NCBI GenBank assembly: GCA_963714275.1
Contig: CAVQNT010000006.1
Coordinates: 288,001-352,000, forward strand
Origin: Candidatus Bathyarchaeota archaeon
Lineage (GTDB): Archaea > Thermoproteota > Bathyarchaeia > Bathyarchaeales > DTEX01
DNA: 64,000 nucleotides
Direction: 5' to 3'
The notes under the pieces were generated by a model. That model had not been told where the DNA came from and did not search any database. It saw only the letters and a list, made by a program, of their open reading frames with translations. Shown in pieces: positions 1 to 64,000 of this stretch; position 1 is the first letter of the stretch, and every line of letters starts with the position of its first letter. Position numbers and translations under genes: made by a program.

Positions 1-130
1 AAACTAGGACCGTCGTGAACTCCACAACGTTAGGAAGCGAAAACAATGACGAAACCTTAACATACCCGATAACAACACACAGGGCAGAAAAGACCGATAT
101 TAACGCCACGTCTTTTGCTTTCAATCGCAT
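1..130 (-). CDS. ECF transporter S-component-like membrane protein (N-terminus only, runs off window)
   Basis: Manual translation MRLKAKDVALISVFSALCVVIGY.. matches the typical S-component N-terminus. Confidence 0.55.
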   Translation of the reverse strand, partial: MRLKAKDVALISVFSALCVVIGYVKVSSLFSLPNVVEFTTVLV

Positions 131-259
131 AATCGGATGGATAATCCATCCAATATATAAATTTTATCATCAAAAAAATGAACGATAAAAAAACAGTTGA
201 TCTTGAAAAGTTTTTATTTCCGCCTAAACATTTGAAAGGTCAACCAAGAGGGACCTAAA

Positions 260-1120
260 ATCGTAACTTCAGAACGGACGATTGAGCAGCTGACCGGCGA
301 GCTTCGATGCCTTAAAGGCTGAGAGGAACAAGCTGAACGATGAAGCCCGAACTTGGGCTGACAAACGTGACAAGCTTCACGAGGAAATCCAGAAGCTGAG
401 GCTGGAGGTAAAAGGCTTCAGGGGCAAACGTGACGAACTAAACGCTGAAATCCAGTTTCTAAAAACCTTGAAAGAGGAGCGGAGGGAAAAACGGGCGGAC
501 GCCATTGAGCAGCTTAAAGGTCAAAGGCTGAAGATCAAGGCTACGTCAACAACGAAAGCAACGCGAAGCTCAAAATCGTTAGAAGATGAAATAGCTGAGA
601 TTGATTGGATTATCCAGACCGAGTCGCATTCTTTGGAAGAAGAAAAAAGCTTGTAGACCAAGTGAAGGCTCTGGAAATTCAGTTACAAGCCCATAAGAAA
701 ATTGAACAATTAAAAGGCAAAATTTATGGTTTAAGCGCTGAAGCGCAGACATTGAAAGAGGTAATTAAAACTGACAGCGACAAGATTCTTGAATTGGCAG
801 AACAAAGCCAGAAGTTCCACGAAAAGATGATTAAGGGCTTAGAAAAAACCAAGACTCTTAGAATGGAAGCTGACGAAAACCACCGTAAATACGTGGAAAA
901 TAGGGAAAAAGCGAAAGCGTGCCACTCTAAGTTTGTGGAAAAGCTGGAGCAGGTTAAGGCTCTTTTTGCAGCAATCCGACAAAAAGAGGAAGAGGAAAAA
1001 TCCAGACATCAGGCGAACCTCAAAAAACAGGTCGAAGATGAAGCCCTAGAAAAGCTGAAACAGGGCAAGAAGCTCAGCTTCGATGAGTTCAAGATTCTGG
1101 CTGAGCAAGGAAAAATCTAA
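260..1120 (+). CDS. Archaeal coiled-coil protein (COG1340-like), frameshifted
   Basis: ORFs 468-656 and 605-1120 join; E/K-rich heptads ending in KLKQGKKLSFDEFKIL; start approximate. Confidence 0.7.
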
Positions 1121-1217
1121 TATTAAAAAAGGCACAAAAGCGAGCATGTTATCACTGCTATTTGGCATCTGATGGATATATGAGTCTATAAGATTTATTG
1201 GGAAGAACCCCCATATC

Positions 1218-2477
1218 TTGTGCTTGAGCTCATGTGGGAAAAGGTTAATGGCGAAACCTGAAGAGCAAAAATCCGAGCGTCTCCTTATTTTGTGCGTTGA
1301 CCGAGATAACGACATAGGAAAAAAAACGCACATTGTGACCCCGATTGTAGGCAAAAAAGACAACATGGACTCAGCCCTTAAACTCATTCTCGCAGATCCG
1401 GAAGAGGCAGACGCCAACGCGATGTTCGAAGCGATAAGAGTGTTCGACAACCTTCAACAGGACCGAACGACAAACGACATCTACGAAATCGCCACCATAG
1501 CTGGCTCGGAACTCGGAGGAGTCTCAGCGGACCGAAAACTCGTCTCAGAGCTTACCGATGTCCTGAAAAGGTTCCAGGCAGACGGCTTAATTCTTGTCAC
1601 CGACGGGTTCTCAGACGAGGACATCATGCCTTTGATTCAGTCGAGGGTTCCTGTTTCTTCCGTGCGGAGAGTGATCGTGAAACACAGCGAGTCAATCGAG
1701 GAAACAGCCGCAGTCTTCTCGAAATACTGGAAAATGATCATGGAAGACCCACGGTACTCAAGGATTGTACTTGGATTACCCGGTATATTGCTGATTGCAG
1801 CGGGCATACTGGGTTATTTGGGCACATTCATACAATTTAACATTTACACTTGGACCGCGATCGTTGGGCTTATTATATTGGGCAGTTATCTAGTCGGTAA
1901 GGGGTATGGGCTTGACCATAAAATTTCGGAAGCTTTGTCCCGTCCGTACCATTACACGATTTCGGGTCTAGTAACAAACTTTGCGTTGATCGCAGGATTT
2001 CTTTTAGCCGGCGTTAGCCTCTATCAGGCATGGTCTTACATCAGTGCAACCTACAGCATTGGTTTTGAGTTCCCAATTGACACGGGAAAACTTTTGGAGC
2101 TTCTGCCACAAATAATCGGTTGGCTAATTGCAAAATCTGCAACTTTAGTCATCATCGGAGTCTGCGTGTCACTTGCGGGTAGGTCGGTTGGGTACATTTT
2201 GGACCATGATTCAAGGTTCTGGAGGACTACAGCTCTCGTAATCATCGCAGCATGGTCATGGACAATCCTCACCGAGGTTTCGTTAGTTATCCTGAATCCT
2301 TCGAGACCCACGGATGCACTTGTCGCCTCAACGATTGTGGGCATAATCGTCATAGTTGCTTCAGGACTTGGCACCCATTTCTTGGGCAGAAGATACCAGA
2401 ACATACTCAAAGACAGAGTGAAGAACAGAAAGAAACCAACGAAAAACAAGAAAAGGTCGAACCGAAGTAACCATTGA
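1218..2477 (+). CDS. DUF373 family membrane protein
   Basis: LILCVDRDNDIGKK, ADPEEADAN and VTDGFSDE motifs followed by TM helices. Confidence 0.9.
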   Translation: MCLSSCGKRLMAKPEEQKSERLLILCVDRDNDIGKKTHIVTPIVGKKDNMDSALKLILADPEEADANAMFEAIRVFDNLQQDRTTNDIYEIATIAGSELGGVSADRKLVSELTDVLKRFQADGLILVTDGFSDEDIMPLIQSRVPVSSVRRVIVKHSESIEETAAVFSKYWKMIMEDPRYSRIVLGLPGILLIAAGILGYLGTFIQFNIYTWTAIVGLIILGSYLVGKGYGLDHKISEALSRPYHYTISGLVTNFALIAGFLLAGVSLYQAWSYISATYSIGFEFPIDTGKLLELLPQIIGWLIAKSATLVIIGVCVSLAGRSVGYILDHDSRFWRTTALVIIAAWSWTILTEVSLVILNPSRPTDALVASTIVGIIVIVASGLGTHFLGRRYQNILKDRVKNRKKPTKNKKRSNRSNH

Positions 2478-2623
2478 CCAAAAATATCTTATTAGGTGAA
2501 TATGTCATCATAAACTATGTTATAATTCATAAGGTTTTAATGGAAGTTCCATTATATGCCTAAAGTCTGTAACATTCATTTCGTTTATTCCATAAAGGAT
2601 ATTGTAATCGGAGATCCAGTATA

Positions 2624-3406
2624 ATGCTGAAAAGTCTGCTGTCAGCTTTAGGCGTTTATCGAATATACGAAAAGTGGCTTTTTGAACAAATCAAGAGCCA
2701 GCCAAAACCCGAGCATATAGCCATTATTCTGGATGGGAACCGAAGATGGGCGCAGAATCATTCCATGAACCCTAACGTTGGTCACTATTATGGTGCTGAC
2801 AAAACCGAAAAAGTGTTGAGATGGTGCCTCAACCTCGGAGTGAAGACGGTAACCTTCTACGCTTTCTCCACAGAAAACTTCACACGGTCGCCTGACGAAG
2901 TCAATGAACTCATGGGTTTATTCGATGAAAAGCTTCACCAAATTCTGGAAGACGAAGACATCCACAAGTACAAAGTTCGGGTGAAAGCCATTGGAAGACT
3001 GAACCAACTGCCCGAGAACCTGCAGGACTTAATAATGAAGGTTGAGGAAGCAACCAAGGATTACGATAAACATTTTCTGAACTTAGCCATGGCTTACGGT
3101 GGAAGGGCTGAGATTGTTGACGCTGCGAAGGAAATTGCCCAACACATAGTTGACGGAACTTTATCGCCGAACGAGATAGACGAGGAAGTCTTCGAAAAAC
3201 ACCTTTACACATCGTACCTGCCAAAACAGGACCCAGACCTGATCATCAGAACCTCCGGAGAAGAAAGGTTAAGCGGTTTCCTCTTGTATCAATCAGCCTA
3301 CAGCGAACTTTTTTTCCTCGATGTTTACTGGCCAGAGTTCAGACTCATAGACATTCTGAGAGCCATCAGAACCTTCCAGAAACGGAAAAGACGGTTCGGT
3401 CAATAG
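2624..3406 (+). CDS. uppS: Polyprenyl (undecaprenyl-type) diphosphate synthase
   Basis: HIAIILDGNRRWA, YAFSTENF, DLIIRTSGEERLSGFL. Confidence 0.95.
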   Translation: MLKSLLSALGVYRIYEKWLFEQIKSQPKPEHIAIILDGNRRWAQNHSMNPNVGHYYGADKTEKVLRWCLNLGVKTVTFYAFSTENFTRSPDEVNELMGLFDEKLHQILEDEDIHKYKVRVKAIGRLNQLPENLQDLIMKVEEATKDYDKHFLNLAMAYGGRAEIVDAAKEIAQHIVDGTLSPNEIDEEVFEKHLYTSYLPKQDPDLIIRTSGEERLSGFLLYQSAYSELFFLDVYWPEFRLIDILRAIRTFQKRKRRFGQ

Positions 3407-3408
3407 TT

Positions 3409-4254
3409 TTATTTTACGGTTCTGTAGATGCAACCTGTCATAATGTGTTTTACAGGAACTTCGGGGAATTGTTTCTGTATATAATGTGCGAGCATCTTCA
3501 TTCCTGGTTCCTCTGACGTGGCGTGGTTAACCACAATAATGGGCACTCCTGAATCGTGGGACCACTGCCCAGACTCCCAAATCTCTGTTCCGTCGTCAGT
3601 TACCAATAATACATCAGCTCCTCAAATTGTACATCTCGCGGTAATTAGTAATAGCGCCTGTGCCAACAGTGTATCCTTGAAACAATTTTCTTTTTTGTCA
3701 CCAATCACGTGAACAACATCTTGACCTAAGGGTCTTACTCGCTCCAGAATTTTTCGAGTTAACTCGTCAACTGTGATGTTTCCGACATTGTGGACTTCAT
3801 AAAACATTTTCGATGCCACAGGCTTTCCACTAAAGCCTAACCATTTTGCCCACGCTCCATGTATTCCAGTATCTGGAAAATCGTCCCAGAAATCGTGGCA
3901 CCTGTAAACGGTGAAGCCTTTCTCCTTGAGCCATTCGTGCTTCCTTATCCACACGTCATCCTCTTTGATGGTCATTCCTTTCAGACGTTTCAGGTGATTG
4001 TCGACGAATGGAGTGCCGCCCACTATCTTGCCTTCGTCGTCAACGGTCACAGCGCAGAGAGGCTCATGCGTTACGAACATGTTGCATCCAAAATTCAATG
4101 CCTTTTCAAGGTTAGCAAACGTCGGCATCCACGAAACCGCTATGCCCTTAACTTCCAAGTCTTTATTACCAAAAAGAAATTGGTCAACCGTGTTTTCCCA
4201 GTTAACCCATTTACCAACTTTTTGCATGTGTTTGTGTAGTTCCCAAGCCTTCAT
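3409..4254 (-). CDS. Nif3-like dinuclear metal-centre protein, frameshifted
   Basis: FVTHEP, YRCHDFWD and C-terminal VNHATSEEPGM across ORFs 3622-4320 and 3409-3606. Confidence 0.75.
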
Positions 4255-4351
4255 ACAGCCATTCTCCTTGGTCGGTTGTGTGTACAGGGTATTGTGATAC
4301 AAATAGTTTCCATAAAACATTGCTGACTGATGATACTTTAAACTGTTTTTC

Positions 4352-5560
4352 TTAGGCTCTTTTCTTCGCGCTAATTATGGATATTATGTCCCGGTCCTGA
4401 AGCACATGGTCTTCTCCGCGTCTCATTCTGGTTTTAGCGTCAACTGCATGAATGAAGTTTTCTCCAAGTTCAGTGTGAATTATGTACGCCAGTTCCCTCG
4501 CGGTTGTTCCTTTCGGAATAAGCCTTGCGTCAGGAAGGACCCTGCCATTGTGGTCAGACAGCCTTTCGGTGTCCTCAACGGTATAAACAACTATCATGTC
4601 AAGCAGCTCGAAAAACGCGGTGTTGATAGCTTCTTGAACGCCTGTTGTTCTGTGTTGAAGAACCTTGTCACGGACGATTTCCAAGGCTTTCTTTTGTCTG
4701 TCAACCATATTGGCTGGGTCTTTAACTTCGAAATCTCTGTCTCCTGGCAGATACCTTATCAGCCCCTTCTCGGCTGCTCTTCTTAGAGCCAGCTCAGCCT
4801 CCGCGCAGCACGGAACAACAGTGTGTCCTGTTTCCTTCAATCTTTCAACGTTTTCTTCCGATGGAGACACATCTATTTTGTTCGCAGCAATTAACATTGG
4901 CTTCGAGACAGTTCGTAAAGTATCGACAAATCCAAAGAATTCCTCGTCGTTCCACGTCGTAGGCTTGTCAGCGGGTAACCCCGTTTTGTGCAGAGCTTCC
5001 AAAATGTGTTTACGGTTTATAGAAAGCCCACTAAGCCTTTCTTCCAGAGCAGAAAAAAGGTCCGTCCGTGAGGATTCAACGGTTCTCGCGATTTTGAGCC
5101 AGTCGCGCTTCAAGATTTGGACAATCCACATCGTAATCTCTCTTTCAAGAAACCTGACGTCCTCAAGAGGGTCGTGCGTTCCAGGTTTAACCAGCCTTCC
5201 CTCAAGGTCCGTTGAGCCAGCAGCGTCCACGATGTGGATGAGAGCGTCAGCTTTCCGTACCTCGTCAAGAAACTGGTTTCCCAGTCCTCTTCCCTGCCAA
5301 GCGTCAGGCACAAGCCCAGCTGTGTCGACAAGCTCAACCGGAATCAGCCTTACGCCGTCGATGCATACAGAGTTCACGGGGTTGTCTTTCACGTTGAGTT
5401 CCTTGCAGACGCATTGTGTCCTGAGGTATCCTATTCCGCGGTTAGGCTTAATCGTGGTGAATGGGTAGTTCGCTATCTCAACAGTGGCAAGGGTTGCTGC
5501 GCTGAAAAAAGTAGACTTGCCCACGTTCGGTTTCCCGACGATTCCGACAAGAAACGTTAT
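4352..5560 (-). CDS. ychF: YchF/Obg-family ATPase/GTPase
   Basis: GIVGKPNVGKST, NYPFTTI, DTAGLV and a TGS domain; the frame extends upstream of the ORF-track start to an ATA codon. Confidence 0.92.
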   Translation of the reverse strand: MTFLVGIVGKPNVGKSTFFSAATLATVEIANYPFTTIKPNRGIGYLRTQCVCKELNVKDNPVNSVCIDGVRLIPVELVDTAGLVPDAWQGRGLGNQFLDEVRKADALIHIVDAAGSTDLEGRLVKPGTHDPLEDVRFLEREITMWIVQILKRDWLKIARTVESSRTDLFSALEERLSGLSINRKHILEALHKTGLPADKPTTWNDEEFFGFVDTLRTVSKPMLIAANKIDVSPSEENVERLKETGHTVVPCCAEAELALRRAAEKGLIRYLPGDRDFEVKDPANMVDRQKKALEIVRDKVLQHRTTGVQEAINTAFFELLDMIVVYTVEDTERLSDHNGRVLPDARLIPKGTTARELAYIIHTELGENFIHAVDAKTRMRRGEDHVLQDRDIISIISAKKRA

Positions 5561-5736
5561 TGCAGGTCACCCATCACAAGATTTTGTACGCAACCCAATA
5601 ACTCATCCATACTAATAAAATTGCTTTACATTTAGCCATAATAAGAATAGCGTCAATGATTGGAATCAAGGTTTCATTTATGCATTTTCTTTCAAACGCA
5701 TAAAGGAAATATTGCTAATTTTTTCTTGGTTATGTG

Positions 5737-7127
5737 CTAGGATTTTATTGGGACACTTTTTTCTCTTTTCATTATTTCCTTTGCTACTATGACGCCGCTT
5801 GCGCTTGCCTGAATCAGCCCTCGGGTTACTCCGGCTCCGTCGCCTACTGTGAAAAGGTTCCGAATCCGGGTTTCTAGGCTTTCGTTCAGTTCCAGCCGGG
5901 ATGAATAGAACTTTACCTCAACGCCGTAAAGTAAAGTGTGCTTACTCGACACGCCGGGCGCAACCTTGTCTAAGGCGTCTAGCATCTCACGAATATCCGC
6001 CAAATAACGGTAGGGCAAGACGAAGCTGAGGTCTCCAGGCACCGCGTTCTTCAAGGTTGGCTTCACGACGCTTCTGCCGATGCGTTCTTCTGTTGACCTT
6101 CTGCCCAAGTCCAAGTCACCGAGTCTTTGTATGATGACGCATCCACTCAGCAGGTTCGCGAGACGCGCGATATACTCGCCGTACGCGATGGGCTCCCTGA
6201 ACGGATACGTAAAGGATGTGCTGACCAGAATAGCGAAGTTCGTGTTCTCGGTTTTCCTTTCAGCGTAGCTTTGCCCGTTCACGCTGATTACTCCACCGTA
6301 GGATTCAGTTATAACCTCGCCATATGGTGCCACGCAGAACGTTCTAACTTGGTCGTCGAAAGCCTTTGAATAATAGATGAACTTAGGCTCGTAAAGAATG
6401 TCGGTAAGCTTCTCCATGACGGACGAAAGCGTTTCAACCCTGACTCCGACGTCAACCGGGTTGTTGAGGGTTCTCAAACCTAACGATTGGGCTTCGCACT
6501 TCAGCCATTCTGCACCGACACGTCCCGGCGCCACTATAACGTATTTTCCGACCAGCTTTTCGCTGTCTGCAGTTTCGACGCCTTGAGCCTTCTTGTCTTT
6601 AACTAGTAAGCTTTTCACCTCGGTTCTCGTCCGAACCTCCACACGGTCGTTGAGTTCCCGGCGCATTTTCTGTAGAATCTCGGCGCATTTATCTGTCCCA
6701 AGATGCCTTATTCTCTGACGAATAAGCTTTAACCCAGCTAACGCGCCCTCCCTTTCGATTCTTTCAACCTCATCCTGATCGTTGCCATAGACGGTCGGAG
6801 AATTGCCGTATTTCGTGTAGGTTTTATCAACGTAGTCGAGTAAGCCTGCCAGCGCGTCTTGACCGATATATTCGTCCAGCCAGCCACCTACAGAAGTGGA
6901 AAGCGTAAGCTTACCGTCACTGAAAGCACCTGCGCCGCCCCAACCTGAAAGAAGCATGCATGGATTGCATTTTACGCAGCCTAATCCCCTGCTCGCGGGG
7001 CATTTGCGTTTGTCGATGTCTGGTCCCTGGTCAAGCATGAGTATGCTGAGGTCTGTGTTTTTGGCCACTCAAGAGCCGAAAAGATTCCCGCTGGACCGGC
7101 ACCAACAATTATTACGTCATACGCCAA
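5737..7127 (-). CDS. NAD(P)/FAD-dependent oxidoreductase (COG2509-like), frameshift near N-terminus
   Basis: YDVIIVGAGPAG, GWGGAGAFSDGKL, GDGAGVTRGL. Confidence 0.85.
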
Positions 7128-7297
7128 AACCGATTCTTCCCAGAGTAGATACAACATTGTGGATATATGCTTTTTCTTTTGTTTCACAGTTCAGTTCATT
7201 GCGTTATGTTCGGTTTCGTTGCTGAATCGATTTTTTTTGAGACAATGTGATAACTGTAATATACTTGGCGTGGAATATTCCTTGTCAGTGCATCGTA

Positions 7298-7734
7298 ATG
7301 CAGGAAAATAGTTCAGGCATCATCGTTTTCCGAACTGTTCTCGGACAAAGGCTGTACCTTCTTTTACATTACCATTACAAAGGCGACTACTGGGATTTCC
7401 CTCGCGGTAACATCAGGGAACCCGAGACCCCCAGAATGGCAGCTGATAAGAGAAACAGAAGAAGAAACTGGGCTTTCAGCCAACCAGTCTCAGAATCGTC
7501 GAAGGATTCGAAGAAAACGTCAAATGGTTCTACAGGCTCAACGAGAAAACAGTCCATAAACAGGTCACCTATTTTCTGGCTGAAACCGAAAACGAAGATG
7601 TAAAAATTTCTGAGGAACATGTGGGCGCAAGGTGGCTAAGCTTCGAGGACGCCTTAAGCCTTCTAAAGTACAGAAACTCGAAGAAACTACTGAAAAAAGC
7701 CGAAAATTACCTAAGGAAACTCGAAGAGCTCTAG
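7298..7734 (+). CDS. NUDIX hydrolase (Ap4A hydrolase-like), frameshifted
   Basis: YLLLHY..WDFPRG followed by a frameshifted RETEEETG Nudix box. Confidence 0.75.
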
Positions 7735-7740
7735 TTTGTG

Positions 7741-8951
7741 CTATTTCCAGTCCAGCAGCCTTTTTTCGCCTTCGATTTTTTTGATGTCAGTGATATCCTG
7801 TGTAACTTCTAGGCAACCCAAATATGCACCCTTTCTATCTCTGACTGCAAAGTACCGGATGAGAACAAGCCTGTTTTTAAGGTTTAACCAGAATTCAGCT
7901 ATGTCCCGGTTACCTTTTTTGAAAGCATCCAGAATCTGGTTGACTATATGTATACTTTTCTGGGGATGGCATTGCTGAACCTTGCGTCCCACGATGGCTT
8001 TTGTTCTCACAAAGATTCTTTCTTTGCCTTGACTGAAGTAGCGCACGGTGTCATCCTTGTCCCACGAATGTCAAGTCCATGGGCAACGTGTTAATCATAT
8101 CTTCCAGCTCCGCCATCGAAAACGACCCAGTCTCCAATTGGATGGAACCCGCTAACGCCTGCACAGGAGCTGAAGATTCAGGCTCTTTCATTCCGAAGGT
8201 AATCGGTTGAGGAGTAAGACAGCAGTAACCTATCTCGTCAAACTGTCTTCTTATGTCGATCCACTCGTCCGCGGCAATCACGTTCAATGTTGTTGGGAAA
8301 AGAATGTTGTTTTCCTTGTAGAAGTGGTTTGAAAGCATCTCGCCCAAGGCAAGGGCTGTCTCTTCAAGATTAACCGCAAAATCCTGAAAATTTGACTCAT
8401 TTCTCGTCTTGACTGTTGCGAATAATCCTTTTTCGATTTGCCTAATCCCGTCATGATCCATCCACATAATCGCTGGTGGCTGTGTAACGCCATGCTTCTC
8501 CAAGTGCGGGAAAAGAACGTTCTCTTCCCGCATGTAATGGCTCTCCGACTCCTTCAGATGTTCAACAATGTGGTTCAGATGTTCCATCTCATCTTCTGAG
8601 GCTTGGTAATTACCAGATTTCTTCACTGTTTTTGTAACTTTGTTGAGGTCACCAGCGAACCCTAAAAGGATTTTGTGCTCCTCCATCAGAATCCGTATCG
8701 GGTGACCCTCAGGAGCCTGAATTTTTTCTTTTTCTATTACGTCCTTGAACAGTGCAAGGTGAACCTCGCACAGCCCATGGATTTCCTCGCGGAGCATACC
8801 CTCAGCCACAGCTCTCCTTCTATATGCGCAATTTCGGTGGACGTGACTCCTCCAGTATTTTTTTGAGTTTAGCCTTAGTTACCTCTGGGTCTGCACCTTC
8901 ATGTAAACCTCTAATCAGTTTTTTCAACGCTTCCTTTTTGTCTGCTAACAC
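7741..8951 (-). CDS. DUF438 / hemerythrin / PAS-domain protein, frameshifted
   Basis: LCEVHL, GHPIRILMEEH, HYMREENVLFP, PPAIMWMDHD and PAS GRKVQQCHP across three ORFs. Confidence 0.85.
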
Positions 8952-9052
8952 AAAAAATCCTTCCTTATTCTGCAGAATGATTGCGTGGTCTATTCTTATG
9001 TTATAAGTCATTGGATTCAGATAAATATTTACTGAAAAATTTTTTAGTGAAT

Positions 9053-9892
9053 TTATAGGTCGACAATGCCTTCGAAGGCTTTCTCAGCCGTTCCAGTCAT
9101 AAGGATTCTGTTGTCCCGAAGTTCTATTTTCAAGTCGCCGCCCAAAAGGTGAACAACGCACAAATTGTCAACCTTTCCAAGAATGTTCGCAGCAACTACC
9201 GTCGCACACGCCCCGGTTCCGCATGCCAACGTTTCCCCGACTCCACGTTCCCACACGCGTAATTTAATTTCGTTCCGGTTTAAGATTTGTGCGAACTCAG
9301 CGTTTATTCTTGCAGGAAACATTTTGTGGTTCTCGATTTGGGATCCGACTGTGCCGACAGGGAAGTTTTCTGTGTTGTCGACGAAGATTACGCAGTGCGG
9401 GTTTCCGACTGAAACGCACGTCATTTTGTAGTTGGCGCCTTCCACTTGGAGGTCTTCGTTGACGCATTTCCCGTTTCCGACGACGGGTATCCGCGACCTT
9501 TCAAGGATAGGTTCACCCATGTCAACCGTTACGGAGGAAACTTTGCCTTTTTCTGTGTCCAGCCAGACGGTTTTTACTCCAGCTAAAGTCTCAATTTTTT
9601 GCTCTTTACTGTTGGCTACACCGTTTTCGTAGCAGTATTTGGCGAAGCACCTGACGCCATTTCCAGAGGTTTCGGCTTCGCTTCCGTCGGCGTTGAATAT
9701 CCGCATTTTCGCGTCCGCAACCGACGAGTTGCTTACGACGAGTATTCCGTCTGCGCCTATCGAGAAGTACCTTTTACACAGTTTCTCCGCTGTTTTGCGG
9801 AGCTCTTTTTCTGGAATCTGTCTGTTCCTATTGTCTACGACGACGAAGTCGTTGCCCAGCCCATGCATCTTCCAGAAGCCTATCTTAACCAA
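9053..9892 (-). CDS. dapF: Diaminopimelate epimerase
   Basis: KMHGLGNDF, NADGSEAE(T)SGNG, GNPHCV, WERGVGETLACGTG; first catalytic Cys position reads Ser. Confidence 0.92.
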   Translation of the reverse strand: MVKIGFWKMHGLGNDFVVVDNRNRQIPEKELRKTAEKLCKRYFSIGADGILVVSNSSVADAKMRIFNADGSEAETSGNGVRCFAKYCYENGVANSKEQKIETLAGVKTVWLDTEKGKVSSVTVDMGEPILERSRIPVVGNGKCVNEDLQVEGANYKMTCVSVGNPHCVIFVDNTENFPVGTVGSQIENHKMFPARINAEFAQILNRNEIKLRVWERGVGETLACGTGACATVVAANILGKVDNLCVVHLLGGDLKIELRDNRILMTGTAEKAFEGIVDL

Positions 9893-10003
9893 TCAATGTC
9901 ACACACCAGAAAAAATATGACCTTGATTAACTACTTTTCGGTTCAAGCCTTTCTCAACCGCAAATTTCGGTTTTACGGCTTTTGTATCATGAATAGATTG
10001 CTG

Positions 10004-12017
10004 TCAGACCTGTTTCAAGAGAATCTTAACATCAAAGGAACTCAAATCTATACATCCCTTAATGTTATCGCTTGATAGGAGGTCTCTGAACTCTGTTCCG
10101 TTGCAGGGCACACGCTGACTTCATTATTGTTGTGGTTCAGTGCAAATATAACGCGATGTTCTGAGCTCACTCTTTCTGTCGCTTCAAACCCAGCAACGGA
10201 AGGCAAAATTGGCCTAGCTTTTCCTTGGTTAATGAGCCAATCCACTAAGTCTAGGAGGAAACCTCTTTCAGCGAAGGTTCCCACATAAATCGCTGTTCCT
10301 TTACCGAAGCTGTTGGAAGTGACGGCTGGTTTACCCTTGTAGTTCCCTGTCTTATAGTAAGCAACTGCTCTTGCCTCCTGAGGCGCGAGAATTTCAGCCC
10401 AGTTCCTGCATTCATGAACGTTCTGTTTGCCGAGCTCGGTTTCCACTGTTTCCAGCTTGGCCTTTTCTTCGCCTGGTAGCCCCGTGTATTCTTCTATGGT
10501 TGTTCCGAAAACGTCGGACAGGCATCCGGGCAACGTTTCTTCGGTTATGTTGTTGTTCCAGTTCTTCGCGCCTGTTCTCGGCGTGGCTATTAGGGTGCCC
10601 CCGTCTTTTACGTAGGCTCTCAGTTTCTCCTCGGCCCTCTTGCACAACAGCATCAGCGACGGAACGAACACAACCTTGTATTGTCTTACGTCCTCGAACG
10701 TTGGCTCCACAAAATCGACCAGTATGTTCCTCGCATAAAGGGCGCTGAAGCAGTCCAGCGTCGGCTCCCAGGATGTTTCGCCATAATAGTTTCTGTCTCC
10801 GAGCGGAACTTCTAGGTCCCAAGCCCAGATGTTGTCGTACACGAGCGTTACTGCGACTTCAGGCTTAACCGTTGACCGTTCAATGTAGGGCGTAATCATC
10901 TGTAGTTCTTTCGACGCTTTTTTGACTTCTGCGTACCTTCTTCGTGGGACTCCGTCGTGGTCAAGGATTCCGTGCCAGTATTCTTCAGCTCCCGAACCTG
11001 CATGTTCGCCACCTGAAATAGACTACGCCGTCCGCTCCTCTAGCAACCGACTGGTGTGTCCAAAGCCTAATCTGTCCAGGTAATGGAATGGGTGCCTGAT
11101 TGGAAACAACAGCTCCTGACTGAAGACTCCATAATCCAGTAGGGCTTCTTCTTTAGGCTCCGCATAATGTCGTGGCACATCGCCAAAGGAGCAAGGTCCA
11201 ACTGTGCCCCCCACTTCGGGTAATAGTCAAAGCAGACAAGGTCAAGCGGTTCAGCGAGCCTAAAGTAGTCCAAGCTTTTGTACATGCCCATGAAATTGTG
11301 CGTCACAAACTGGTTAGATGTATATTTGCGGATTACGTCGACCTGCATTTTTTGGTATTTTACCCAAGAATCACTCGTGAAACGCCGCCACTCAAGGTTG
11401 AGGCTTGGGCTCTGCATCGTTGTAGGCGGTCGGGGCGGGTAAATCTCGTCCCATTCTCCGTACTGTTGCCCCCAAAACGTGAGCCCGCACTCCTCGTTCA
11501 ACTTCTCTAGAGAACCGTACTTGGCTTTCAACCAGTCTCTGAAGGCATCTACACAATTTTTGCAGTAACAGGGGTCGCCCATGAACTCGTTGTCTACTTG
11601 CCAGCCTACGACGTTCGGGTTGTCCTTGTAATGAAGGACCATGGCTTCTGCGATTCGTCTCGAAAGCTGGTTGTAGGCAGGATTGTTGGGACAATAGTTC
11701 TTCCTTGTTCCTTCAGGCGCTCTTCTGCCATAACCGTCAACCCGCAGAATGTCGGGATGAGCCTTAATTATCCAAGGAGGAGGAGCAGCCGTAGGAGTGC
11801 CCAGAACCGCTTTGATGCCTTTTCCTGAAAGAGTTTCTATGGCTTTGTCTAACCATTCAAAACTGTATTCGCCTTTTCTCAGCTCCATTTTGCTCCACGC
11901 GAACTCAGCGAGCCGAACAACGTTGAATCCAGCCTCATTCATCATGGCAGCGTCTTTTGGCCACCTTTTTTCTGACCAATGTTCAGGATAATAGTCTATT
12001 CCAAATGGGAAAGACAA
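10004..12017 (-). CDS. Beta-galactosidase, GH42 family, frameshifted
   Basis: DYYPEHW, AEFAWS, GTPTAAPP, WQVDNE, THNFMG and a trimerisation domain. Confidence 0.9.
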
Positions 12018-12144
12018 CGGAATTTCGCTCCAAACTTGTTCTTTGACAACTCATAAGCAACCAACCCAAATAATACTTTTCACCAATAATCAGCATTAAC
12101 CAAAATGGCGAACAGGTTTAAGTGTAAAAAAGGTCCTAGTTTTC

Positions 12145-13350
12145 CTACAATGCCATTTGTTGTTCTTTGATAAGTGGCTCGAACCGCCACGAATCCTTGT
12201 TGACGACCATATCGGTCAAGATTTCTTTTGAAACATTCAACGGCAACGAAAGGAAGACTCTCACGACATGTTTGCAGATTCGTTTTTCTTGGCATTGTTT
12301 CGTCCAGTCTTCGCAATTGTGCCTGATTGTCCTGCTTACAGGATCGACGTGGACCTCATATTCTTTCACGTTCGCAGAAACCATCTTTTCCGTCGCCTTC
12401 TGGAAGGACACACTGGTCTGCCTGATTGTTTCCGCCCTGTCAATTCTGCCTGCGTCCGCGAATTCACGGAGAAGCTGCGACAGCCCAAGCTTCATGACCT
12501 CTTTAGGGGATGTTTTAACCATTTCAACTGGGAGTTCAACCTGTTTCCCCGCGATGTAGTCCTGAATCGTCTTCCGAACCTTGGTTTGGAGGCGCGTTGC
12601 CTTGCCAAGCTTCTCCAGAATTTGGATGCAGTTTTCAGGCGCATAACCATGAAAGTGGTTGTTGAAGTAACCATAAACCTTCTTCGTCTTCTCTGCGGCT
12701 TCCTTCACCTTCGGAACCCACTCGTCCAGCTCCTTCTCGCTGTATCTATAATCAAACCACGGTTGGCTGTGTCTCCCGTGCCACCTAAAGTACGCGAAGT
12801 CCGCTGTAAAAACCAGTTTGGGCGGAAGAAGCGGCTCATCCACAATCGTGTAAGCAACATTGTGTTTTCTGAGAAGAGCCCAAGTCTCATCCCGAAGCCA
12901 AGAAACGTTCCTGAACTCGACAGCAAACCTGTAACTTTCAGGCAGCAAAGCCAAAAATCTGCTGAGAGTCTCTATTTCACTAAAACTAAACTCCGGTGGC
13001 AGCTGAATCAGAAGGGGACCAAGCTTGCCAGCTTCGTTCATGGGCTTCATTAATTCTAGAAACCTTTCAAGGTCAGCCTGCACGCCTTTCTCGAGGACAA
13101 GCTTTTTTGTGTGGGTTATCAGCTTCGGCAGCTTCGCAGCGAAAACGAAGTCTTTTGGCGAACCTCGGGTGAGCCCGTAAATCATGCCTGGGTTTGGGTA
13201 GACGTAGAAGGTTGAGTTAATTTCTGAGGTTTTGAAGACCCTCGCGTATTCGCTGAACATCTTTTTTCGTTCAACATAGAACGGTCCGATCCACTCCTCG
13301 TCAGCTCCAGCCTGAAGTGCCAAGGACAACATTGTCTCGGTTGGATTCAT
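12145..13350 (-). CDS. DUF72 protein fused to a C-terminal SWIM-type Zn finger
   Basis: EINSTFY, QLPP, AVEFRN, YFRWHG, YFNNH; C-terminal HNCEDW..ICKH. Confidence 0.85.
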   Translation of the reverse strand: MNPTETMLSLALQAGADEEWIGPFYVERKKMFSEYARVFKTSEINSTFYVYPNPGMIYGLTRGSPKDFVFAAKLPKLITHTKKLVLEKGVQADLERFLELMKPMNEAGKLGPLLIQLPPEFSFSEIETLSRFLALLPESYRFAVEFRNVSWLRDETWALLRKHNVAYTIVDEPLLPPKLVFTADFAYFRWHGRHSQPWFDYRYSEKELDEWVPKVKEAAEKTKKVYGYFNNHFHGYAPENCIQILEKLGKATRLQTKVRKTIQDYIAGKQVELPVEMVKTSPKEVMKLGLSQLLREFADAGRIDRAETIRQTSVSFQKATEKMVSANVKEYEVHVDPVSRTIRHNCEDWTKQCQEKRICKHVVRVFLSLPLNVSKEILTDMVVNKDSWRFEPLIKEQQMAL

Positions 13351-13566
13351 CCTCGTCTGAGCTCAAGAAACACACCTGCTGATGATTATCTATATACTTT
13401 GAACCAAATTAAGCCTATTCTGTAGGTCGCAGGATATAATTTTTCCTCAAAGACTGTAAAACATCAAAGAAATAGACTTTCACGATTGCATTATTAGATT
13501 TTCAACCTTGTGTTGAGGGCACAATCATCGTTCAGCAATCGGCTTGTTTTTTAAGTTAAAATATGC

Positions 13567-14277
13567 GTGTTGTCTTTATATTGTGTTCAGAGACAAGGAA
13601 TGATGATGGAATCCGTTGATGTCTTTCAGGAAAATCCTCCTTCGGTTCCAATGTTGCTGTTTCCTTCGAGGATACGCAAATATGTGCGGCTGACAGGACC
13701 GCAGGCTCACGAAAGCATAAATAGCCTTGTCACTGAAGTTCCTGGCTCAAAAATACTGTCATCGAGCCAAGGAGAGACCTTGACGACCAAGATGAGGCTA
13801 GACGGGATTTTTGGAGCATCCGTAACCATCAACGTTCTCTCAGAGGGAGAGGTGAGCGCTTTAGACTTCGTTTTCAGCTACAAAAGGGCAATGTCCATCG
13901 CGTTTATAATTGGTACAATTATAATATCGTTAGGACTACTTGTCTTCAGAAACATTCTCACGGTCGTAGGCTTCGCCCTTGTCATACCTTTGATTTTTAA
14001 CGCCAACAATTCAGCGGTCAATTTTTTGGACATACTGAACAAAACCTTGCCCTTCATCGAAAAAGAGGTTGCCCAAAAAGCCTTATCGGCAGACCGCGAA
14101 AGATGGAAAGCCCAACCAAAAGACACTGAGGACCTTTACAGGAGATTAAGCGAAAAACACATCAAAACATGGGGCAACACGAAGGTCTTAGAGTACAAAA
14201 TCGCCGAATACAAGATTCAAGGCTTGACCCTTGACGAGGCAATCAGGAAGACCACTGAAGAAGAAGGCATAAATTAA
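13567..14277 (+). CDS. Hypothetical membrane protein
   Basis: 236-aa ORF with two central TM segments. Confidence 0.6.
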   Translation: MLSLYCVQRQGMMMESVDVFQENPPSVPMLLFPSRIRKYVRLTGPQAHESINSLVTEVPGSKILSSSQGETLTTKMRLDGIFGASVTINVLSEGEVSALDFVFSYKRAMSIAFIIGTIIISLGLLVFRNILTVVGFALVIPLIFNANNSAVNFLDILNKTLPFIEKEVAQKALSADRERWKAQPKDTEDLYRRLSEKHIKTWGNTKVLEYKIAEYKIQGLTLDEAIRKTTEEEGIN

Positions 14278-14324
14278 AATCAAAAAACATAGCAAAAAAG
14301 ACGCTTCAGACCACAATTTAGAGG

Positions 14325-15629
14325 TTACGGATAGACTCTGTTGATGAGTCTCGGGAAAGCAACAGCGTCTCTTATGTGTTCGAGTTTGCACATCCACGCG
14401 ATGACCCGTTCAACGCCTAATCCGAATCCTGAATGGGGCACTGAACCGTACCGCCTAAGGTCTACGTACCACCCGTAATCCTTCGGATTAAGGTTCTCCT
14501 CCTCCATCCTTTTCAGCAGTTCGTTTAGATCGTGAATTCTTTGTCCTCCGCCAGTGATTTCCCCGTAGCCTTCGGGAGCTAAAAGGTCAGCTGACAACGT
14601 GACTTCGGGATTTTCGGGGTCAGGTTTATGGTAAAAAGCTTTTATGCCCTTCGGGAAATGCGTAACAAAGAACGGCTTGCTGTATTCTTCGGTTAACTGT
14701 TTTTCCTCAAGCCAGCCAAGGTCGTCTCCGTATTTAATTTGAACCCCCTTCTTTACGAGGATTTCGACAACTTCATCGTAACGGATCCTCTGGAAAGGAG
14801 GCATCATCCTAGAAAGCTCTTCGGGAGGTCTCCCCAAAGCCTTAAGCTCCTTAGACGCCTTTTCAGCTAAGACTTTGAAGACGTGTTCCAGAAGGCTTTC
14901 CTGAACCTTCATCACGCAATCCAAGTCGCACCACGGCGCTTCAGCCTCAAGGTGCCAGTATTCAGTTAGGTGCCTGCGGGTTCTGGACTTCTCCGCCCTG
15001 AACGATGGAGCAAGGGTGTAAATTTTGCCTAAACTCGCTATCGCTGCCTCCGCGTACAGCTGCCAGCTTTGACTTAGGTAGGCTTCTTGCTCGAAATATT
15101 TCACAGAGAAAAGGGTTGAGCCGCCCTCGCAAGCAGCAGTAATCAGCGTCGGAGAGTGGAACTCGGTATACCCGTTTTTTTGGAACCATTCTCTGGCTGC
15201 TTCGAGGAACTTCGCCCTCACGCGGAGAATTGTCTGCATCTTCGGGTTTCTAATCCACAAGTGCCTATTGTCAAGAAGGAACTCTGGACCGTGAAACTTC
15301 TTAGCAATCGGGTAGCTCTCCTCAGCTGACTGTACGACGTTCATGTTTTCGATTCTAAGTTCGTACCCGCCAGGGGCTCGGTGGTCCTCGTAGACTTCGC
15401 CTGTGGACTCCAACGACGATTCCTGGGTCACGTTTTTTGTGGCTTCGAACTTTTCGTCGTCCACTTTACCCTTCTTCATTGTGCACTGGATTAAGCCTGT
15501 TCCGTCGCGTATCATAAAGAAGTGGATGCCACCGCTTGACCGCATGTTGTCAAGCCAGCCGTGGATTTGCACCTTCTCTCCAGTGTGTTGACCAGAAAGA
15601 ATGGACGAAACATCGACGAACCCGTTCAT
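14325..15629 (-). CDS. asnS: Asparagine--tRNA ligase
   Basis: NRHLWIR, CEGGSTLF, YLSQSWQLY, FRAEKSRTRRHLTEYW, PHSGFGLGVER. Confidence 0.95.
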   Translation of the reverse strand: MNGFVDVSSILSGQHTGEKVQIHGWLDNMRSSGGIHFFMIRDGTGLIQCTMKKGKVDDEKFEATKNVTQESSLESTGEVYEDHRAPGGYELRIENMNVVQSAEESYPIAKKFHGPEFLLDNRHLWIRNPKMQTILRVRAKFLEAAREWFQKNGYTEFHSPTLITAACEGGSTLFSVKYFEQEAYLSQSWQLYAEAAIASLGKIYTLAPSFRAEKSRTRRHLTEYWHLEAEAPWCDLDCVMKVQESLLEHVFKVLAEKASKELKALGRPPEELSRMMPPFQRIRYDEVVEILVKKGVQIKYGDDLGWLEEKQLTEEYSKPFFVTHFPKGIKAFYHKPDPENPEVTLSADLLAPEGYGEITGGGQRIHDLNELLKRMEEENLNPKDYGWYVDLRRYGSVPHSGFGLGVERVIAWMCKLEHIRDAVAFPRLINRVYP

Positions 15630-15729
15630 GACAGACCCTCAAGACCGCAAATTAACAAAATGTATCTCAAGGGCTTCTAAAAGATTTTTCTAATACAGTC
15701 TCAGTTCTTAACCATGTTTCTTCTCGAAG

Positions 15730-16407
15730 TTAAGCTGTTTCGTCAGGCTTCTTCGCTGCCTTGTACAACTTTTTTTCGTAGGCGCTTTTTGGCTTGAACT
15801 TGCCCCTGTAAGTTCTTGGAGCAGACCTTTGTTTTTCAATGTTTTTGTACCGTGCCAGATTCTTAGCCACCTTCGTCTTAGACGGAGCCAACGGCTTTCG
15901 TGGTCGACGTTTAAGGGCTAAAGCCTTGAAAGCAGGTGAAATGGGTTTACGTCTTTGCCGTTTCTTCGGAACATCAGATGACGTTGGCTTCTCCTTCCTG
16001 AAGGATGCCTCCTTTATTGCTAAATTAACTTTTTCAACTTTCCAGCCAACTGTCAACCACGCTTCGGATGGCGAACGGTTCAAGCTGTTGTTCCACCAGC
16101 GTTCGTTGTCGTAGGCAGAATAGGGCAGCTTGTCACCGAGTATGTCCTCAATATACTTGAACGAAAGAGTCACGAAATTCGAATATTGTGCCCTTCGGAC
16201 GAAAAATTTACTTAGCGGGGCGTATTTGCTTCGTGGAGCTGCGGGCATAAGCCTTCGTTTGGCGCATCCTAGGCACGTTGGCTTCCCTTCCTCGTCATAG
16301 ATGAGGCAGTTCCTGCAATACAGCCTTCTGCATCTGTTGCATCGGGAGAGGGCATAGTACGGGAATGTTACGCCGCAAAGTGAACAGTCTTCTTCAATCA
16401 CAACCAT
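15730..16407 (-). CDS. Hypothetical protein: Cys-rich Zn finger, central domain, basic tail
   Basis: Four CxxC pairs, SKYAPL..LSFKYIEDILG..WWNN domain, Lys/Arg-rich C-terminus. Confidence 0.6.
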   Translation of the reverse strand: MVVIEEDCSLCGVTFPYYALSRCNRCRRLYCRNCLIYDEEGKPTCLGCAKRRLMPAAPRSKYAPLSKFFVRRAQYSNFVTLSFKYIEDILGDKLPYSAYDNERWWNNSLNRSPSEAWLTVGWKVEKVNLAIKEASFRKEKPTSSDVPKKRQRRKPISPAFKALALKRRPRKPLAPSKTKVAKNLARYKNIEKQRSAPRTYRGKFKPKSAYEKKLYKAAKKPDETA

Positions 16408-16631
16408 GACAACGACACGAAGCCTTTCTGCAATCCATAAAAAGATTGCGCAGCAACGAGATAAAGGTTCAGTTACTAATGCCTCTTGAAAACAATTGGA
16501 TTAAGGCAGCGGAAGACCTTCTCGGTTCCAGTCATAATAGGAAATAAAGGTTCAAATCTATGTGTTTGAAGGAAAACTGTTAAATTGTAAAAATATGAAA
16601 CTGTTGAACGATTGTCTGGAGAGGGTCTGAT

Positions 16632-17666
16632 TTGGAAAAGGTTGTAACTTTTGGAGAAGTCATGCTTAGGCTCACGCCGCCCAATTTTCTAAGGTTCGTT
16701 CAGGCGAGGTCTTTCGACGCAATCTATGGCGGAGGAGAAGCCAACGTTGCCATGGCTTTAGCCCAATTCGGCGTTCCCGTGGACTACGTAACAAGGCTTC
16801 CAGCCAACGCGGTTGGAGACGCCTGCCTAAACTACATGAGGCAATACGATGTTGGAACAGGCAAAATAGTGCGTGGAGGAGAAAGACTCGGTATATACTT
16901 CATGGAGATGGGTGCAGCTCAGCGGGGAAGCGAAGTAATCTACGACCGCGCAAACTCGTCTCTAGCGACCATCGAACCCGGAATGGTGAACTGGGACGCA
17001 ATTTTCTCCGACGCGTGCTGGTTCCATTGGACTGGAATCACACCCGCAATTAGCAAAGGTGCAGCGGAAACGTGCCTCGAAGCCGCCAAAAAAGCTAAGG
17101 AGAAGGGTCTAACGGTTTCCTGCGACCTGAACTACCGGGCAAAGCTTTGGAAGTGGGGAAAGACCGCGACTGAAGTTATGACTGAGCTCGTAAAATATGC
17201 TGACATAGCGGTATGCAACGAGGAAGACGCGGAGAAAGTGTTCGGCATCAAGGCGGCGGGCGTTGACGTTTTGAAGGGCAAGGTTGAGGCTGAAAAATAC
17301 CTTTACGTTGCACAAAAGTTGATGGAGGGTTTCCCTAACCTCAGCAAAGTTGCCATCACGCTGCGGGGAAGCATCAGCGCAAGCCACAACACGTGGTCAG
17401 GCTTACTTTACGACGGAAAAGCCTTCCTTTTAGCCCCAACTTACGACATAACCAACATCGTTGACAGAGTAGGAGGCGGAGACTCCTTCGCAGCTGGCTT
17501 AATCTACGGAATCCTCAAGTTTGGTGGCGACCTTCAGAAGGCTCTGAACTTCGCTGTGGCTGCCTCGTGCCTCAAACACACGGTTTTCGGGGACTCAAAC
17601 ATTGCCTCGATTGTTGAGGTTGAGAAGATAATGTCCGGAATAGTTTCGGGCAGGGTTTCAAGGTAA
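16632..17666 (+). CDS. kdgK: 2-keto-3-deoxygluconate kinase (PfkB family)
   Basis: FGEVMLRL, GGGEANVA, DLNYRAKLW, DRVGGGDSFAAG. Confidence 0.9.
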   Translation: MEKVVTFGEVMLRLTPPNFLRFVQARSFDAIYGGGEANVAMALAQFGVPVDYVTRLPANAVGDACLNYMRQYDVGTGKIVRGGERLGIYFMEMGAAQRGSEVIYDRANSSLATIEPGMVNWDAIFSDACWFHWTGITPAISKGAAETCLEAAKKAKEKGLTVSCDLNYRAKLWKWGKTATEVMTELVKYADIAVCNEEDAEKVFGIKAAGVDVLKGKVEAEKYLYVAQKLMEGFPNLSKVAITLRGSISASHNTWSGLLYDGKAFLLAPTYDITNIVDRVGGGDSFAAGLIYGILKFGGDLQKALNFAVAASCLKHTVFGDSNIASIVEVEKIMSGIVSGRVSR

Positions 17667-17688
17667 CAGAAAAATTGAAGGTGGTTTT

Positions 17689-18708
17689 GTGGCGAAATTC
17701 ATGAAACATGTTGTCGTTGGAAAAATATTGGAGCTCGGTTTAGTGCCTGTTTTCTACCAAGATGATTTGGAAACAGCGAAAAAAATCGTTCAGGCGTGCG
17801 TGGACAGCGGACAGAAAGTCGTCGAATTCACTAACAGAGGAGATTTTGCCTACCAGGTCTTCGCAGAGCTAGCAAAATGGGTCAACACGCAATTCAAAGA
17901 CATCATCATAGGCGTGGGTTCAGTCATCGACCCCGTCACAGCTGTACTTTACATCAACAGCGGAGCTAACTTCGTTGTCGGACCAGTTTTTAACCCAGAA
18001 ATCGCAAAGGTCTGCAACCGCCGTAAAGTGCCGTACTCGCCAGGATGCGGAAGTGCATCAGAAATTTCGGAGGCTGAGGAGATGGGAAGCGACATAGTCA
18101 AGGTTTTCCCAGGTGAGGAAGTTGGCGGTCCAGCCTTCATCAAAAACCTGCTTGCCCCATGCCCGTGGGTTAAGCTGATGCCGACTGGAGGAGTAGACAC
18201 TACGCGTGAAAGCATTTCGGAATGGATCAAAGCCGGAGCAGCTGCCCTAGGCATAGGGTCGAAACTGATTTCTAAGGAGCTCGTCGCCGCAGGCGATTTC
18301 GAAGCCATATCAAAGAAGACTGAACAGTGCCTCTGGTGGATAAAGGAAGCGAGAGGAACCCCGCTGTTTCTGGGAATCGAGCATCCAGGTCTCTACCCCG
18401 ACAAAGTGTCCGCTGAAGAAATTACGAACTGGTATGCAGAAATCTTTAAGTTCAATAAGACAGAGGGAAACTCATCCTTCTTCCTTTCTGGTCAAGGAAC
18501 AGGAAGAATCGAAATCATGAAGAAACCTGAGCCCATTAAATGCCACATTGCAGTGCGAGTTTCAAATTTCGAAGAAGCCTGCAAACAACTGCGGGACAAA
18601 GGCGTCGAACTCGAAGAACCCAAAATCAGCAAAACAGCCAAAGCCATATACCTAAAAGAACCGGACCCAGCGGGAAACAGAGTCCACTTGCTCTATATGG
18701 CTCCATAA
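17689..18708 (+). CDS. eda: KDPG/KHG aldolase fused to a C-terminal VOC (glyoxalase-like) domain
   Basis: VEFTNRG, VKVFPG, MPTGGV; C-terminal EHPGLY..HIAVRV..DPAGNRVHL. Confidence 0.85.
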   Translation: MAKFMKHVVVGKILELGLVPVFYQDDLETAKKIVQACVDSGQKVVEFTNRGDFAYQVFAELAKWVNTQFKDIIIGVGSVIDPVTAVLYINSGANFVVGPVFNPEIAKVCNRRKVPYSPGCGSASEISEAEEMGSDIVKVFPGEEVGGPAFIKNLLAPCPWVKLMPTGGVDTTRESISEWIKAGAAALGIGSKLISKELVAAGDFEAISKKTEQCLWWIKEARGTPLFLGIEHPGLYPDKVSAEEITNWYAEIFKFNKTEGNSSFFLSGQGTGRIEIMKKPEPIKCHIAVRVSNFEEACKQLRDKGVELEEPKISKTAKAIYLKEPDPAGNRVHLLYMAP

Positions 18709-18735
18709 AATTCCAAAATTTTCCTTTTTTGTGAA

Positions 18736-19485
18736 TTAACAACCTAAAACTAACAGTTTGTCTTCGATGTCTCCACAAATTTCTTTCAGGGCTACGCTGA
18801 ATTTTGTTTCCAACAGTCCTTCAATGTTTCCGATGTTTTCCTCAAGTCCAGAATCATAGGGAACAGCACCCAAATAGCAGATGCCCTTAAGTTCGACTTG
18901 TTGCTTTATCCATGACGAATCATTTACCTGCATGTTCTCTACGACACCAAGCACTGGAACTTTGGATTCTTTCAGCAGGTCGACGAGTTTTCTGACCGTT
19001 TCGAAAGCGAGCTTAGAGGGAGTCGTGACCACAAGGAACTTTACGTTTTTAACGAACCGAAGCAGGTCCAACGTGACATCGCCTAATCCGGGCGGCATGT
19101 CTAAGACGAGAAAGTCCAGTTTCCCCCACTTTATCACTGCCAATAACTCAATCAAAACATCGGTTGTTTCGAAGCCTCTTAATGGTGAGGCGTGTTCAGC
19201 GGAATAGTATACAACCGACATGTAATGTAGACCGTGAACATTCGGAGGAACAATGCCTTTTTTCTCTTTCGGTTTTTTTTCCCCAATGTCTAGAACGATG
19301 TGCGACGATGGGCTTGTAAAGTCAAGGTCCAAAAATCCAATCTTGTAGCCTTTGCGAGCAAGAGTCAAGGCTAGGACTGATGCAACGAGGCTTTTTCCTA
19401 CGCCTCCTTTCCCGCTTAAGACTGCGATTATGTTCTTGATACTCTTTAAACGCTTGTCAATAATTGCTGTTCTGGGGTCGCTCAA
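18736..19485 (-). CDS. Mrp/NBP35 family ATP-binding protein
   Basis: SGKGGVGKS, WGKLDFLVLDMPPG, GVVENM. Confidence 0.9.
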   Translation of the reverse strand: MSDPRTAIIDKRLKSIKNIIAVLSGKGGVGKSLVASVLALTLARKGYKIGFLDLDFTSPSSHIVLDIGEKKPKEKKGIVPPNVHGLHYMSVVYYSAEHASPLRGFETTDVLIELLAVIKWGKLDFLVLDMPPGLGDVTLDLLRFVKNVKFLVVTTPSKLAFETVRKLVDLLKESKVPVLGVVENMQVNDSSWIKQQVELKGICYLGAVPYDSGLEENIGNIEGLLETKFSVALKEICGDIEDKLLVLGC

Positions 19486-19886
19486 TGTTGTTTTTCGCCT
19501 TTTACGCTTTGTATCCAGACTCCTCGTCCACGTTCAACCTCGAAATCTGGGCTGCTGCAAACTGGGCATCTAACGTATGCGTGGGCAATTTCTGGAACAA
19601 AATGGATAGCCTCCTTCGCGGATTCGTCCAACCCAGTTTTACTGAAGGACCACTTGTGTCCGCAATTCCTGCATTTCAGCCTTGCACGCGTCTTTGTGAC
19701 ATTGACCCTTGCGTTCTTTAGTTTACCCGAGAAAAGCTGCGAAAGGGCAAACTTGAAAATCCCAAGGTCTACCTGCTGGAGCTCCCCAAGCTTGAGGTTG
19801 ATGGCTGAAACCATTTTAAGCCCTTCTTTCTCAGCCAGGTTAGAGACTGCGGAAACGACTGCTTCAGCGAGAGCCCACTCGTGCAT
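19482..19886 (-). CDS. hypA: Hydrogenase nickel incorporation protein
   Basis: MHEWALA, GELQQVD, CxxC..CPxC. Confidence 0.93.
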   Translation of the reverse strand: MHEWALAEAVVSAVSNLAEKEGLKMVSAINLKLGELQQVDLGIFKFALSQLFSGKLKNARVNVTKTRARLKCRNCGHKWSFSKTGLDESAKEAIHFVPEIAHAYVRCPVCSSPDFEVERGRGVWIQSVKGEKQH

Positions 19887-19942
19887 ATGGGAGAATTGGG
19901 TCCACTTTATTTAAGGATATGCCGTCGATGTGTTGCGGATTT

Positions 19943-20740
19943 TCAGGTGTTCTTCTTCGCCTTTTTGGCTTCGACGACTATTTTCTCCGCTTCCTTTTTT
20001 ATTGTCCCGCTTTCTTCTCGGTGTTTACCCAGTGCAAGCTGCCTTCTCACGACTTCCCGTTCGATCAGCCTTTCTTTGATGGTTACTTCCATGATGCTCG
20101 CTGTTTTTGTTTGTGCCCATTGAACAGGAACAACAATCGACACAGGCTTCTCCCCCTCTGTGCGAGTAGGCTTAGCTAATGGAAGGAACGGTTCCTTGAT
20201 GAATGGTTTGACTGCTTTGGCTTTTCGCGCCTTCTTTCTTGCGACCGCTTTCTTTGACGGCTTCACAGGGGCTTTGGTCGGTTTCCTTTTTTTGGTTTTC
20301 TTTGTCGCCTTATTTATTAATCCGATTTTTTCAGCATGTTTTTTGACTTTTTGGTTAGATAGAACCTTGAGTACTTTGACAATGTCTTTCTTTTTGATTA
20401 CCTTCTTGACCCAAAATAAAGTGGACTTTTCTAGGAGGACTCCGGTTTCCTTCGCCAATTGTTGCAGTTGACGGGTGCTCATTATGTAAAGCAGCTCTTC
20501 TTTCGTAAGCCGATTTATGCCCAGCAGTTCGATGATGTCGGATTCTCTGAACTCTGAAGCGACAAGAACGTCTTTGGCTTCCTCTTTTGACCTTGCCTTC
20601 TGAACATTGCCGTAGGCGTCCTCTTTCTGAAGCATAATACCGTTCCATTGGGCAAGAAGTCTAAGATCATCTAAGCTCAATCTACTCAGTAGTTCCCATG
20701 TTGATTCAAAATCTGCCAGTTTAGCTGAAACGGACAACAA
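19943..20740 (-). CDS. Hypothetical protein with Lys-rich low-complexity linker
   Basis: 265-aa ORF; no family recognised. Confidence 0.5.
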   Translation of the reverse strand: MLSVSAKLADFESTWELLSRLSLDDLRLLAQWNGIMLQKEDAYGNVQKARSKEEAKDVLVASEFRESDIIELLGINRLTKEELLYIMSTRQLQQLAKETGVLLEKSTLFWVKKVIKKKDIVKVLKVLSNQKVKKHAEKIGLINKATKKTKKRKPTKAPVKPSKKAVARKKARKAKAVKPFIKEPFLPLAKPTRTEGEKPVSIVVPVQWAQTKTASIMEVTIKERLIEREVVRRQLALGKHREESGTIKKEAEKIVVEAKKAKKNT

Positions 20741-20850
20741 CTATCCCCAAACAGAATTATTAGAATCTATAGATACAAAAGCCTTATGGATTTCGGTTAG
20801 TTCCATATTGTTGAGAAAAACAGCTTAAAACTTCGGAGGTAACGGACAAA

Positions 20851-21927
20851 ATGGTCGCAAAAGGTGAACAAATAACGATGCTGCATGGAGCAGGCGGCTC
20901 CGTCATGCATGACCTAATTCTAAATTATGTCGTAAAATATCTAGGAAAAACAAAGGCTCCAAGGTTCGCTGAGGTGCCTTTGAGTGCTTTGGCTGACGCA
21001 GCGGTCGTAGACGGCATTGTGTTGAAAAGCGATTCTCACGCGGTTAAGCCTATCTTTTTTCCCGGCGGAGACATTGGACGGTTAGCTGTTTCGGGCACAG
21101 TGAACGACATCTCGGTTCTGGGAGCTGAACCTGTCGCGTTGGCTTGCGGTCTCATCTTGGAGGAGGGTCTCCGTTTGGCTGACCTTGAACGAATCCTAGC
21201 AAGCATGAGAGACGCCTGTGTTGAGGCTGGGGTTGGAATTGTTACAGGCGACACTAAGGTCGTTGAGAAGGGTAGTCTCGGAGGATGCGTAATCAATGTT
21301 TCGGGGTTTGGTAGACGAAGCGACGCCCTCGAAAAGAACATGGCGGTCGTGAAAAGGTTCAAAAAAACCTTCAACAGCCGATGGATTCTTGACCAAAACC
21401 TTTCAGCTGGCGACAAAATAATCGTTTCAGGCACCATAGGCGACCACGGATTAGCTGTTTTTTCAGCTCAGGAAGGCTTAAGCTTCGGAAGCGGAATAAA
21501 GTCTGACGTTAAACCGCTGAACCGTCTGATTAAACGTTTGCTTGGAGAAGTAGGCGGCGTCGTTTCAATGAAGGACCCGACCCGTGGGGGACTGGCTGAT
21601 GCACTAAACGAGTTCAGCGACAAATCAGGCGTCGGTATACTCCTCGAAGAAGGGAAGGTTCCGATTCGGGAAGACGTCAAGGCAGCCTGCGAAATGCTGG
21701 GTCTGGACCCATTCGAGGTGGGCAATGAAGGAAAAATCATAATTGGCGTGGTCAAAGAAAAAGCGGAGAACCTTTTAGACTTGTTGCGGTCAACCGAGGA
21801 AGGAAAAGGCGCCGAGATCATCGGTGAAGCAACAGCACAATTCAAAGGCGTCGCCATGCAAACCGCGGTAGGCGGAAAAAGAATTGTTGCGAGGCCAGTT
21901 GGGGACCCTGTTCCTCGAATATGCTAG
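20851..21927 (+). CDS. hypE: Hydrogenase maturation protein HypE
   Basis: HGAGG, FFPGGDIGRLAVSGTVND, DPTRGG, C-terminal PRIC. Confidence 0.96.
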   Translation: MVAKGEQITMLHGAGGSVMHDLILNYVVKYLGKTKAPRFAEVPLSALADAAVVDGIVLKSDSHAVKPIFFPGGDIGRLAVSGTVNDISVLGAEPVALACGLILEEGLRLADLERILASMRDACVEAGVGIVTGDTKVVEKGSLGGCVINVSGFGRRSDALEKNMAVVKRFKKTFNSRWILDQNLSAGDKIIVSGTIGDHGLAVFSAQEGLSFGSGIKSDVKPLNRLIKRLLGEVGGVVSMKDPTRGGLADALNEFSDKSGVGILLEEGKVPIREDVKAACEMLGLDPFEVGNEGKIIIGVVKEKAENLLDLLRSTEEGKGAEIIGEATAQFKGVAMQTAVGGKRIVARPVGDPVPRIC

Positions 21928-22125
21928 CTTTTATAATATTTGATTGTCAAGAGCAAAAGTCTTATTTGAACTATGATAGAGCAATCATAGAACAAGTGGT
22001 GATATCTCCCGCACCCCCCCTTTTTTTGTTTTCTTCGTTGTGAAGGTCTTTTCTGTTTCTGGTAGGGCAGATTCTTCCGTAGCCACTGAGATCAACAATT
22101 CTCAGGAGGGGAGATGGTATGAAAA

Positions 22126-22323
22126 ATGACTGAAGCTATTGTCAGACTTGTTGTCAGACGGACTTATCGAGGCGTCCCCTATAACGTTAATGCGTGCCTG
22201 CAAAGCCTAACCAGCGTTGAGCCCGTGATGGCTGTTGTTGGCCAGATTGAAGCATTCATCGACCACGCAATCCAGAAACAAAGTATGGAAGAGAAGGGCT
22301 TCCAGGCGGAGTATGTAACATAA
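22126..22323 (+). CDS. Small hypothetical protein
   Basis: 65-aa ORF after GGAGG-type RBS, first of a co-directional run of small ORFs. Confidence 0.45.
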   Translation: MTEAIVRLVVRRTYRGVPYNVNACLQSLTSVEPVMAVVGQIEAFIDHAIQKQSMEEKGFQAEYVT

Positions 22324-22327
22324 TAGG

Positions 22328-22852
22328 GTGGGAAGCATGGAAACATCAATCGAAAACGAAGACAAGATTACAAACAAAAATCTGGATGTAAGTACTTACT
22401 TACTTACTTACTTACATAAGGAAAAACCTAATGACCGTTACCATCTTACAACGAATATTTCTCGAAGTCTCTACCGCCAGTTTGACGTGACCTGTAGAAA
22501 GTTAGGCTTAACAAGTAAAGGAGCAATTAATTCCGCGCTGGAAGGTCTCATAGCCTATTTTGTGGAGCAGTACCGGGACAGGCCAACGGTTGTTCAGCAG
22601 ACTTTAACTAACATTTTCGTCAAAGCTGAACCAAACAGCGAAGTAATCATAGACCTTTCGCAGAAGCTGGAAGCAAAACTCGTAAGAAAAAATTTAGCGT
22701 TCTTTCTTGACAGACTGGAAAACAAGAAGGGTCAACCAGACATAATGATTCACGATTTCAGGAAAACCCTGTCTGAAGCAATCAACATTTACAAAAAAAC
22801 GTTCGACCCGGACCTTGAAAAGCTACTGAAACAGTCAGAAAAGTGGGTATGA
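22328..22852 (+). CDS. Hypothetical protein, possible ribbon-helix-helix DNA-binding domain
   Basis: HLTTNISRSLYRQFDVTCRKLG..INSALEGLIAYFV pattern. Confidence 0.5.
   Translation: MGSMETSIENEDKITNKNLDVSTYLLTYLHKEKPNDRYHLTTNISRSLYRQFDVTCRKLGLTSKGAINSALEGLIAYFVEQYRDRPTVVQQTLTNIFVKAEPNSEVIIDLSQKLEAKLVRKNLAFFLDRLENKKGQPDIMIHDFRKTLSEAINIYKKTFDPDLEKLLKQSEKWV
22386..22417. repeat. (TACT)5 tetranucleotide tandem repeat inside the inverted repeat ATGTAAGTA/TACTTACAT
   Basis: Read directly: atgtaagtacttacttacttacttacttacat. Confidence 0.85.
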
Positions 22853-22855
22853 TCT

Positions 22856-23047
22856 ATGAATAAAGCACACAAATCCTTAAAACCACGTTATAATGGGCAC
22901 ACAAATCAGGTTGAACGCTGCAGCAACCCCTGGAAGCCAGGTTGCGAATACACTGACATAGCTGTCGACATTGAACATAAGGGGAAGCGGCGTCCAGTCT
23001 GCCGAAAATGCTGGGAAAGAATCAGCAGGAGTCGACGCCAATGGTGA
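22856..23047 (+). CDS. Small Cys-rich (Zn-binding) protein
   Basis: CSNPWKPGC..VCRKCW. Confidence 0.55.
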   Translation: MNKAHKSLKPRYNGHTNQVERCSNPWKPGCEYTDIAVDIEHKGKRRPVCRKCWERISRSRRQW

Positions 23048-23659
23048 CTAGAGGGTTTTGTGCTGATATATCTACCCTTGGCGGTTTACGAATCCCGAGG
23101 GTACGGAAAGATACTTTTTCGTCATTGATTTTAGGGCTGAAAAATGGTGCTGAAAAGGGTCTAAAAAACTCGTCTAGAAGAGAGTTGAAAGGGCTTGGAA
23201 TGTGGTTCACGGAAAGGTATGTTAACATTACTGGTTTGTATCCAGAGTCGGTTTTTGTGGTGATTCAGTATTTTGTGGAGGCGAATGTTGTTGAAGAGGA
23301 AAAAAGACCAAATTGTTGAGATTAAGCGTATAGAAGTTGAAATTAAGGATATTCAAGGCTGTTTTCCAGCCCAGATTATAGCACGCGGAAGCAAGCTTTT
23401 ACGTCCGTTTGGATCCCTCTTTCATCAGATTCTACGAGTTGCAGCCGGGAGACGAGATCCTAGTCACAATCACGGAAGCAAAACGTGAAAAAAGAGAGGA
23501 AACAAAATGAGGATAAACATTGTCATCAACGGATGGCGTGACCTTGCTAAGATGATATTGCGGGTTGCTAGTGAGCTTATTCAAGTCCGTTCGAAGGCCA
23601 AAAATAGCATTCCACAACTCGGTAAAAGGGGTTCCGTTAGGCGTTGCCTAGCTAGCTAG
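23041..23659 (+). CDS. Run of small hypothetical ORFs (23041-23319, 23273-23488, 23507-23659)
   Basis: Overlapping short ORFs; the last ends RCLAS* inside CTAGCTAGCTAG. Confidence 0.35.
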
Positions 23660-23744
23660 AGAAGGCTTGGCTCCCTACATCTTCTCGAAGCTTTATATCC
23701 GACATGGCATAGTTAAGAACAGACAGTTTAGAAGGTAAAATTGG

Positions 23745-24186
23745 ATGTCAGAGGGAAATATTGAGAGTATTATACGTGATTTTCGTGAAGCGATTGAAAA
23801 AGGGAACGTGGAGAAGACGCTCTCCTTCCTTACAGAAGATGTTGTCTGGGTCGTACCTGAGGGTACATTCAGAGGAAAGGAAGAAGTGAAGCGTTTATTA
23901 AATTGGTGGGCTCAAGTCGGTAAGACACACTTCAAGGATACAGGGATTGGAATTATGGTGAAAGGGAATAAGGCTGTCTACGAGTACATCGCAGAGGCTG
24001 AATCAAGGGAAGGAGCAAAGTATGAGATGCCTGGAATATGCATCTACGAGTTTAAGAATGAAAAGATCCAGAGTCACAGGGTCCTTTATGATAGACTCTC
24101 AGCTGCCAAGCAGTCGGCTTAAAGGGACAGTAGCCAAAAGAGTGGTAAACACCGTTGTGAACAGATGGGAGAAGGGATTACACTAG
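23745..24186 (+). CDS. NTF2/SnoaL-like protein (frameshift near C-terminus)
   Basis: LSFLTEDVVWVVPEGTFRGKEEV..IYEFKNEKI. Confidence 0.8.
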
Positions 24187-24325
24187 AACATGTTAGTTTC
24201 ATTTTTTTGTCAAATCTTAGCTCAGCTAGTATTTTTTGCTAGTTAGAGCTCAGGGTGTTTTAAAATTTTTTCTTCTATTGCAAGTTCAATGTAACTCTTT
24301 AGATTGCTTAATTCCTACCTGGTAA

Positions 24326-24601
24326 TTATGAGGTTCTGTTTGTAAAAGGTTCTTTATTCTTTCTAGTGTTGCTTGGATTTGGTTTAGGGTTTTTTGGTGG
24401 CTTAGGAGGATGGACATGAACATGGCGTCGGACACTATTGGCCTTGTTGCTGCTCCGAGCTGCTGAAGCGTGGCACCTGCACTCGTTCATCATTTCTTCG
24501 AAGGCTTTCTTGTCGTCGCTTCGTAAAGCATTAAGGAATCCCTGCCATTTTTGGATCTCCCGCTCCAGAATCATCCTGTAAGAAGGAACAGTCTTTCCCA
24601 A
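24326..24601 (-). CDS. Small conserved archaeal protein of the type usually encoded beside PolB2 (arCOG07300-like), frameshifted
   Basis: GKTVPSYRMILEREIQKWQGFLNALRSDDKKAFEEMM signature, recognised from memory. Confidence 0.5.
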   Translation of the reverse strand: MGKTVPSYRMILEREIQKWQGFLNALRSDDKKAFEEMMNECRCHASAARSSNKANSVRRHVHVHPPKPPKNPKPNPSNTRKNKEPFTNRTS

Positions 24602-24937
24602 CAGCCATCCACCGCAAAAGCACATTCGCCCCAGCCCAGCATTTAAAGCATCAGTGAAGAAGAAGGGAGGGGGATCTCTTCATCTTGTGGTTTAGTTGAG
24701 GGTAGCTGATTGAGGTGTTTTTAGAGAATTATTTGTACATAGTCTGATCGTGATCTGTGAGCCTTTCTGCTTTCTTCATCTAACGTTTTTATGAGGTCTT
24801 TTGTGAGGGCTATGGTAATTAGCTCAGCTTAGCAATACTGAGTTTAGATAAATTAATAGCAGACAAAAACGTTGACAGATACGTGAACTAGTCGCGTTAG
24901 CACACTTATGTAATTTAGTAAGGAAGCGACCAGCTAA

Positions 24938-27334
24938 ATGAACGACCATGATCATACGTTGGATGTAGGCACTGACACTGTAAGTGGTCTCAATATGGAT
25001 GAGGCTAAGAAAAGATTAGCCGAGTATGGATATAACGAGGTGCCTGAAAAGAAGACTAACCCGATTCTGAAATTTGCAACTAAGTTTTGGGGTTTGACCT
25101 CTTGGATGCTTGAGTTCACGGTCATCATGGAGTGGGTTCTCGGAAAATATCTCGAAGCCTACGTGATAGTGGTCCTGCTTATCTTCAATGCCGTGGTGAG
25201 CTTCATACAGGAGGAGAAGGCAAGCAGCGCAGTCGACCTTCTCAGGCAGAAGCTTGCCGTCAAGACGCGGGTCAAGAGAGGCGGAGCATGGATCCTCCTA
25301 CCCGCTAGGGAACTGGTCCCCGGCGACATAGTGCGTCTCAGAGCTGGTGATCTAACCCCCGCCGATGTTCAGGTTGTCGAAGGTCATGTGGATGTAGATC
25401 AATCCGCTCTCACAGGAGAGTCGCTGACCATTGAGAAGAAGATTGGTGACGTCCCTCTACTCAGGTTCCACGGTAAGTAGTGGCGAGATCACTGGCGTCG
25501 TCACAGCTACGGGGTTGAAGACGTATTTTGGGCGGACGGCTGAGCTTGTGCAGATTGCGAGGCCGAAGATGCATATTGAGGAAACGATAGCGAAGGTCGT
25601 AAGATGGCTTCTAGTCATGGTCGTCGCCTCAGTCGCGGTTGGTATGGGTCTTGCTTTGTTTAGAGGGATTGACCTTGCTGAGATAGCGCCCCTAATCGTA
25701 ATTTTGCTGGTGTCCGCTATTCCTGTTGCTCTGCCCACGATGTTCACTATCAGTATGGCTCTTGGCTCATTGGAGCTGTCGAGGAAAGGGGCGATAGTGA
25801 CGCGGCTCGATGCTGTAGAGGATGCGGCGTCTATGGATGTTCTCTGCGCCGACAAGACAGGGACGATTACCATGAACCGGCTCACCCTGGCCGACGCCCT
25901 TCCAGTGGGGCAGCACACGAAGGAGGAGGTGGTGCTCTATGGAGCCTTGGCGTCCCAGGAAGCGAACCAGGACCCAATCGACCTCGCCTTCATCTCTAAA
26001 GCTAGGGAGATGCAACTGCCAGTAGCGAGCTATGGTCAGGTCAGCTTTACGCCGTTTGATCCTTCAACACGTAGAACGGAGGCTTCCGTCAAGTTCGAGA
26101 ATGAGCAGCTCTACGTTGTTAAAGGGGCTGTTAAAACAATCATAGAACTCTGCAGAGACTGTCACGATGAACTCGGCAAGATAGAGCAAGACATCGACGG
26201 GTTTGTGGCGAAAGGCTATAGGATCCTCGCTGTAGCCAAGGGAGTTTCCAGAGAAGAAGTGGAGCTCATCGGAATAGCCGCTCTCTATGATAAGCCTAGG
26301 GAGGACTCGCCTCACCTCATAAGCGAGCTGAAAAAGCTCGGTATCTCGGTCAAGATGCTGACTGGAGATGCTCTCCCTATCGCAAAGGAGGTTGCTAGCC
26401 AAGCTGGGCTCGGAGATAAAATTAGCCGTATAACCGACCTGAAGAACAACCTTGACAATGAGAACACCTTAAAGACCATGGAGGAGAGCGACGGTTTTGC
26501 CGAGATCTATCCTGAGGACAAGTACCTGATAGTGAAGAGCTTGCAAGCTGGCGGTCACGTTGTTGGAATGACTGGGGATGGCGTTAACGATGCGCCAGCC
26601 CTTAAGCAGGCAGAGGTTGGCATAGCAGTTAGCAACGCTACAGATATCGCGAAGAAGTCTTCAAGCGTCGTCCTATCCCTCGAGGGCTTCGAAGGGATTT
26701 TCGCATGGTCGTAATCGGGAGGATGGTCTACCAGAGGATATCCTCTTGGACGATCAACAAGATCATAAGAACCTTCAAGCGGGTCGTCTTCATCGTCCTC
26801 GCCTTCATACTCACCGGCAGGTTCGTCGTCTCAACCTTCAACATGATTCTGCTGCTCTTCCTAAGCGACTATGTAACCCTCTCAATCTCAACAGACAAGG
26901 TCAGATACTCTGAGAAGCCCGAGAAAGAGAACACCATTGGCCTCGTCAAATTAGGCGTGTCATATGGGTCATTGATAGTCGTAGAATCCTTGCTAATCCT
27001 GTACATTGGGATGGGATATTTCGGTCTGGATTCTAATATCGAGAAGCTGCGGACCTTCATCTTCGTCTGGCTGACGCTGTCGGGATACTACACCGTTCTA
27101 TCAATACGGGAGAGGAAGCACTTCTGGGATTCGAAGCCAAGTCTATGGCTTACTTTAGCACTTGTCATCAACACAGTGATAGTATATATAATCTCTACGA
27201 TAGGTTTACCCGGGTTGGCTTCAATAACCGTCTTAGAGTTCGTCTTTCTGCTGGCTTACGGGTTCGTGTCTTGCCTTCTGATAAACGACTTGGTTAAGGT
27301 GCCCCTTACGAAGATATTCGATGTAGCGCTTTAA
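24938..27334 (+). CDS. Plasma-membrane-type proton-efflux P-type ATPase (P3A), two frameshifts
   Basis: YGYNE, LTGES, IPVALP, DKTGT, MLTGD, GDGVNDAPALK. Confidence 0.9.
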
Positions 27335-27351
27335 TATTGCTAGCTCACTAA

Positions 27352-27681
27352 TTATGGACGATTTGGAAAATAATAAGGTAATGTATCATATGATGAAGGT
27401 TCTGTTCCTTTATCCCTAACCCTTCGCTCTTCTCTATATTTACGTTTGGTAACTCTGATGACCTCTCCTTCTTCAATTACCCTGTAAGCCTCTGATAAGC
27501 CTCTTTGATGCAGAAACCTTTTTACAAATGCTTTTACACTCTTTGTCAACAATCTTTCTTCTCCTGCACCTAAAACTAAAGATTCACCCTTAACAGCAAT
27601 TGAAACTCGAATTCTTGACTCAAGAAAGTCAGAAAGATAATCCCGTTCTTCTTTTATTTCACTCACGTCAATCGTTATCAA
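27352..27681 (-). CDS. Ribosomal protein eL22 (L22e)-like protein
   Basis: ITIDVSE..LSDFLESRI..VKAFVKRFLHQRGLSEAYRV parallels the eL22 consensus TIDC..F.KFL.ERIK..KYL.KKYL....L...LRV. Confidence 0.55.
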   Translation of the reverse strand: MITIDVSEIKEERDYLSDFLESRIRVSIAVKGESLVLGAGEERLLTKSVKAFVKRFLHQRGLSEAYRVIEEGEVIRVTKRKYREERRVRDKGTEPSSYDTLPYYFPNRP

Positions 27682-27966
27682 TGCTAATCTATTCCATAAT
27701 AATTGAAATCTAAATATGTTAATATTTGCCTTTTGAAAAAACCGTAAAGCGGCAAGAAAAAAATCATTTCAATTAGAAATGGATATCAACAAAAGATAGA
27801 CAATCTCTGTGCTGAAAAAAAGGAAATTATGTTTAAGAATTGCCTAGGAAGATCACTTAAAGGCAAAAAGGATAACTAATATATGTTCTAGCGTCTTTTA
27901 AAAAAATGAAACAAAACGTCAATGTATTAGTCTTCGTAAAATGATAATGAAGGAAAAGAAAGGAAC

Positions 27967-29398
27967 GTGCAATCTTTTTCTTATACGATTGAGACTGAAA
28001 TTCCGTCTAACTATCGAAGTAAATTACTTGATTTCATTTATCAAAAATACATCCTTCCTCAAGAAAAACGATTTACAAACATTTTAAGAACACAAGTAGA
28101 TGGTTATCCTTCACTTTCTTTCACTACACTAGACCCGAACGGCAGGCAGGACCTTAAAGTTAAGATCAAAACAAGCGAGCCAATAAACGTGGAAATTGTC
28201 TTACTTGAAGAAACAGTGTCAGAGAAGCGTATCAGCCAAATGAAAGAAGACATAATCATCAGCATCGAACTGTTTGAAGAACAGATTAGGAAGAGCACGA
28301 TTTACTTTGCGTGGAGAGAAGGCGAGGAGATAGTCCCAGAGCGGATCCATGGAAAAGAAAGTAAACTAACTAACAGGATGTTTCTTGAAACGCAAATTCT
28401 TTTCTTTATGGTATTTATTGCCCTTAGCATGGTTTTATTTGTCATTTTGAATTGGCTAACACCTATTGTTTTGATGGCAATACAGTTTGTTTTTGTCTTC
28501 TACTCTAACAGGATTATTGCAAAATCGGGAGATTGGCGAATAACCGAAAAAAATTCTAAAATACACCTGCTTGAATATCACACGCCATTAGAAGATCATA
28601 ACGAGTTTAAGCGGTTATATTCCGGTAACAAATTGGTGGAGCTGAAGAGGGAGGTATATGAACAAACAATAGCTGAAGAAAGGAAGGATTGACTGCACAT
28701 CTGTTCATGAAATATTCACAAAATTTGGGTTGAAATGTGAACCAGAAGATTTTTCCACGAAAACCATAAACGTGTATCAATTAGTGAAAAGCACTGCAGA
28801 CAAGTTCGGCTTCCCAATGCCTGATGTCGTCGTATCCAACACTATGCTCCCAAATGCTGCAGCCTCTGGACCTAGCCCCAGTTGCGGCGTAGTTCTTATT
28901 ACAACAGGCCTTCTTGTTCAACTTGAGGAAGACGAAATACTCACCGTTTTAGGCCACGAATTCGGTCATTTAAAAGGTCATGACCCTTTACTTCTTTACG
29001 GTCTGACTGCGGGTGAATTCCTTCTCCGATTCTACGTGTTCTTTTTCCTCTTTCCTTACATTTTCAGCTCTTATCTTTTCTTCTTTTACTTCTGGGGCGT
29101 TATGACAGTCATATACTTTATAGCAAAGTTTTTCGAGGCTAGAGCTGACCTCACTTCCGCCATGGTTATAGGTCAACCTCAGGTCTTAGCCAACGCGCTA
29201 ACGAAAATAGGCTTTAGAAGACTTATAGTTGAACAGTTGCCTTCTTATCGCGTCCAAGAATGGATAAGCATGGACCCTCACCCACCCATCTACTTCAGAG
29301 TCAATAGACTGGAGAAACTTAAGGTTCCTGTAGAAGTGAAACATCCTTTAATTCAATCCGCCAAAGAAGTAATAAACGGATTCCTTACAAGCATTTAA
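27967..29398 (+). CDS. HtpX-like M48 zinc metalloprotease with N-terminal extension, frameshifted
   Basis: PNAAASG, GHEFGH, EARAD, HPPIYFR. Confidence 0.85.
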
Positions 29399-29612
29399 TC
29401 TTAACTCTGACATATACTCGCATATTGGGGAAATCTCACTTTTTATGCAGCACTGTCATTTTCTCATCATCTTCGGGTGTGCATGGGAAGCAGGCGGCAA
29501 ATTGTTTTGTAGATCGATAAGTGAGAGCTCCTCCAGGGAGTGCAAATTATTTAATATCCTTTATTCACATCTATTTTGTTGAGAGATTGCTCTTCTAATG
29601 TGGGTGAAATAG

Positions 29613-30590
29613 TCAGCTAGCTAGCTTGATGGTTACAGAGTGTCCTCCGAACTGTTCTCTCAGTGCGGAAAGTATTTTTCCAGTGTACGAAGGGTTGTCT
29701 TGGGATTCGATTCTGAAATTTACTGCTTCCTCAATAATTTTCGTCTTTAGACCCATTTCACGCGCTGTTTTTACAGTCCATTCTCCCTCGCCAGTGTGGG
29801 CTACCGTGCCAGAGACATCCTTTAAGTCTGCGCCATGGACTTCGAACGCCTTTCCCAGCCACTCCATGAGCCTCGACTCGATCACGCTGCCGTGGTTATA
29901 CACTTCCGCCACATCCTCAAGGTTAAGCGAGTAATCCGCATTCCTCAACACAGCAAAGCCTTCAGCTATTGCCTGCATTATTCCGTATTCTATGCCGTTG
30001 TGGACCATTTTCACGAAATGACCCGCACCTGAGCCTTCGAAGAACTGGACTCCCTGAAAAACAGCAACATCAAGATACAGTGGCAGCAGTCTTTCATAGG
30101 CTTCTGTTGTTCCTCCAACCATTAGGCAAGCTCCGCTTCTTGCGCCTTTAGGTCCGCCCGAAATGCCTATGTCCACAAACATTATACCTTTTTCCTTTAG
30201 CCTTCTTGCCCGTTTGACTGAATCCTTGTAGAAGGAGTTTCCACCATCGATGACGGTGTCTCCCTTTTCAAGATGGTTCACTAAGCCTTCCTTCCCAAAC
30301 AACACCTCATCAACAGCGTCTCCAGCCTTAACCATCAACCAAACCACTCGGGGCGTCTCAAGCAACCTCGCCATTTCTTTCAGCGTAACAGCTCCGACTA
30401 TGCCCCTTTCCATCAGACCTCTGGTAACCTCGATTGTTCTGTTGAACCCCACGACCTTCCATCCCTTGTCCACAAGGTTGAACGCAAGGTTCGAACCCAT
30501 CTTCCCTAATCCAACGATACCGAGTTCTTTTTTAAGCCCAGTTGACTCCCGCAGGTTTCTCTCTACGACCTTGGACTCGGATAAAACCAA
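29613..30590 (-). CDS. gnd: 6-phosphogluconate dehydrogenase (short decarboxylating type); apparently the C-terminal part of a Zwf-Gnd fusion
   Basis: GLGKMG, IDGGNS, GHFVKMVHNGIEYG, ALREQFGGH. Confidence 0.9.
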   Translation of the reverse strand: MVLSESKVVERNLRESTGLKKELGIVGLGKMGSNLAFNLVDKGWKVVGFNRTIEVTRGLMERGIVGAVTLKEMARLLETPRVVWLMVKAGDAVDEVLFGKEGLVNHLEKGDTVIDGGNSFYKDSVKRARRLKEKGIMFVDIGISGGPKGARSGACLMVGGTTEAYERLLPLYLDVAVFQGVQFFEGSGAGHFVKMVHNGIEYGIMQAIAEGFAVLRNADYSLNLEDVAEVYNHGSVIESRLMEWLGKAFEVHGADLKDVSGTVAHTGEGEWTVKTAREMGLKTKIIEEAVNFRIESQDNPSYTGKILSALREQFGGHSVTIKLAS

Positions 30591-32044
30591 GTCCTTTCCA
30601 GGTTCATATTGTACTAGAGGAACTAGCCCTTTTTTCCAGGCTTTCAGAATCGGATCAACGAATCTCCAAGCAGCTTCAACCTCCTCTATGCTTACGAAGA
30701 AGGTTTGGTCGCCACTACGCAGTCAAAAAGGAGCTTCTCGTATTCCTCAACGTACTGGGTTTTCCTCGATTCGTCCTTAAAGACACATCTAAACTTTTTT
30801 TCTCCAACTTCTGTTATGAATCCGGGTTCCTTCAACTGAAGATACATCTCGACCGACTCTTTCGGTTCAACAGAAAAAACTATGCGACTACCTAAGTGCC
30901 CTCTTAGTTCCTTCGGGCAAAGGCAATGACTAGGATGCTTCAGGTACACAACAACCTCCTTCTTTCGTGTCCCCAGCCTCTTTCCGCTTTCAAACAAAAT
31001 CGGGACGCCTTGCCACCTCGGAGAATCGAGAAAAGCCACGGTCTTGAAATAGGTTTCAGTGCTTGAGTTAGGTTGGACTCCTTCGACGTCCTTGTATCCG
31101 CTGTATTGCGCTCTGAAGGTAAGCTGGCAGATTTCCTTGTCCGTTGGTGTTCTCAGCCTTTGCAGAATCTTCGCACGGTTTGTTCTTACGGTTTCAGGTT
31201 CGAACCTGACTGGGTTGTCCATTGTTGTTAAAGCCAGCATCTGCAGGAGATGGTTTTGTCCCACGTCCCTTAGGGCTCCGACTGAATCGTAGAATTTGCC
31301 TCTTCCCTCAACTCCTATGTCTTCCAGCAGCCTAACCTCAATGTGGTCGACGAACTTATTGTTCCAAAAGCCCTCGAAAAAGCTGTTGGCAAACCTGAAA
31401 AACAGAATGTTCTGAACCATCTCTTTCCCGAGATAGTGGTCAACAATGTAGAGTTGTTCCCGCTTGAATAAACTGCATAGAATCCCGCAAAGTTTTCTTG
31501 CGGATTTTAGGTCGCTGCCAAAGGGTTTTTCGATTATGACTCTTGTCCAGCCTTCCTTTAGTCCGCAAGGTTTCGTTAACCCAGACTTGGCGAGGTTCCT
31601 GAACGTCGGTTCATAAAGGTTTGGCGGAACGCCCAGATAGAAGAGCTTGTTGGAGCAAGTTTTCCATTCATCGTCCACTTTTCCAAGCCTAGACGCTAGG
31701 GTTTTGTAGCCCCCAAGTTTCGTTACGAACCCCTTGTGATAGAAAAAGAGTTCAGAAAATGGCTTCGTCCGCGAGGAGGCTGTCTCTATAATATCTTTGT
31801 GCTCTTTGAGGACTTGCATCACGAAATTTCTGTAGTCAACATCGGAAAGCTCTTTTCGGGCAACGCCAATGACCCTGAAAAACGCAGGCAGTTTGTTCTT
31901 CTCAAAAAGGTGAAAAAGGGCAGGTAGAACCTTTTTTGCCATGAGGTCTCCGGTTCCGCCCAAAATGACTAAGACGGTCGGAAGGTTTTTTGATTTATAA
32001 TCTTGTTTTTTAGTTCCAAGTTTAGAAGTCTGCATTCCAGACAA
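30591..32044 (-). CDS. zwf: Bacterial-type glucose-6-phosphate 1-dehydrogenase (one frameshift near 30715)
   Basis: GGTGDL, EKPFG, DHYLGKE, RDVGQNHLLQ, TETY; C-terminal GDQTFFVSIEEVEAAWRFVDPIL lies in the gnd frame. Confidence 0.9.
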
Positions 32045-32250
32045 TGCCTCCTTAATACTCTTTTTTTAACGTTATTCTATGTTAATTTTTTCCTTAATTC
32101 ATTATCCATAACAATTTTTGCTTCTTTGCCCAAGCCTTCATTCTTCGATTAAGCGTCTATAACACTTTCTCGATTCAATCAAGGATGAACATTTGAATCC
32201 AAGTCATCAGGGTCGACGAGTGTTTTCGAGCCCGTGCAGTTCACCAGTTC

Positions 32251-32443
32251 GCTAGCTAGCTGTTATGAACTTCTATAAGGGTCTTAAGGGTATCCCTTAA
32301 GGGGTCTCCAAAAAACCGTCATAAATTTTTTTACCTTCGTTATACTTTTCATATATCGAGATTTCTAGACCCTTCACATTCTATAGATTTAGACCCATAT
32401 AGCCAAAAGCTTTATGAACGGGTCTAAAACCCTTGCTAGCTAG
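32251..32443. repeat. Structured non-coding element bounded by GCTAGCTAG copies, with GGGTCT/AGACCC repeats and a palindrome
   Basis: GCTAGCTAGC 32251, GCTAGCTAG 32435, TAAGGG-TAT-CCCTTA, TTATGAAC twice, five GGGTCT/AGACCC copies. Confidence 0.6.
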
Positions 32444-32477
32444 ATAATTCTTAGTAAAATCCATCGTAAGAGTACAA

Positions 32478-32753
32478 TCAATCGCGAGACCCTGACATTA
32501 ATCCAAGTTTATGTTCTCTCTCATGTAGCGTTGGCTGTTGGGTCCCTTGCTTTATTTCTGGCATTTTCTCTGGCCAGCCTATAGCCTTCAGCTCCATCAA
32601 CATTTTATCTGCTTCGGTGAAATTTTTTCTGGCAGCCTTTAGGGAGGCGTAGACTGTTGGCGGATCTATTTCGAGTTCTCGGGCGATGCGATAGGCTGAA
32701 TATCCTTTTAAATGAAGCTTAAGAATTGATAGCATCTGATTTGTGAGTCGCAC
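32478..32753 (-). CDS. Helix-turn-helix protein divergent from the portal operon
   Basis: KGYSAYRIARELEIDPPTVYASL. Confidence 0.7.
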   Translation of the reverse strand: MRLTNQMLSILKLHLKGYSAYRIARELEIDPPTVYASLKAARKNFTEADKMLMELKAIGWPEKMPEIKQGTQQPTLHEREHKLGLMSGSRD

Positions 32754-32857
32754 ATTACGTCTATTGTCACTATTGTTTTTATGGCTTATTATTAGTTCAT
32801 TTCAATAAAAGGAACTCCTAACAACCTTCTTTTACCGTTTCAACATTATTTTTTAGA

Positions 32858-34188
32858 TTGATTGATTTGGGTTTAAGAAAGAAATTTGTGGATGGCTTGA
32901 AGGTTTTTGTAGGACATAAAATCGCCACAGACGCCACTGAAACCATCGGCATCAGGGGGGCTGGAGCACAGAGCCAAGCAACTTTCGGCGACCCGATAAG
33001 TGACGCTGATCTTCTTTTCGCTGTTAAGAGGGAGCCTGTTGCTCACAGAATCGTCTTTATGGTTGCGCACGACATTTTTGACAACTGGTTCAGCGTTAAC
33101 GTCGTAGGCGAAAAGCAGGACACAAAATTTAATGATCAGATCCAAGCGGTTTTGGAGGATGAGGACCTTAATGCGAAAGCGGTCTTCACGGAGATGGCTG
33201 TTTACGAAAGGCTTTTCGGAGAAGCAATAATCGTCGTTGGATTCTCTGATTATGGGAAAGACCTGTCGAAGCCTGTTAAGGATCCTCAAAGCATCGAGGA
33301 CCTTGTTGCTTACAGTCCCCTCGAGTTCACTGTGCAATCTGCTGATGTAGACCAAGATCCGTAAAAGTCCTCGTTTTGGGCTTCCAGAATTTTACACGCT
33401 TTACCAGGGCAGCCAAAGGGTTAGGGTGCATTACAGCCGTGTGATCCATTTTGCCACAAGACTGTTAGATCATCCTTACAGGGGTCTCAGCGTCCTTGAG
33501 CCCGTGTATGATGACCTCACCGTCTTGCGGAACATCCGCTGGGGTCTTGGGCAAACAATTGTTCGTTATGGTAGCGGTTTCCCAGACATTTTGTTGAAGG
33601 GTAAAGACGCAGACAAGATTGATGAGTTTATTCTCAGTAAACAGATGGAGACCGTTAACGCCAGGACATATTTTGTGCATAACGAAAATCAAGAAGCTTG
33701 AGTTTAAGGGCGTAGGCGGAGTTACGCTTGACCCTGAAAAGTATTATGTGCCCATAATGGAAAGCATCAGCGCAGGCTCAGGGATTCCGCTGGCCATTCT
33801 ACGAGGTGCCCAGGCTGGAGCATTAACGGGGTCAGAGGTTAACGAACGGGAATATTTCAAGATTGTTAGTGACGCTCAAAGCCGTTACGAGCCTGGAGTC
33901 CGAGCCTTAATTGACATGCTTATTGAGTGTGGACAGATCCGCTGGTTCTACAATGTGCCTAAAAAGTATCGGATCAGTTGGGGAGGAGGCTTCGAGGTTA
34001 ACGAGAAGGACCGGGCTGCAACTCAACTCTCAATTGCACAGGCTTTGAGTGTCCGCTCGAACTGGATGACCTTGAACGAGATCAGGGCGTCCATGGATCC
34101 TCCGCTTGAGCCATTACCAGGACCACAGGGAGAAATCGTCCTTGGATTAGAGAAGTTACAGTCACAAAAATTGTTGTCGCCTGCTTGA
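32858..34188 (+). CDS. Viral portal protein (DUF1073-like), two frameshifts
   Basis: YERLFGEAIIVVG, VHYSRVIHF, GLSVLEPVYDDL, SGIPLAILRG, TLNEIR; first gene of the head operon. Confidence 0.85.
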
Positions 34189-34200
34189 GGAAACCGAAAA

Positions 34201-35055
34201 ATGATGAAGATTGGAACAGTCTCTTGTTGAGTTGGATTCGACAAAGATCCTGAAGGAAGACGAAGACGAATTAGTCCTTCCTGGCATCCTTGCTCGTGAA
34301 GGCGTTTTCCCTTATCCTGAAGGACGAGCGTTTAGGCCTCGGAAAGAGTTGGAGAAAGAGCATGATAACTTTTGAGGGTGCAGAAGTGGTCGGTAAGAAG
34401 CACCCTGAAACCATGATTGTAACCGATCCTGACCTCATCATCGGCAAGGTTTACCATGCAAACATTGACGAGAAGGGTTCGGTTCACGGAGAAGTTCACC
34501 TCTATCAAAAAATTGATTTCTGACGATTTAATAGCGGGGATTAAGTCAGGCGTTTTCTCGAAAAACAGCATGGGATTCCTTTACATGGAAGATGCGACGA
34601 AAGGCGAATTTAACGGTCAAGCGTATGATTATGTGCAGCGGAAGATCAAGGTTGACCATATTGCTGTTGGGGTGCCCTATCCGAGAGACCCGGGCTGCGT
34701 CCTTGGCGTCGACGACTTTTCGAGCGAAATTAAGATTGGGCTGGATCCCTGGGAGGAAACTGAGGACTTTATTCGTAGCGGTCACAAGGAGCCCAGCGAC
34801 ACTTGCAGGACGATTGTTATAAGCGAAGATCAAGGCATCAAGGCTGTTTACTGCAAATACGGGGACAGCTGGGACATTCAGAGCTTCCTTTTCGCTAAGG
34901 CAAAGAACTGGAGTATGGAGAAGGCGAAGGCTTGGTTTAGAGAACATAAAGATGCTGTTGACAGCAAGATCAAGGCTGAAATTTGTGGGATAAATGTGGA
35001 TTGCTGTCTCATCGCCTTTTCAGAGATTGAGAGGTCAAAAGGGCTTGTTTCATAG
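34201..35055 (+). CDS. DUF2213-type prohead protease, frameshifted
   Basis: LAREGVFPY, HP, SMGF, YDYVQRKIKVDHIAVG..RDPGC; position after the portal. Confidence 0.75.
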
Positions 35056-35154
35056 TCACTAGATTTCAACAATTTAGGGATAGAATTGCATCGAGATGAT
35101 GATGCTGAGACTCACGACGGGTCTTTAAACTAGCAAAAAAATGGAAAAAAGAAA

Positions 35155-35587
35155 ATGTCAAATCAGGACGGGTCAGGTGCGGAACAAAACAAAGCCATAA
35201 AGGTTACTATTGACCAGGTGATGGCGGAAAACCTAAGTTTGAAGCAGATAGTTCAAGATCTGGACCAAACTGTGAAGGATCTTACTTCTCAGCTTAAGGC
35301 TGCGAATGACATGCTTGAAGCGCAAGCGAGGGCGAAGTTGATTGCGGAAATCAAACCCCGCAGCAGATATTCTGATGAGGACTTAACGAAACTTTCGCTT
35401 GACGAACTTAACAAACATCAAGGTTACGCTTGACAACGCTAAGATGCCGAATTTCAAGAACATCCACTTCGGTCCACTTGGGATTGCGGAAGCGAAGGAC
35501 GAGGGACTAACCGTAGGAGACCTATCGGTTGTCGCGGAAGCTAAACGCAAACAGGGAGGAACTAGTTATGCCACAATTTCTCGTTAA
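35155..35587 (+). CDS. Putative capsid scaffolding protein, frameshifted
   Basis: Coiled-coil ORF between protease and capsid genes. Confidence 0.5.
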
Positions 35588-36041
35588 ACCCGCGAACCAA
35601 GTAGTGGTTCAGGGCAACCCCATAAAGGTTGAATATGAAATCGGTGCTAATGCTACTAGTGATTGTGTTCCTGGAGCCCTTGTAATCTATGACACTGTTG
35701 CCCACGCCGTTCAAGAGGCTGGAGCCGAAGCTGACAATGTCTTAGGATTTCTCGACGTCGCAGCGGAATATCTTGAAGCTACACACTACGAGGTAGGCGA
35801 CCAAGTCCTAGTTGTCATGGGTGAATGTATCGCTAAGCTAACTTTGTTAGCAAGCGAAAGCGTCGCCCCTGGAGACTGGCTGGTGGCTGCTGGAGACGGA
35901 AAGGTCAAGAAACGCGCTGTTGGTGCTATGGGAAGCCAGGGAAGTCCGATCGGACAAGCTTTGGAAATTAGCAACGTTACTGTTGACGCTGAGATATTGG
36001 TTCATTGGATTCCGTGCGCTGAGCCTGCTGCTGCAAGTTAA
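35568..36041 (+). CDS. Putative capsid decoration/cement protein
   Basis: Ala/Gly/Val-rich, PGDWLVAAGDGKV..IGQALE; immediately upstream of the major capsid gene. Confidence 0.6.
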   Translation: MPQFLVKPANQVVVQGNPIKVEYEIGANATSDCVPGALVIYDTVAHAVQEAGAEADNVLGFLDVAAEYLEATHYEVGDQVLVVMGECIAKLTLLASESVAPGDWLVAAGDGKVKKRAVGAMGSQGSPIGQALEISNVTVDAEILVHWIPCAEPAAAS

Positions 36042-36052
36042 GGTGATATGAA

Positions 36053-36932
36053 ATGAAACCACTTATCAAGAGTTGGGTTAGAAACAGGTTCCTTAACTGA
36101 TGAAGAACTCCGTTACCTTGATAGCAGAGTTGTCCAGACAGTGAGACCTCTGCTTGTTGGTAGGCGGTTGTATCCAGTGTTCAGGCTTCCAAACGCAGGC
36201 GTAAAAACCGTGCGTGGATGGAAAGAAACGGATATGAGCCAAGCGACGATTGACATGAATGGACAAGTTGACGCTTTTGACAGGATTGAACTCGCAGAAT
36301 TCGACATTAAAGTGCCAGTGATCAGTAAAGGCTTCAGGCTTAACTGGAGAGACATTCTTGCTTCCCGCAACGGAGGGATTCCGATTGACGCTCGAAGCAT
36401 GGAGAATGCTGCTCGACAGTGCGCTGAAGAAGAAGATAAACTACTGTTGACAGGAGAAACCGCAGCTTGGAAGGCTCTGGGAATCGAAGGATTAGCTACT
36501 GCTACGGGCAAAGAAACTCAGGGTTCAGGTGGAGCTTGGGGAGCAAGCAGCATCGTTGACGTTAGTGATTGCATTGCTAAGCTCGAGGCAGGTGGACACT
36601 ACGGTCCTTACGCTTTAGTCTTAAGGTCAGCGTGGTATGCGAAGCTGAGAGCATTGATTGCTAACACAGGCATCTTTTATCTTGAAAAGGTGGCTGAGCT
36701 CGTGAAGGCTGGAATCTTCGTGAGCGACAACCTCTATTCAAGCGCTGACGCGACAAACAATCGCTTTAGTTGTTGAGCCCATCAGGAAAACTTTGAGCTC
36801 GTAGTCGGACAAGACATGAACACTTGGACTGTGCAAGACGAAAACATGAACACTAAAGGTAAAGTCTACGAAGTCGTGGCGCCCCGCATCAAAAGACCTG
36901 CATCAATCTGTATTCTTACAGGATTATCTTAG
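36053..36932 (+). CDS. Major capsid protein, HK97 fold, resembling family 1 encapsulin (Linocin M18); frameshifted at both ends
   Basis: LVGRRL, VPVISKGFRLNWRDI, AARQCAEEEDKLLLTG, GIEGL, GPYALVL, FELVVGQD, PRIKRPASIC. Confidence 0.85.
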
Positions 36933-36959
36933 GGCGCCAGGTAATCCTTCACGTTCTTT

Positions 36960-36977
36960 CCCCCGTTTTTTAGGGGC
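36960..36977 (+). terminator. GC hairpin with T-rich loop after the capsid gene
   Basis: CCCCGTTTTTTAGGGG; a similar hairpin lies at ~40675-40691. Confidence 0.4.
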
Positions 36978-36999
36978 AACATCGTAAAAAACAAAAATA

Positions 37000-37332
37000 A
37001 TGGAGAAAAAAGGATTGCCAGAACTAATAGCGTATGCGGGACCGATAGAGACGACAGATGATTACGCAACAGCATTGAAAGTTAAGCTTCCACCACAAAT
37101 CGACAAGGCGATGGTTCACATCAAGGAGCTTGACGTCAACGATATCAAATGGAAGATTCTCGGCAGCATCGACGACAGCATCTATTTCGAGCAGATGGCT
37201 GAGGCAACTGTAAGCCAAGATGATTCTGACGTCGACGAAGTAACAAAAGCGTGGATCTATCTTGACGTTCAAGTGAAGTCTGCTGTATCTAACACTTCAG
37301 GCGAGATTTCGGTTGCAGTTTCAGGAGCCTAG
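37000..37332 (+). CDS. Hypothetical viral protein
   Basis: 110-aa beta-rich ORF downstream of the capsid gene. Confidence 0.55.
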   Translation: MEKKGLPELIAYAGPIETTDDYATALKVKLPPQIDKAMVHIKELDVNDIKWKILGSIDDSIYFEQMAEATVSQDDSDVDEVTKAWIYLDVQVKSAVSNTSGEISVAVSGA

Positions 37333-37337
37333 AGCGA

Positions 37338-37576
37338 TGAAGTTCAGGATCTTACCGAAAACTAAAAGCTTCAGTGATGCTCACGGTAACATATTTTATC
37401 CTGGTGACGTCGTGGATCTCCCTGTTTCTTACCTTGGAGAGACATGGCTTGAGCCCGTGGACAAGGTTGACGTCAAAAAGCCTGAGTCCAAGACTGAACC
37501 CTATGTTCGGACATTGGTTGTCCCTTTAGAGACCTCGAAGACGCAGAAGAAGGTAAAAAAAAAGTTAAAGTCCTAA
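37338..37576 (+). CDS. Small hypothetical viral protein
   Basis: IFYPGDVVDLP with basic tail, typical of small head-associated proteins. Confidence 0.5.
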
Positions 37577-38169
37577 TCGGCGTTCCATGCCTAAATGATA
37601 AGGACAGGTATGCAGGATACAGGAATCAAAGCTTAAGTGCTGCTTTACTGTCGATCGGAGACGTAGAACACAGCGTTTATGTTTCTCAAAATTCCAGGGC
37701 AATCGAGGTTAACGGGATCGTTGAATGCGACAACGATATTGTCTCTTATTTTTTGAGCAAAGATTTCTCGCATCTCTGGATGGTTGAGCTTGACACCATT
37801 GTCCCCAAGGATGCTTTCCCCAAACTTTTTGGTTTAGACGTTGACATCGCTCTCGGCTTTTACCCTAGCCACCGTGACTTTTATAGGCTGATCGCTGGGT
37901 GGATCGGTGAGGATGCAAAGGTCTATTATCTTCCACGTTTTGCGTTGAAGGGTCAGGTCCTTAAGGGCTGGGTGTTTGCTGGGACCGGATGTATGCTCGT
38001 TAAGAGAAGGGTGTTCGAGAATGGGGGAGTCCGTTTCAAATATAATCCTGACGTCGGAGGACCTGACGTTACCTTCATGTTTGAAAGCCTGAGAAGAGGG
38101 TTTACTGCAGCCCTCCATGGAGACGTTGAATGCGGACACCTGCCTGAGTGGCCATTGAAGGAAGGTTGA
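37560..38169 (+). CDS. GT-A fold (GT2-like) glycosyltransferase; start uncertain
   Basis: VLIGVP, HLWMVELD, AGTGCMLVKRRVFE, GPDVTF, CGHL. Confidence 0.6.
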
Positions 38170-38173
38170 AGAC

Positions 38174-38449
38174 GTGGGTTCGAATAATGCACAATCTGGA
38201 ACCTCTTCGAAAAAATTAGTTGATAAACATAGAATTGTTGAAAAAAAGATTTTGTTCACTCTTTTGAATGGTCCTGTGAGACTTCGTGACATTTTGAAAC
38301 ATGCTTACAGAGACTCTGCACCCGTTTACAGTGGCACCCAGGTTGTTTATTGGTTAAGAGATAACGGTTACATCCAAAAAACGGGCAAAGGTCATAACGA
38401 CCCTTACATGATCACTGAACGGGGACGGAGATATTATGATTGCACCTGA
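38174..38449 (+). CDS. Winged-helix DNA-binding protein
   Basis: WLRDNGYIQK..YMITERGR. Confidence 0.6.
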   Translation: MGSNNAQSGTSSKKLVDKHRIVEKKILFTLLNGPVRLRDILKHAYRDSAPVYSGTQVVYWLRDNGYIQKTGKGHNDPYMITERGRRYYDCT

Positions 38450-38923
38450 CTCCAATAAAAAAGAAGATTTTAAAAGAGCACTATTGAGTGGGAAACAAAA
38501 CATAGCATACTCGTCGTAAGGGAAGACGGGAAATTCTTTCAAGTTTTTAGGATCCTGAAATTACGAGGGAAAATTAGTCCTTGGACCTGCTGGAAACAAA
38601 ACCGCATCTGCAAAAAGACACTGCACAGACCGCACTTAACCTGCCTCAATTGCAGAATCAGAAAATACGTGAACAGCGAAATACCTCAGACATTACAGGT
38701 TATCCCCTACATCTTGCTAGTTCAAACTAACCGTAAAAGATGGAAAAAAGCAGTCTGCAAGAAGCTGCTTTCAATCATAGAATTTCTAAGTTAAAAGTTA
38801 TGAAAATTTAAGATAAAATCCAAACTTCTCTCCGTAAAAAATAAAGAAAACACACAATGCAATAACATTTTAAATATCAAAAAAGAGTAATTCGGATTAA
38901 TCAAAGTAAAAGAGTGAATTGGA

Positions 38924-39277
38924 ATGTTTATAAATATTGTTAGATGGCGTGTTCCTAAAGCGAATAGTAAAAAGCAATTTGAGGTCTGGCGTGAAATTAT
39001 GGACTATCAGAGGTCTCATCCAGAGAAGGTTTACTACACTAGGTCTCGGTTCTTCACCTTTTCTGAAGAAGGGTCGTCTGAGGAAAACTGGATGTTTCTA
39101 GATGAGTATGAGGACCGTGAAGATTACGACAAATGGATGAAGGCTGTGCGTGAAGACCCAGAACTAATGAAACTCATGGACGATTGGTTCCCCAAATGGG
39201 ACGCTTTGATTGTTCCTGGGTCTAGGAAAGGAGAAGTCTGGACTGAAGTTGAGAAGCTCAGGGTCGAGTTCAAGTAA
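38924..39277 (+). CDS. Dimeric alpha/beta-barrel (DUF1428/NIPSNAP-like) protein
   Basis: RWRVPK..WMFLDEYEDREDYDKWM. Confidence 0.55.
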   Translation: MFINIVRWRVPKANSKKQFEVWREIMDYQRSHPEKVYYTRSRFFTFSEEGSSEENWMFLDEYEDREDYDKWMKAVREDPELMKLMDDWFPKWDALIVPGSRKGEVWTEVEKLRVEFK

Positions 39278-39416
39278 GTATGTGCGTTAAAAGTTAGCTG
39301 ACTCCCGAAATTATTAATCATGATTATCTCTTTTTTGCATTAAAGTTGTGTTGCGTGGTAAGTTATTTAGGTTTAGTTCAATAAAATTTTTATTTTTCAA
39401 TACTGAATAAATATTT

Positions 39417-39845
39417 ATGCCTTCAGTTAAGAGGATGTTTCTGGTTTGGCAAGGAAACTATCGTTTCACAGCGAAAAATGAAAAGGGGCTTTCTGTTAAT
39501 TTTGATGCTCCCTTACCAAATGGTGGAGAAGAAACTGCACTATCACCAATGGAGAATGTACTAGCAAGTTTAGCTGCATGCAGCAGTTATCATGTTGTAT
39601 CGATATTGAGAAAGAAGAGGCAAGATTTTTCAGGTTATTCAGTAGAAATGACAGCGGATAGAAGAGATGAACCACCGAGAATATTTACCAACATTCAGCT
39701 CAAGTACATCATTAAAGGAAAAAACATTAGTAAAGAGGCTGTTGAAAGCGCAATAAGACTTTCTGAAGAAAAATATTGCTCAGTCGGTGGAATGTTGAAG
39801 AACGCAGTAAAAATAACATCTTCATATGAGATATCTAAAGAATAA
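39417..39845 (+). CDS. OsmC/YhfA family protein
   Basis: SPMENVLASLAAC..LSEEKYCSV. Confidence 0.88.
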   Translation: MPSVKRMFLVWQGNYRFTAKNEKGLSVNFDAPLPNGGEETALSPMENVLASLAACSSYHVVSILRKKRQDFSGYSVEMTADRRDEPPRIFTNIQLKYIIKGKNISKEAVESAIRLSEEKYCSVGGMLKNAVKITSSYEISKE

Positions 39846-40057
39846 TAAGCCGACTAAAATATTGACTGCGAGAGCTACAGTTTTCCAAATTACAGGAAGT
39901 ATCTAGTTAAACAATAAGAACTTTCTTCCTTTGTACATCTTGTTCTTAAGCTTTGTTTCGAAGATATTCAAGTACATAATTGACATACTGGGTGGGGGAG
40001 TAACAGTTATATATATAACAATGTTACATATATGGCAATTAGGAGGAGATTAACAAA

Positions 40058-40453
40058 ATGTGCAGTTCGAATCGTTGCCATTGTTGGCATGATTACCCTG
40101 AACGAGGTTGGATACAGTTTCTCATGCTCAGAATTCTGTATGAGAAGCCGATGCACGGTTATCAGCTCATGGAAGAAATTGTGGAAAAAAGTTGTGGTTG
40201 CCACAAGATAAAAACAGGATCCATTTACACGCTTCTGAGAAGGATGGAAGAAAGAGGTCTGCTTGAGTCCAGATGGGAAAAGGTCGAAGGAGGACCGGAC
40301 AAAAGAGTCTACACTGTAACGGGGAACGGTGTTGAAGCGCTTAGAATGGGTCTCAAGTCGATTGTGAAGAGGAAAATGCTCTTCGACGATTTGGCAAGGT
40401 TCTACGTAGAACATTTCGAGAATAGTGAGGGAGGTGAAAAACCAGATGTGTAG
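40058..40453 (+). CDS. PadR family transcriptional regulator
   Basis: PMHGYQLM, GSIYTLLRRME, KRVYTVT. Confidence 0.9.
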   Translation: MCSSNRCHCWHDYPERGWIQFLMLRILYEKPMHGYQLMEEIVEKSCGCHKIKTGSIYTLLRRMEERGLLESRWEKVEGGPDKRVYTVTGNGVEALRMGLKSIVKRKMLFDDLARFYVEHFENSEGGEKPDV

Positions 40454-40655
40454 AGAAGAAGAAGATTGTTGTTGCGGTGGGGAAGCCCATGAGGGCCATC
40501 ACGGAGGGTTCAGCGGTCATCACGGTCGTCACATGGGCTACGGCTTTCCTTTGATGAGCATTGAGGAAGAGGTTAAGGTTCTGGAAAAGATGAAGACGAC
40601 CTTTGAGGAACGCTTGGATATCGTGAACAAGCGGCTAGAGATTCTGAAGCGCTAA
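40446..40655 (+). CDS. Small Cys/His-rich protein with C-terminal coiled coil (DUF5320-like)
   Basis: CCCGG..HEGHHGG..EEEVKVLEKMK..RLEILK. Confidence 0.55.
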   Translation: MCREEEDCCCGGEAHEGHHGGFSGHHGRHMGYGFPLMSIEEEVKVLEKMKTTFEERLDIVNKRLEILKR

Positions 40656-40710
40656 AACTTAACGCTTCAAATTTCCCCCGTTTTTTTGGGGATTAGCATA
40701 AGATCAGGAA

Positions 40711-41735
40711 GTGATGGTAAAGGTGCAAACAGAATATGCTGTTGAGGTTTCGAACTTAACAAAGAAGTATGGTGATCTAGTAGCTGTCGATCACGTAAAT
40801 TTCAGTGTAAGGAAGGGAGAGATTTTTGGGTTCCTAGGTCCAAATGGAGCAGGAAAGACGACTACGATACGGATGTTGACGGGAGTTTCAATCCCGACAG
40901 AGGGGACAGCAATAATCATGGGATATGACATCCAACGTCAACCCATTGAGGCCAAGGAGCAGATGGGAATAGTCCCCGATATCAGCAATGTCTATAATGA
41001 GCTCTCCGCTTGGGACAATCTCGTTTTCACTGGCAAACTCTACGACATGCCCAAGACATATCGGGAGAGTCGCGCCGAAGAACTACTCAAAATGTTCGGC
41101 CTTTATGAACGGAGGACAGAAAAAGTGCAAGGCTTTTCAAGAGGAATGAAGAGACGAATCTGCATTGCTATGGCTCTTATGAATAAGGCAAGCATCCTCT
41201 TCTTAGACGAGCCTACATCGGGCCTTGATGTACAGAGCGTCCTAATAATTCGAGATTTGATTAGAAGCTAAACCAGAAGGGGCTAGCAATCTTTGTCACA
41301 ACTCATAATATTGAGGAGGCAAACCAGATGTGCGACCGCGTAGCAATCATCAACCACGGTAAAATAGCAGCCATCGACACTCCTGAGAAGCTTAAAAGGA
41401 CGATGGAAAGCCTTCAGTCTGTTGAAGTCGCCTTCGAAACCACACCGCCAAGTGCCTTGAAGGAACTTGGTGAACTACAAAAAGTCAGCGAGGTGATGAA
41501 GGAAGGCGACAAGTTCAGACTCTTCACCCAAGAACCACCTAGCGTTCTGACCGAAATATGGCAATACTCCCAAAGTAACAACCTTAAGCTCGTTACCCTC
41601 AATACTCTCGGTCCGAGTTTGGAAGACGTTTTCGTGAAGCTAACAGGTATTGGACCTGCGACGGCAAAAGAGGAAACGGAAAAAACGGGTCCGAGCGACA
41701 TACAAAGAAAGACTCAGAGAAGGGGAGATCAATAA
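40711..41735 (+). CDS. ABC-2 exporter ATP-binding subunit, frameshifted
   Basis: GPNGAGKTT, FSRGMKRR, LFLDEPTSGLD, PSLEDVF. Confidence 0.9.
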
Positions 41736-42493
41736 TGGACAGACATTCAAGCCACTATGGCAGGGAGATACGAGTAGCATGGGCAATCACTGTCAAGGAC
41801 ATGCGTACCTACTACACGCGGCCACCATCCCTTATGTTCGGGATACTTTTTCCATTCAGCCTTTTCCTGTCGTTCAGCATCGGAAGGAACGTGCCTTTAG
41901 CTGCACAGATACCGATCCTTATTTCTCAGACACTCTTCTTTGCTTCATCTTCCATAGGTCCCGTGGTAATACCCAGCGAACGTGCCAACCAGACCTTTGA
42001 CAGGTTCTTAACCTCGCCAGTTTCCCTTCTCTCCATCCTAATTGGAAAGACTCTTGCTGGAATCATCTACGGCGCTGGAATATCCGTCATTCCCGTCTTA
42101 GTTGGTATAGTCTTCTTCGGATCTCAGATAACCAACTTTGGAGCCTTGATTGCTTGCTTTGCGCTGTCCTCTCTCGCCTTCTCAGCATTAGGAATCATGT
42201 TTGCCTCAATTCCAGGTCAAACTCCAGGTCAGGTGATGATGCCTCTCAACTTCGTTCGCATACCCCTACTCTTCATAAGCGGTGTCTACTCACCTATCCG
42301 AGAGCTGCCAACATGGATGCAGGTGGTCTCTATGCTTTCGCCTCTGACTCACACCGTTGAACTCGCGAGATATGCCTCAGGCGGAGAGACCTTCTTCGGT
42401 CCAATCCTCAACACAGTAATTCTAACAATATATGCTGCGGCTTTCCTCTTCATAGGTATTCGTTTCCACATTATGAATCAGCGTAAGGAGTAA
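41735..42493 (+). CDS. ABC-2 exporter permease
   Basis: Six TM segments, FISGVYSP..LPTW..SPLTH. Confidence 0.88.
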   Translation: MDRHSSHYGREIRVAWAITVKDMRTYYTRPPSLMFGILFPFSLFLSFSIGRNVPLAAQIPILISQTLFFASSSIGPVVIPSERANQTFDRFLTSPVSLLSILIGKTLAGIIYGAGISVIPVLVGIVFFGSQITNFGALIACFALSSLAFSALGIMFASIPGQTPGQVMMPLNFVRIPLLFISGVYSPIRELPTWMQVVSMLSPLTHTVELARYASGGETFFGPILNTVILTIYAAAFLFIGIRFHIMNQRKE

Positions 42494-42525
42494 CGTGAAA
42501 ATCTGTAGGAAGGTGGAGAAGGCAT

Positions 42526-42837
42526 TTGGGATTAGAGGTCTGGGATTTAATTAAATTAGCAGAATTTTCAAAGACTCAAAGAGTTAAGAAAGAACTTTGT
42601 AAGACAAAGTGGTTCAATATTGTCCTTGTTTGTCTTGAAACTGGTCAGGAGATTCCTCCTCGTCCAGAACCTTATGAGGTTTGCTTCTATGTTATAGAAG
42701 GCCAAGGCACTTTTACGGTAGGCGACAAACAAGCAGAACTGAACGCAGGTTCAATGATTTTTGCTCCTGCCAATGTTGCACGCGGAATAAAAAGCGCAAA
42801 ACGTTTAAGCGTCCTTGGAATACAGCAGGCACACTAA
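42526..42837 (+). CDS. Cupin domain protein
   Basis: LETGQEIP..FYVIEGQG..IFAPANVARG. Confidence 0.8.
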   Translation: MGLEVWDLIKLAEFSKTQRVKKELCKTKWFNIVLVCLETGQEIPPRPEPYEVCFYVIEGQGTFTVGDKQAELNAGSMIFAPANVARGIKSAKRLSVLGIQQAH

Positions 42838-42925
42838 TCTCTGGATTGTGGAAAAATAAATAGAAAGACATCCACAACTCTAATGTAACCTCGAATATGT
42901 TACGCTTGGGCATTATATCTTTTAG

Positions 42926-43249
42926 TTAGATGGTCCAGTAAGAATGAAGCTTCAAGTCTTTACTTTTCACTTCGGCTCTCACAAATTCCACGACGTCTTC
43001 GTCCCTTATGTAAAGGTTTCCTGACTTGTCAGTGTGCAACGGTATGCCTGTCTTTCTAAGGCGATTCCCAACTGCGTTATCAATAAAAACATATTGTTTT
43101 TCGACAGCTGGCAAGATAAGCCTGAGACCTGTAAGGTGTCTAGCTGATACTCCCCGTTCAATATTGTAAGCAATGCTTTTGGGAGCATGCTCGATAATTA
43201 GTCGCTTGAACTCATCCCACGAATTCACCCTAACAACTCTATCGTTCAA
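42926..43249 (-). CDS. Conserved hypothetical protein
   Basis: MNDRVVRVNSWDEFKRL reads from the reverse complement (TTG at 43249, TAA at 42926); the ORF track labels it '+'. Confidence 0.6.
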   Translation of the reverse strand: MNDRVVRVNSWDEFKRLIIEHAPKSIAYNIERGVSARHLTGLRLILPAVEKQYVFIDNAVGNRLRKTGIPLHTDKSGNLYIRDEDVVEFVRAEVKSKDLKLHSYWTI

Positions 43250-43324
43250 ACACGTGATTCCCTCATTCTATCGCAATCACAGACCGTATACAAGTCAGGT
43301 ATGACTGTAAGTCGAGTCAACTAG

Positions 43325-43582
43325 CTAGACCCTTAAAATAGCATCTTCGAGATTTTTCTCGTCAAAATCTGAAGGTATCTTGATTTTTCCATTTACAACC
43401 ACGCACGTGTCTTGTACTCCGTATTTCGACGCTTCAGATGACTTGATTGACTTTGTTTGAACTTCTACCGAATCTTTGAACTTCAACGTTACATGTACCA
43501 CTTTTTCCATGAGCGGCGCGAAATTGCAGACACAAGAGCCTAGAGGCACAAAGACTTCGACCTTGATTTTATTATTCTTCAT
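43325..43582 (-). CDS. Small thioredoxin-fold protein
   Basis: KVEVF..SCVC..KYGV..VVVNG. Confidence 0.6.
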   Translation of the reverse strand: MKNNKIKVEVFVPLGSCVCNFAPLMEKVVHVTLKFKDSVEVQTKSIKSSEASKYGVQDTCVVVNGKIKIPSDFDEKNLEDAILRV

Positions 43583-43585
43583 CTT

Positions 43586-44280
43586 TCACCATCCTTCCAA
43601 CATATAAACAATCATGATTATGCCAATTAAAATAAAGGCTATTCCAAAAATCTTTGTTAACCATTCACCTGCTTCAGAAATTTTTTGGCTTACTGCCTTG
43701 CGTGCAGTCGCCATCAAGACACTTAAGAAGACAACTGGTAAGGCATGACCCAGCCCAAACATCAAGAGTAGCAGACCACCGTGAAAGGGTGTCGGTGCAC
43801 TGAACATGGTTAATAATATGGCAGGCAAAACCAGTGATAGGGAACATGGACCTAAAGCGAAGGAGATGACTACCCCGAAAAGAAATGAACCCATTACATA
43901 GTTATATCTGGAAAATCGCGTCAACGAATTCCACCTCAAAGTATTTACTCGCTCAGTCAAAGAACTAGATTTTGAATGACGAATTTTTTTAAGTAAACCC
44001 AGATTGTTAATTCCAAAAAGAACAAGAAAAGCCCCTGAAATGCCAAGAAAAGTCGGTAGTTGGCTGCGTTTATTGGAATAAGAGAAGACACAGCGTAACC
44101 GAGAAAAAAGAAAACTAGACACATGGCTAAGGCAAGCTGACAGCCAACCACAAATCCCTTCCTTATATTCTTACTCATTCCAGTGGCATAGGTCAGATAC
44201 ACGGAAATGAGAGCGATGGAACAGGGTGAAAGAAAAGTTGTAATGCCTAAAAGGAACAAACCCGCATATTCACCTAACAT
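43586..44280 (-). CDS. CcdA/DsbD-like membrane electron transporter, frameshifted
   Basis: FLSPCS and LGPCS Pro-Cys motifs, FGLGHALP. Confidence 0.8.
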
Positions 44281-45057
44281 ATTTATCAAACTCCAGAAGT
44301 TTATAGATTTTCGACGACAATGTCTCAGCTGCTGTTTCGTCGGTATACACCTGTACCACATTGAATTCTTTATCTATAAGAACAATGGTTCCATCATAGA
44401 TCGAGTATATTACATAAGCATCGATGATGTCCAATGTTCTCATCAGCATAGTCATTTCCCAAGTACCAAGTGATACCGTAATCTGTCGCGAATGAGTGCA
44501 AGGTCGGTAGTTGGGCATGTTGACACCACGACGGTTACTATAGTAACAGAATTATTCCACAATAAGTATTACATACAGTTTTTAATTGCTTAAGTTGATT
44601 GTAATTTATAACTTGATATTGTCCATAGCAGCCTAAAGTCATGAAATGAATCAGCGATTACATTTCCACTATATTGATTGAGCGAAAATTGAGTTCCGTT
44701 TATGTCTTTCAGAGAGAAGTTTGGAGCCGAGCCTGTTAGCGAGGATTGCTATTCGTTTCACCTCCAATTATTGGAGGAAGCTGAACTTGGTATTGCCAGT
44801 ACTCATACGCCTATGAATATTAAGGCTAAACAGACAAATTCCGACAATTATTTTGCCTTTAGGCCAACTTTTCGGTTTTTTCTTCTTTGATATTTTTCTT
44901 TTAAGCATAATTTTTGTTCCTCAGCTATTAGCGCGCGCCCTAAGCCTTCTCGTCGTTATCTCCATTCATGTCATTACTTTTCGAACAATCGATTTTCCTA
45001 TATTCATCCCAGTTATTGATTCGATAAATACCCAAGGCTCATATCACATAATTCGAT

Positions 45058-45479
45058 TTATATGACTCGTATCTCAGGTTCAATTACTAATTCAGCTTTG
45101 ATTGATTGGGCTACAAGACTGAACTTTTCTGCTAACTTTAAAGCACGTCTAACCGCCTCTTCTCTGCAGTTACGAACTTTTATCTTTGGTCTAAGCATCA
45201 TCTTTTTGAAAACTGAAGTGCGGTCCAGTAGATCCTCAACAAGCCTTCAGCCTCACACTCGTAGGAAACCAAGTCAATCTTCAATTTCTCAACACTCCAG
45301 ATGAACATCAACTGGAAACACATATTCAAAGCACCTACAAAGGCATCCTCAGGGGTAAGCACATTGGGTTGGCCATATAATGCTGCTGGAGCTGAGAAAT
45401 CCATTCGTGCGCCGTTGCTACACGTTATCTCCCCTATGTGACCTCCCTTCCAAATGGCTGTCGTCTTGTATGATGGCAT
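45058..45479 (-). CDS. OsmC-like protein, frameshifted
   Basis: TPEDAFVGALNMC; C-terminus continues in an adjacent frame. Confidence 0.7.
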
Positions 45480-45507
45480 GTCTCCTCATCTACCTCTTGT
45501 GAAGATA

Positions 45508-45894
45508 TCATCCATAGCAGTCAGCAATCTCTTCAGCCACTTTTGAGGCTGCTTCTATTCCCTCTTCGTTTAGTTCTCGCCTTGGACTAGGATTCTTCAC
45601 ACCCCATTTTTTCAGCAGATCGGAAACCACTATTGAACATGCTGTCTTCCCACTGTATTTCTCGATGGCTTTCTTAGCACATCTCTTCTCGCAGCCATCA
45701 ACCGCTATGGTTGGGAAGTACTTGGCGAACATCCTCTCGCCCTTCTCTCCAATTGAGAAGAGAGGAAGACAGATCGTTACAGTATTATCAGGTCTCAATT
45801 TTTCTAAGACAAAGCGGGTGGCTATCCTAGAGATAGTTCCCTCGACACAGCATTCGCCACTGCAGGAGACAACTCCAATCTTAGGTGTGCTCAT
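45508..45894 (-). CDS. DGC-domain putative zinc-binding protein
   Basis: SCSG, TICL, IAVDGCEKRCAKK. Confidence 0.85.
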   Translation of the reverse strand: MSTPKIGVVSCSGECCVEGTISRIATRFVLEKLRPDNTVTICLPLFSIGEKGERMFAKYFPTIAVDGCEKRCAKKAIEKYSGKTACSIVVSDLLKKWGVKNPSPRRELNEEGIEAASKVAEEIADCYG

Positions 45895-46301
45895 GAAACA
45901 ACACCTTTATGGTTCAATTCATCTACCTTCAATGCAATCTTCTCAGCCAATATTCTAGATAATTTTCGTCCATCCTCGTCAAGAAAGGTTACACCATTAG
46001 GTTTTAGGTTTCTGTTTTCCCTAAGAATGTCGACAACTCTGAAACTTGCGACTAATTTGGCGTCTGAGAGTTCAAGGTTTTTCTTTGCGCATTCATTAGG
46101 ACAGCCGTCCACGGCGATGCATCGATGAGATTTAACTGAGCGTCTGGCATCTTCATCGCCCATTACGAGTAGGGAGAGACAGAGGGTGTCTGTTTCATCT
46201 TTCTTCAGGTCTTCGACAACACAGTATGTTGCATCTCTACTGATGGTACCGAAGGACTTCCCTATGCCGCTGCAGGGAATAATTAAGACTGGATCAGACA
46301 T
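45891..46301 (-). CDS. DGC-domain putative zinc-binding protein
   Basis: IPCSG, TLCL, IAVDGCPNECAKK. Confidence 0.85.
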   Translation of the reverse strand: MSDPVLIIPCSGIGKSFGTISRDATYCVVEDLKKDETDTLCLSLLVMGDEDARRSVKSHRCIAVDGCPNECAKKNLELSDAKLVASFRVVDILRENRNLKPNGVTFLDEDGRKLSRILAEKIALKVDELNHKGVVS

Positions 46302-46304
46302 GTT

Positions 46305-46773
46305 CTATACCTCCTTCTTACTACTCTTCCTCAGTTCATCCTTAATCTTTGATTTCATCAACTCAAAGTATTTCTCTGCTGTCATGAGATGCTGCTTATC
46401 TTCTTCAAGATTGGAGGGAGAGATTAGGACAAGCCAGCCTTCTCCATAGGGATCCTCGTTAATTAATTCAGGCTTATCATTCAGTGTTGCATTGACTTCT
46501 GTAATGGTGCCGTCGAAAGGAGAGACTATTGACACGACTGCCTTTATTGTTTCGAAACTCGAAATTTCATCTCCTCGTCTTACAGTCTTTCCTTTTTGTG
46601 GAAGTTCCACGAATACGGCGTCTCCTCCTCGTCTTTGGAGAAAGTCAGTTATGCCGATTTTGGCTTTGCCATTTCTCAATCTCAATCCAGACATCATTCT
46701 CCGTGTAGAGAAGACCTTTTTTTACCGTGAAGATGAACTTGTCAGCTACTTCCTGATAAAAATCATCACTCAT
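46305..46773 (-). CDS. Glycine cleavage H-like lipoyl carrier protein, frameshift near N-terminus
   Basis: IGITDF, ETIKAV (lipoyl Lys), PELINEDPYGEGWL. Confidence 0.85.
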
Positions 46774-47024
46774 ACTGGTCACTTCAAAACATTATTTGGG
46801 ATTAAGACTGTTTTTTCTTTGCTTGACAATCGAAGCAGTAATCACTGTCAGAGTTTGTCCAGAAGACTTTACCGCAGTCTGGGCAGGTTGCTTTTCTTAG
46901 TAAGTCGTTCTTTGGAGGACAGCTGCTCGAAGTAGGTCTTGTAGGTTTTGTGTGCAGGCGCATCCTTTTTGTGTCTCGTTTTTAGACATCTCTCTTAGCC
47001 TCTTTGGCGTTAGGAGATTATAGA

Positions 47025-47083
47025 TATTAATATATTTAAATTTATCGAATTATTGCATTGAATCAAAATATTTAAATATATTG
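47025..47083. promoter_or_regulatory. Divergent TATA boxes with candidate ArsR operator
   Basis: ATCAAAATATTTAAATATATTG at 47062-47083 resembles ATCAATAGATTTAAATATTTAGAT at 47574-47597. Confidence 0.45.
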
Positions 47084-47238
47084 TACAAGGCAAGATAGTA
47101 TTGAAGAATTTTACTGATGTGCAACGAAATGCAGACTAATGGAGAAGCAAAAGGAGCACTAAAAGGCTTGAGAGGCTTGTCTGCTCAGGTTTACGACCAG
47201 AAGAGGACCTGGAGAAATACGCGATTGAACTGAAGACT

Positions 47239-47550
47239 ATGGCTGATGAAGCAACAGATGAGAAAACGATTGATACTAAGACACGACTCTTAAAGGCGCT
47301 GGCCAATGAAACGAGACTGAAGATGTTGAAACTCCTCAGCAAGAGGGAAATGTGCGTCTGTGAGTTGACAGTCGCCTTAGACTTAACCCAGCCAACTGCA
47401 TCCCATCATCTCAATATACTGGAAAATATGGGGTTGATAAAGGACAAGAAGAAGGGAAAGTGGGTATTCTACAGTGTTACCAACCCTGAATTAACCCAAC
47501 ACTTCTTCGACTTCCTAGGATTAAAAAGTAAATCCAAAAAAAGATTCTAG
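47239..47550 (+). CDS. arsR: ArsR/SmtB family repressor
   Basis: KALANETRL, EMCVCEL, QPTASHHL; adjacent to acr3 and arsM. Confidence 0.88.
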   Translation: MADEATDEKTIDTKTRLLKALANETRLKMLKLLSKREMCVCELTVALDLTQPTASHHLNILENMGLIKDKKKGKWVFYSVTNPELTQHFFDFLGLKSKSKKRF

Positions 47551-47573
47551 TTTTTCATAGCTCAATAGTAGAA

Positions 47574-47597
47574 ATCAATAGATTTAAATATTTAGAT
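47574..47597 (+). promoter_or_regulatory. acr3 promoter TATA box / candidate ArsR operator
   Basis: TTTAAATA within an imperfect ATC..GAT palindrome ~50 bp before acr3. Confidence 0.45.
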
Positions 47598-47643
47598 ATG
47601 ATAAGTCTAGCTAAATCCATGATTGTAAGAGGAATCTTAGTGA

Positions 47644-48679
47644 ATGGCATCCGCAACTCAAGAAACTGAAGAAGTAACTCTCGGTATTTTCGAAAAATAT
47701 CTCACGCTATGGATAGCAATATGCATCGTCGTTGGTCTACTCTTAGGCAGGTTCTTACCCCAGTTTGGTCAGTACTTAGACTCTCTGAAGTTCGGTCAGA
47801 TATCGATCCCCATCGGCATACTTCTCTTCCTCATGATGTATCCGACCGTTGTCGGCATCAGCTTCAGCGACGTCAAGAAGGCGACCAAGTTCCCAAAGCC
47901 CATGCTAATCACAATAATCGCCAACTGGGTTATAGCCCCACCACTAATGGCACTCTACGCAAACTTTTTCCTCAAAGGAAACCCACAATTCATCGCAGGC
48001 GCAATTCTTCTAGGGATTTCGCCATGCACCGCCATGGTCCTCTGGTGGATAAAGATGGCTCGAGGCGACCTCGGCCAAGGCCTAGTAAACACGGCAATCA
48101 ACGCCCTTCTTATGATTGCACTCTACGGCACCGAAGCTGCCTTCTACTTGGGGGTCAGCAGTATACCTGTCCCTTGGGACCTTATCGTTTGGAGCGTCAT
48201 ACTCTTCATAGCTGTCCCAGTAAGCCTCGCAGCACTCACCAGAAGGACTCTTCTACTTAGCAAAGGCGAGGCTTGGTTCGAAGGACGATTCAGACCAATA
48301 CTTAGGAAAAATCTCGATCATAGCCCTACTCACAACCCTCATAGTCATGTTTTCACTGCAAGGAGAGATAATTCTCACCCAACCTCTCACAGTCGCTCTA
48401 ATCGCCGTTCCCCTCCTGGTCCACTACGCATCGATGATAGCTATCACTTATGGTGCATGCTGGTTTACGAATCTTGACTATAAATCCGCAGCACCCACCG
48501 TTCTCATTGGCTCAAGCAGCCATTTTGAGGTTGCGATCGCTGTCGCTACAACCCTCTTCGGTCTAGGATCTGGTGCTGCTCTAGCCACCGTAATAGGCCC
48601 TTTGATGGAGGTACCCCTTATGATTTCACTAACGAAGTTCTCTGGCATACCAGAGGCAAATTTCCCAAATCTAAACTAG
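47644..48679 (+). CDS. acr3: ACR3 family arsenite efflux transporter, frameshifted
   Basis: FEKYLTLW, MMYP, NWVIAP, SPCTAMV, SSHFEVAIAVA, GPLMEVP. Confidence 0.92.
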
Positions 48680-48725
48680 GAAAATAATTAAAATTTAAAT
48701 AGAAGGGAGAAAAAGGTGAGAATTT

Positions 48726-49484
48726 ATGGATAAAAAGAAAACAAAAAATGTTGTTAAAGAGAGATATGCATCAATTGCTCAAACTAAAGGTTCCTGTTGC
48801 TCATCCTCCTGCTGCGATACTAGAGATCTCACTGAAATCGGGAAAAAAGTAGGATACACTGAAGCCGATTTGAGAAACGTGCCTGAGGCTGCGAACATGG
48901 GTCTTGGCTGTGGTAACCCAGTTGCATTGCGTCTCTTAAGAAAGGAGAAGACTGTCCTAGACCTGGGTTCTGGAGGCGGAATCGATGTCTTTCTTGCAGC
49001 CAAGAAAGTCGGGTCCAAGGGAAAGGTCATCGGTGTGGACATGACGGATGCGATGGTTAAACGAGCTAAATTGAATGCTGTCAAGAACGGTTATAAAAAC
49101 GTCGAGTTCAGACTGGGCGAGATTGAGAAGCTTCCCATTGACGATGAATCAATAGATGTTATCATCAGCAACTGCGTCATCAACCTCTCAACAGATAAAG
49201 ATCAGGTATTCAGAGAAGCTTATCGCGTCCTGAAGACGGGTGGTAGGCTCATGGTCTCAGATTTGGTGACTGAGGGTGAGCTTCCAGAAGAGGTACGGAA
49301 AAGCTTCGACGCATGGGCATGCTGCATCGGTGGCGCCCTAGAGAAGCAACAGTATCTGGAAAGTATCAGGAAAGCAGGTTTCAAAGACGTTCAAATACTC
49401 TCAGAGGTAGCCTACGATATTGATGTATCTAGAGAGTTGAATGGAAAGATAACGAGCGTTCATGTTGAAGCCTACAAGAAGTAG
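48726..49484 (+). CDS. arsM: Arsenite S-adenosylmethionine methyltransferase
   Basis: GLGCGNP, LDLGSGGGID, ISNCVINLS, WACCIGGAL. Confidence 0.93.
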   Translation: MDKKKTKNVVKERYASIAQTKGSCCSSSCCDTRDLTEIGKKVGYTEADLRNVPEAANMGLGCGNPVALRLLRKEKTVLDLGSGGGIDVFLAAKKVGSKGKVIGVDMTDAMVKRAKLNAVKNGYKNVEFRLGEIEKLPIDDESIDVIISNCVINLSTDKDQVFREAYRVLKTGGRLMVSDLVTEGELPEEVRKSFDAWACCIGGALEKQQYLESIRKAGFKDVQILSEVAYDIDVSRELNGKITSVHVEAYKK

Positions 49485-49702
49485 ATGGCAACAAAAAACG
49501 TGCGTAATAGACGAGTTATACGCTACTAACATCGTCTTTCACAATAGCTTGCTAACCGTTAATTGAGCCTTTTTACTAGCTCACTACAGATTTTATGACT
49601 CTTACTTTAAGATAAAGACTTTAAGATGCAGAATCATAGAGTCCTGATTATAGATTATTTCGCCAAAATAAGTTAAATATAGTCTTATTTACATAGTTTG
49701 TT

Positions 49703-50053
49703 ATGCCCTACTGCGACAGTGACGATGTCCGCCTAGTTTGTGGCGTCGCAGAGAACGTTATCAGCAGCGGAGACATCGGTGGACTGATTGTTTACAGCGA
49801 TCAGGAAATCGATGACATTATAGGCAGTAGTTTCGGGGAGTCTGTGCCTACACGGATTAACCGTTTGTCGGCTCTTTTGACGTCTATCCAGATTTATAGT
49901 CGCCCTGACCTTCGTTTCCGTCTTGGACAAGCTGGCATAAACGAGCAGCAATTAGAGAAGAATCTTGAACGTTGGCAGGCTGAAGCTGACGAGATTTTCG
50001 AGTTTTACAGTGATGATGAAGGTTCTGGAGAGTTCAGGGTGGCTCAGGCATGA
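49703..50053 (+). CDS. Putative head-tail adaptor
   Basis: MPYCDSDDVR start typical of gp6/gp15-like adaptors; resumes viral gene order after the cargo. Confidence 0.6.
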   Translation: MPYCDSDDVRLVCGVAENVISSGDIGGLIVYSDQEIDDIIGSSFGESVPTRINRLSALLTSIQIYSRPDLRFRLGQAGINEQQLEKNLERWQAEADEIFEFYSDDEGSGEFRVAQA

Positions 50054-50502
50054 CGGACCTTTCAGAGGTAAAACAGAAAATCGTCGACATCCTCCTGGAA
50101 GATGATACTCTCAGCACACTTCTCAGCGTGGATCCTGCTGGAGACGTGCCTATCTATTACGGTTGGCAGCAGGGCAAACACCCCGTTGTTCCAAGCGTAA
50201 CCGTGACTGACATTGCTGAGTCTGGAGAGGTCTCAGGCCTTAATGATGGTTTTGACGGGACAACCCGTTATGAATGGTCTTACGTGGTAGTCCAGATTGA
50301 CGTCTGGGCGCCTGATGAAGCCTCGAGAGACGCTTTATCAGCTCAGGTCCGTAAGGCTATGCTTTTAGCGGTCGTCGAATTCACAGGCCTAGGAATGTCT
50401 TTTCTTTCTTCAGGCATCGCTGTCTTGAATGAGCCTAACGAGCTTGTTTTCCGTCATAGTATCCGCTACACTATTTTTTATCAATTGGAGGCTTCAGTTT
50501 GA
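50050..50502 (+). CDS. Putative tail terminator/completion protein
   Basis: PSVTV..VQIDVWA..RDAL..FRHSIRY pattern and position. Confidence 0.65.
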   Translation: MTDLSEVKQKIVDILLEDDTLSTLLSVDPAGDVPIYYGWQQGKHPVVPSVTVTDIAESGEVSGLNDGFDGTTRYEWSYVVVQIDVWAPDEASRDALSAQVRKAMLLAVVEFTGLGMSFLSSGIAVLNEPNELVFRHSIRYTIFYQLEASV

Positions 50503-50622
50503 GAAGACTTATTCGAGCTTCACTGCTTGGCGGTTTGATTCTTTTGGACGCTCGAGTTGCTTTAATCGCAACAGTCGGCGTGTCGTCAGGGTTATTGATT
50601 AAAAAATGGAGGAGGGAGATAC

Positions 50623-51073
50623 GTGCAAACAAAAAATAAAGTTGTGACTACACTTGTCTTAATTGCTTTATGCTCTTGTGTTGCGGTAGGCGTTTATGCT
50701 GCAGTTCAATATCAAATTTCGATTACTGGAACAGGCAAAATAGTTTCATTAAGTATCGAAATTTACAGCGACCAAGCCTGCACCACGAAGCTATCAACAA
50801 TTGATTGGGGAAGCTTCACTCCTGGACAAACAAAAACTGTAACCTGTTATTTGAAAAGCACGTCGACAATTGATTCTACTCTTTCAATGTCGACAGGAAG
50901 TTGGAGTCCGTCTTCTGCAGTCGAGTTACATCACTCTTTCGTGGAACCGTGCTAGTTACAAGATTACGTCAGGCGAGGTTGTTTCTGCAACTTTGACCCT
51001 AACAGTTAGCCAGTCAATCACGGGCATCTCGAGCTTCAGTTTCACAATCACAATCACGGCGACGGAGGCATGA
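50623..51073 (+). CDS. Secreted Ser/Thr-rich Ig-like protein, frameshifted
   Basis: Signal peptide, IDWGSFTPG, ITLSWN..FSFTITIT. Confidence 0.6.
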
Positions 51074-51077
51074 TGAA

Positions 51078-51458
51078 GTGTTAGCATCCTTAGAATCTCC
51101 TCAGACTATTGCTGCGATCCTTGGCTTCAGCTTCGGCTTCCTTTACGGAGAAGCCTTCAGCAAGTTTGACCAGGCAGTCAAATACGAGAACACTTGGTAT
51201 GAGAACCTTAACCCTTTACTCAAGTGGTTCATAGCTAGCCTGCTTGACGCTAACCACCACTTCCAATACGGGCTTGTCTTGATGTTGCTCACCTACCTTT
51301 ACACTTTGCCTCCCTTATGGCCATTGGTTCTGTGGTGGGCTGGAGCCGGTCTCGTAGTCTCTGATTGGAAAGACTACCAGTATGTCCTGAAGCGGATGGG
51401 GGTTAGATTCAAATTCACAGTCATCAAAGTTCAAGATGATCAAGATAAAAAAAATTAA
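51078..51458 (+). CDS. Small membrane protein
   Basis: Three hydrophobic segments and an HHFQYG motif. Confidence 0.5.
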   Translation: MLASLESPQTIAAILGFSFGFLYGEAFSKFDQAVKYENTWYENLNPLLKWFIASLLDANHHFQYGLVLMLLTYLYTLPPLWPLVLWWAGAGLVVSDWKDYQYVLKRMGVRFKFTVIKVQDDQDKKN

Positions 51459-51948
51459 TGGAGGAAAAAAAGAAAATGCCAGTCTATGTCGGAAAAAACG
51501 TTGCGGTATACATAACTGAAGACAGTAGCGGAGACATGGGCGCCTTCGTTGCTCAGGAAGTAACGATTGAGCCTAAACAGGCAGTTGAAGGCCTGGATGC
51601 TCTCGGAAGCGACACAATCGAAGAGTGGGCTGCTGGACTCAAAACCTACGAAGGAACAATCAAAGAGCCATTGATGAAGTCGGAGAAGACGGAGAAACTC
51701 AGTTCGAAAGAATGTCAGCCTTGCAGGAAGACCTCGTGGAATATGAGATGCAGCTGAAATTCAGTAACCCAAGCGGAGACATCAGCATCAGCTTCACAGG
51801 CGTAATCTTCCCAGACGTGTCTGTTTCAAGTCCTAAGAACAAGCCCGCAATGGTTACGACAAGGTTCAGAGCGAAAACCGCAGCGGTCGACGAGCAGCTT
51901 AGGAGAATTCTCTCTTGGAGAAACAACTATCCTTCACTGACGTCTTAG
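51458..51948 (+). CDS. Putative tail tube (major tail) protein, frameshifted
   Basis: AQEVTIE..ALGS..GLKTYEGTI..ISFTGVIF..TRFRAK; upstream of chaperone and tape measure. Confidence 0.6.
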
Positions 51949-52459
51949 CCAAAACTGAAGTTATGCGGAAACATAGCGTCTATGTTGAGGAGCTAGGCGG
52001 ATCCATCCCCTACTGCGACCTGACAGTTGAGGACTTCGTGGAAATCGCTAAAAACAAAAATGAGGATCCGCTTGAACTAACAATAAAACTCTTCTTTAAA
52101 GCTTGGCATCACGCAGACCCTAAAGTTACTTTGGAAGCTGTGAGAACCAAGATTCCCTTACCAGTCATCCTGAAAATCGTTAAGGAAATTGTGCCAGGAC
52201 TCGTTCAAACAGTCCCTTTAGGGAATTCGCCCGCTCCGAAGTAGGAAGACGAATCTACCAACTGAAGCGTCTCGGCTTCACCGTCCCCCAGATCCTAAAG
52301 ATGCCGTGGAGTCAAGCGACGTTCTGGATGGAAGCAATAGCCTACGAAAACGAACTTTGGACTTCCAGAGACGTCTCTGGAAGCCAAGAGAATTCTGAAG
52401 AAGGCTACGATCTAAACAGCTTCGCAAGGACTTTACGGAAAACAAAGGTGAAAAAATGA
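51915..52459 (+). CDS. Tail assembly chaperone G (51915-52244) and -1 frameshift extension GT (to 52459)
   Basis: In-frame slippery heptamer C CCT TTA at 52214-52220; the -1 frame is open to TGA at 52459. Confidence 0.7.
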
Positions 52460-52815
52460 GCTTGAAACTCGAGATAACAGGTGTCGACAAACTGGTTGAA
52501 GCTCTTAATCAGATGCAAGACTTGAAAGAACCCGTAGCTGACGCTATGGAGCTGTATCTCGAAAAGGTAGTTTCTGACGCTAAGTCCATTGTGCCCGTGA
52601 GAACTGGCACCCTTCAGCGAAGCATCATGTTCTCAGGCGGACGAGGAGAATACACTGTCGGCAGCCGAGTTAACTATGCGTCTTACGTTGAGTATGGGAC
52701 TTCGAGGATGCGTCCTCAACCCTTCCTTACTCCTGCTCTTTTATGGAATATTCCAGCGTTGAAAGATGCCCTGATGAATATTGTTAGCGAGTGGTTAAGG
52801 AGGAGGGGCGAATGA
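52456..52815 (+). CDS. HK97 gp10-like neck/tail component
   Basis: PVRTGTLQRSI, YASYVEYGTSRMRPQPFLTPA. Confidence 0.85.
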   Translation: MSLKLEITGVDKLVEALNQMQDLKEPVADAMELYLEKVVSDAKSIVPVRTGTLQRSIMFSGGRGEYTVGSRVNYASYVEYGTSRMRPQPFLTPALLWNIPALKDALMNIVSEWLRRRGE

Positions 52816-54574
52816 GCGTCCAACTTCCAGAACTTGTTACTGTCGCTCGTTGTCTCGATGAAGCTTCAGGCGTTTTGAAGCAGATTGCTTCTAACGCACA
52901 GGGTTCTATGGGTGAGGTTCAAACTGCTGCTAATAAGGTTGAAGACGCCCACAAAAAGATGAATTCTGGGCTTAAAGACGTAGTCACGGGGTTCAGTGGA
53001 GTTGCGACGTCAGACTTTTGCCCTTTACAACGCTTATGATCGTGTCCAAGATATGCAGGTCTCTGTCGACAAAGCGAACCTTTCTGTTAAGGTGAGCCTG
53101 AATTCCGTTGAGGATGCTCAGACAAGGCTTAACACAGCAGTTGAAAAATATGGTCCTGACAGCGCTCAAGCTCAGTCAGCAACTAAGGATCTTGCTCTTG
53201 CTCAGGAACGTTATCAGGTGGCGACTGAACGTGCTGAGATGGTTCAGGGTAACATGAACGAGACGATGGTTTCATCTGCATTATCTGTCATGCCGATCGC
53301 TATAACCATGATTACGAGTGTAAGCACAGCTATCTCAGGAATGAGCGCTGCAACTGGAGACTTTAAGTGGCGCAATGACTTTTCTCTCAGCTAATCCGAT
53401 TGTGTTAGTTATCGCTGCAATTGCAGCGTTAGTCGTTGGTTTGATCTGGGCATATAATAATGTTAAGCCTTTTCACGATGCTGTTAACCAGCTCGGCGAA
53501 GCTTTAAGCAACGCCCTTAAGCCTGCGATTGACGCTGTGATGAATGCTCTTACATGGCTGTGGAACAACGTAATATCTCCCCTTATCGGAGTCTTCAAGA
53601 CTCTATGGGACACAATCACGAATAACCCGATTTTAGCGGTGTTGTTCGGTCCAATAACGACAATTACATTTCTACTTACGCATTGGGCGGAAGTAACTCA
53701 GGTTCTCGGTCAAGTCTGGAACTCAATCTGCAGCGGGTTGAAGACTGTTTGGGATAGCACCGCTGGCTTCATAATTAATAGCTTAACAACTTTTGTTAAC
53801 TCTATTCAAAGCATATTCAACTTCTTGTTTGGATGGCTTGTTGGCGGAAGCCTTTGGACAAACCTTTGTAACAGCCTTTCCTCTGTCTGGACGAATGCTC
53901 TTCAGGGCATCCTGAATTTTGGACAAACCATAACAAGCGGTTTGATGAGTGCTTTTCAAGGTTTAGCGTCTGGGCTTAGCGGTGTCTGGAGTTCGATTGT
54001 CGGCGGAGCGCAGAGTGCGGTAAGCAGCATAGGGACTGCTTTGTCAAACATCGGCTCCTCTGTTAACTCTGCTTGGAATAGTCTGCAAAGCTTGGCGTCT
54101 AATGCGGTCTCAACAGTTAGTAGCACGATCTCTAACGCTGTTTCCACGGTTTCTAATGCAGTTTCATCCTTAATTAATCCAGCCAAGACTCCAACCGTGA
54201 CGACAACGACGTCTCCCGCTGTTGTGGTGAACACGATGTCGACGACGTCGCCTATATCGTCTATTATTGCTCAAGGCGGAGGCATAGCGAAGGGCGCTCT
54301 TATGGTGATGCAGGAAGGTGGCTACGGCGTTGTCGATAGGCCTACCCTGTTTTTGGCTGGAGAACATGAGCCTGAAGCTTACTCTTTCCGTCCCGCAAGT
54401 AAAGGTTCTGAGCCTGTTGAAAGGTCTTTAACGATTAATTTTAGTCCAAACATTCAGGCAGGTCCCGTTTACGGTGTCAGGGGAGTCCGTGAGCTTGCAG
54501 ACCTCTTGTATGAAGAATTCAACAAGAGGATCCGTAACGAACTGAAAAGCAGAACATTGTATTTGGAGAGGTAG
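52812..54574 (+). CDS. Tail tape measure protein, two frameshifts
   Basis: ANPIVLVIAAIAALV, periodic Trp repeats, GG.V.RPT..LAGE..PEA. Confidence 0.85.
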
Positions 54575-54579
54575 AAAAG

Positions 54580-55404
54580 TTGACTGTAACCCTAAAGGCT
54601 GGAGCGAATAGTCTCGAGTTAGGTGTTGTCCGAGGGCTTCCCTTCACTCATGTAGGCCGTATTGCAGAGGTTGACCTTCCTGGCGCACGTGGATCAGGCA
54701 GGCAGGACCTTGGCAAAGAACCTATGAGAATAACGCTTTCAGGCGCCTTGACTGGTGATGACCGCTACGAAAACTTTGATCAGCTCGAAAGGTATAGAGG
54801 CCTTGGTTACGGCTTAAAGCTTAAAAGTCCATATCTCAACACGGTTGCTTTTTTGGATAGCGTTAACCTTGCGGGCATCAGGAAAACGGTATTGGACTAT
54901 AGTCTCAGGTTAACTGAAAGCAAGTTTAAAAGTCTTGACACCTGCGACACAAAGGATCAGTGGCATTCGGACGACGGTGGAGATCAGACTATTGAGAACG
55001 CTGATCCCTTGCCGAAGGAAGGCGAATACTGCTTCAAACACACGGAGACCGCTGACCAGTTCTGGATTTACGATGATTTCGACATTGTAGATTTATCGAA
55101 TTATGATTACGTTGCGTTCTGGTTCTACGTGAACCGCATAGACATGACTTCTCTCGAATTACGGCTTTATAATGACGAGAATAACACTTGGCTGAGTTAC
55201 GATTTTCTGCCTTTAATCACGGAAGCTAACAAGTGGTATCGAATCCTTCTTCACAAGTCCGAATTCACGGTTCATTATGGTGGAGAACCTCCAGAAGAGG
55301 TCCCGTTCGACTGGAGCGCCCTAGAGGAATTCTTTTTTGAGTTTACTAGAGCGGGTTCTCAAGAGATGGTTTTCTGTTTTGACGATTTGGGAGCGTATGA
55401 GTAG
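54580..55404 (+). CDS. Putative distal tail protein with C-terminal carbohydrate-binding-like domain
   Basis: Follows tape measure; LPGARG..QDLG..ITLSG; acidic aromatic beta domain. Confidence 0.55.
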   Translation: MTVTLKAGANSLELGVVRGLPFTHVGRIAEVDLPGARGSGRQDLGKEPMRITLSGALTGDDRYENFDQLERYRGLGYGLKLKSPYLNTVAFLDSVNLAGIRKTVLDYSLRLTESKFKSLDTCDTKDQWHSDDGGDQTIENADPLPKEGEYCFKHTETADQFWIYDDFDIVDLSNYDYVAFWFYVNRIDMTSLELRLYNDENNTWLSYDFLPLITEANKWYRILLHKSEFTVHYGGEPPEEVPFDWSALEEFFFEFTRAGSQEMVFCFDDLGAYE

Positions 55405-55422
55405 GTTTCATGGTGATTAAAA

Positions 55423-56141
55423 ATGACAAGATATGTAAATGAAGATGCTGAAACGAAGGTTCAAGTTCTGGATAGTAATGGAAACCCAGCGACTGGAGCA
55501 ACGGTTCTCTACAAAATATATGATGAGGCAGACGTGCTTTTCGATTCTGGTTCGATGAGCCATATTGCAGACGGCATTTTTACTTTACAGTGGACACCCG
55601 ATGCTGTTGGCGAGTGGACTTTCGAAGCTTACAGTAATAATCCTAAGTTCAGAGATTCAAAGGTTTACAAGATTGAGTCTATCTTAGCTTTCAAGCATAA
55701 ACCAGACATCTGGGACACTCACGAACCACCAGACCAAAATACATGGTATACCCCGCTCGACGTTAGTGGCGGAGCAAGAGTTAAACTGATAGCGATGGAG
55801 CAAACAAACGATGAATCCAGCGACCAAAAATATTGAGTGGGAGTTTACAATAGACGGCGTGGTTGTCACTGACACTTTAGCATCGGAACATGGCAAGTAT
55901 TACTCGTTTGTTACAACTTATCACGGTGGCATAGAGCCTATTGAGGGATATGAACAAGTGGCTGACGTTCGGAGTTCAAAAAAGAGATTGGGTATCTTCT
56001 GAACCCTACGAAATTGAGTCTTCAGAAGGATTTTCAGAAATGCACGCATTCAAATTTAGATACCGTATGACTTCAGCACCAGGCACAAACCAAGAGATGC
56101 ACTGCGTAATTGTCTATGATAAATTGGAGAGGGAAAGCTAA
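55423..56141 (+). CDS. Putative tail adhesin, paralog 1, frameshifted
   Basis: N-terminal Ig-like domain shared with the next gene. Confidence 0.55.
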
Positions 56142-56909
56142 ATGGTGAGATATGCACACGCCGATATTACTACAAAGATTCAAGTCTTAGATTCTGATGG
56201 AACCCCAGCTAACGATGCAACGGTGAACTGGAAAATTTACGATCCAAGTAACGAACTGTGGGACGATGGCGCAATGACATACATCACGGGTTCTAACGGG
56301 TTATATAGGCAATTATGGCATCCTAACTCGGCAGGAGAATGGATTTTCGAAGCTTACAGTAATAACCCAAAATTCCACCAAAGCTTCGCTTACCACGTAA
56401 CAAATTTTGACGCTCTCGTATGGACATTCCACAAAAACGAAGAATGGGAAGTCCAGATGTGGCCACCACCGAGCAATTGGGCGAACCTTTTGGAAGGCGA
56501 AGGAGGCATTAGACCTTACATCATTCAATTCTGGTGGGACAATGATGAACACGGTCCAGCCCGAACTTTCAGCATTAGCGTCATCATTGACGGCATAGAA
56601 CAGGGGAATCAGCAAGACCTTGAAACAAACACTCCACAACACACTTATTACCTGAAATTGAACGCTAACTTTCAGCCCCAGTTTGTATGTGACGCTGACG
56701 ACGAATTCACGACATTTGGTCCAACAGCGGGATACGGTAGTCCAGGCGGCGGCATACACGTTTCTGATAACCCGTTTGAATGCCATACTATTGTAATCAA
56801 AATTTGCTTTGACGACCCTGAAGGCGCTGGAACTAATCCTGTTGCTTATGCAAGTGTCTTCTATCAAACTTTAGACCCCGTTACCTATGGCGAAGGTTAT
56901 CAAGATTAA
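56142..56909 (+). CDS. Putative tail adhesin, paralog 2
   Basis: QVLDS.G.PA..ATV..KIYD..GEW.FEAYSNNPKF shared with the previous gene. Confidence 0.55.
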   Translation: MVRYAHADITTKIQVLDSDGTPANDATVNWKIYDPSNELWDDGAMTYITGSNGLYRQLWHPNSAGEWIFEAYSNNPKFHQSFAYHVTNFDALVWTFHKNEEWEVQMWPPPSNWANLLEGEGGIRPYIIQFWWDNDEHGPARTFSISVIIDGIEQGNQQDLETNTPQHTYYLKLNANFQPQFVCDADDEFTTFGPTAGYGSPGGGIHVSDNPFECHTIVIKICFDDPEGAGTNPVAYASVFYQTLDPVTYGEGYQD

Positions 56910-59186
56910 TGTCGCACATAACCGCTATCGAAGAAGATGAAGCGGACATTACTGTCCAAGCGTTAACCAAGTTTACGACCTCTTTAGTTGTGCCGAGAGG
57001 AATCTTCACTGACAACTTTGAGGGCGAAAACGATCATCCGCCTGACCACGGAAAATGGATCAGGTTCATTTCTGGCGACCAGTTAAGCGGACAGGGTTAC
57101 GGAGAGAAACGCTGCGACATCCAAGGTGGAAGGCTTCGGATGGCAATGAACGGTGACGGAGAAGGAGAAGGGTATTTCTGGCTTAACTGCATGACCCGTG
57201 CGGAGTTTAAGACGCCTTTTAGCCTTTCATTTCAGGTAACGATTGAGCATAACGAGGGTCAATGCGGAAACCACTTTATGTTTTCTTTCGTGGATCCAGA
57301 CCCAAACCGTGGATTCTTGTTAATAAGCAAACTTTACGGAGAAGTCGCAACTGCACTGTGGGCTTTCGACGAATATGACGGGACTGATTACTGCTGGGTG
57401 CTTAATTGTTCTGGTGGCATGATTATTAGCGGAGAGAACGCTTGGGAGCCTGACCGCGTTTACAACGTTTCCCTCGTTCCCGACCCTACTGATTCTCATT
57501 CGACAATTCTCACTATTACAGACAACGAAACTGGCGACGTGAAGTTTTCGACAAATCAAAACTTGGTGGATCCGCAAGTCAAATATTTACGGGCGATGTT
57601 CAGCGTTTACGAGTGGGCTGAAACCTTCACGGCGTTCACAGTGTTTTATGTTGACAATTTTAGCGTTGTGAGAGCAACAAGCAAAAAGGCGAAGGCTGTT
57701 GTCAGCATCTCGCATTCTGTCCCGGAAGGCGGTGGAGACGTTGGAAACATTCAGGAAAATAATGATGAGCTTGCAGCTATTTCGTTTTATGGTCAAAGGT
57801 TCACTCAGCCAGAGGATGGAAATTTTGTTTCAATCAATTTTTGGTCTACTGGCGGTCAGGATGTTCGTGTTGCATTGTATAGTAGCGCTGGAAACATACC
57901 TGGTTCTGCCTTAACTGACGTTTATGAAATTGAAGGCACAGCTGTAGGTTGGAACCAGCTTGTAATTGACGGGGTTGGATTAGATGAAGGCATTGATTAC
58001 TGGATTGTTTTTGATATGAGTGCTGGAGGCGGAGTCTGCTTTAGTGGTGATGGTGGAAATCGGGCTTTCATTGAGGACGGCTGGCATTATGGTGATCCGT
58101 TTCCTGACCCTTGGGCTGGAGGAGACTTTGACACTGGCTATCAAGCTGAGGTTTTCTGGAGTTACGAGATTGAAGCTCACACGGACACTTTCATTGGAAG
58201 TGATGATGTTAACGATATTACCGTGAATCTTCGGGATGGCTGTTATCCCTCAGCTTCAGTTGTCTTGGATAACAAACACGGGCAATACGACGACGTCAAT
58301 ATCATGGACGAGATTGAGATCCGAGCTGGCTGGGATCATATTTTGTGGCTGCTTTTCAGGGGCTACGTTGACATTCCAGAATTCAGTTTTCCTCCTGCAA
58401 CCATAGAGATCTCGAGCAGCAAAGGGTATGCTTCAGTCTCTCGAGTTTAGGGAAACAGATGAGGAATCTTGGCCAGATACTAACTCTGCGTCTATCGTGC
58501 GGAACCTGATAGATTATTATAGTAGTTCTCATTTTTCGCCTGACTGGATTAATGAAGGTATAGAGATCAGCCTTGACAGCGACGATGAGCCAGTCAGCGA
58601 TGTCTTGAAGAAAGTTGCGGAAATGAATGGCTACATCGTTTACGTGGACTTTAACAAAGCAGTCAATTTTGTTGACCCTAACGATGATACTACACAGAGT
58701 AATCTCCGAATTTCTAAAGCAGAGGACATTGTGAGCATAAAGAACAGGCTTGTTGACTCAATTGTGAACAGGGTTACGGTGAAGGGCGCAGAAGACAATG
58801 TTACGGTTGATGATGAGGATAGTGAAGATACTTATTGGCGCCGGGATAGGACCTTCACTGATGAGAAGCTAACAAGCCAAGCAGCAGTCAACGCAAGGGC
58901 TGATGAGCTTCTCGACAAAATGAAAGACCCATACAGAGAAGTCCCGATTGTTCTCCCCGAATTCTATCTGCTGGAACTGAACGATATTTTGACTGTTTAT
59001 TGTGATGCAGTCGGCTTCACCGACCCTGATGAAGGCGAACTGATAACGGTGAAGGGTGTAACCTACAATTATAATCCTTCTGGGCTTCGGACACAGATTA
59101 ATGGGTTAAACAGGGGCTTCGTTGTCTCTGATGTTCTTAGTGATCATGACAAAAAATTGAGAGGGGATCTCCTAAATGGTTGGTAG
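56909..59186 (+). CDS. Tail tip/baseplate hub-like protein with N-terminal adhesion-like domains, frameshifted
   Basis: LDNKHG..IEIRAGW..LFRGYVD..NRVTVKG hub-like pattern in the C-terminal half. Confidence 0.6.
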
Positions 59187-59911
59187 GATGCAGCACGGGA
59201 CGATTCATTACACGGCGACGGAGATCCAAGCGATGGCTGGAGGAGGTCCAGGCGGTGGAGCTGTGCCGATCGGCGCGATTTTCATGTGGAGCGGGACTTT
59301 GCTTACAATTCCGTCAGGTTATCAACTGTGCGACGGCACAAATAGCACTCCTGACCTGAGAAGCAAGTTTGTTAAGGGAGCTGCTGCAGCCCAGAACCCA
59401 GGAGGGACAGGGGGAGGCACAACTTACGGTCATTCTAACGGAGCAGTCACAAGGGGGACGGCTGGAGTAACCGTCAACAATGAATCTTCTCACACTCACA
59501 GTATGCCCGCTAACACGGGCGCTGGGACTGCTCATACTCACGCAAAAGGAACGAGCTGCTGTAACGCCTACTACGCATAGCAGCCAGGGCGGACATACCC
59601 ATGATAACCACACGGGAACTTCAAGCAAGCTTGGTTCGTCCTCAGGGACTCCTTGGACAGCTCCAACGACCCACAACAATCAGGGGAGCTCACACTCACG
59701 ACAACCACGGTTTAACTTGGGGACCTGCTGACGAATCTTCTCACACGCACCCAATAGGCGGAAGCACGTGGCGCAGGATCCGCTCACAGTCACGGTGTAA
59801 CTGAGCCTAACGCTGGACGCTGGGCATGATCACGGTTTTACTCAGCCAAGCGACCATACGGGCGTTGAGCCTTCGTATTATGCTGTCGCATTCATTATGA
59901 GGTTGACCTAA
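59176..59911 (+). CDS. Tail fibre with collar domain and HxH repeats, frameshifted
   Basis: PIGAIFMWSG..IPSGYQLCDG..TPDLRSKFVKG, HTH/HSH repeats, PSYYAVAFIM. Confidence 0.8.
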
Positions 59912-60085
59912 AAATGTCTGAGACGATTGAGGAACATGAAGCTGAAATTATCAGGGGATTCTTAGAGGAAGCTCGGGAGATTCAAAGGAAATACGGGGTT
60001 AACAAGTCTGAAGCCTTAGAAATAATGATCATTTTTGAGCTCGAAAAAGATTCATAGCCACCTTGACGATTCGGAGGGTTCTAAA

Positions 60086-60350
60086 ATGACTGCTTGGGGA
60101 AGCAAGAGAAGCAGGCTTGAAATTTACTTGGACATCCTGAAGGTTTTGCGGAAGGGAGAATCAAGGCCTACGCGGATAATGTATCAGTCAAACTTATCAT
60201 GGAAGCCATTGATGAAGATTCTGGACAGTTTAATAAAGCAGGAAATTGTCGAAGCAACTCAAGATCAACTTTCACAATGTTTACCGCTTAACCAAAAAAG
60301 GCTTTGACGTTCTCGAATATTTCAAAAATGCAGAACTGGAGACTAACTGA
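60086..60350 (+). CDS. Archaeal winged-helix regulator, frameshifted
   Basis: KRSRLEIYLDIL..PTRIMYQSNLSW. Confidence 0.75.
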
Positions 60351-60352
60351 AA

Positions 60353-60713
60353 ATGAAACATATTGACCTCAGTGAACTCGTGAAGGGAGACCTTATCAGT
60401 GTTGACTGGTTTGACGCAAGCAGGGGACAGGCTCTTAACGATCCGTGGAAGGCTGGATATCCCCGTTTACAGTTGGGGAATCTATCTTGGAATCCTTGGA
60501 CAAAAAAGAAGGCATATTGTTCTCGCTCAAAACAGCTTCAAACTTAACAACGAATTCTACGATGTCGATTACACCTGCATTCCTGTGAGCTTCCTTGACG
60601 GTGTAACGGTAATCCACAAAGCTGAGATTACGCCTGACGTCGCTGAGCTGCTGTTGTTGAGTTTCACTTCTGGCCGTAGGCGCATAATCAAGAGGAGAAC
60701 CCTAAATGCCTAA
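60353..60713 (+). CDS. Hypothetical viral protein, frameshifted
   Basis: GDLISVDWFDAS..SWGIYLG..HIVLAQN..IP. Confidence 0.55.
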
Positions 60714-60915
60714 ACCTGAGAAAGAGCCACGGATAACAATTAAGAATCTCGGCATCAAGGTAGGGACTGCTGACTACCGTTTCCTTATTGCCCTGATCCT
60801 TGTGTTAGGCCTTGTAATTGTTCTCGTTAGGGGAGACGTGCAAAGCGCTCAAGTCCTTGTGCCCTTGGTTCTTCTTGCGGTTGAATGGTATTTCAAGGAC
60901 AAACTGAAAAGGTGA
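60706..60915 (+). CDS. Small two-TM membrane protein (holin-like topology)
   Basis: Two hydrophobic helices and a basic C-terminus. Confidence 0.4.
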   Translation: MPKPEKEPRITIKNLGIKVGTADYRFLIALILVLGLVIVLVRGDVQSAQVLVPLVLLAVEWYFKDKLKR

Positions 60916-60922
60916 TTGATGT

Positions 60923-61418
60923 ATGCCGAAGGGTAAGCCTTGGACTAATGAGGAAGAAAAGCACTTCGGGAATTAGTTGAACAAGGTAAGTCTATTAATG
61001 TAATTGCTGGAGTTCTGGAAAATCGAAAGATAGCTATCAGGGTGAAACTGAATCGATTAGGTTAATAAAAGTAGTAGATCACACCGAATTCACGCAAGAT
61101 CAACTACTTCTCGTTTAAGTATCCCTGATGACCTGCCAAGCGTTGAGGAAGCTTTACAGACTTTGTGTGATGCTTTAGACGCTCTTGACAGCCAGGGTCT
61201 TGACCAAACTGAAGTTTTACGGTTACGAACTATCATTCAAGGCATTAAGATCTACAAGGAGCTTTTTGCGGACTACGTCAACTACCGTGAGATTGAAGCG
61301 AAAATTGATGAAGATGGAGGAAGATTATGAGCGTCTCGCAGCCGCAAGCCAAAAGCTTGGCGCCAAAACCAGCTGTTCCAAGGTGGTTCAAGGCTTCAAA
61401 CAAAGCGGACAATGTTGA
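60923..61418 (+). CDS. HTH protein, candidate terminase small subunit, multiply frameshifted
   Basis: MPKGKPWTNEEE.. HTH start, LPSVEEAL; directly upstream of the large subunit. Confidence 0.5.
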
Positions 61419-62780
61419 AGAATCTAAGATCGCACAGGCTGAAGAAGCTCAGCAACGACCCTATAATCTTTTTTGAGCAAGTCGTGGGATTCAAACCCAC
61501 GTCTTACCAGGTTGACTTCATTAAGATGTTTCAAGAGAAACAGTTTATTGCAGCCCGGTGGTGTCGACAGTCAGGCAAAAGCTGGATAATCTCAGCGTTG
61601 CTTTTGTGGTATGCTCTTACTCATGATGATAGTTACATCGCTGTTGTTGGTCCTTCGTGGAGACAGACGAAGCTCATCATCAGGCGCATAACCTATTTTC
61701 TGCGTAAAGTCCCTCCTGGAATGTTCACGAAGCCCCTGAAGACAGTGATCAGGTTCACGAATGGAAGCTGCATAGAAGCTTTCCCGAATAACCCTGACAC
61801 TATCAGAGGTCCTACGCTTCAAATCGTGTATTGCGATGAAATGAATTTTATCCGTGATGATGAAGAGCTCTATGATGCTTGCCTGTTTACTCTTGGCACG
61901 ACTAACGGAAAGTTTGTGTGCAGCAGCACACCATGGAACACTGACAGCATTTTTTACAAGATTTTTAACCACAAAGACTACGAAGACTTTGCTAAAAGCC
62001 ATGTTACCTGGCATGATGCTGAGGAGCCTAATGGACCTTTAAAGAAGAACATTCTGGACAAGATCCGTAAACAGTTCGCTGAGGATCCTTGGCGTTGGAA
62101 GCGAGAGATGGAGGCAGATTGGGCTGAAGACGAAAATGTTTGGCTACCTCAATCTTTGATAACAAAATGTATAGGCACAGAACGGTCTTGCGGTGAAGAT
62201 CTTGACCTTGCTAATCCTGACGTCGGGTTACAAGGGGACGGTATTACGGTGGGCTGGACTTCGGTAAACATGGAGACTACACAGCCTTCACAGTTATCGA
62301 TAGCGTAGGCGACAAATTCTTGCTTAGATTTCTGAAGATATGGCCACTTGAGACGCCTTACGCTTCAGTCATCGGCTTCGTTAAGCAGATTCAGGACCGC
62401 TGGAGCAACTTCATAACGATTCGTGCAGACCAAACAGGAATAGGCGACTACATCGTTGAGGACATGAAGAACGGCGGAATCCAGAATGTTGAAGGAGTCA
62501 CCTTTAGCCTTCCACGTAAACAGGAGATGGCGAGCCTTCTCAAACAGAGGATGATGGACGCAAATTCTATTATCCCTATTTCACTTGGGACAAGCCTTAC
62601 CGCAGCGAATATGTTGCGGAGTTGAATGTTGAAAGGTTCAGCCTAAGGAAAGACGGAACTATCGTTCTTAATCATCCTCAAGGCACCCATGACGACGTCT
62701 TTTGGTCGACAGCTCTCGCTTTGTATGCTACTGTTGAGATGAAGCCTATTGATCCTGACGGTTTCAGGTTCGGAGGATAA
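61412..62780 (+). CDS. Terminase large subunit, frameshifted
   Basis: RQSGKS Walker A, YCDEM Walker B, SSTPW, nuclease GLDFG, DQTGIG, HDDVFW. Confidence 0.9.
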
Positions 62781-62802
62781 CGGTAAAGGAGTATAACGGT
62801 AG

Positions 62803-63290
62803 ATGGTTGAGCGACTTCACAATTACGAGATTCAAAATGTTATCACGGGTTTCTGGGCGCTTGAGAGACCTCACGGCAAATACCGCTGGGTTTACCCTAA
62901 CAGTTTACTGCAACGTCTTTCAAGCCTCATAGACTTCGATGACAAACAGATCTTGCACCTTTTTTGTGGGTCCTCAACTTTCGGAACCGTTAGAGTAGAC
63001 ATTAATCCTGATGTGAAGCCTGATCTCAATCGTTAGATTTAAGCAAAGAAGAACTACCTTTCTCAGATGATTCATTCGACGTCGTAATTGCGGATCCTCC
63101 CTACGTGGATTTTAAGCCTTACTGTTTTGTTGATGAAGCAGTCCGAGTTTTGAAACCACAAGGATTCCTAATTATCCTGCATTGGCTTGCCTACAAGACA
63201 CCTGATAAGACGTGAAACGGTGGGCTTGCATCGGCATATCTTCAGGTCCTAACATGCGAGTTCGCTGCTGCAACATTTTCCGCAAAATGA
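62803..63290 (+). CDS. Amino (N6-A/N4-C) methyltransferase-like protein, frameshifted
   Basis: LHLFCG, RVDINP, VVIADPPY, RVLKP. Confidence 0.7.
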
Positions 63291-63293
63291 AGG

Positions 63294-64000
63294 GTGAAGA
63301 TGAAAGATCTAAGAATCCACAAATTCAGGCGCCTTTATGACAGGTCAACGGGCAAGTTTACGGTTGACATCAGATATTCAACACGAGCTGACATCACTCC
63401 TAGGACTATCGGGGTTGCTGAAGCCTTCGGACTGGGCATTGACGAAGCAAAACTGCACGTCATCTACGATAACGCCGAATTCCAGATTAGAACATCAGAC
63501 ATCGTTTACATCACTGGCGAAAGCGGATCTGGAAAGTCTGTTCTGCTTAGAGCTTTTGAAAAGGACCTGGGAGACGAAGCTCTTAACATTGACAGCCTCA
63601 CGGTGGATCCTGACAAGCCCCTTATTGAAACGGTTGGCAGGGACCTGAATGAAGGTCTCGAGCTTTTGAGCCGAGTAGGACTTAACGACGCTTACCTGTT
63701 TCTCAGGAAATACCGTGAGGCTCAGCGATGGACAGAGATACCGTTACCGAATTGCTAAGCTCATCGAGTCAGAAAAACAGTTCTGGATAATGGACGAGTT
63801 CTGTGCAACCTTAGACCGTGAGACTGCGAAGATCGTAGCCTTCAACGTTCAGAAACAAGCCAGGAAGACAGGAAAGGCTGTTATTGTGGCAACTACGCAC
63901 ACGGATCTCTTTGAGGACCTTGCACCTTCCGTTCACATTCATAAGGGCTGGGGGAAACGTCTCGAAGTCAACTATTATCCTAACAAGATTAACGCTGTCT
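63294..64000 (+). CDS. Virus-associated soluble ABC ATPase (truncated by window; frameshift near 63720)
   Basis: GESGSGKS, LSDGQRYR, MDEFCATLDR, VATTH. Confidence 0.8.

Follow-up and report, generated by a model that had tools for sequence, protein, structure and literature searches.

How did genes of unrelated function come to stand side by side in this archaeal DNA, and why does one short word recur at their boundaries? The original prediction, made on a window of 64,000 nt (the whole stretch of DNA that we analysed), took the word for the scar or target site of an integron-like recombination process that stacks gene units, with stop codons in all six frames that could insulate whatever is inserted. 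Our comparisons support the first part, in that the motif marks junctions of independently assorting DNA segments and does so statistically, whereas the integron-like system and the insulator role found no support. To us, the short AGCT-AGCT word, with its close variants, has the look of a trace left by gene shuffling through some undescribed cutting and rejoining of DNA.

The motif in the window

All ten copies on which the prediction was built are present, at the positions given below from 23648 onwards, and an eleventh, at 23569-23577, had been missed. The region to their left (1-22 kb) was said to hold no doubled motif, and indeed contains no family site of at least 9 nt, only isolated 8-mers; the same is true of 49.6-64 kb.

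21988..64000, left portion of a genome-specific island of 60.4 kb (G000 C6:309,988-370,345) that continues beyond the window
23569..23577, motif TAGTGAGCT; homology to a provirus flank paralog (C6:60820-61460) stops at 23565
23648..23659, motif CTAGCTAGCTAG; stop of ORF 23507-23659 (CLAS*)
24216..24229, motif CTTAGCTCAGCTAG; about 95 nt past the stop of a SnoaL-like gene (23745-24122)
24819..24832, motif TTAGCTCAGCTTAG; bounds the P-type ATPase unit on the left
24833..27338, plus strand, P-type H+-ATPase unit; ORFs 24938-25480, 25431-26714 and 26705-27334
27339..27350, motif GCTAGCTCACTA; fills the convergent gap between the ATPase and small-gene stops
29611..29625, motif AGTCAGCTAGCTAGC; substitutes for the natural 6PGD C-terminus and gives its stop (IKLAS*)
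29631..32250, minus strand, 6PGD-G6PD unit with a 3' fragment of the upstream gene; arbitrary ends, motif-bounded
32251..32260, motif GCTAGCTAGC; truncation point of the gene fragment, where homology to C6:530771-530917 stops exactly
32435..32443, motif GCTAGCTAG; 175 nt past the previous motif (32251), immediately left of the provirus head module
39294..39303, motif TTAGCTGACT; 20 nt past the stop of gene 38924-39277, bounding cargo block 2 on the left
43315..43328, motif AGTCAACTAGCTAG; TAG stop for the thioredoxin-like gene 43325-43582 (minus strand)
49576..49586, motif CTAGCTCACTA; right edge of cargo block 2, where the provirus tail module begins

The part of the island within the window holds provirus modules and both cargo blocks, the first of which is a row of 0.2-2.6 kb units with motifs between them; cargo units lie on both strands, and some contain truncated genes. 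As had been claimed, the motif fills the 17-bp gap between the stop of the P-type ATPase (27334) and that of the small convergent gene (27352), and it supplies the stop of three ORFs: 6PGD, ORF 23507-23659 and the thioredoxin-like gene, whose TAG lies within CTAGCTAG. The label "eL22-like" given to the small gene does not hold, its protein having no Pfam or NCBIfam match.

In all four loci fetched from other genomes (G002, G004, G001 and G005), the sequence of ~21,930-21,988 adjoins DNA homologous to C6:370,345 onward, and both island ends carry the direct repeat ATAGAGCA[A/T]TCAT. A tyrosine integrase is encoded at C6:369715-370170, 18 kb past the window end, and its own 12-14-nt repeat contains no motif, nor does the motif occur at the outer borders of the island. 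A recombinase near the motifs, which the original prediction would lead one to expect, did not turn up: no recombinase domain was found in the 93 window ORFs, and the nearest integrase (C6:369715) uses a different repeat.

A lineage-specific motif family with a strict grammar

Six copies of CTAGCTAG lie in the window against 0.56 expected (sd 0.67, largest 2), a number that none of 100 dinucleotide-preserving shuffles of the window attains. A genome-wide count against a Markov background, proposed along with the original prediction, yields 108 copies where an order-3 model expects 7.5, and 90 of the 108 are in intergenic DNA on crude gene calls. Only two palindrome families are enriched between genes, (GCTA)n and (GC)n, and in the same scan GCTAGCTAGC reached 39 copies against 0.38 expected.

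These copies belong to a genome-wide family with the grammar TAG(C)T(S)A(G)CTA, which also includes (GCTA)n runs; its sites measure 8-28 nt, and 314 of them have at least 10 nt. TAGCTSAGCTA itself is present 52 times (0.67 expected). Among its nine internal one-base deletions, the only common ones are those of C4 (48 copies), S6 (45) and G8 (44), the remaining six having 3-13 copies, while internal substitutions occur 0-5 times each, with the exception of G3>A (11). The centre is C or G in 52 copies as against four with A and four with T, TAA/TTA centres being about 13-fold scarcer than TGA/TCA ones. The spacing of the half-sites is variable (0-2 nt), the commonest forms have a 5-nt unit or are non-palindromic, and sites follow one another at ~100 nt to more than 10 kb (median 3.1 kb). 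The eight positions on either side have background composition, and a shared flank, sought among 48 oriented copies of one motif 10-mer, was absent.

Counts of sites along the genome show over-dispersion (chi-square 287, 130 df), with the motif concentrated in non-syntenic accessory regions; the hottest zone, C5:160-180 kb, is without synteny in the genus, and the motif-free stretches tested are colinear. In the syntenic core the motif is rare, so the equal core frequency that would have spoken against the original prediction is not what we see. The motif is specific to this lineage: TAGCT(N)AGCTA has 101 copies here, whereas four other members of the genus have 17, 5, 2 and 3, most of them near background (2-5 motif copies, controls 1-3). 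Nor is it simply part of a dispersed intergenic repeat with an AT-palindrome core. Whilst it lies within 300 nt of 48 of the 109 such cores, a core lies that close to only 28 of the 314 motif sites and the other 286 are not near one; the motif is a 10-nt word in its own right, one that often caps that repeat.

Homology-block ends cluster at the motif

The junction statistics are built on crude gene calls and on paralogs inside one assembly. Among motif-bearing intergenic regions, 84 of 381 block ends lie at most 3 nt from the motif, against a mean of 22.6 and a maximum of 38 in 200 permutations. In five control repeat classes the excess is about two-fold or less: (GC)n 4/65 vs 2.3, (TA)n 0/42 vs 1.3, (CA)n 12/133 vs 5.6, (GA)n 14/157 vs 6.5 and AT palindromes 15/232 vs 8.8. 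A local-shift control points the same way, with 77 of 1894 ends near strong motif sites where 11.0 are expected, and the motif is present in 142 of the 424 intergenic regions with a homology-block end, compared with 161 of the 1829 others. Block ends coincide with motifs likewise in the G002 and G004 assemblies (G002:C44 and G004:C31), and related joints turn up on contigs from other public runs.

In the window, five of the ten listed sites and the 23569 site are within 10 nt of an intragenomic block end, and here the exchanges can be followed one by one. Opposite the 23569 site, the C6:60820-61460 partner reads on without a motif. At the left boundary of the ATPase unit, homology to C7:195077-195193 stops at 24830, where the C7 copy has TTAGTCAGCTTGC; this paralogous locus then carries 30 nt in place of the unit (C7:195193-195224), and homology to C7:195224-195628 begins at 27349. 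The short form, without the ATPase unit, was also found on contigs of runs X3 and X6. For the 6PGD-G6PD unit, homology to C6:530461 begins at 29631, and the partner continues LKKADAKKRS* with no motif; this paralog (C6:530461-530917) spans both ends of the unit, is flanked by coding DNA without the motif, and has lost 2.15 kb from its interior, the deletion showing a 9-nt overlap. Homology to C3:3089-3679 stops at 39304, and the C3 copy carries an identical TAGCTGACT.

Truncated genes and exchanged gene units both terminate at the motif. The partner copy has no motif at 72 of 90 junction sites, which is not expected from reciprocal site-specific recombination, and at 13 its breakpoint falls inside a called gene. 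In two of six two-sided junctions the motif is absent from both parent copies. We saw neither CTAG/AGCT nor microhomology at the breakpoints of motif-less partners, so that the arbitrary end was not produced by the same cutter. Microhomology deletions with 7-10 nt overlaps show end-joining-type repair to be at work in the genome.

The sites themselves are hypervariable. In paralog alignments of at least 90% identity, motif columns differ in 29 of 171 cases, as against 1076 of 23413 other intergenic columns, and in 98%-identical duplicates the changes are 1-nt indels at C4, S6 and G8. The counterpart of the 49576 site at C2:273852, in flanks ~80% identical, is TAGTCAGCTA, which forms a C4/G8 indel pair with CTAGCTCACTA.

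A break-and-rejoin model and its alternatives

What kind of process would leave a word that is strict in grammar, prone to 1-nt indels and set at the ends of otherwise unrelated segments? We posit that the motif is both hotspot and scar of sequence-specific breakage and rejoining in plastic genome regions, a reading that we favour tentatively and that stops a little short of being probable. Cleavage at the motif, its stagger, the joining route and a dedicated nuclease are what we infer. The proposed cut in AGCT(S)AGCT would be staggered around the central CT(S)AG, after which the ends would mostly be rejoined to each other, with gain or loss of 1 nt at C4 and G8, the ends of the overhang, and at S6, the non-palindromic centre, or else with duplication of a CTAG unit. 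Sometimes, a motif-bearing end may instead be joined to another DNA end at an arbitrary position, and genes, gene fragments, promoter-like repeat modules and provirus modules could in this way end up adjoining at the motif. More doubtful is the specific proposal that a sequence-specific break-and-join system of this Bathyarchaeia lineage recognises and cleaves AGCT(S)AGCT, and in this way captures and reshuffles gene-sized segments with arbitrary ends. We identified no nuclease, recombinase or end-joining factor tied to the motif, and Ku was not found in the 91%-complete genome. Also against the break-and-rejoin reading are the motif-free outer borders of the island, the motif-less partner breakpoints with neither CTAG/AGCT nor microhomology, the small share of paralog indels edged by motifs (2-3 of 13), and the motifs that hold their place beside a gene across paralogs and species.

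Could the motif instead be punctuation, that is an operator, chromatin boundary or gene-end signal that travels with accessory gene units and sits at block ends merely since surviving recombination tends to respect the borders of such units? We consider this unlikely, if still worth weighing. A palindrome standing alone in intergenic DNA would suit a protein-binding site, as would the strict grammar with almost no substitution variants, a rarity that could equally reflect purifying selection on such a site. Its place beside the same gene is kept across paralogs (49576/C2:273852 and 39295/C3:3670), and in G004 the orthologous small gene adjoins TAGCTAGCTAG at the same end, all of which is consistent with a gene-end element travelling with its gene. 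A winged-helix (HTH_45) family of 22 members has 13 of them within 300 nt of a motif, as compared with 21% of all genes; their position relative to the motif, however, is not fixed. The variable half-site spacing and the differences between 98%-identical duplicates sit poorly with a binding site, as do the near-background counts in most genus mates and the motifs at truncated genes and at junctions whose two parents both lack one. Moreover, motif density does not depend on the type of spacer (0.87 per kb in tandem, 1.2 in convergent and 0.9 in divergent ones), and none of the seven motif sites in 23-33 kb has a terminator-like hairpin. Transcription terminators lie downstream of genes, depend on the strand and have a hairpin or T-tract; we rejected this candidate on the equal divergent density, the lack of a strand link and the finding that none of five terminator-like matches in 23-33 kb falls at a motif.

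Improbable, in our view, is cassette capture, whether integron-like or in the manner of a CRISPR array with gene-sized inserts, in which an integrase inserts at the motif, duplicates it and stacks units. The motif-separated row of block 1 has this appearance, as do the exchange of ATPase unit and 30-nt filler between motif-like ends and the captured 6PGD-G6PD segment, which has arbitrary ends and a motif on both sides. The genome has seven Cas1 and 14 tyrosine recombinase matches above cut-off, many of them in hot zones, and a Cas1 element on contig C4 has one arm whose outer tip bears a motif. Cas1 does not track motif number across the genus, however (17 motifs and no Cas1 match in G002, two motifs and one match in G001); attC-like structure and a conserved flank are both absent, the window is without an integrase, that of the island has a different att site, units lie on both strands, and the motif is at the edges of just 2-3 of 13 paralog indels.

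Still less probable is the footprint of a cut-and-paste transposon or MITE at CTAG or TA, with CTAGCTAG as two copies of a 4-bp target after excision. In its favour are the (CTAG)2-5 runs in the genome and the motifs near AT-palindrome cores, yet those cores accompany few of the sites, and the commonest motif forms, which have a 5-nt unit or are non-palindromic, are not simple target duplications. Nor did any of the 29 motif sites within paralog alignments look like a cleanly inserted footprint when set beside an empty site, and the DDE_3, DDE_Tnp_1, TnpB and Y1 transposase families were searched for and not found in the 91%-complete genome, on which grounds an IS or MITE was rejected.

Selection for stop codons that terminate ribosomes or fused frames at unit borders seems very improbable. 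Each invariant triplet (TAG, TSA, CTA) reads as a stop codon or the complement of one, three window ORFs use a motif stop, and motif sites touch gene 3' ends in excess. Six-frame stops, however, are true of the 12-mer CTAGCTAGCTAG and atypical of the family, being encoded by just 27 of 314 sites; the stop-richer strand is that of the neighbouring upstream gene 53 times out of 106, TAA/TTA centres are scarce, and divergent spacers are as motif-dense as the others. Finally, a compositional accident or assembly artefact is largely refuted and barely credible: CTAGCTAGCTAG, a string that several pangenome papers appear to contain, is what we take to be the kind of six-frame-stop linker used for joining contigs, but most sites are variant forms and not the linker, paralogs 80-98% identical carry them, motifs at block ends recur in the independent assemblies G002 and G004 and related joints in other public runs, and the enrichment is well over Markov and shuffle expectations.

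Comparison with known systems

Integron attC sites are imperfect hairpins of ~55-140 bp with conserved R and L boxes, recombined with attI by an adjacent IntI, and the cassettes are whole genes, mostly promoterless and mostly in one orientation; archaeal integrons have been reported. As in integrons, gene-sized units of unrelated function are stacked here with a recurrent border sequence. Unlike in integrons, the sites are as short as 8-17 nt with random flanks, no IntI is nearby, units lie on both strands with many ends cutting through genes, and the partner copy mostly lacks a site; with hairpin, adjacent IntI and one-orientation whole-gene cassettes all wanting, we rejected an integron.

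Promoter-stem-loop (PeSL) cassettes of T4-type phages are short conserved intergenic elements that flank variable genes at points of modular shuffling. In haloviruses HF1 and HF2, promoter-bearing intergenic repeats flank variable genes and coincide with modular shuffling (PMC7230728). The motif resembles both as a short intergenic element at variable genes and shuffling points. Those elements, however, are tens to hundreds of nt long, directional and regulatory, with homologous recombination between copies, whereas the motif has 10-11 nt, is non-oriented and is often present in one of two compared copies.

REP and BIME sequences are likewise short palindromic intergenic repeats with hundreds of copies and a link to rearrangement. 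REPs have 20-40 nt, form hairpins and are accompanied by a RAYT (Y1) transposase; our sites are too short for a hairpin, and with Y1_Tnp not found in the 91%-complete genome this candidate was rejected. DNA uptake sequences and Chi-like words are very abundant, core-enriched, common to related species and often orientation-biased, which does not fit 314 sites in mostly non-syntenic DNA that are near background in most genus mates. CRISPR arrays have direct repeats of 24-48 nt and spacers of 25-70 nt; they were rejected on the kilobase-scale median spacing of the sites and an Rfam search of the window without a match.

Parallels to the proposed break-and-rejoin at the motif are laboratory phenomena, namely restriction-enzyme-mediated integration and the "cut-grow" expansion of restriction sites by thermophilic polymerases. 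In these, a staggered cut in a short palindrome, fill-in and joining give site duplications and site-flanked inserts, and GCTAGCTAGC and GCGCGCGCGC are what fill-in of G^CTAGC and G^CGCGC would be expected to yield. We know of no natural genome-wide case, and natural restriction sites are normally avoided. CTAG is one that is avoided in haloarchaea and their viruses (PMC7230728). Unlike in those laboratory settings, no cutter was found here. A restriction-modification target would come with a cognate endonuclease and methyltransferase, and with avoidance or methylation of the site; a C5 methyltransferase was absent from the 13 genomes searched, and there are eight N4/N6-methyltransferase matches with no endonuclease identified. 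If the more doubtful capture proposal is right, the system would do in nature what restriction-enzyme-mediated integration does in the laboratory, and islands of stacked genes would be built without an integron, a transposase or homologous recombination.

Genome-wide motif family

The word CTAGCTAG occurs 108 times across G000, the source Bathyarchaeota genome (2.64 Mb in 10 contigs, 91% complete), and 90 of these copies are intergenic, against the 7.5 expected there under an order-3 Markov model; by our own crude gene calls (longest ORFs, codon-usage score), 22% of the genome is intergenic. Higher-order Markov models come near the observed count only because the overlapping 6- and 7-mers they draw on are themselves words of this family. 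Among intergenic 8-mers the most enriched is GCGCGCGC, followed by AGCT-based words (GCTAGCTA, AGCTAGCT, GCTCAGCT, AGTGAGCT, AGCTGACT and others), and when all palindromes were compared, (GC)n and (GCTA)n were the only ones to stand out in intergenic DNA. The most enriched 10-mer of the AGCT family is GCTAGCTAGC, with 39 copies against 0.38 expected, a ratio exceeded by those of the (GC)n words GCGCGCGCGC and AGCGCGCGCT. Indeed, (GC)n words are the most over-represented of all in intergenic DNA (GCGCGCGC, 63 against 1.35 expected; GCGCGCGCGC, 14 against 0.05); their runs often adjoin AGCT motifs or sit within repeat modules, and show no coincidence with the ends of intragenomic homology blocks (hereafter block ends).

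Merging overlapping words gave 1056 sites, 314 of which are at least 10 nt long, and for 49 of these 314 the midpoint falls inside a called gene. The full form, TAGCTSAGCTA (S being C or G), is present 52 times against 0.67 expected, whilst A or T centres number 4 copies each. Three of the nine internal 1-base deletions are common, namely those of C4 (48), of the centre S6 (45, giving TAGCTAGCTA) and of G8 (44), and the remaining six are represented by 3-13 copies each; internal substitution variants have 0-5 copies each, with the exception of G3>A (11). Constraint is loose at the outermost T and A, and the flanks are unconserved. The family formula is TAG(C)T(S)A(G)CTA, in which the bracketed C/G positions, three in all and symmetrically placed, are optional.

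Tandem spacers carry 0.87 sites per kb, convergent spacers 1.2 and divergent spacers 0.9, a similar density throughout, and there is some excess of sites touching gene 3' ends. The distribution along the genome is over-dispersed (chi-square 287, 130 df), with sites clustering in low-GC stretches and leaving long runs without any. In the hottest zone, C5:160-180 kb, matches in genus mates are scattered single genes on many contigs; the motif-free C2:600-620 kb is almost completely colinear with the same genus mates. C2:1-80000, with a GC content of 0.50-0.54 (genome mean, 0.43-0.44), holds zero motif sites.

Counts of TAGCT(N)AGCTA show the family to be lineage-specific: 101 in G000 (reversed-word control, 7), and 17, 5, 2 and 3 in the genus relatives G002, G004, G001 and G005 (controls, 1-3), the relatives' counts coming from fragmented assemblies in which variable regions may be missing. 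High CTAGCTAG counts in two other genomes, G034 and G028, were rejected as the same phenomenon, since these are coding-region words; eight of the nine sites of at least 9 nt in the fetched G034 loci lie within long ORFs, and the fetched G028 loci contain none.

A genome-specific island and its motif copies

The window corresponds to C6:288001-352000 of G000. Its positions 1-20 kb are core DNA, colinear in six of six genus mates at 70-90% identity. Past ~21,988, DNA homologous to C6:370,345 follows in all four relatives whose locus was fetched (G002, G004, G001 and G005), and this jump delimits a 60.4-kb G000-specific island, from 21,988 to past the window end. It holds both cargo blocks (the two gene groups with motif copies at their gene junctions), decayed provirus modules, cellular-type genes and a second integrative element, and a direct repeat, ATAGAGCA[A/T]TCAT, stands at both borders. 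Its main features are:

G000 C6:309,988-370,345, the island, 60.4 kb, missing from four genus relatives
C6:369715-370170, tyrosine integrase, at the right island end
32.9-38.6 kb, decayed provirus head module, within the island
49.5-62.8 kb, decayed provirus tail and terminase, within the island

The portal gene is split (32858-33364 and 33619-34188). With the tail-module protein 50050-50502 as query, no relatives of the provirus were found among viral contigs, and an uninterrupted head-tail layout was not visible; an Rfam scan of the window returned 0 families. None of 21 sequencing runs contained more than 16% of the words sampled from 23001-33000, and no RNA run was listed. In public sediment runs, contig depth over 38676-40009 was very high (up to 473 summed), so other abundant organisms in those samples commonly carry the gene at 38924-39277 and the OsmC gene found there.

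All ten motif copies of the original prediction were correctly located, and an eleventh lies at 23569. The recurrence that it saw in the window is real, with CTAGCTAG present 6 times against 0.56 expected and none of 100 shuffles reaching 6. Neither the core 22 kb nor the tail/terminase stretch contains a family site of at least 9 nt. The motif does supply the stop codon of three ORFs, two of which end in LAS*.

Several homologies within the window break off at these copies. The ATPase unit 24833-27338 is missing at the paralogous C7:195193-195224, where 30 nt lie between motif-like ends instead, and the C7 homology around the unit ends at motifs on both sides; the C7-like short form of the locus is also present among contigs from four public runs. 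The P-type H+-ATPase itself (24938-27334) consists of three overlapping ORFs, and contigs of four public runs carry an extra A after 26702/26703, so the split reflects either a genuine frameshift or a homopolymer error in the assembly. C6:530461-530917 is paralogous to the 6PGD-G6PD segment (29631-32250), and the flanks of this paralog continue as genes with no motif; in the window copy a motif-derived IKLAS* takes the place of the last five 6PGD codons, and the gene upstream is cut off at GCTAGCTAGC. Homology to a paralogous provirus flank ends at 23565, at TAGTGAGCT, and homology to C3 ends at 39304, directly past TAGCTGACT, which is identical in both copies. The motif at 49576 is internal to a homologous block, reading CTAGCTCACTA in the window and TAGTCAGCTA in the C2 copy. 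A joint in public-run contigs from 39377 to 39957, with AGCTGGCTAGC between, is too weak to count (depth 2.6, side of 33 nt).

Motif sites at block ends

Comparison of G000 with itself gave 1789 non-self alignments, and 1894 distinct ends were taken from alignments at least 80 nt long with at least 70% identity. Seventy-seven block ends are 5 nt or less from a site at least 10 nt long, against 11.0 expected when ends were shifted by 100-1500 nt (maximum 19 in 200 trials), and the motif is present in 142 of the 424 intergenic regions with a block end vs 161 of the 1829 without. The proposal that the motif marks junctions is therefore supported statistically: in motif-bearing spacers, 84 of 381 ends fall within 3 nt of it, against a null mean of 22-23. 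The control repeat classes coincide with block ends much more weakly.

Block ends within 3 nt of a repeat, by repeat class (ends; null expectation)
AGCT family, motif-bearing spacers; 84/381; mean 22.6, maximum 37-38
(GC)n control; 4/65; mean 2.3
(TA)n control; 0/42; mean 1.3
(CA)n control; 12/133; mean 5.6
(GA)n control; 14/157; mean 6.5
AT palindromes control; 15/232; mean 8.8

Two independent assemblies give the same junction picture as G000: contig C44 of G002 has blocks mapping to four G000 loci with TAGCTAGCTA-type sites between them, and in contig C31 of G004 the small gene of window 27352-27681 adjoins TAGCTAGCTAG.

Ninety motif sites stand at block ends; the partner (the paralogous copy elsewhere in G000) carries the motif in 18 cases and lacks it in 72, its breakpoint lying inside a called gene (13), near a gene edge (14) or in intergenic DNA (63). 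Six sites have paralogs on both sides; two of them have the motif in neither parent copy, and four have one parent with it at or near the boundary. No microhomology or CTAG was seen at partner breakpoints in the examples examined. Rearrangements without the motif also occur, as it stands at an edge in only 2-3 of 13 paralog indels, and the island's own borders bear none.

Lability of the sites and a possible mechanism

In paralog alignments of at least 90% identity, 29 of 171 motif columns differ (17%; a small sample, with each pair counted from both sides), against 4.6% of other intergenic and 4.3% of coding columns in the same alignments. A 9.1-kb inverted duplication at 98% identity, whose copies (C2:80457-89565 and C2:962456-971573) lie almost 0.9 Mb apart on one contig, contains motif sites that differ by paired 1-base indels, such as TAG-TGAGCTA vs TAGCTGA-CTA. 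Indels of C4, S6 or G8 account for about six of the ten variable cases examined, and none of the 29 motif sites inside paralog alignments is a clean insertion set against an empty site.

By inference, a cut-and-rejoin mechanism may act at the motif. Cleavage as G^CT(S)AG^C, with a 5' overhang, would account for which three positions are labile: C4 and G8 would be the overhang ends, prone to nibbling, and S6 would be the sole position not self-complementary when the ends of two sites pair. An S-less form, filled in and rejoined, would yield GCTAGCTAGC. Perhaps a motif-bearing end can also be joined to an arbitrary DNA end, which would explain the truncated genes at motifs, the motif-less partners and the restriction to tolerant DNA. 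End-joining-type repair does operate in G000, as shown by deletions between short direct repeats in paralogs, with overlaps of 7-10 nt (C6:530779 / window 29951-32104, C7:178723-181073 and C2:942126-942932), which bear the hallmark of microhomology-mediated joining.

The rapid change of the sites, together with their lineage specificity, variable half-site spacing and junction-only copies, counts against the main rival explanation, in which selection maintains the motif as a protein-binding site that moves together with accessory genes; in favour of that rival are the strict grammar and the copies conserved in position. If the motif does serve DNA binding, it would still be unusual among regulatory elements, as a word of 10 nt in which three specific positions are labile.

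We regard the motif as a case of a known kind, dispersed short repeats marking genome rearrangements, and there is a fair chance that a new break-and-join system lies behind it. Full-text literature searches turned up no natural AGCT/CTAG-repeat junction motif. Haloarchaea and their viruses are described as avoiding CTAG owing to a CTAG methylase-linked restriction system (PMC7230728), the opposite of the enrichment in G000. In G000 the usual insertion sequences were not found, yet there are many gene fragments and swapped units; if the motif is the mark of cutting and rejoining, it would offer an entry point, at sequence level, to the ways in which the accessory genomes of uncultured archaea are assembled and reshaped, and the drivers of archaeal illegitimate recombination and gene capture, a long-standing question, would become directly testable.

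Other candidate explanations

A transposon footprint is probably not the answer, with four transposase families not found and filled/empty pairs absent. Searches of G000 (91% complete) gave no match to these families, nor to reverse transcriptase, Ku or C5-methyltransferase families, and found no nuclease acting at the motif; the first candidates for a gene that tracks the motif would be the ORFs beside the N4/N6 methyltransferases at C2:292.4 kb, C5:127.6 kb and C6:356.4 kb. AT-palindrome modules, a separate dispersed intergenic repeat with a palindrome core, were rejected as carriers: only 28 of the 314 motif sites have a core within 300 nt, and 48 of 109 cores are motif-capped. Cas1 was rejected as the motif enzyme, its copy number not tracking motif abundance across the genus, and the HTH_45 winged-helix multigene family was rejected as binder, the motif standing at no fixed place relative to its genes.

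The integron-like cassette system first proposed is not supported, since membership tests rejected an attC site or integron, as they did a CRISPR array, REP or terminator. Nor does the suggested insulation by stop codons hold, the stop-richer strand being that of the adjacent upstream gene in 53 of 106 cases; only 27 of the 314 sites stop all six frames, and TAA-type centres are rare.

A full-length Cas1 gene (C4:100381-101202) lies in a 6.2-kb element with 187-nt inverted ends (C4:99061-99246 and 105041-105221), which are copies of the AT-palindrome, low-complexity-arm module, with the motif at one outer tip. A dispersed repeat of ~168 nt, of which as many as 18 partial copies occur (e.g. C6:391363-391531), is unrelated to the AGCT motif. 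The small winged-helix (HTH_45) proteins form a 22-member family at 22 loci (e.g. C2:797395-797781 and C2:334148-334417), and several members reside in repeated integrative elements, alongside tyrosine integrases and a family of 99-aa proteins (window 24326-24625).
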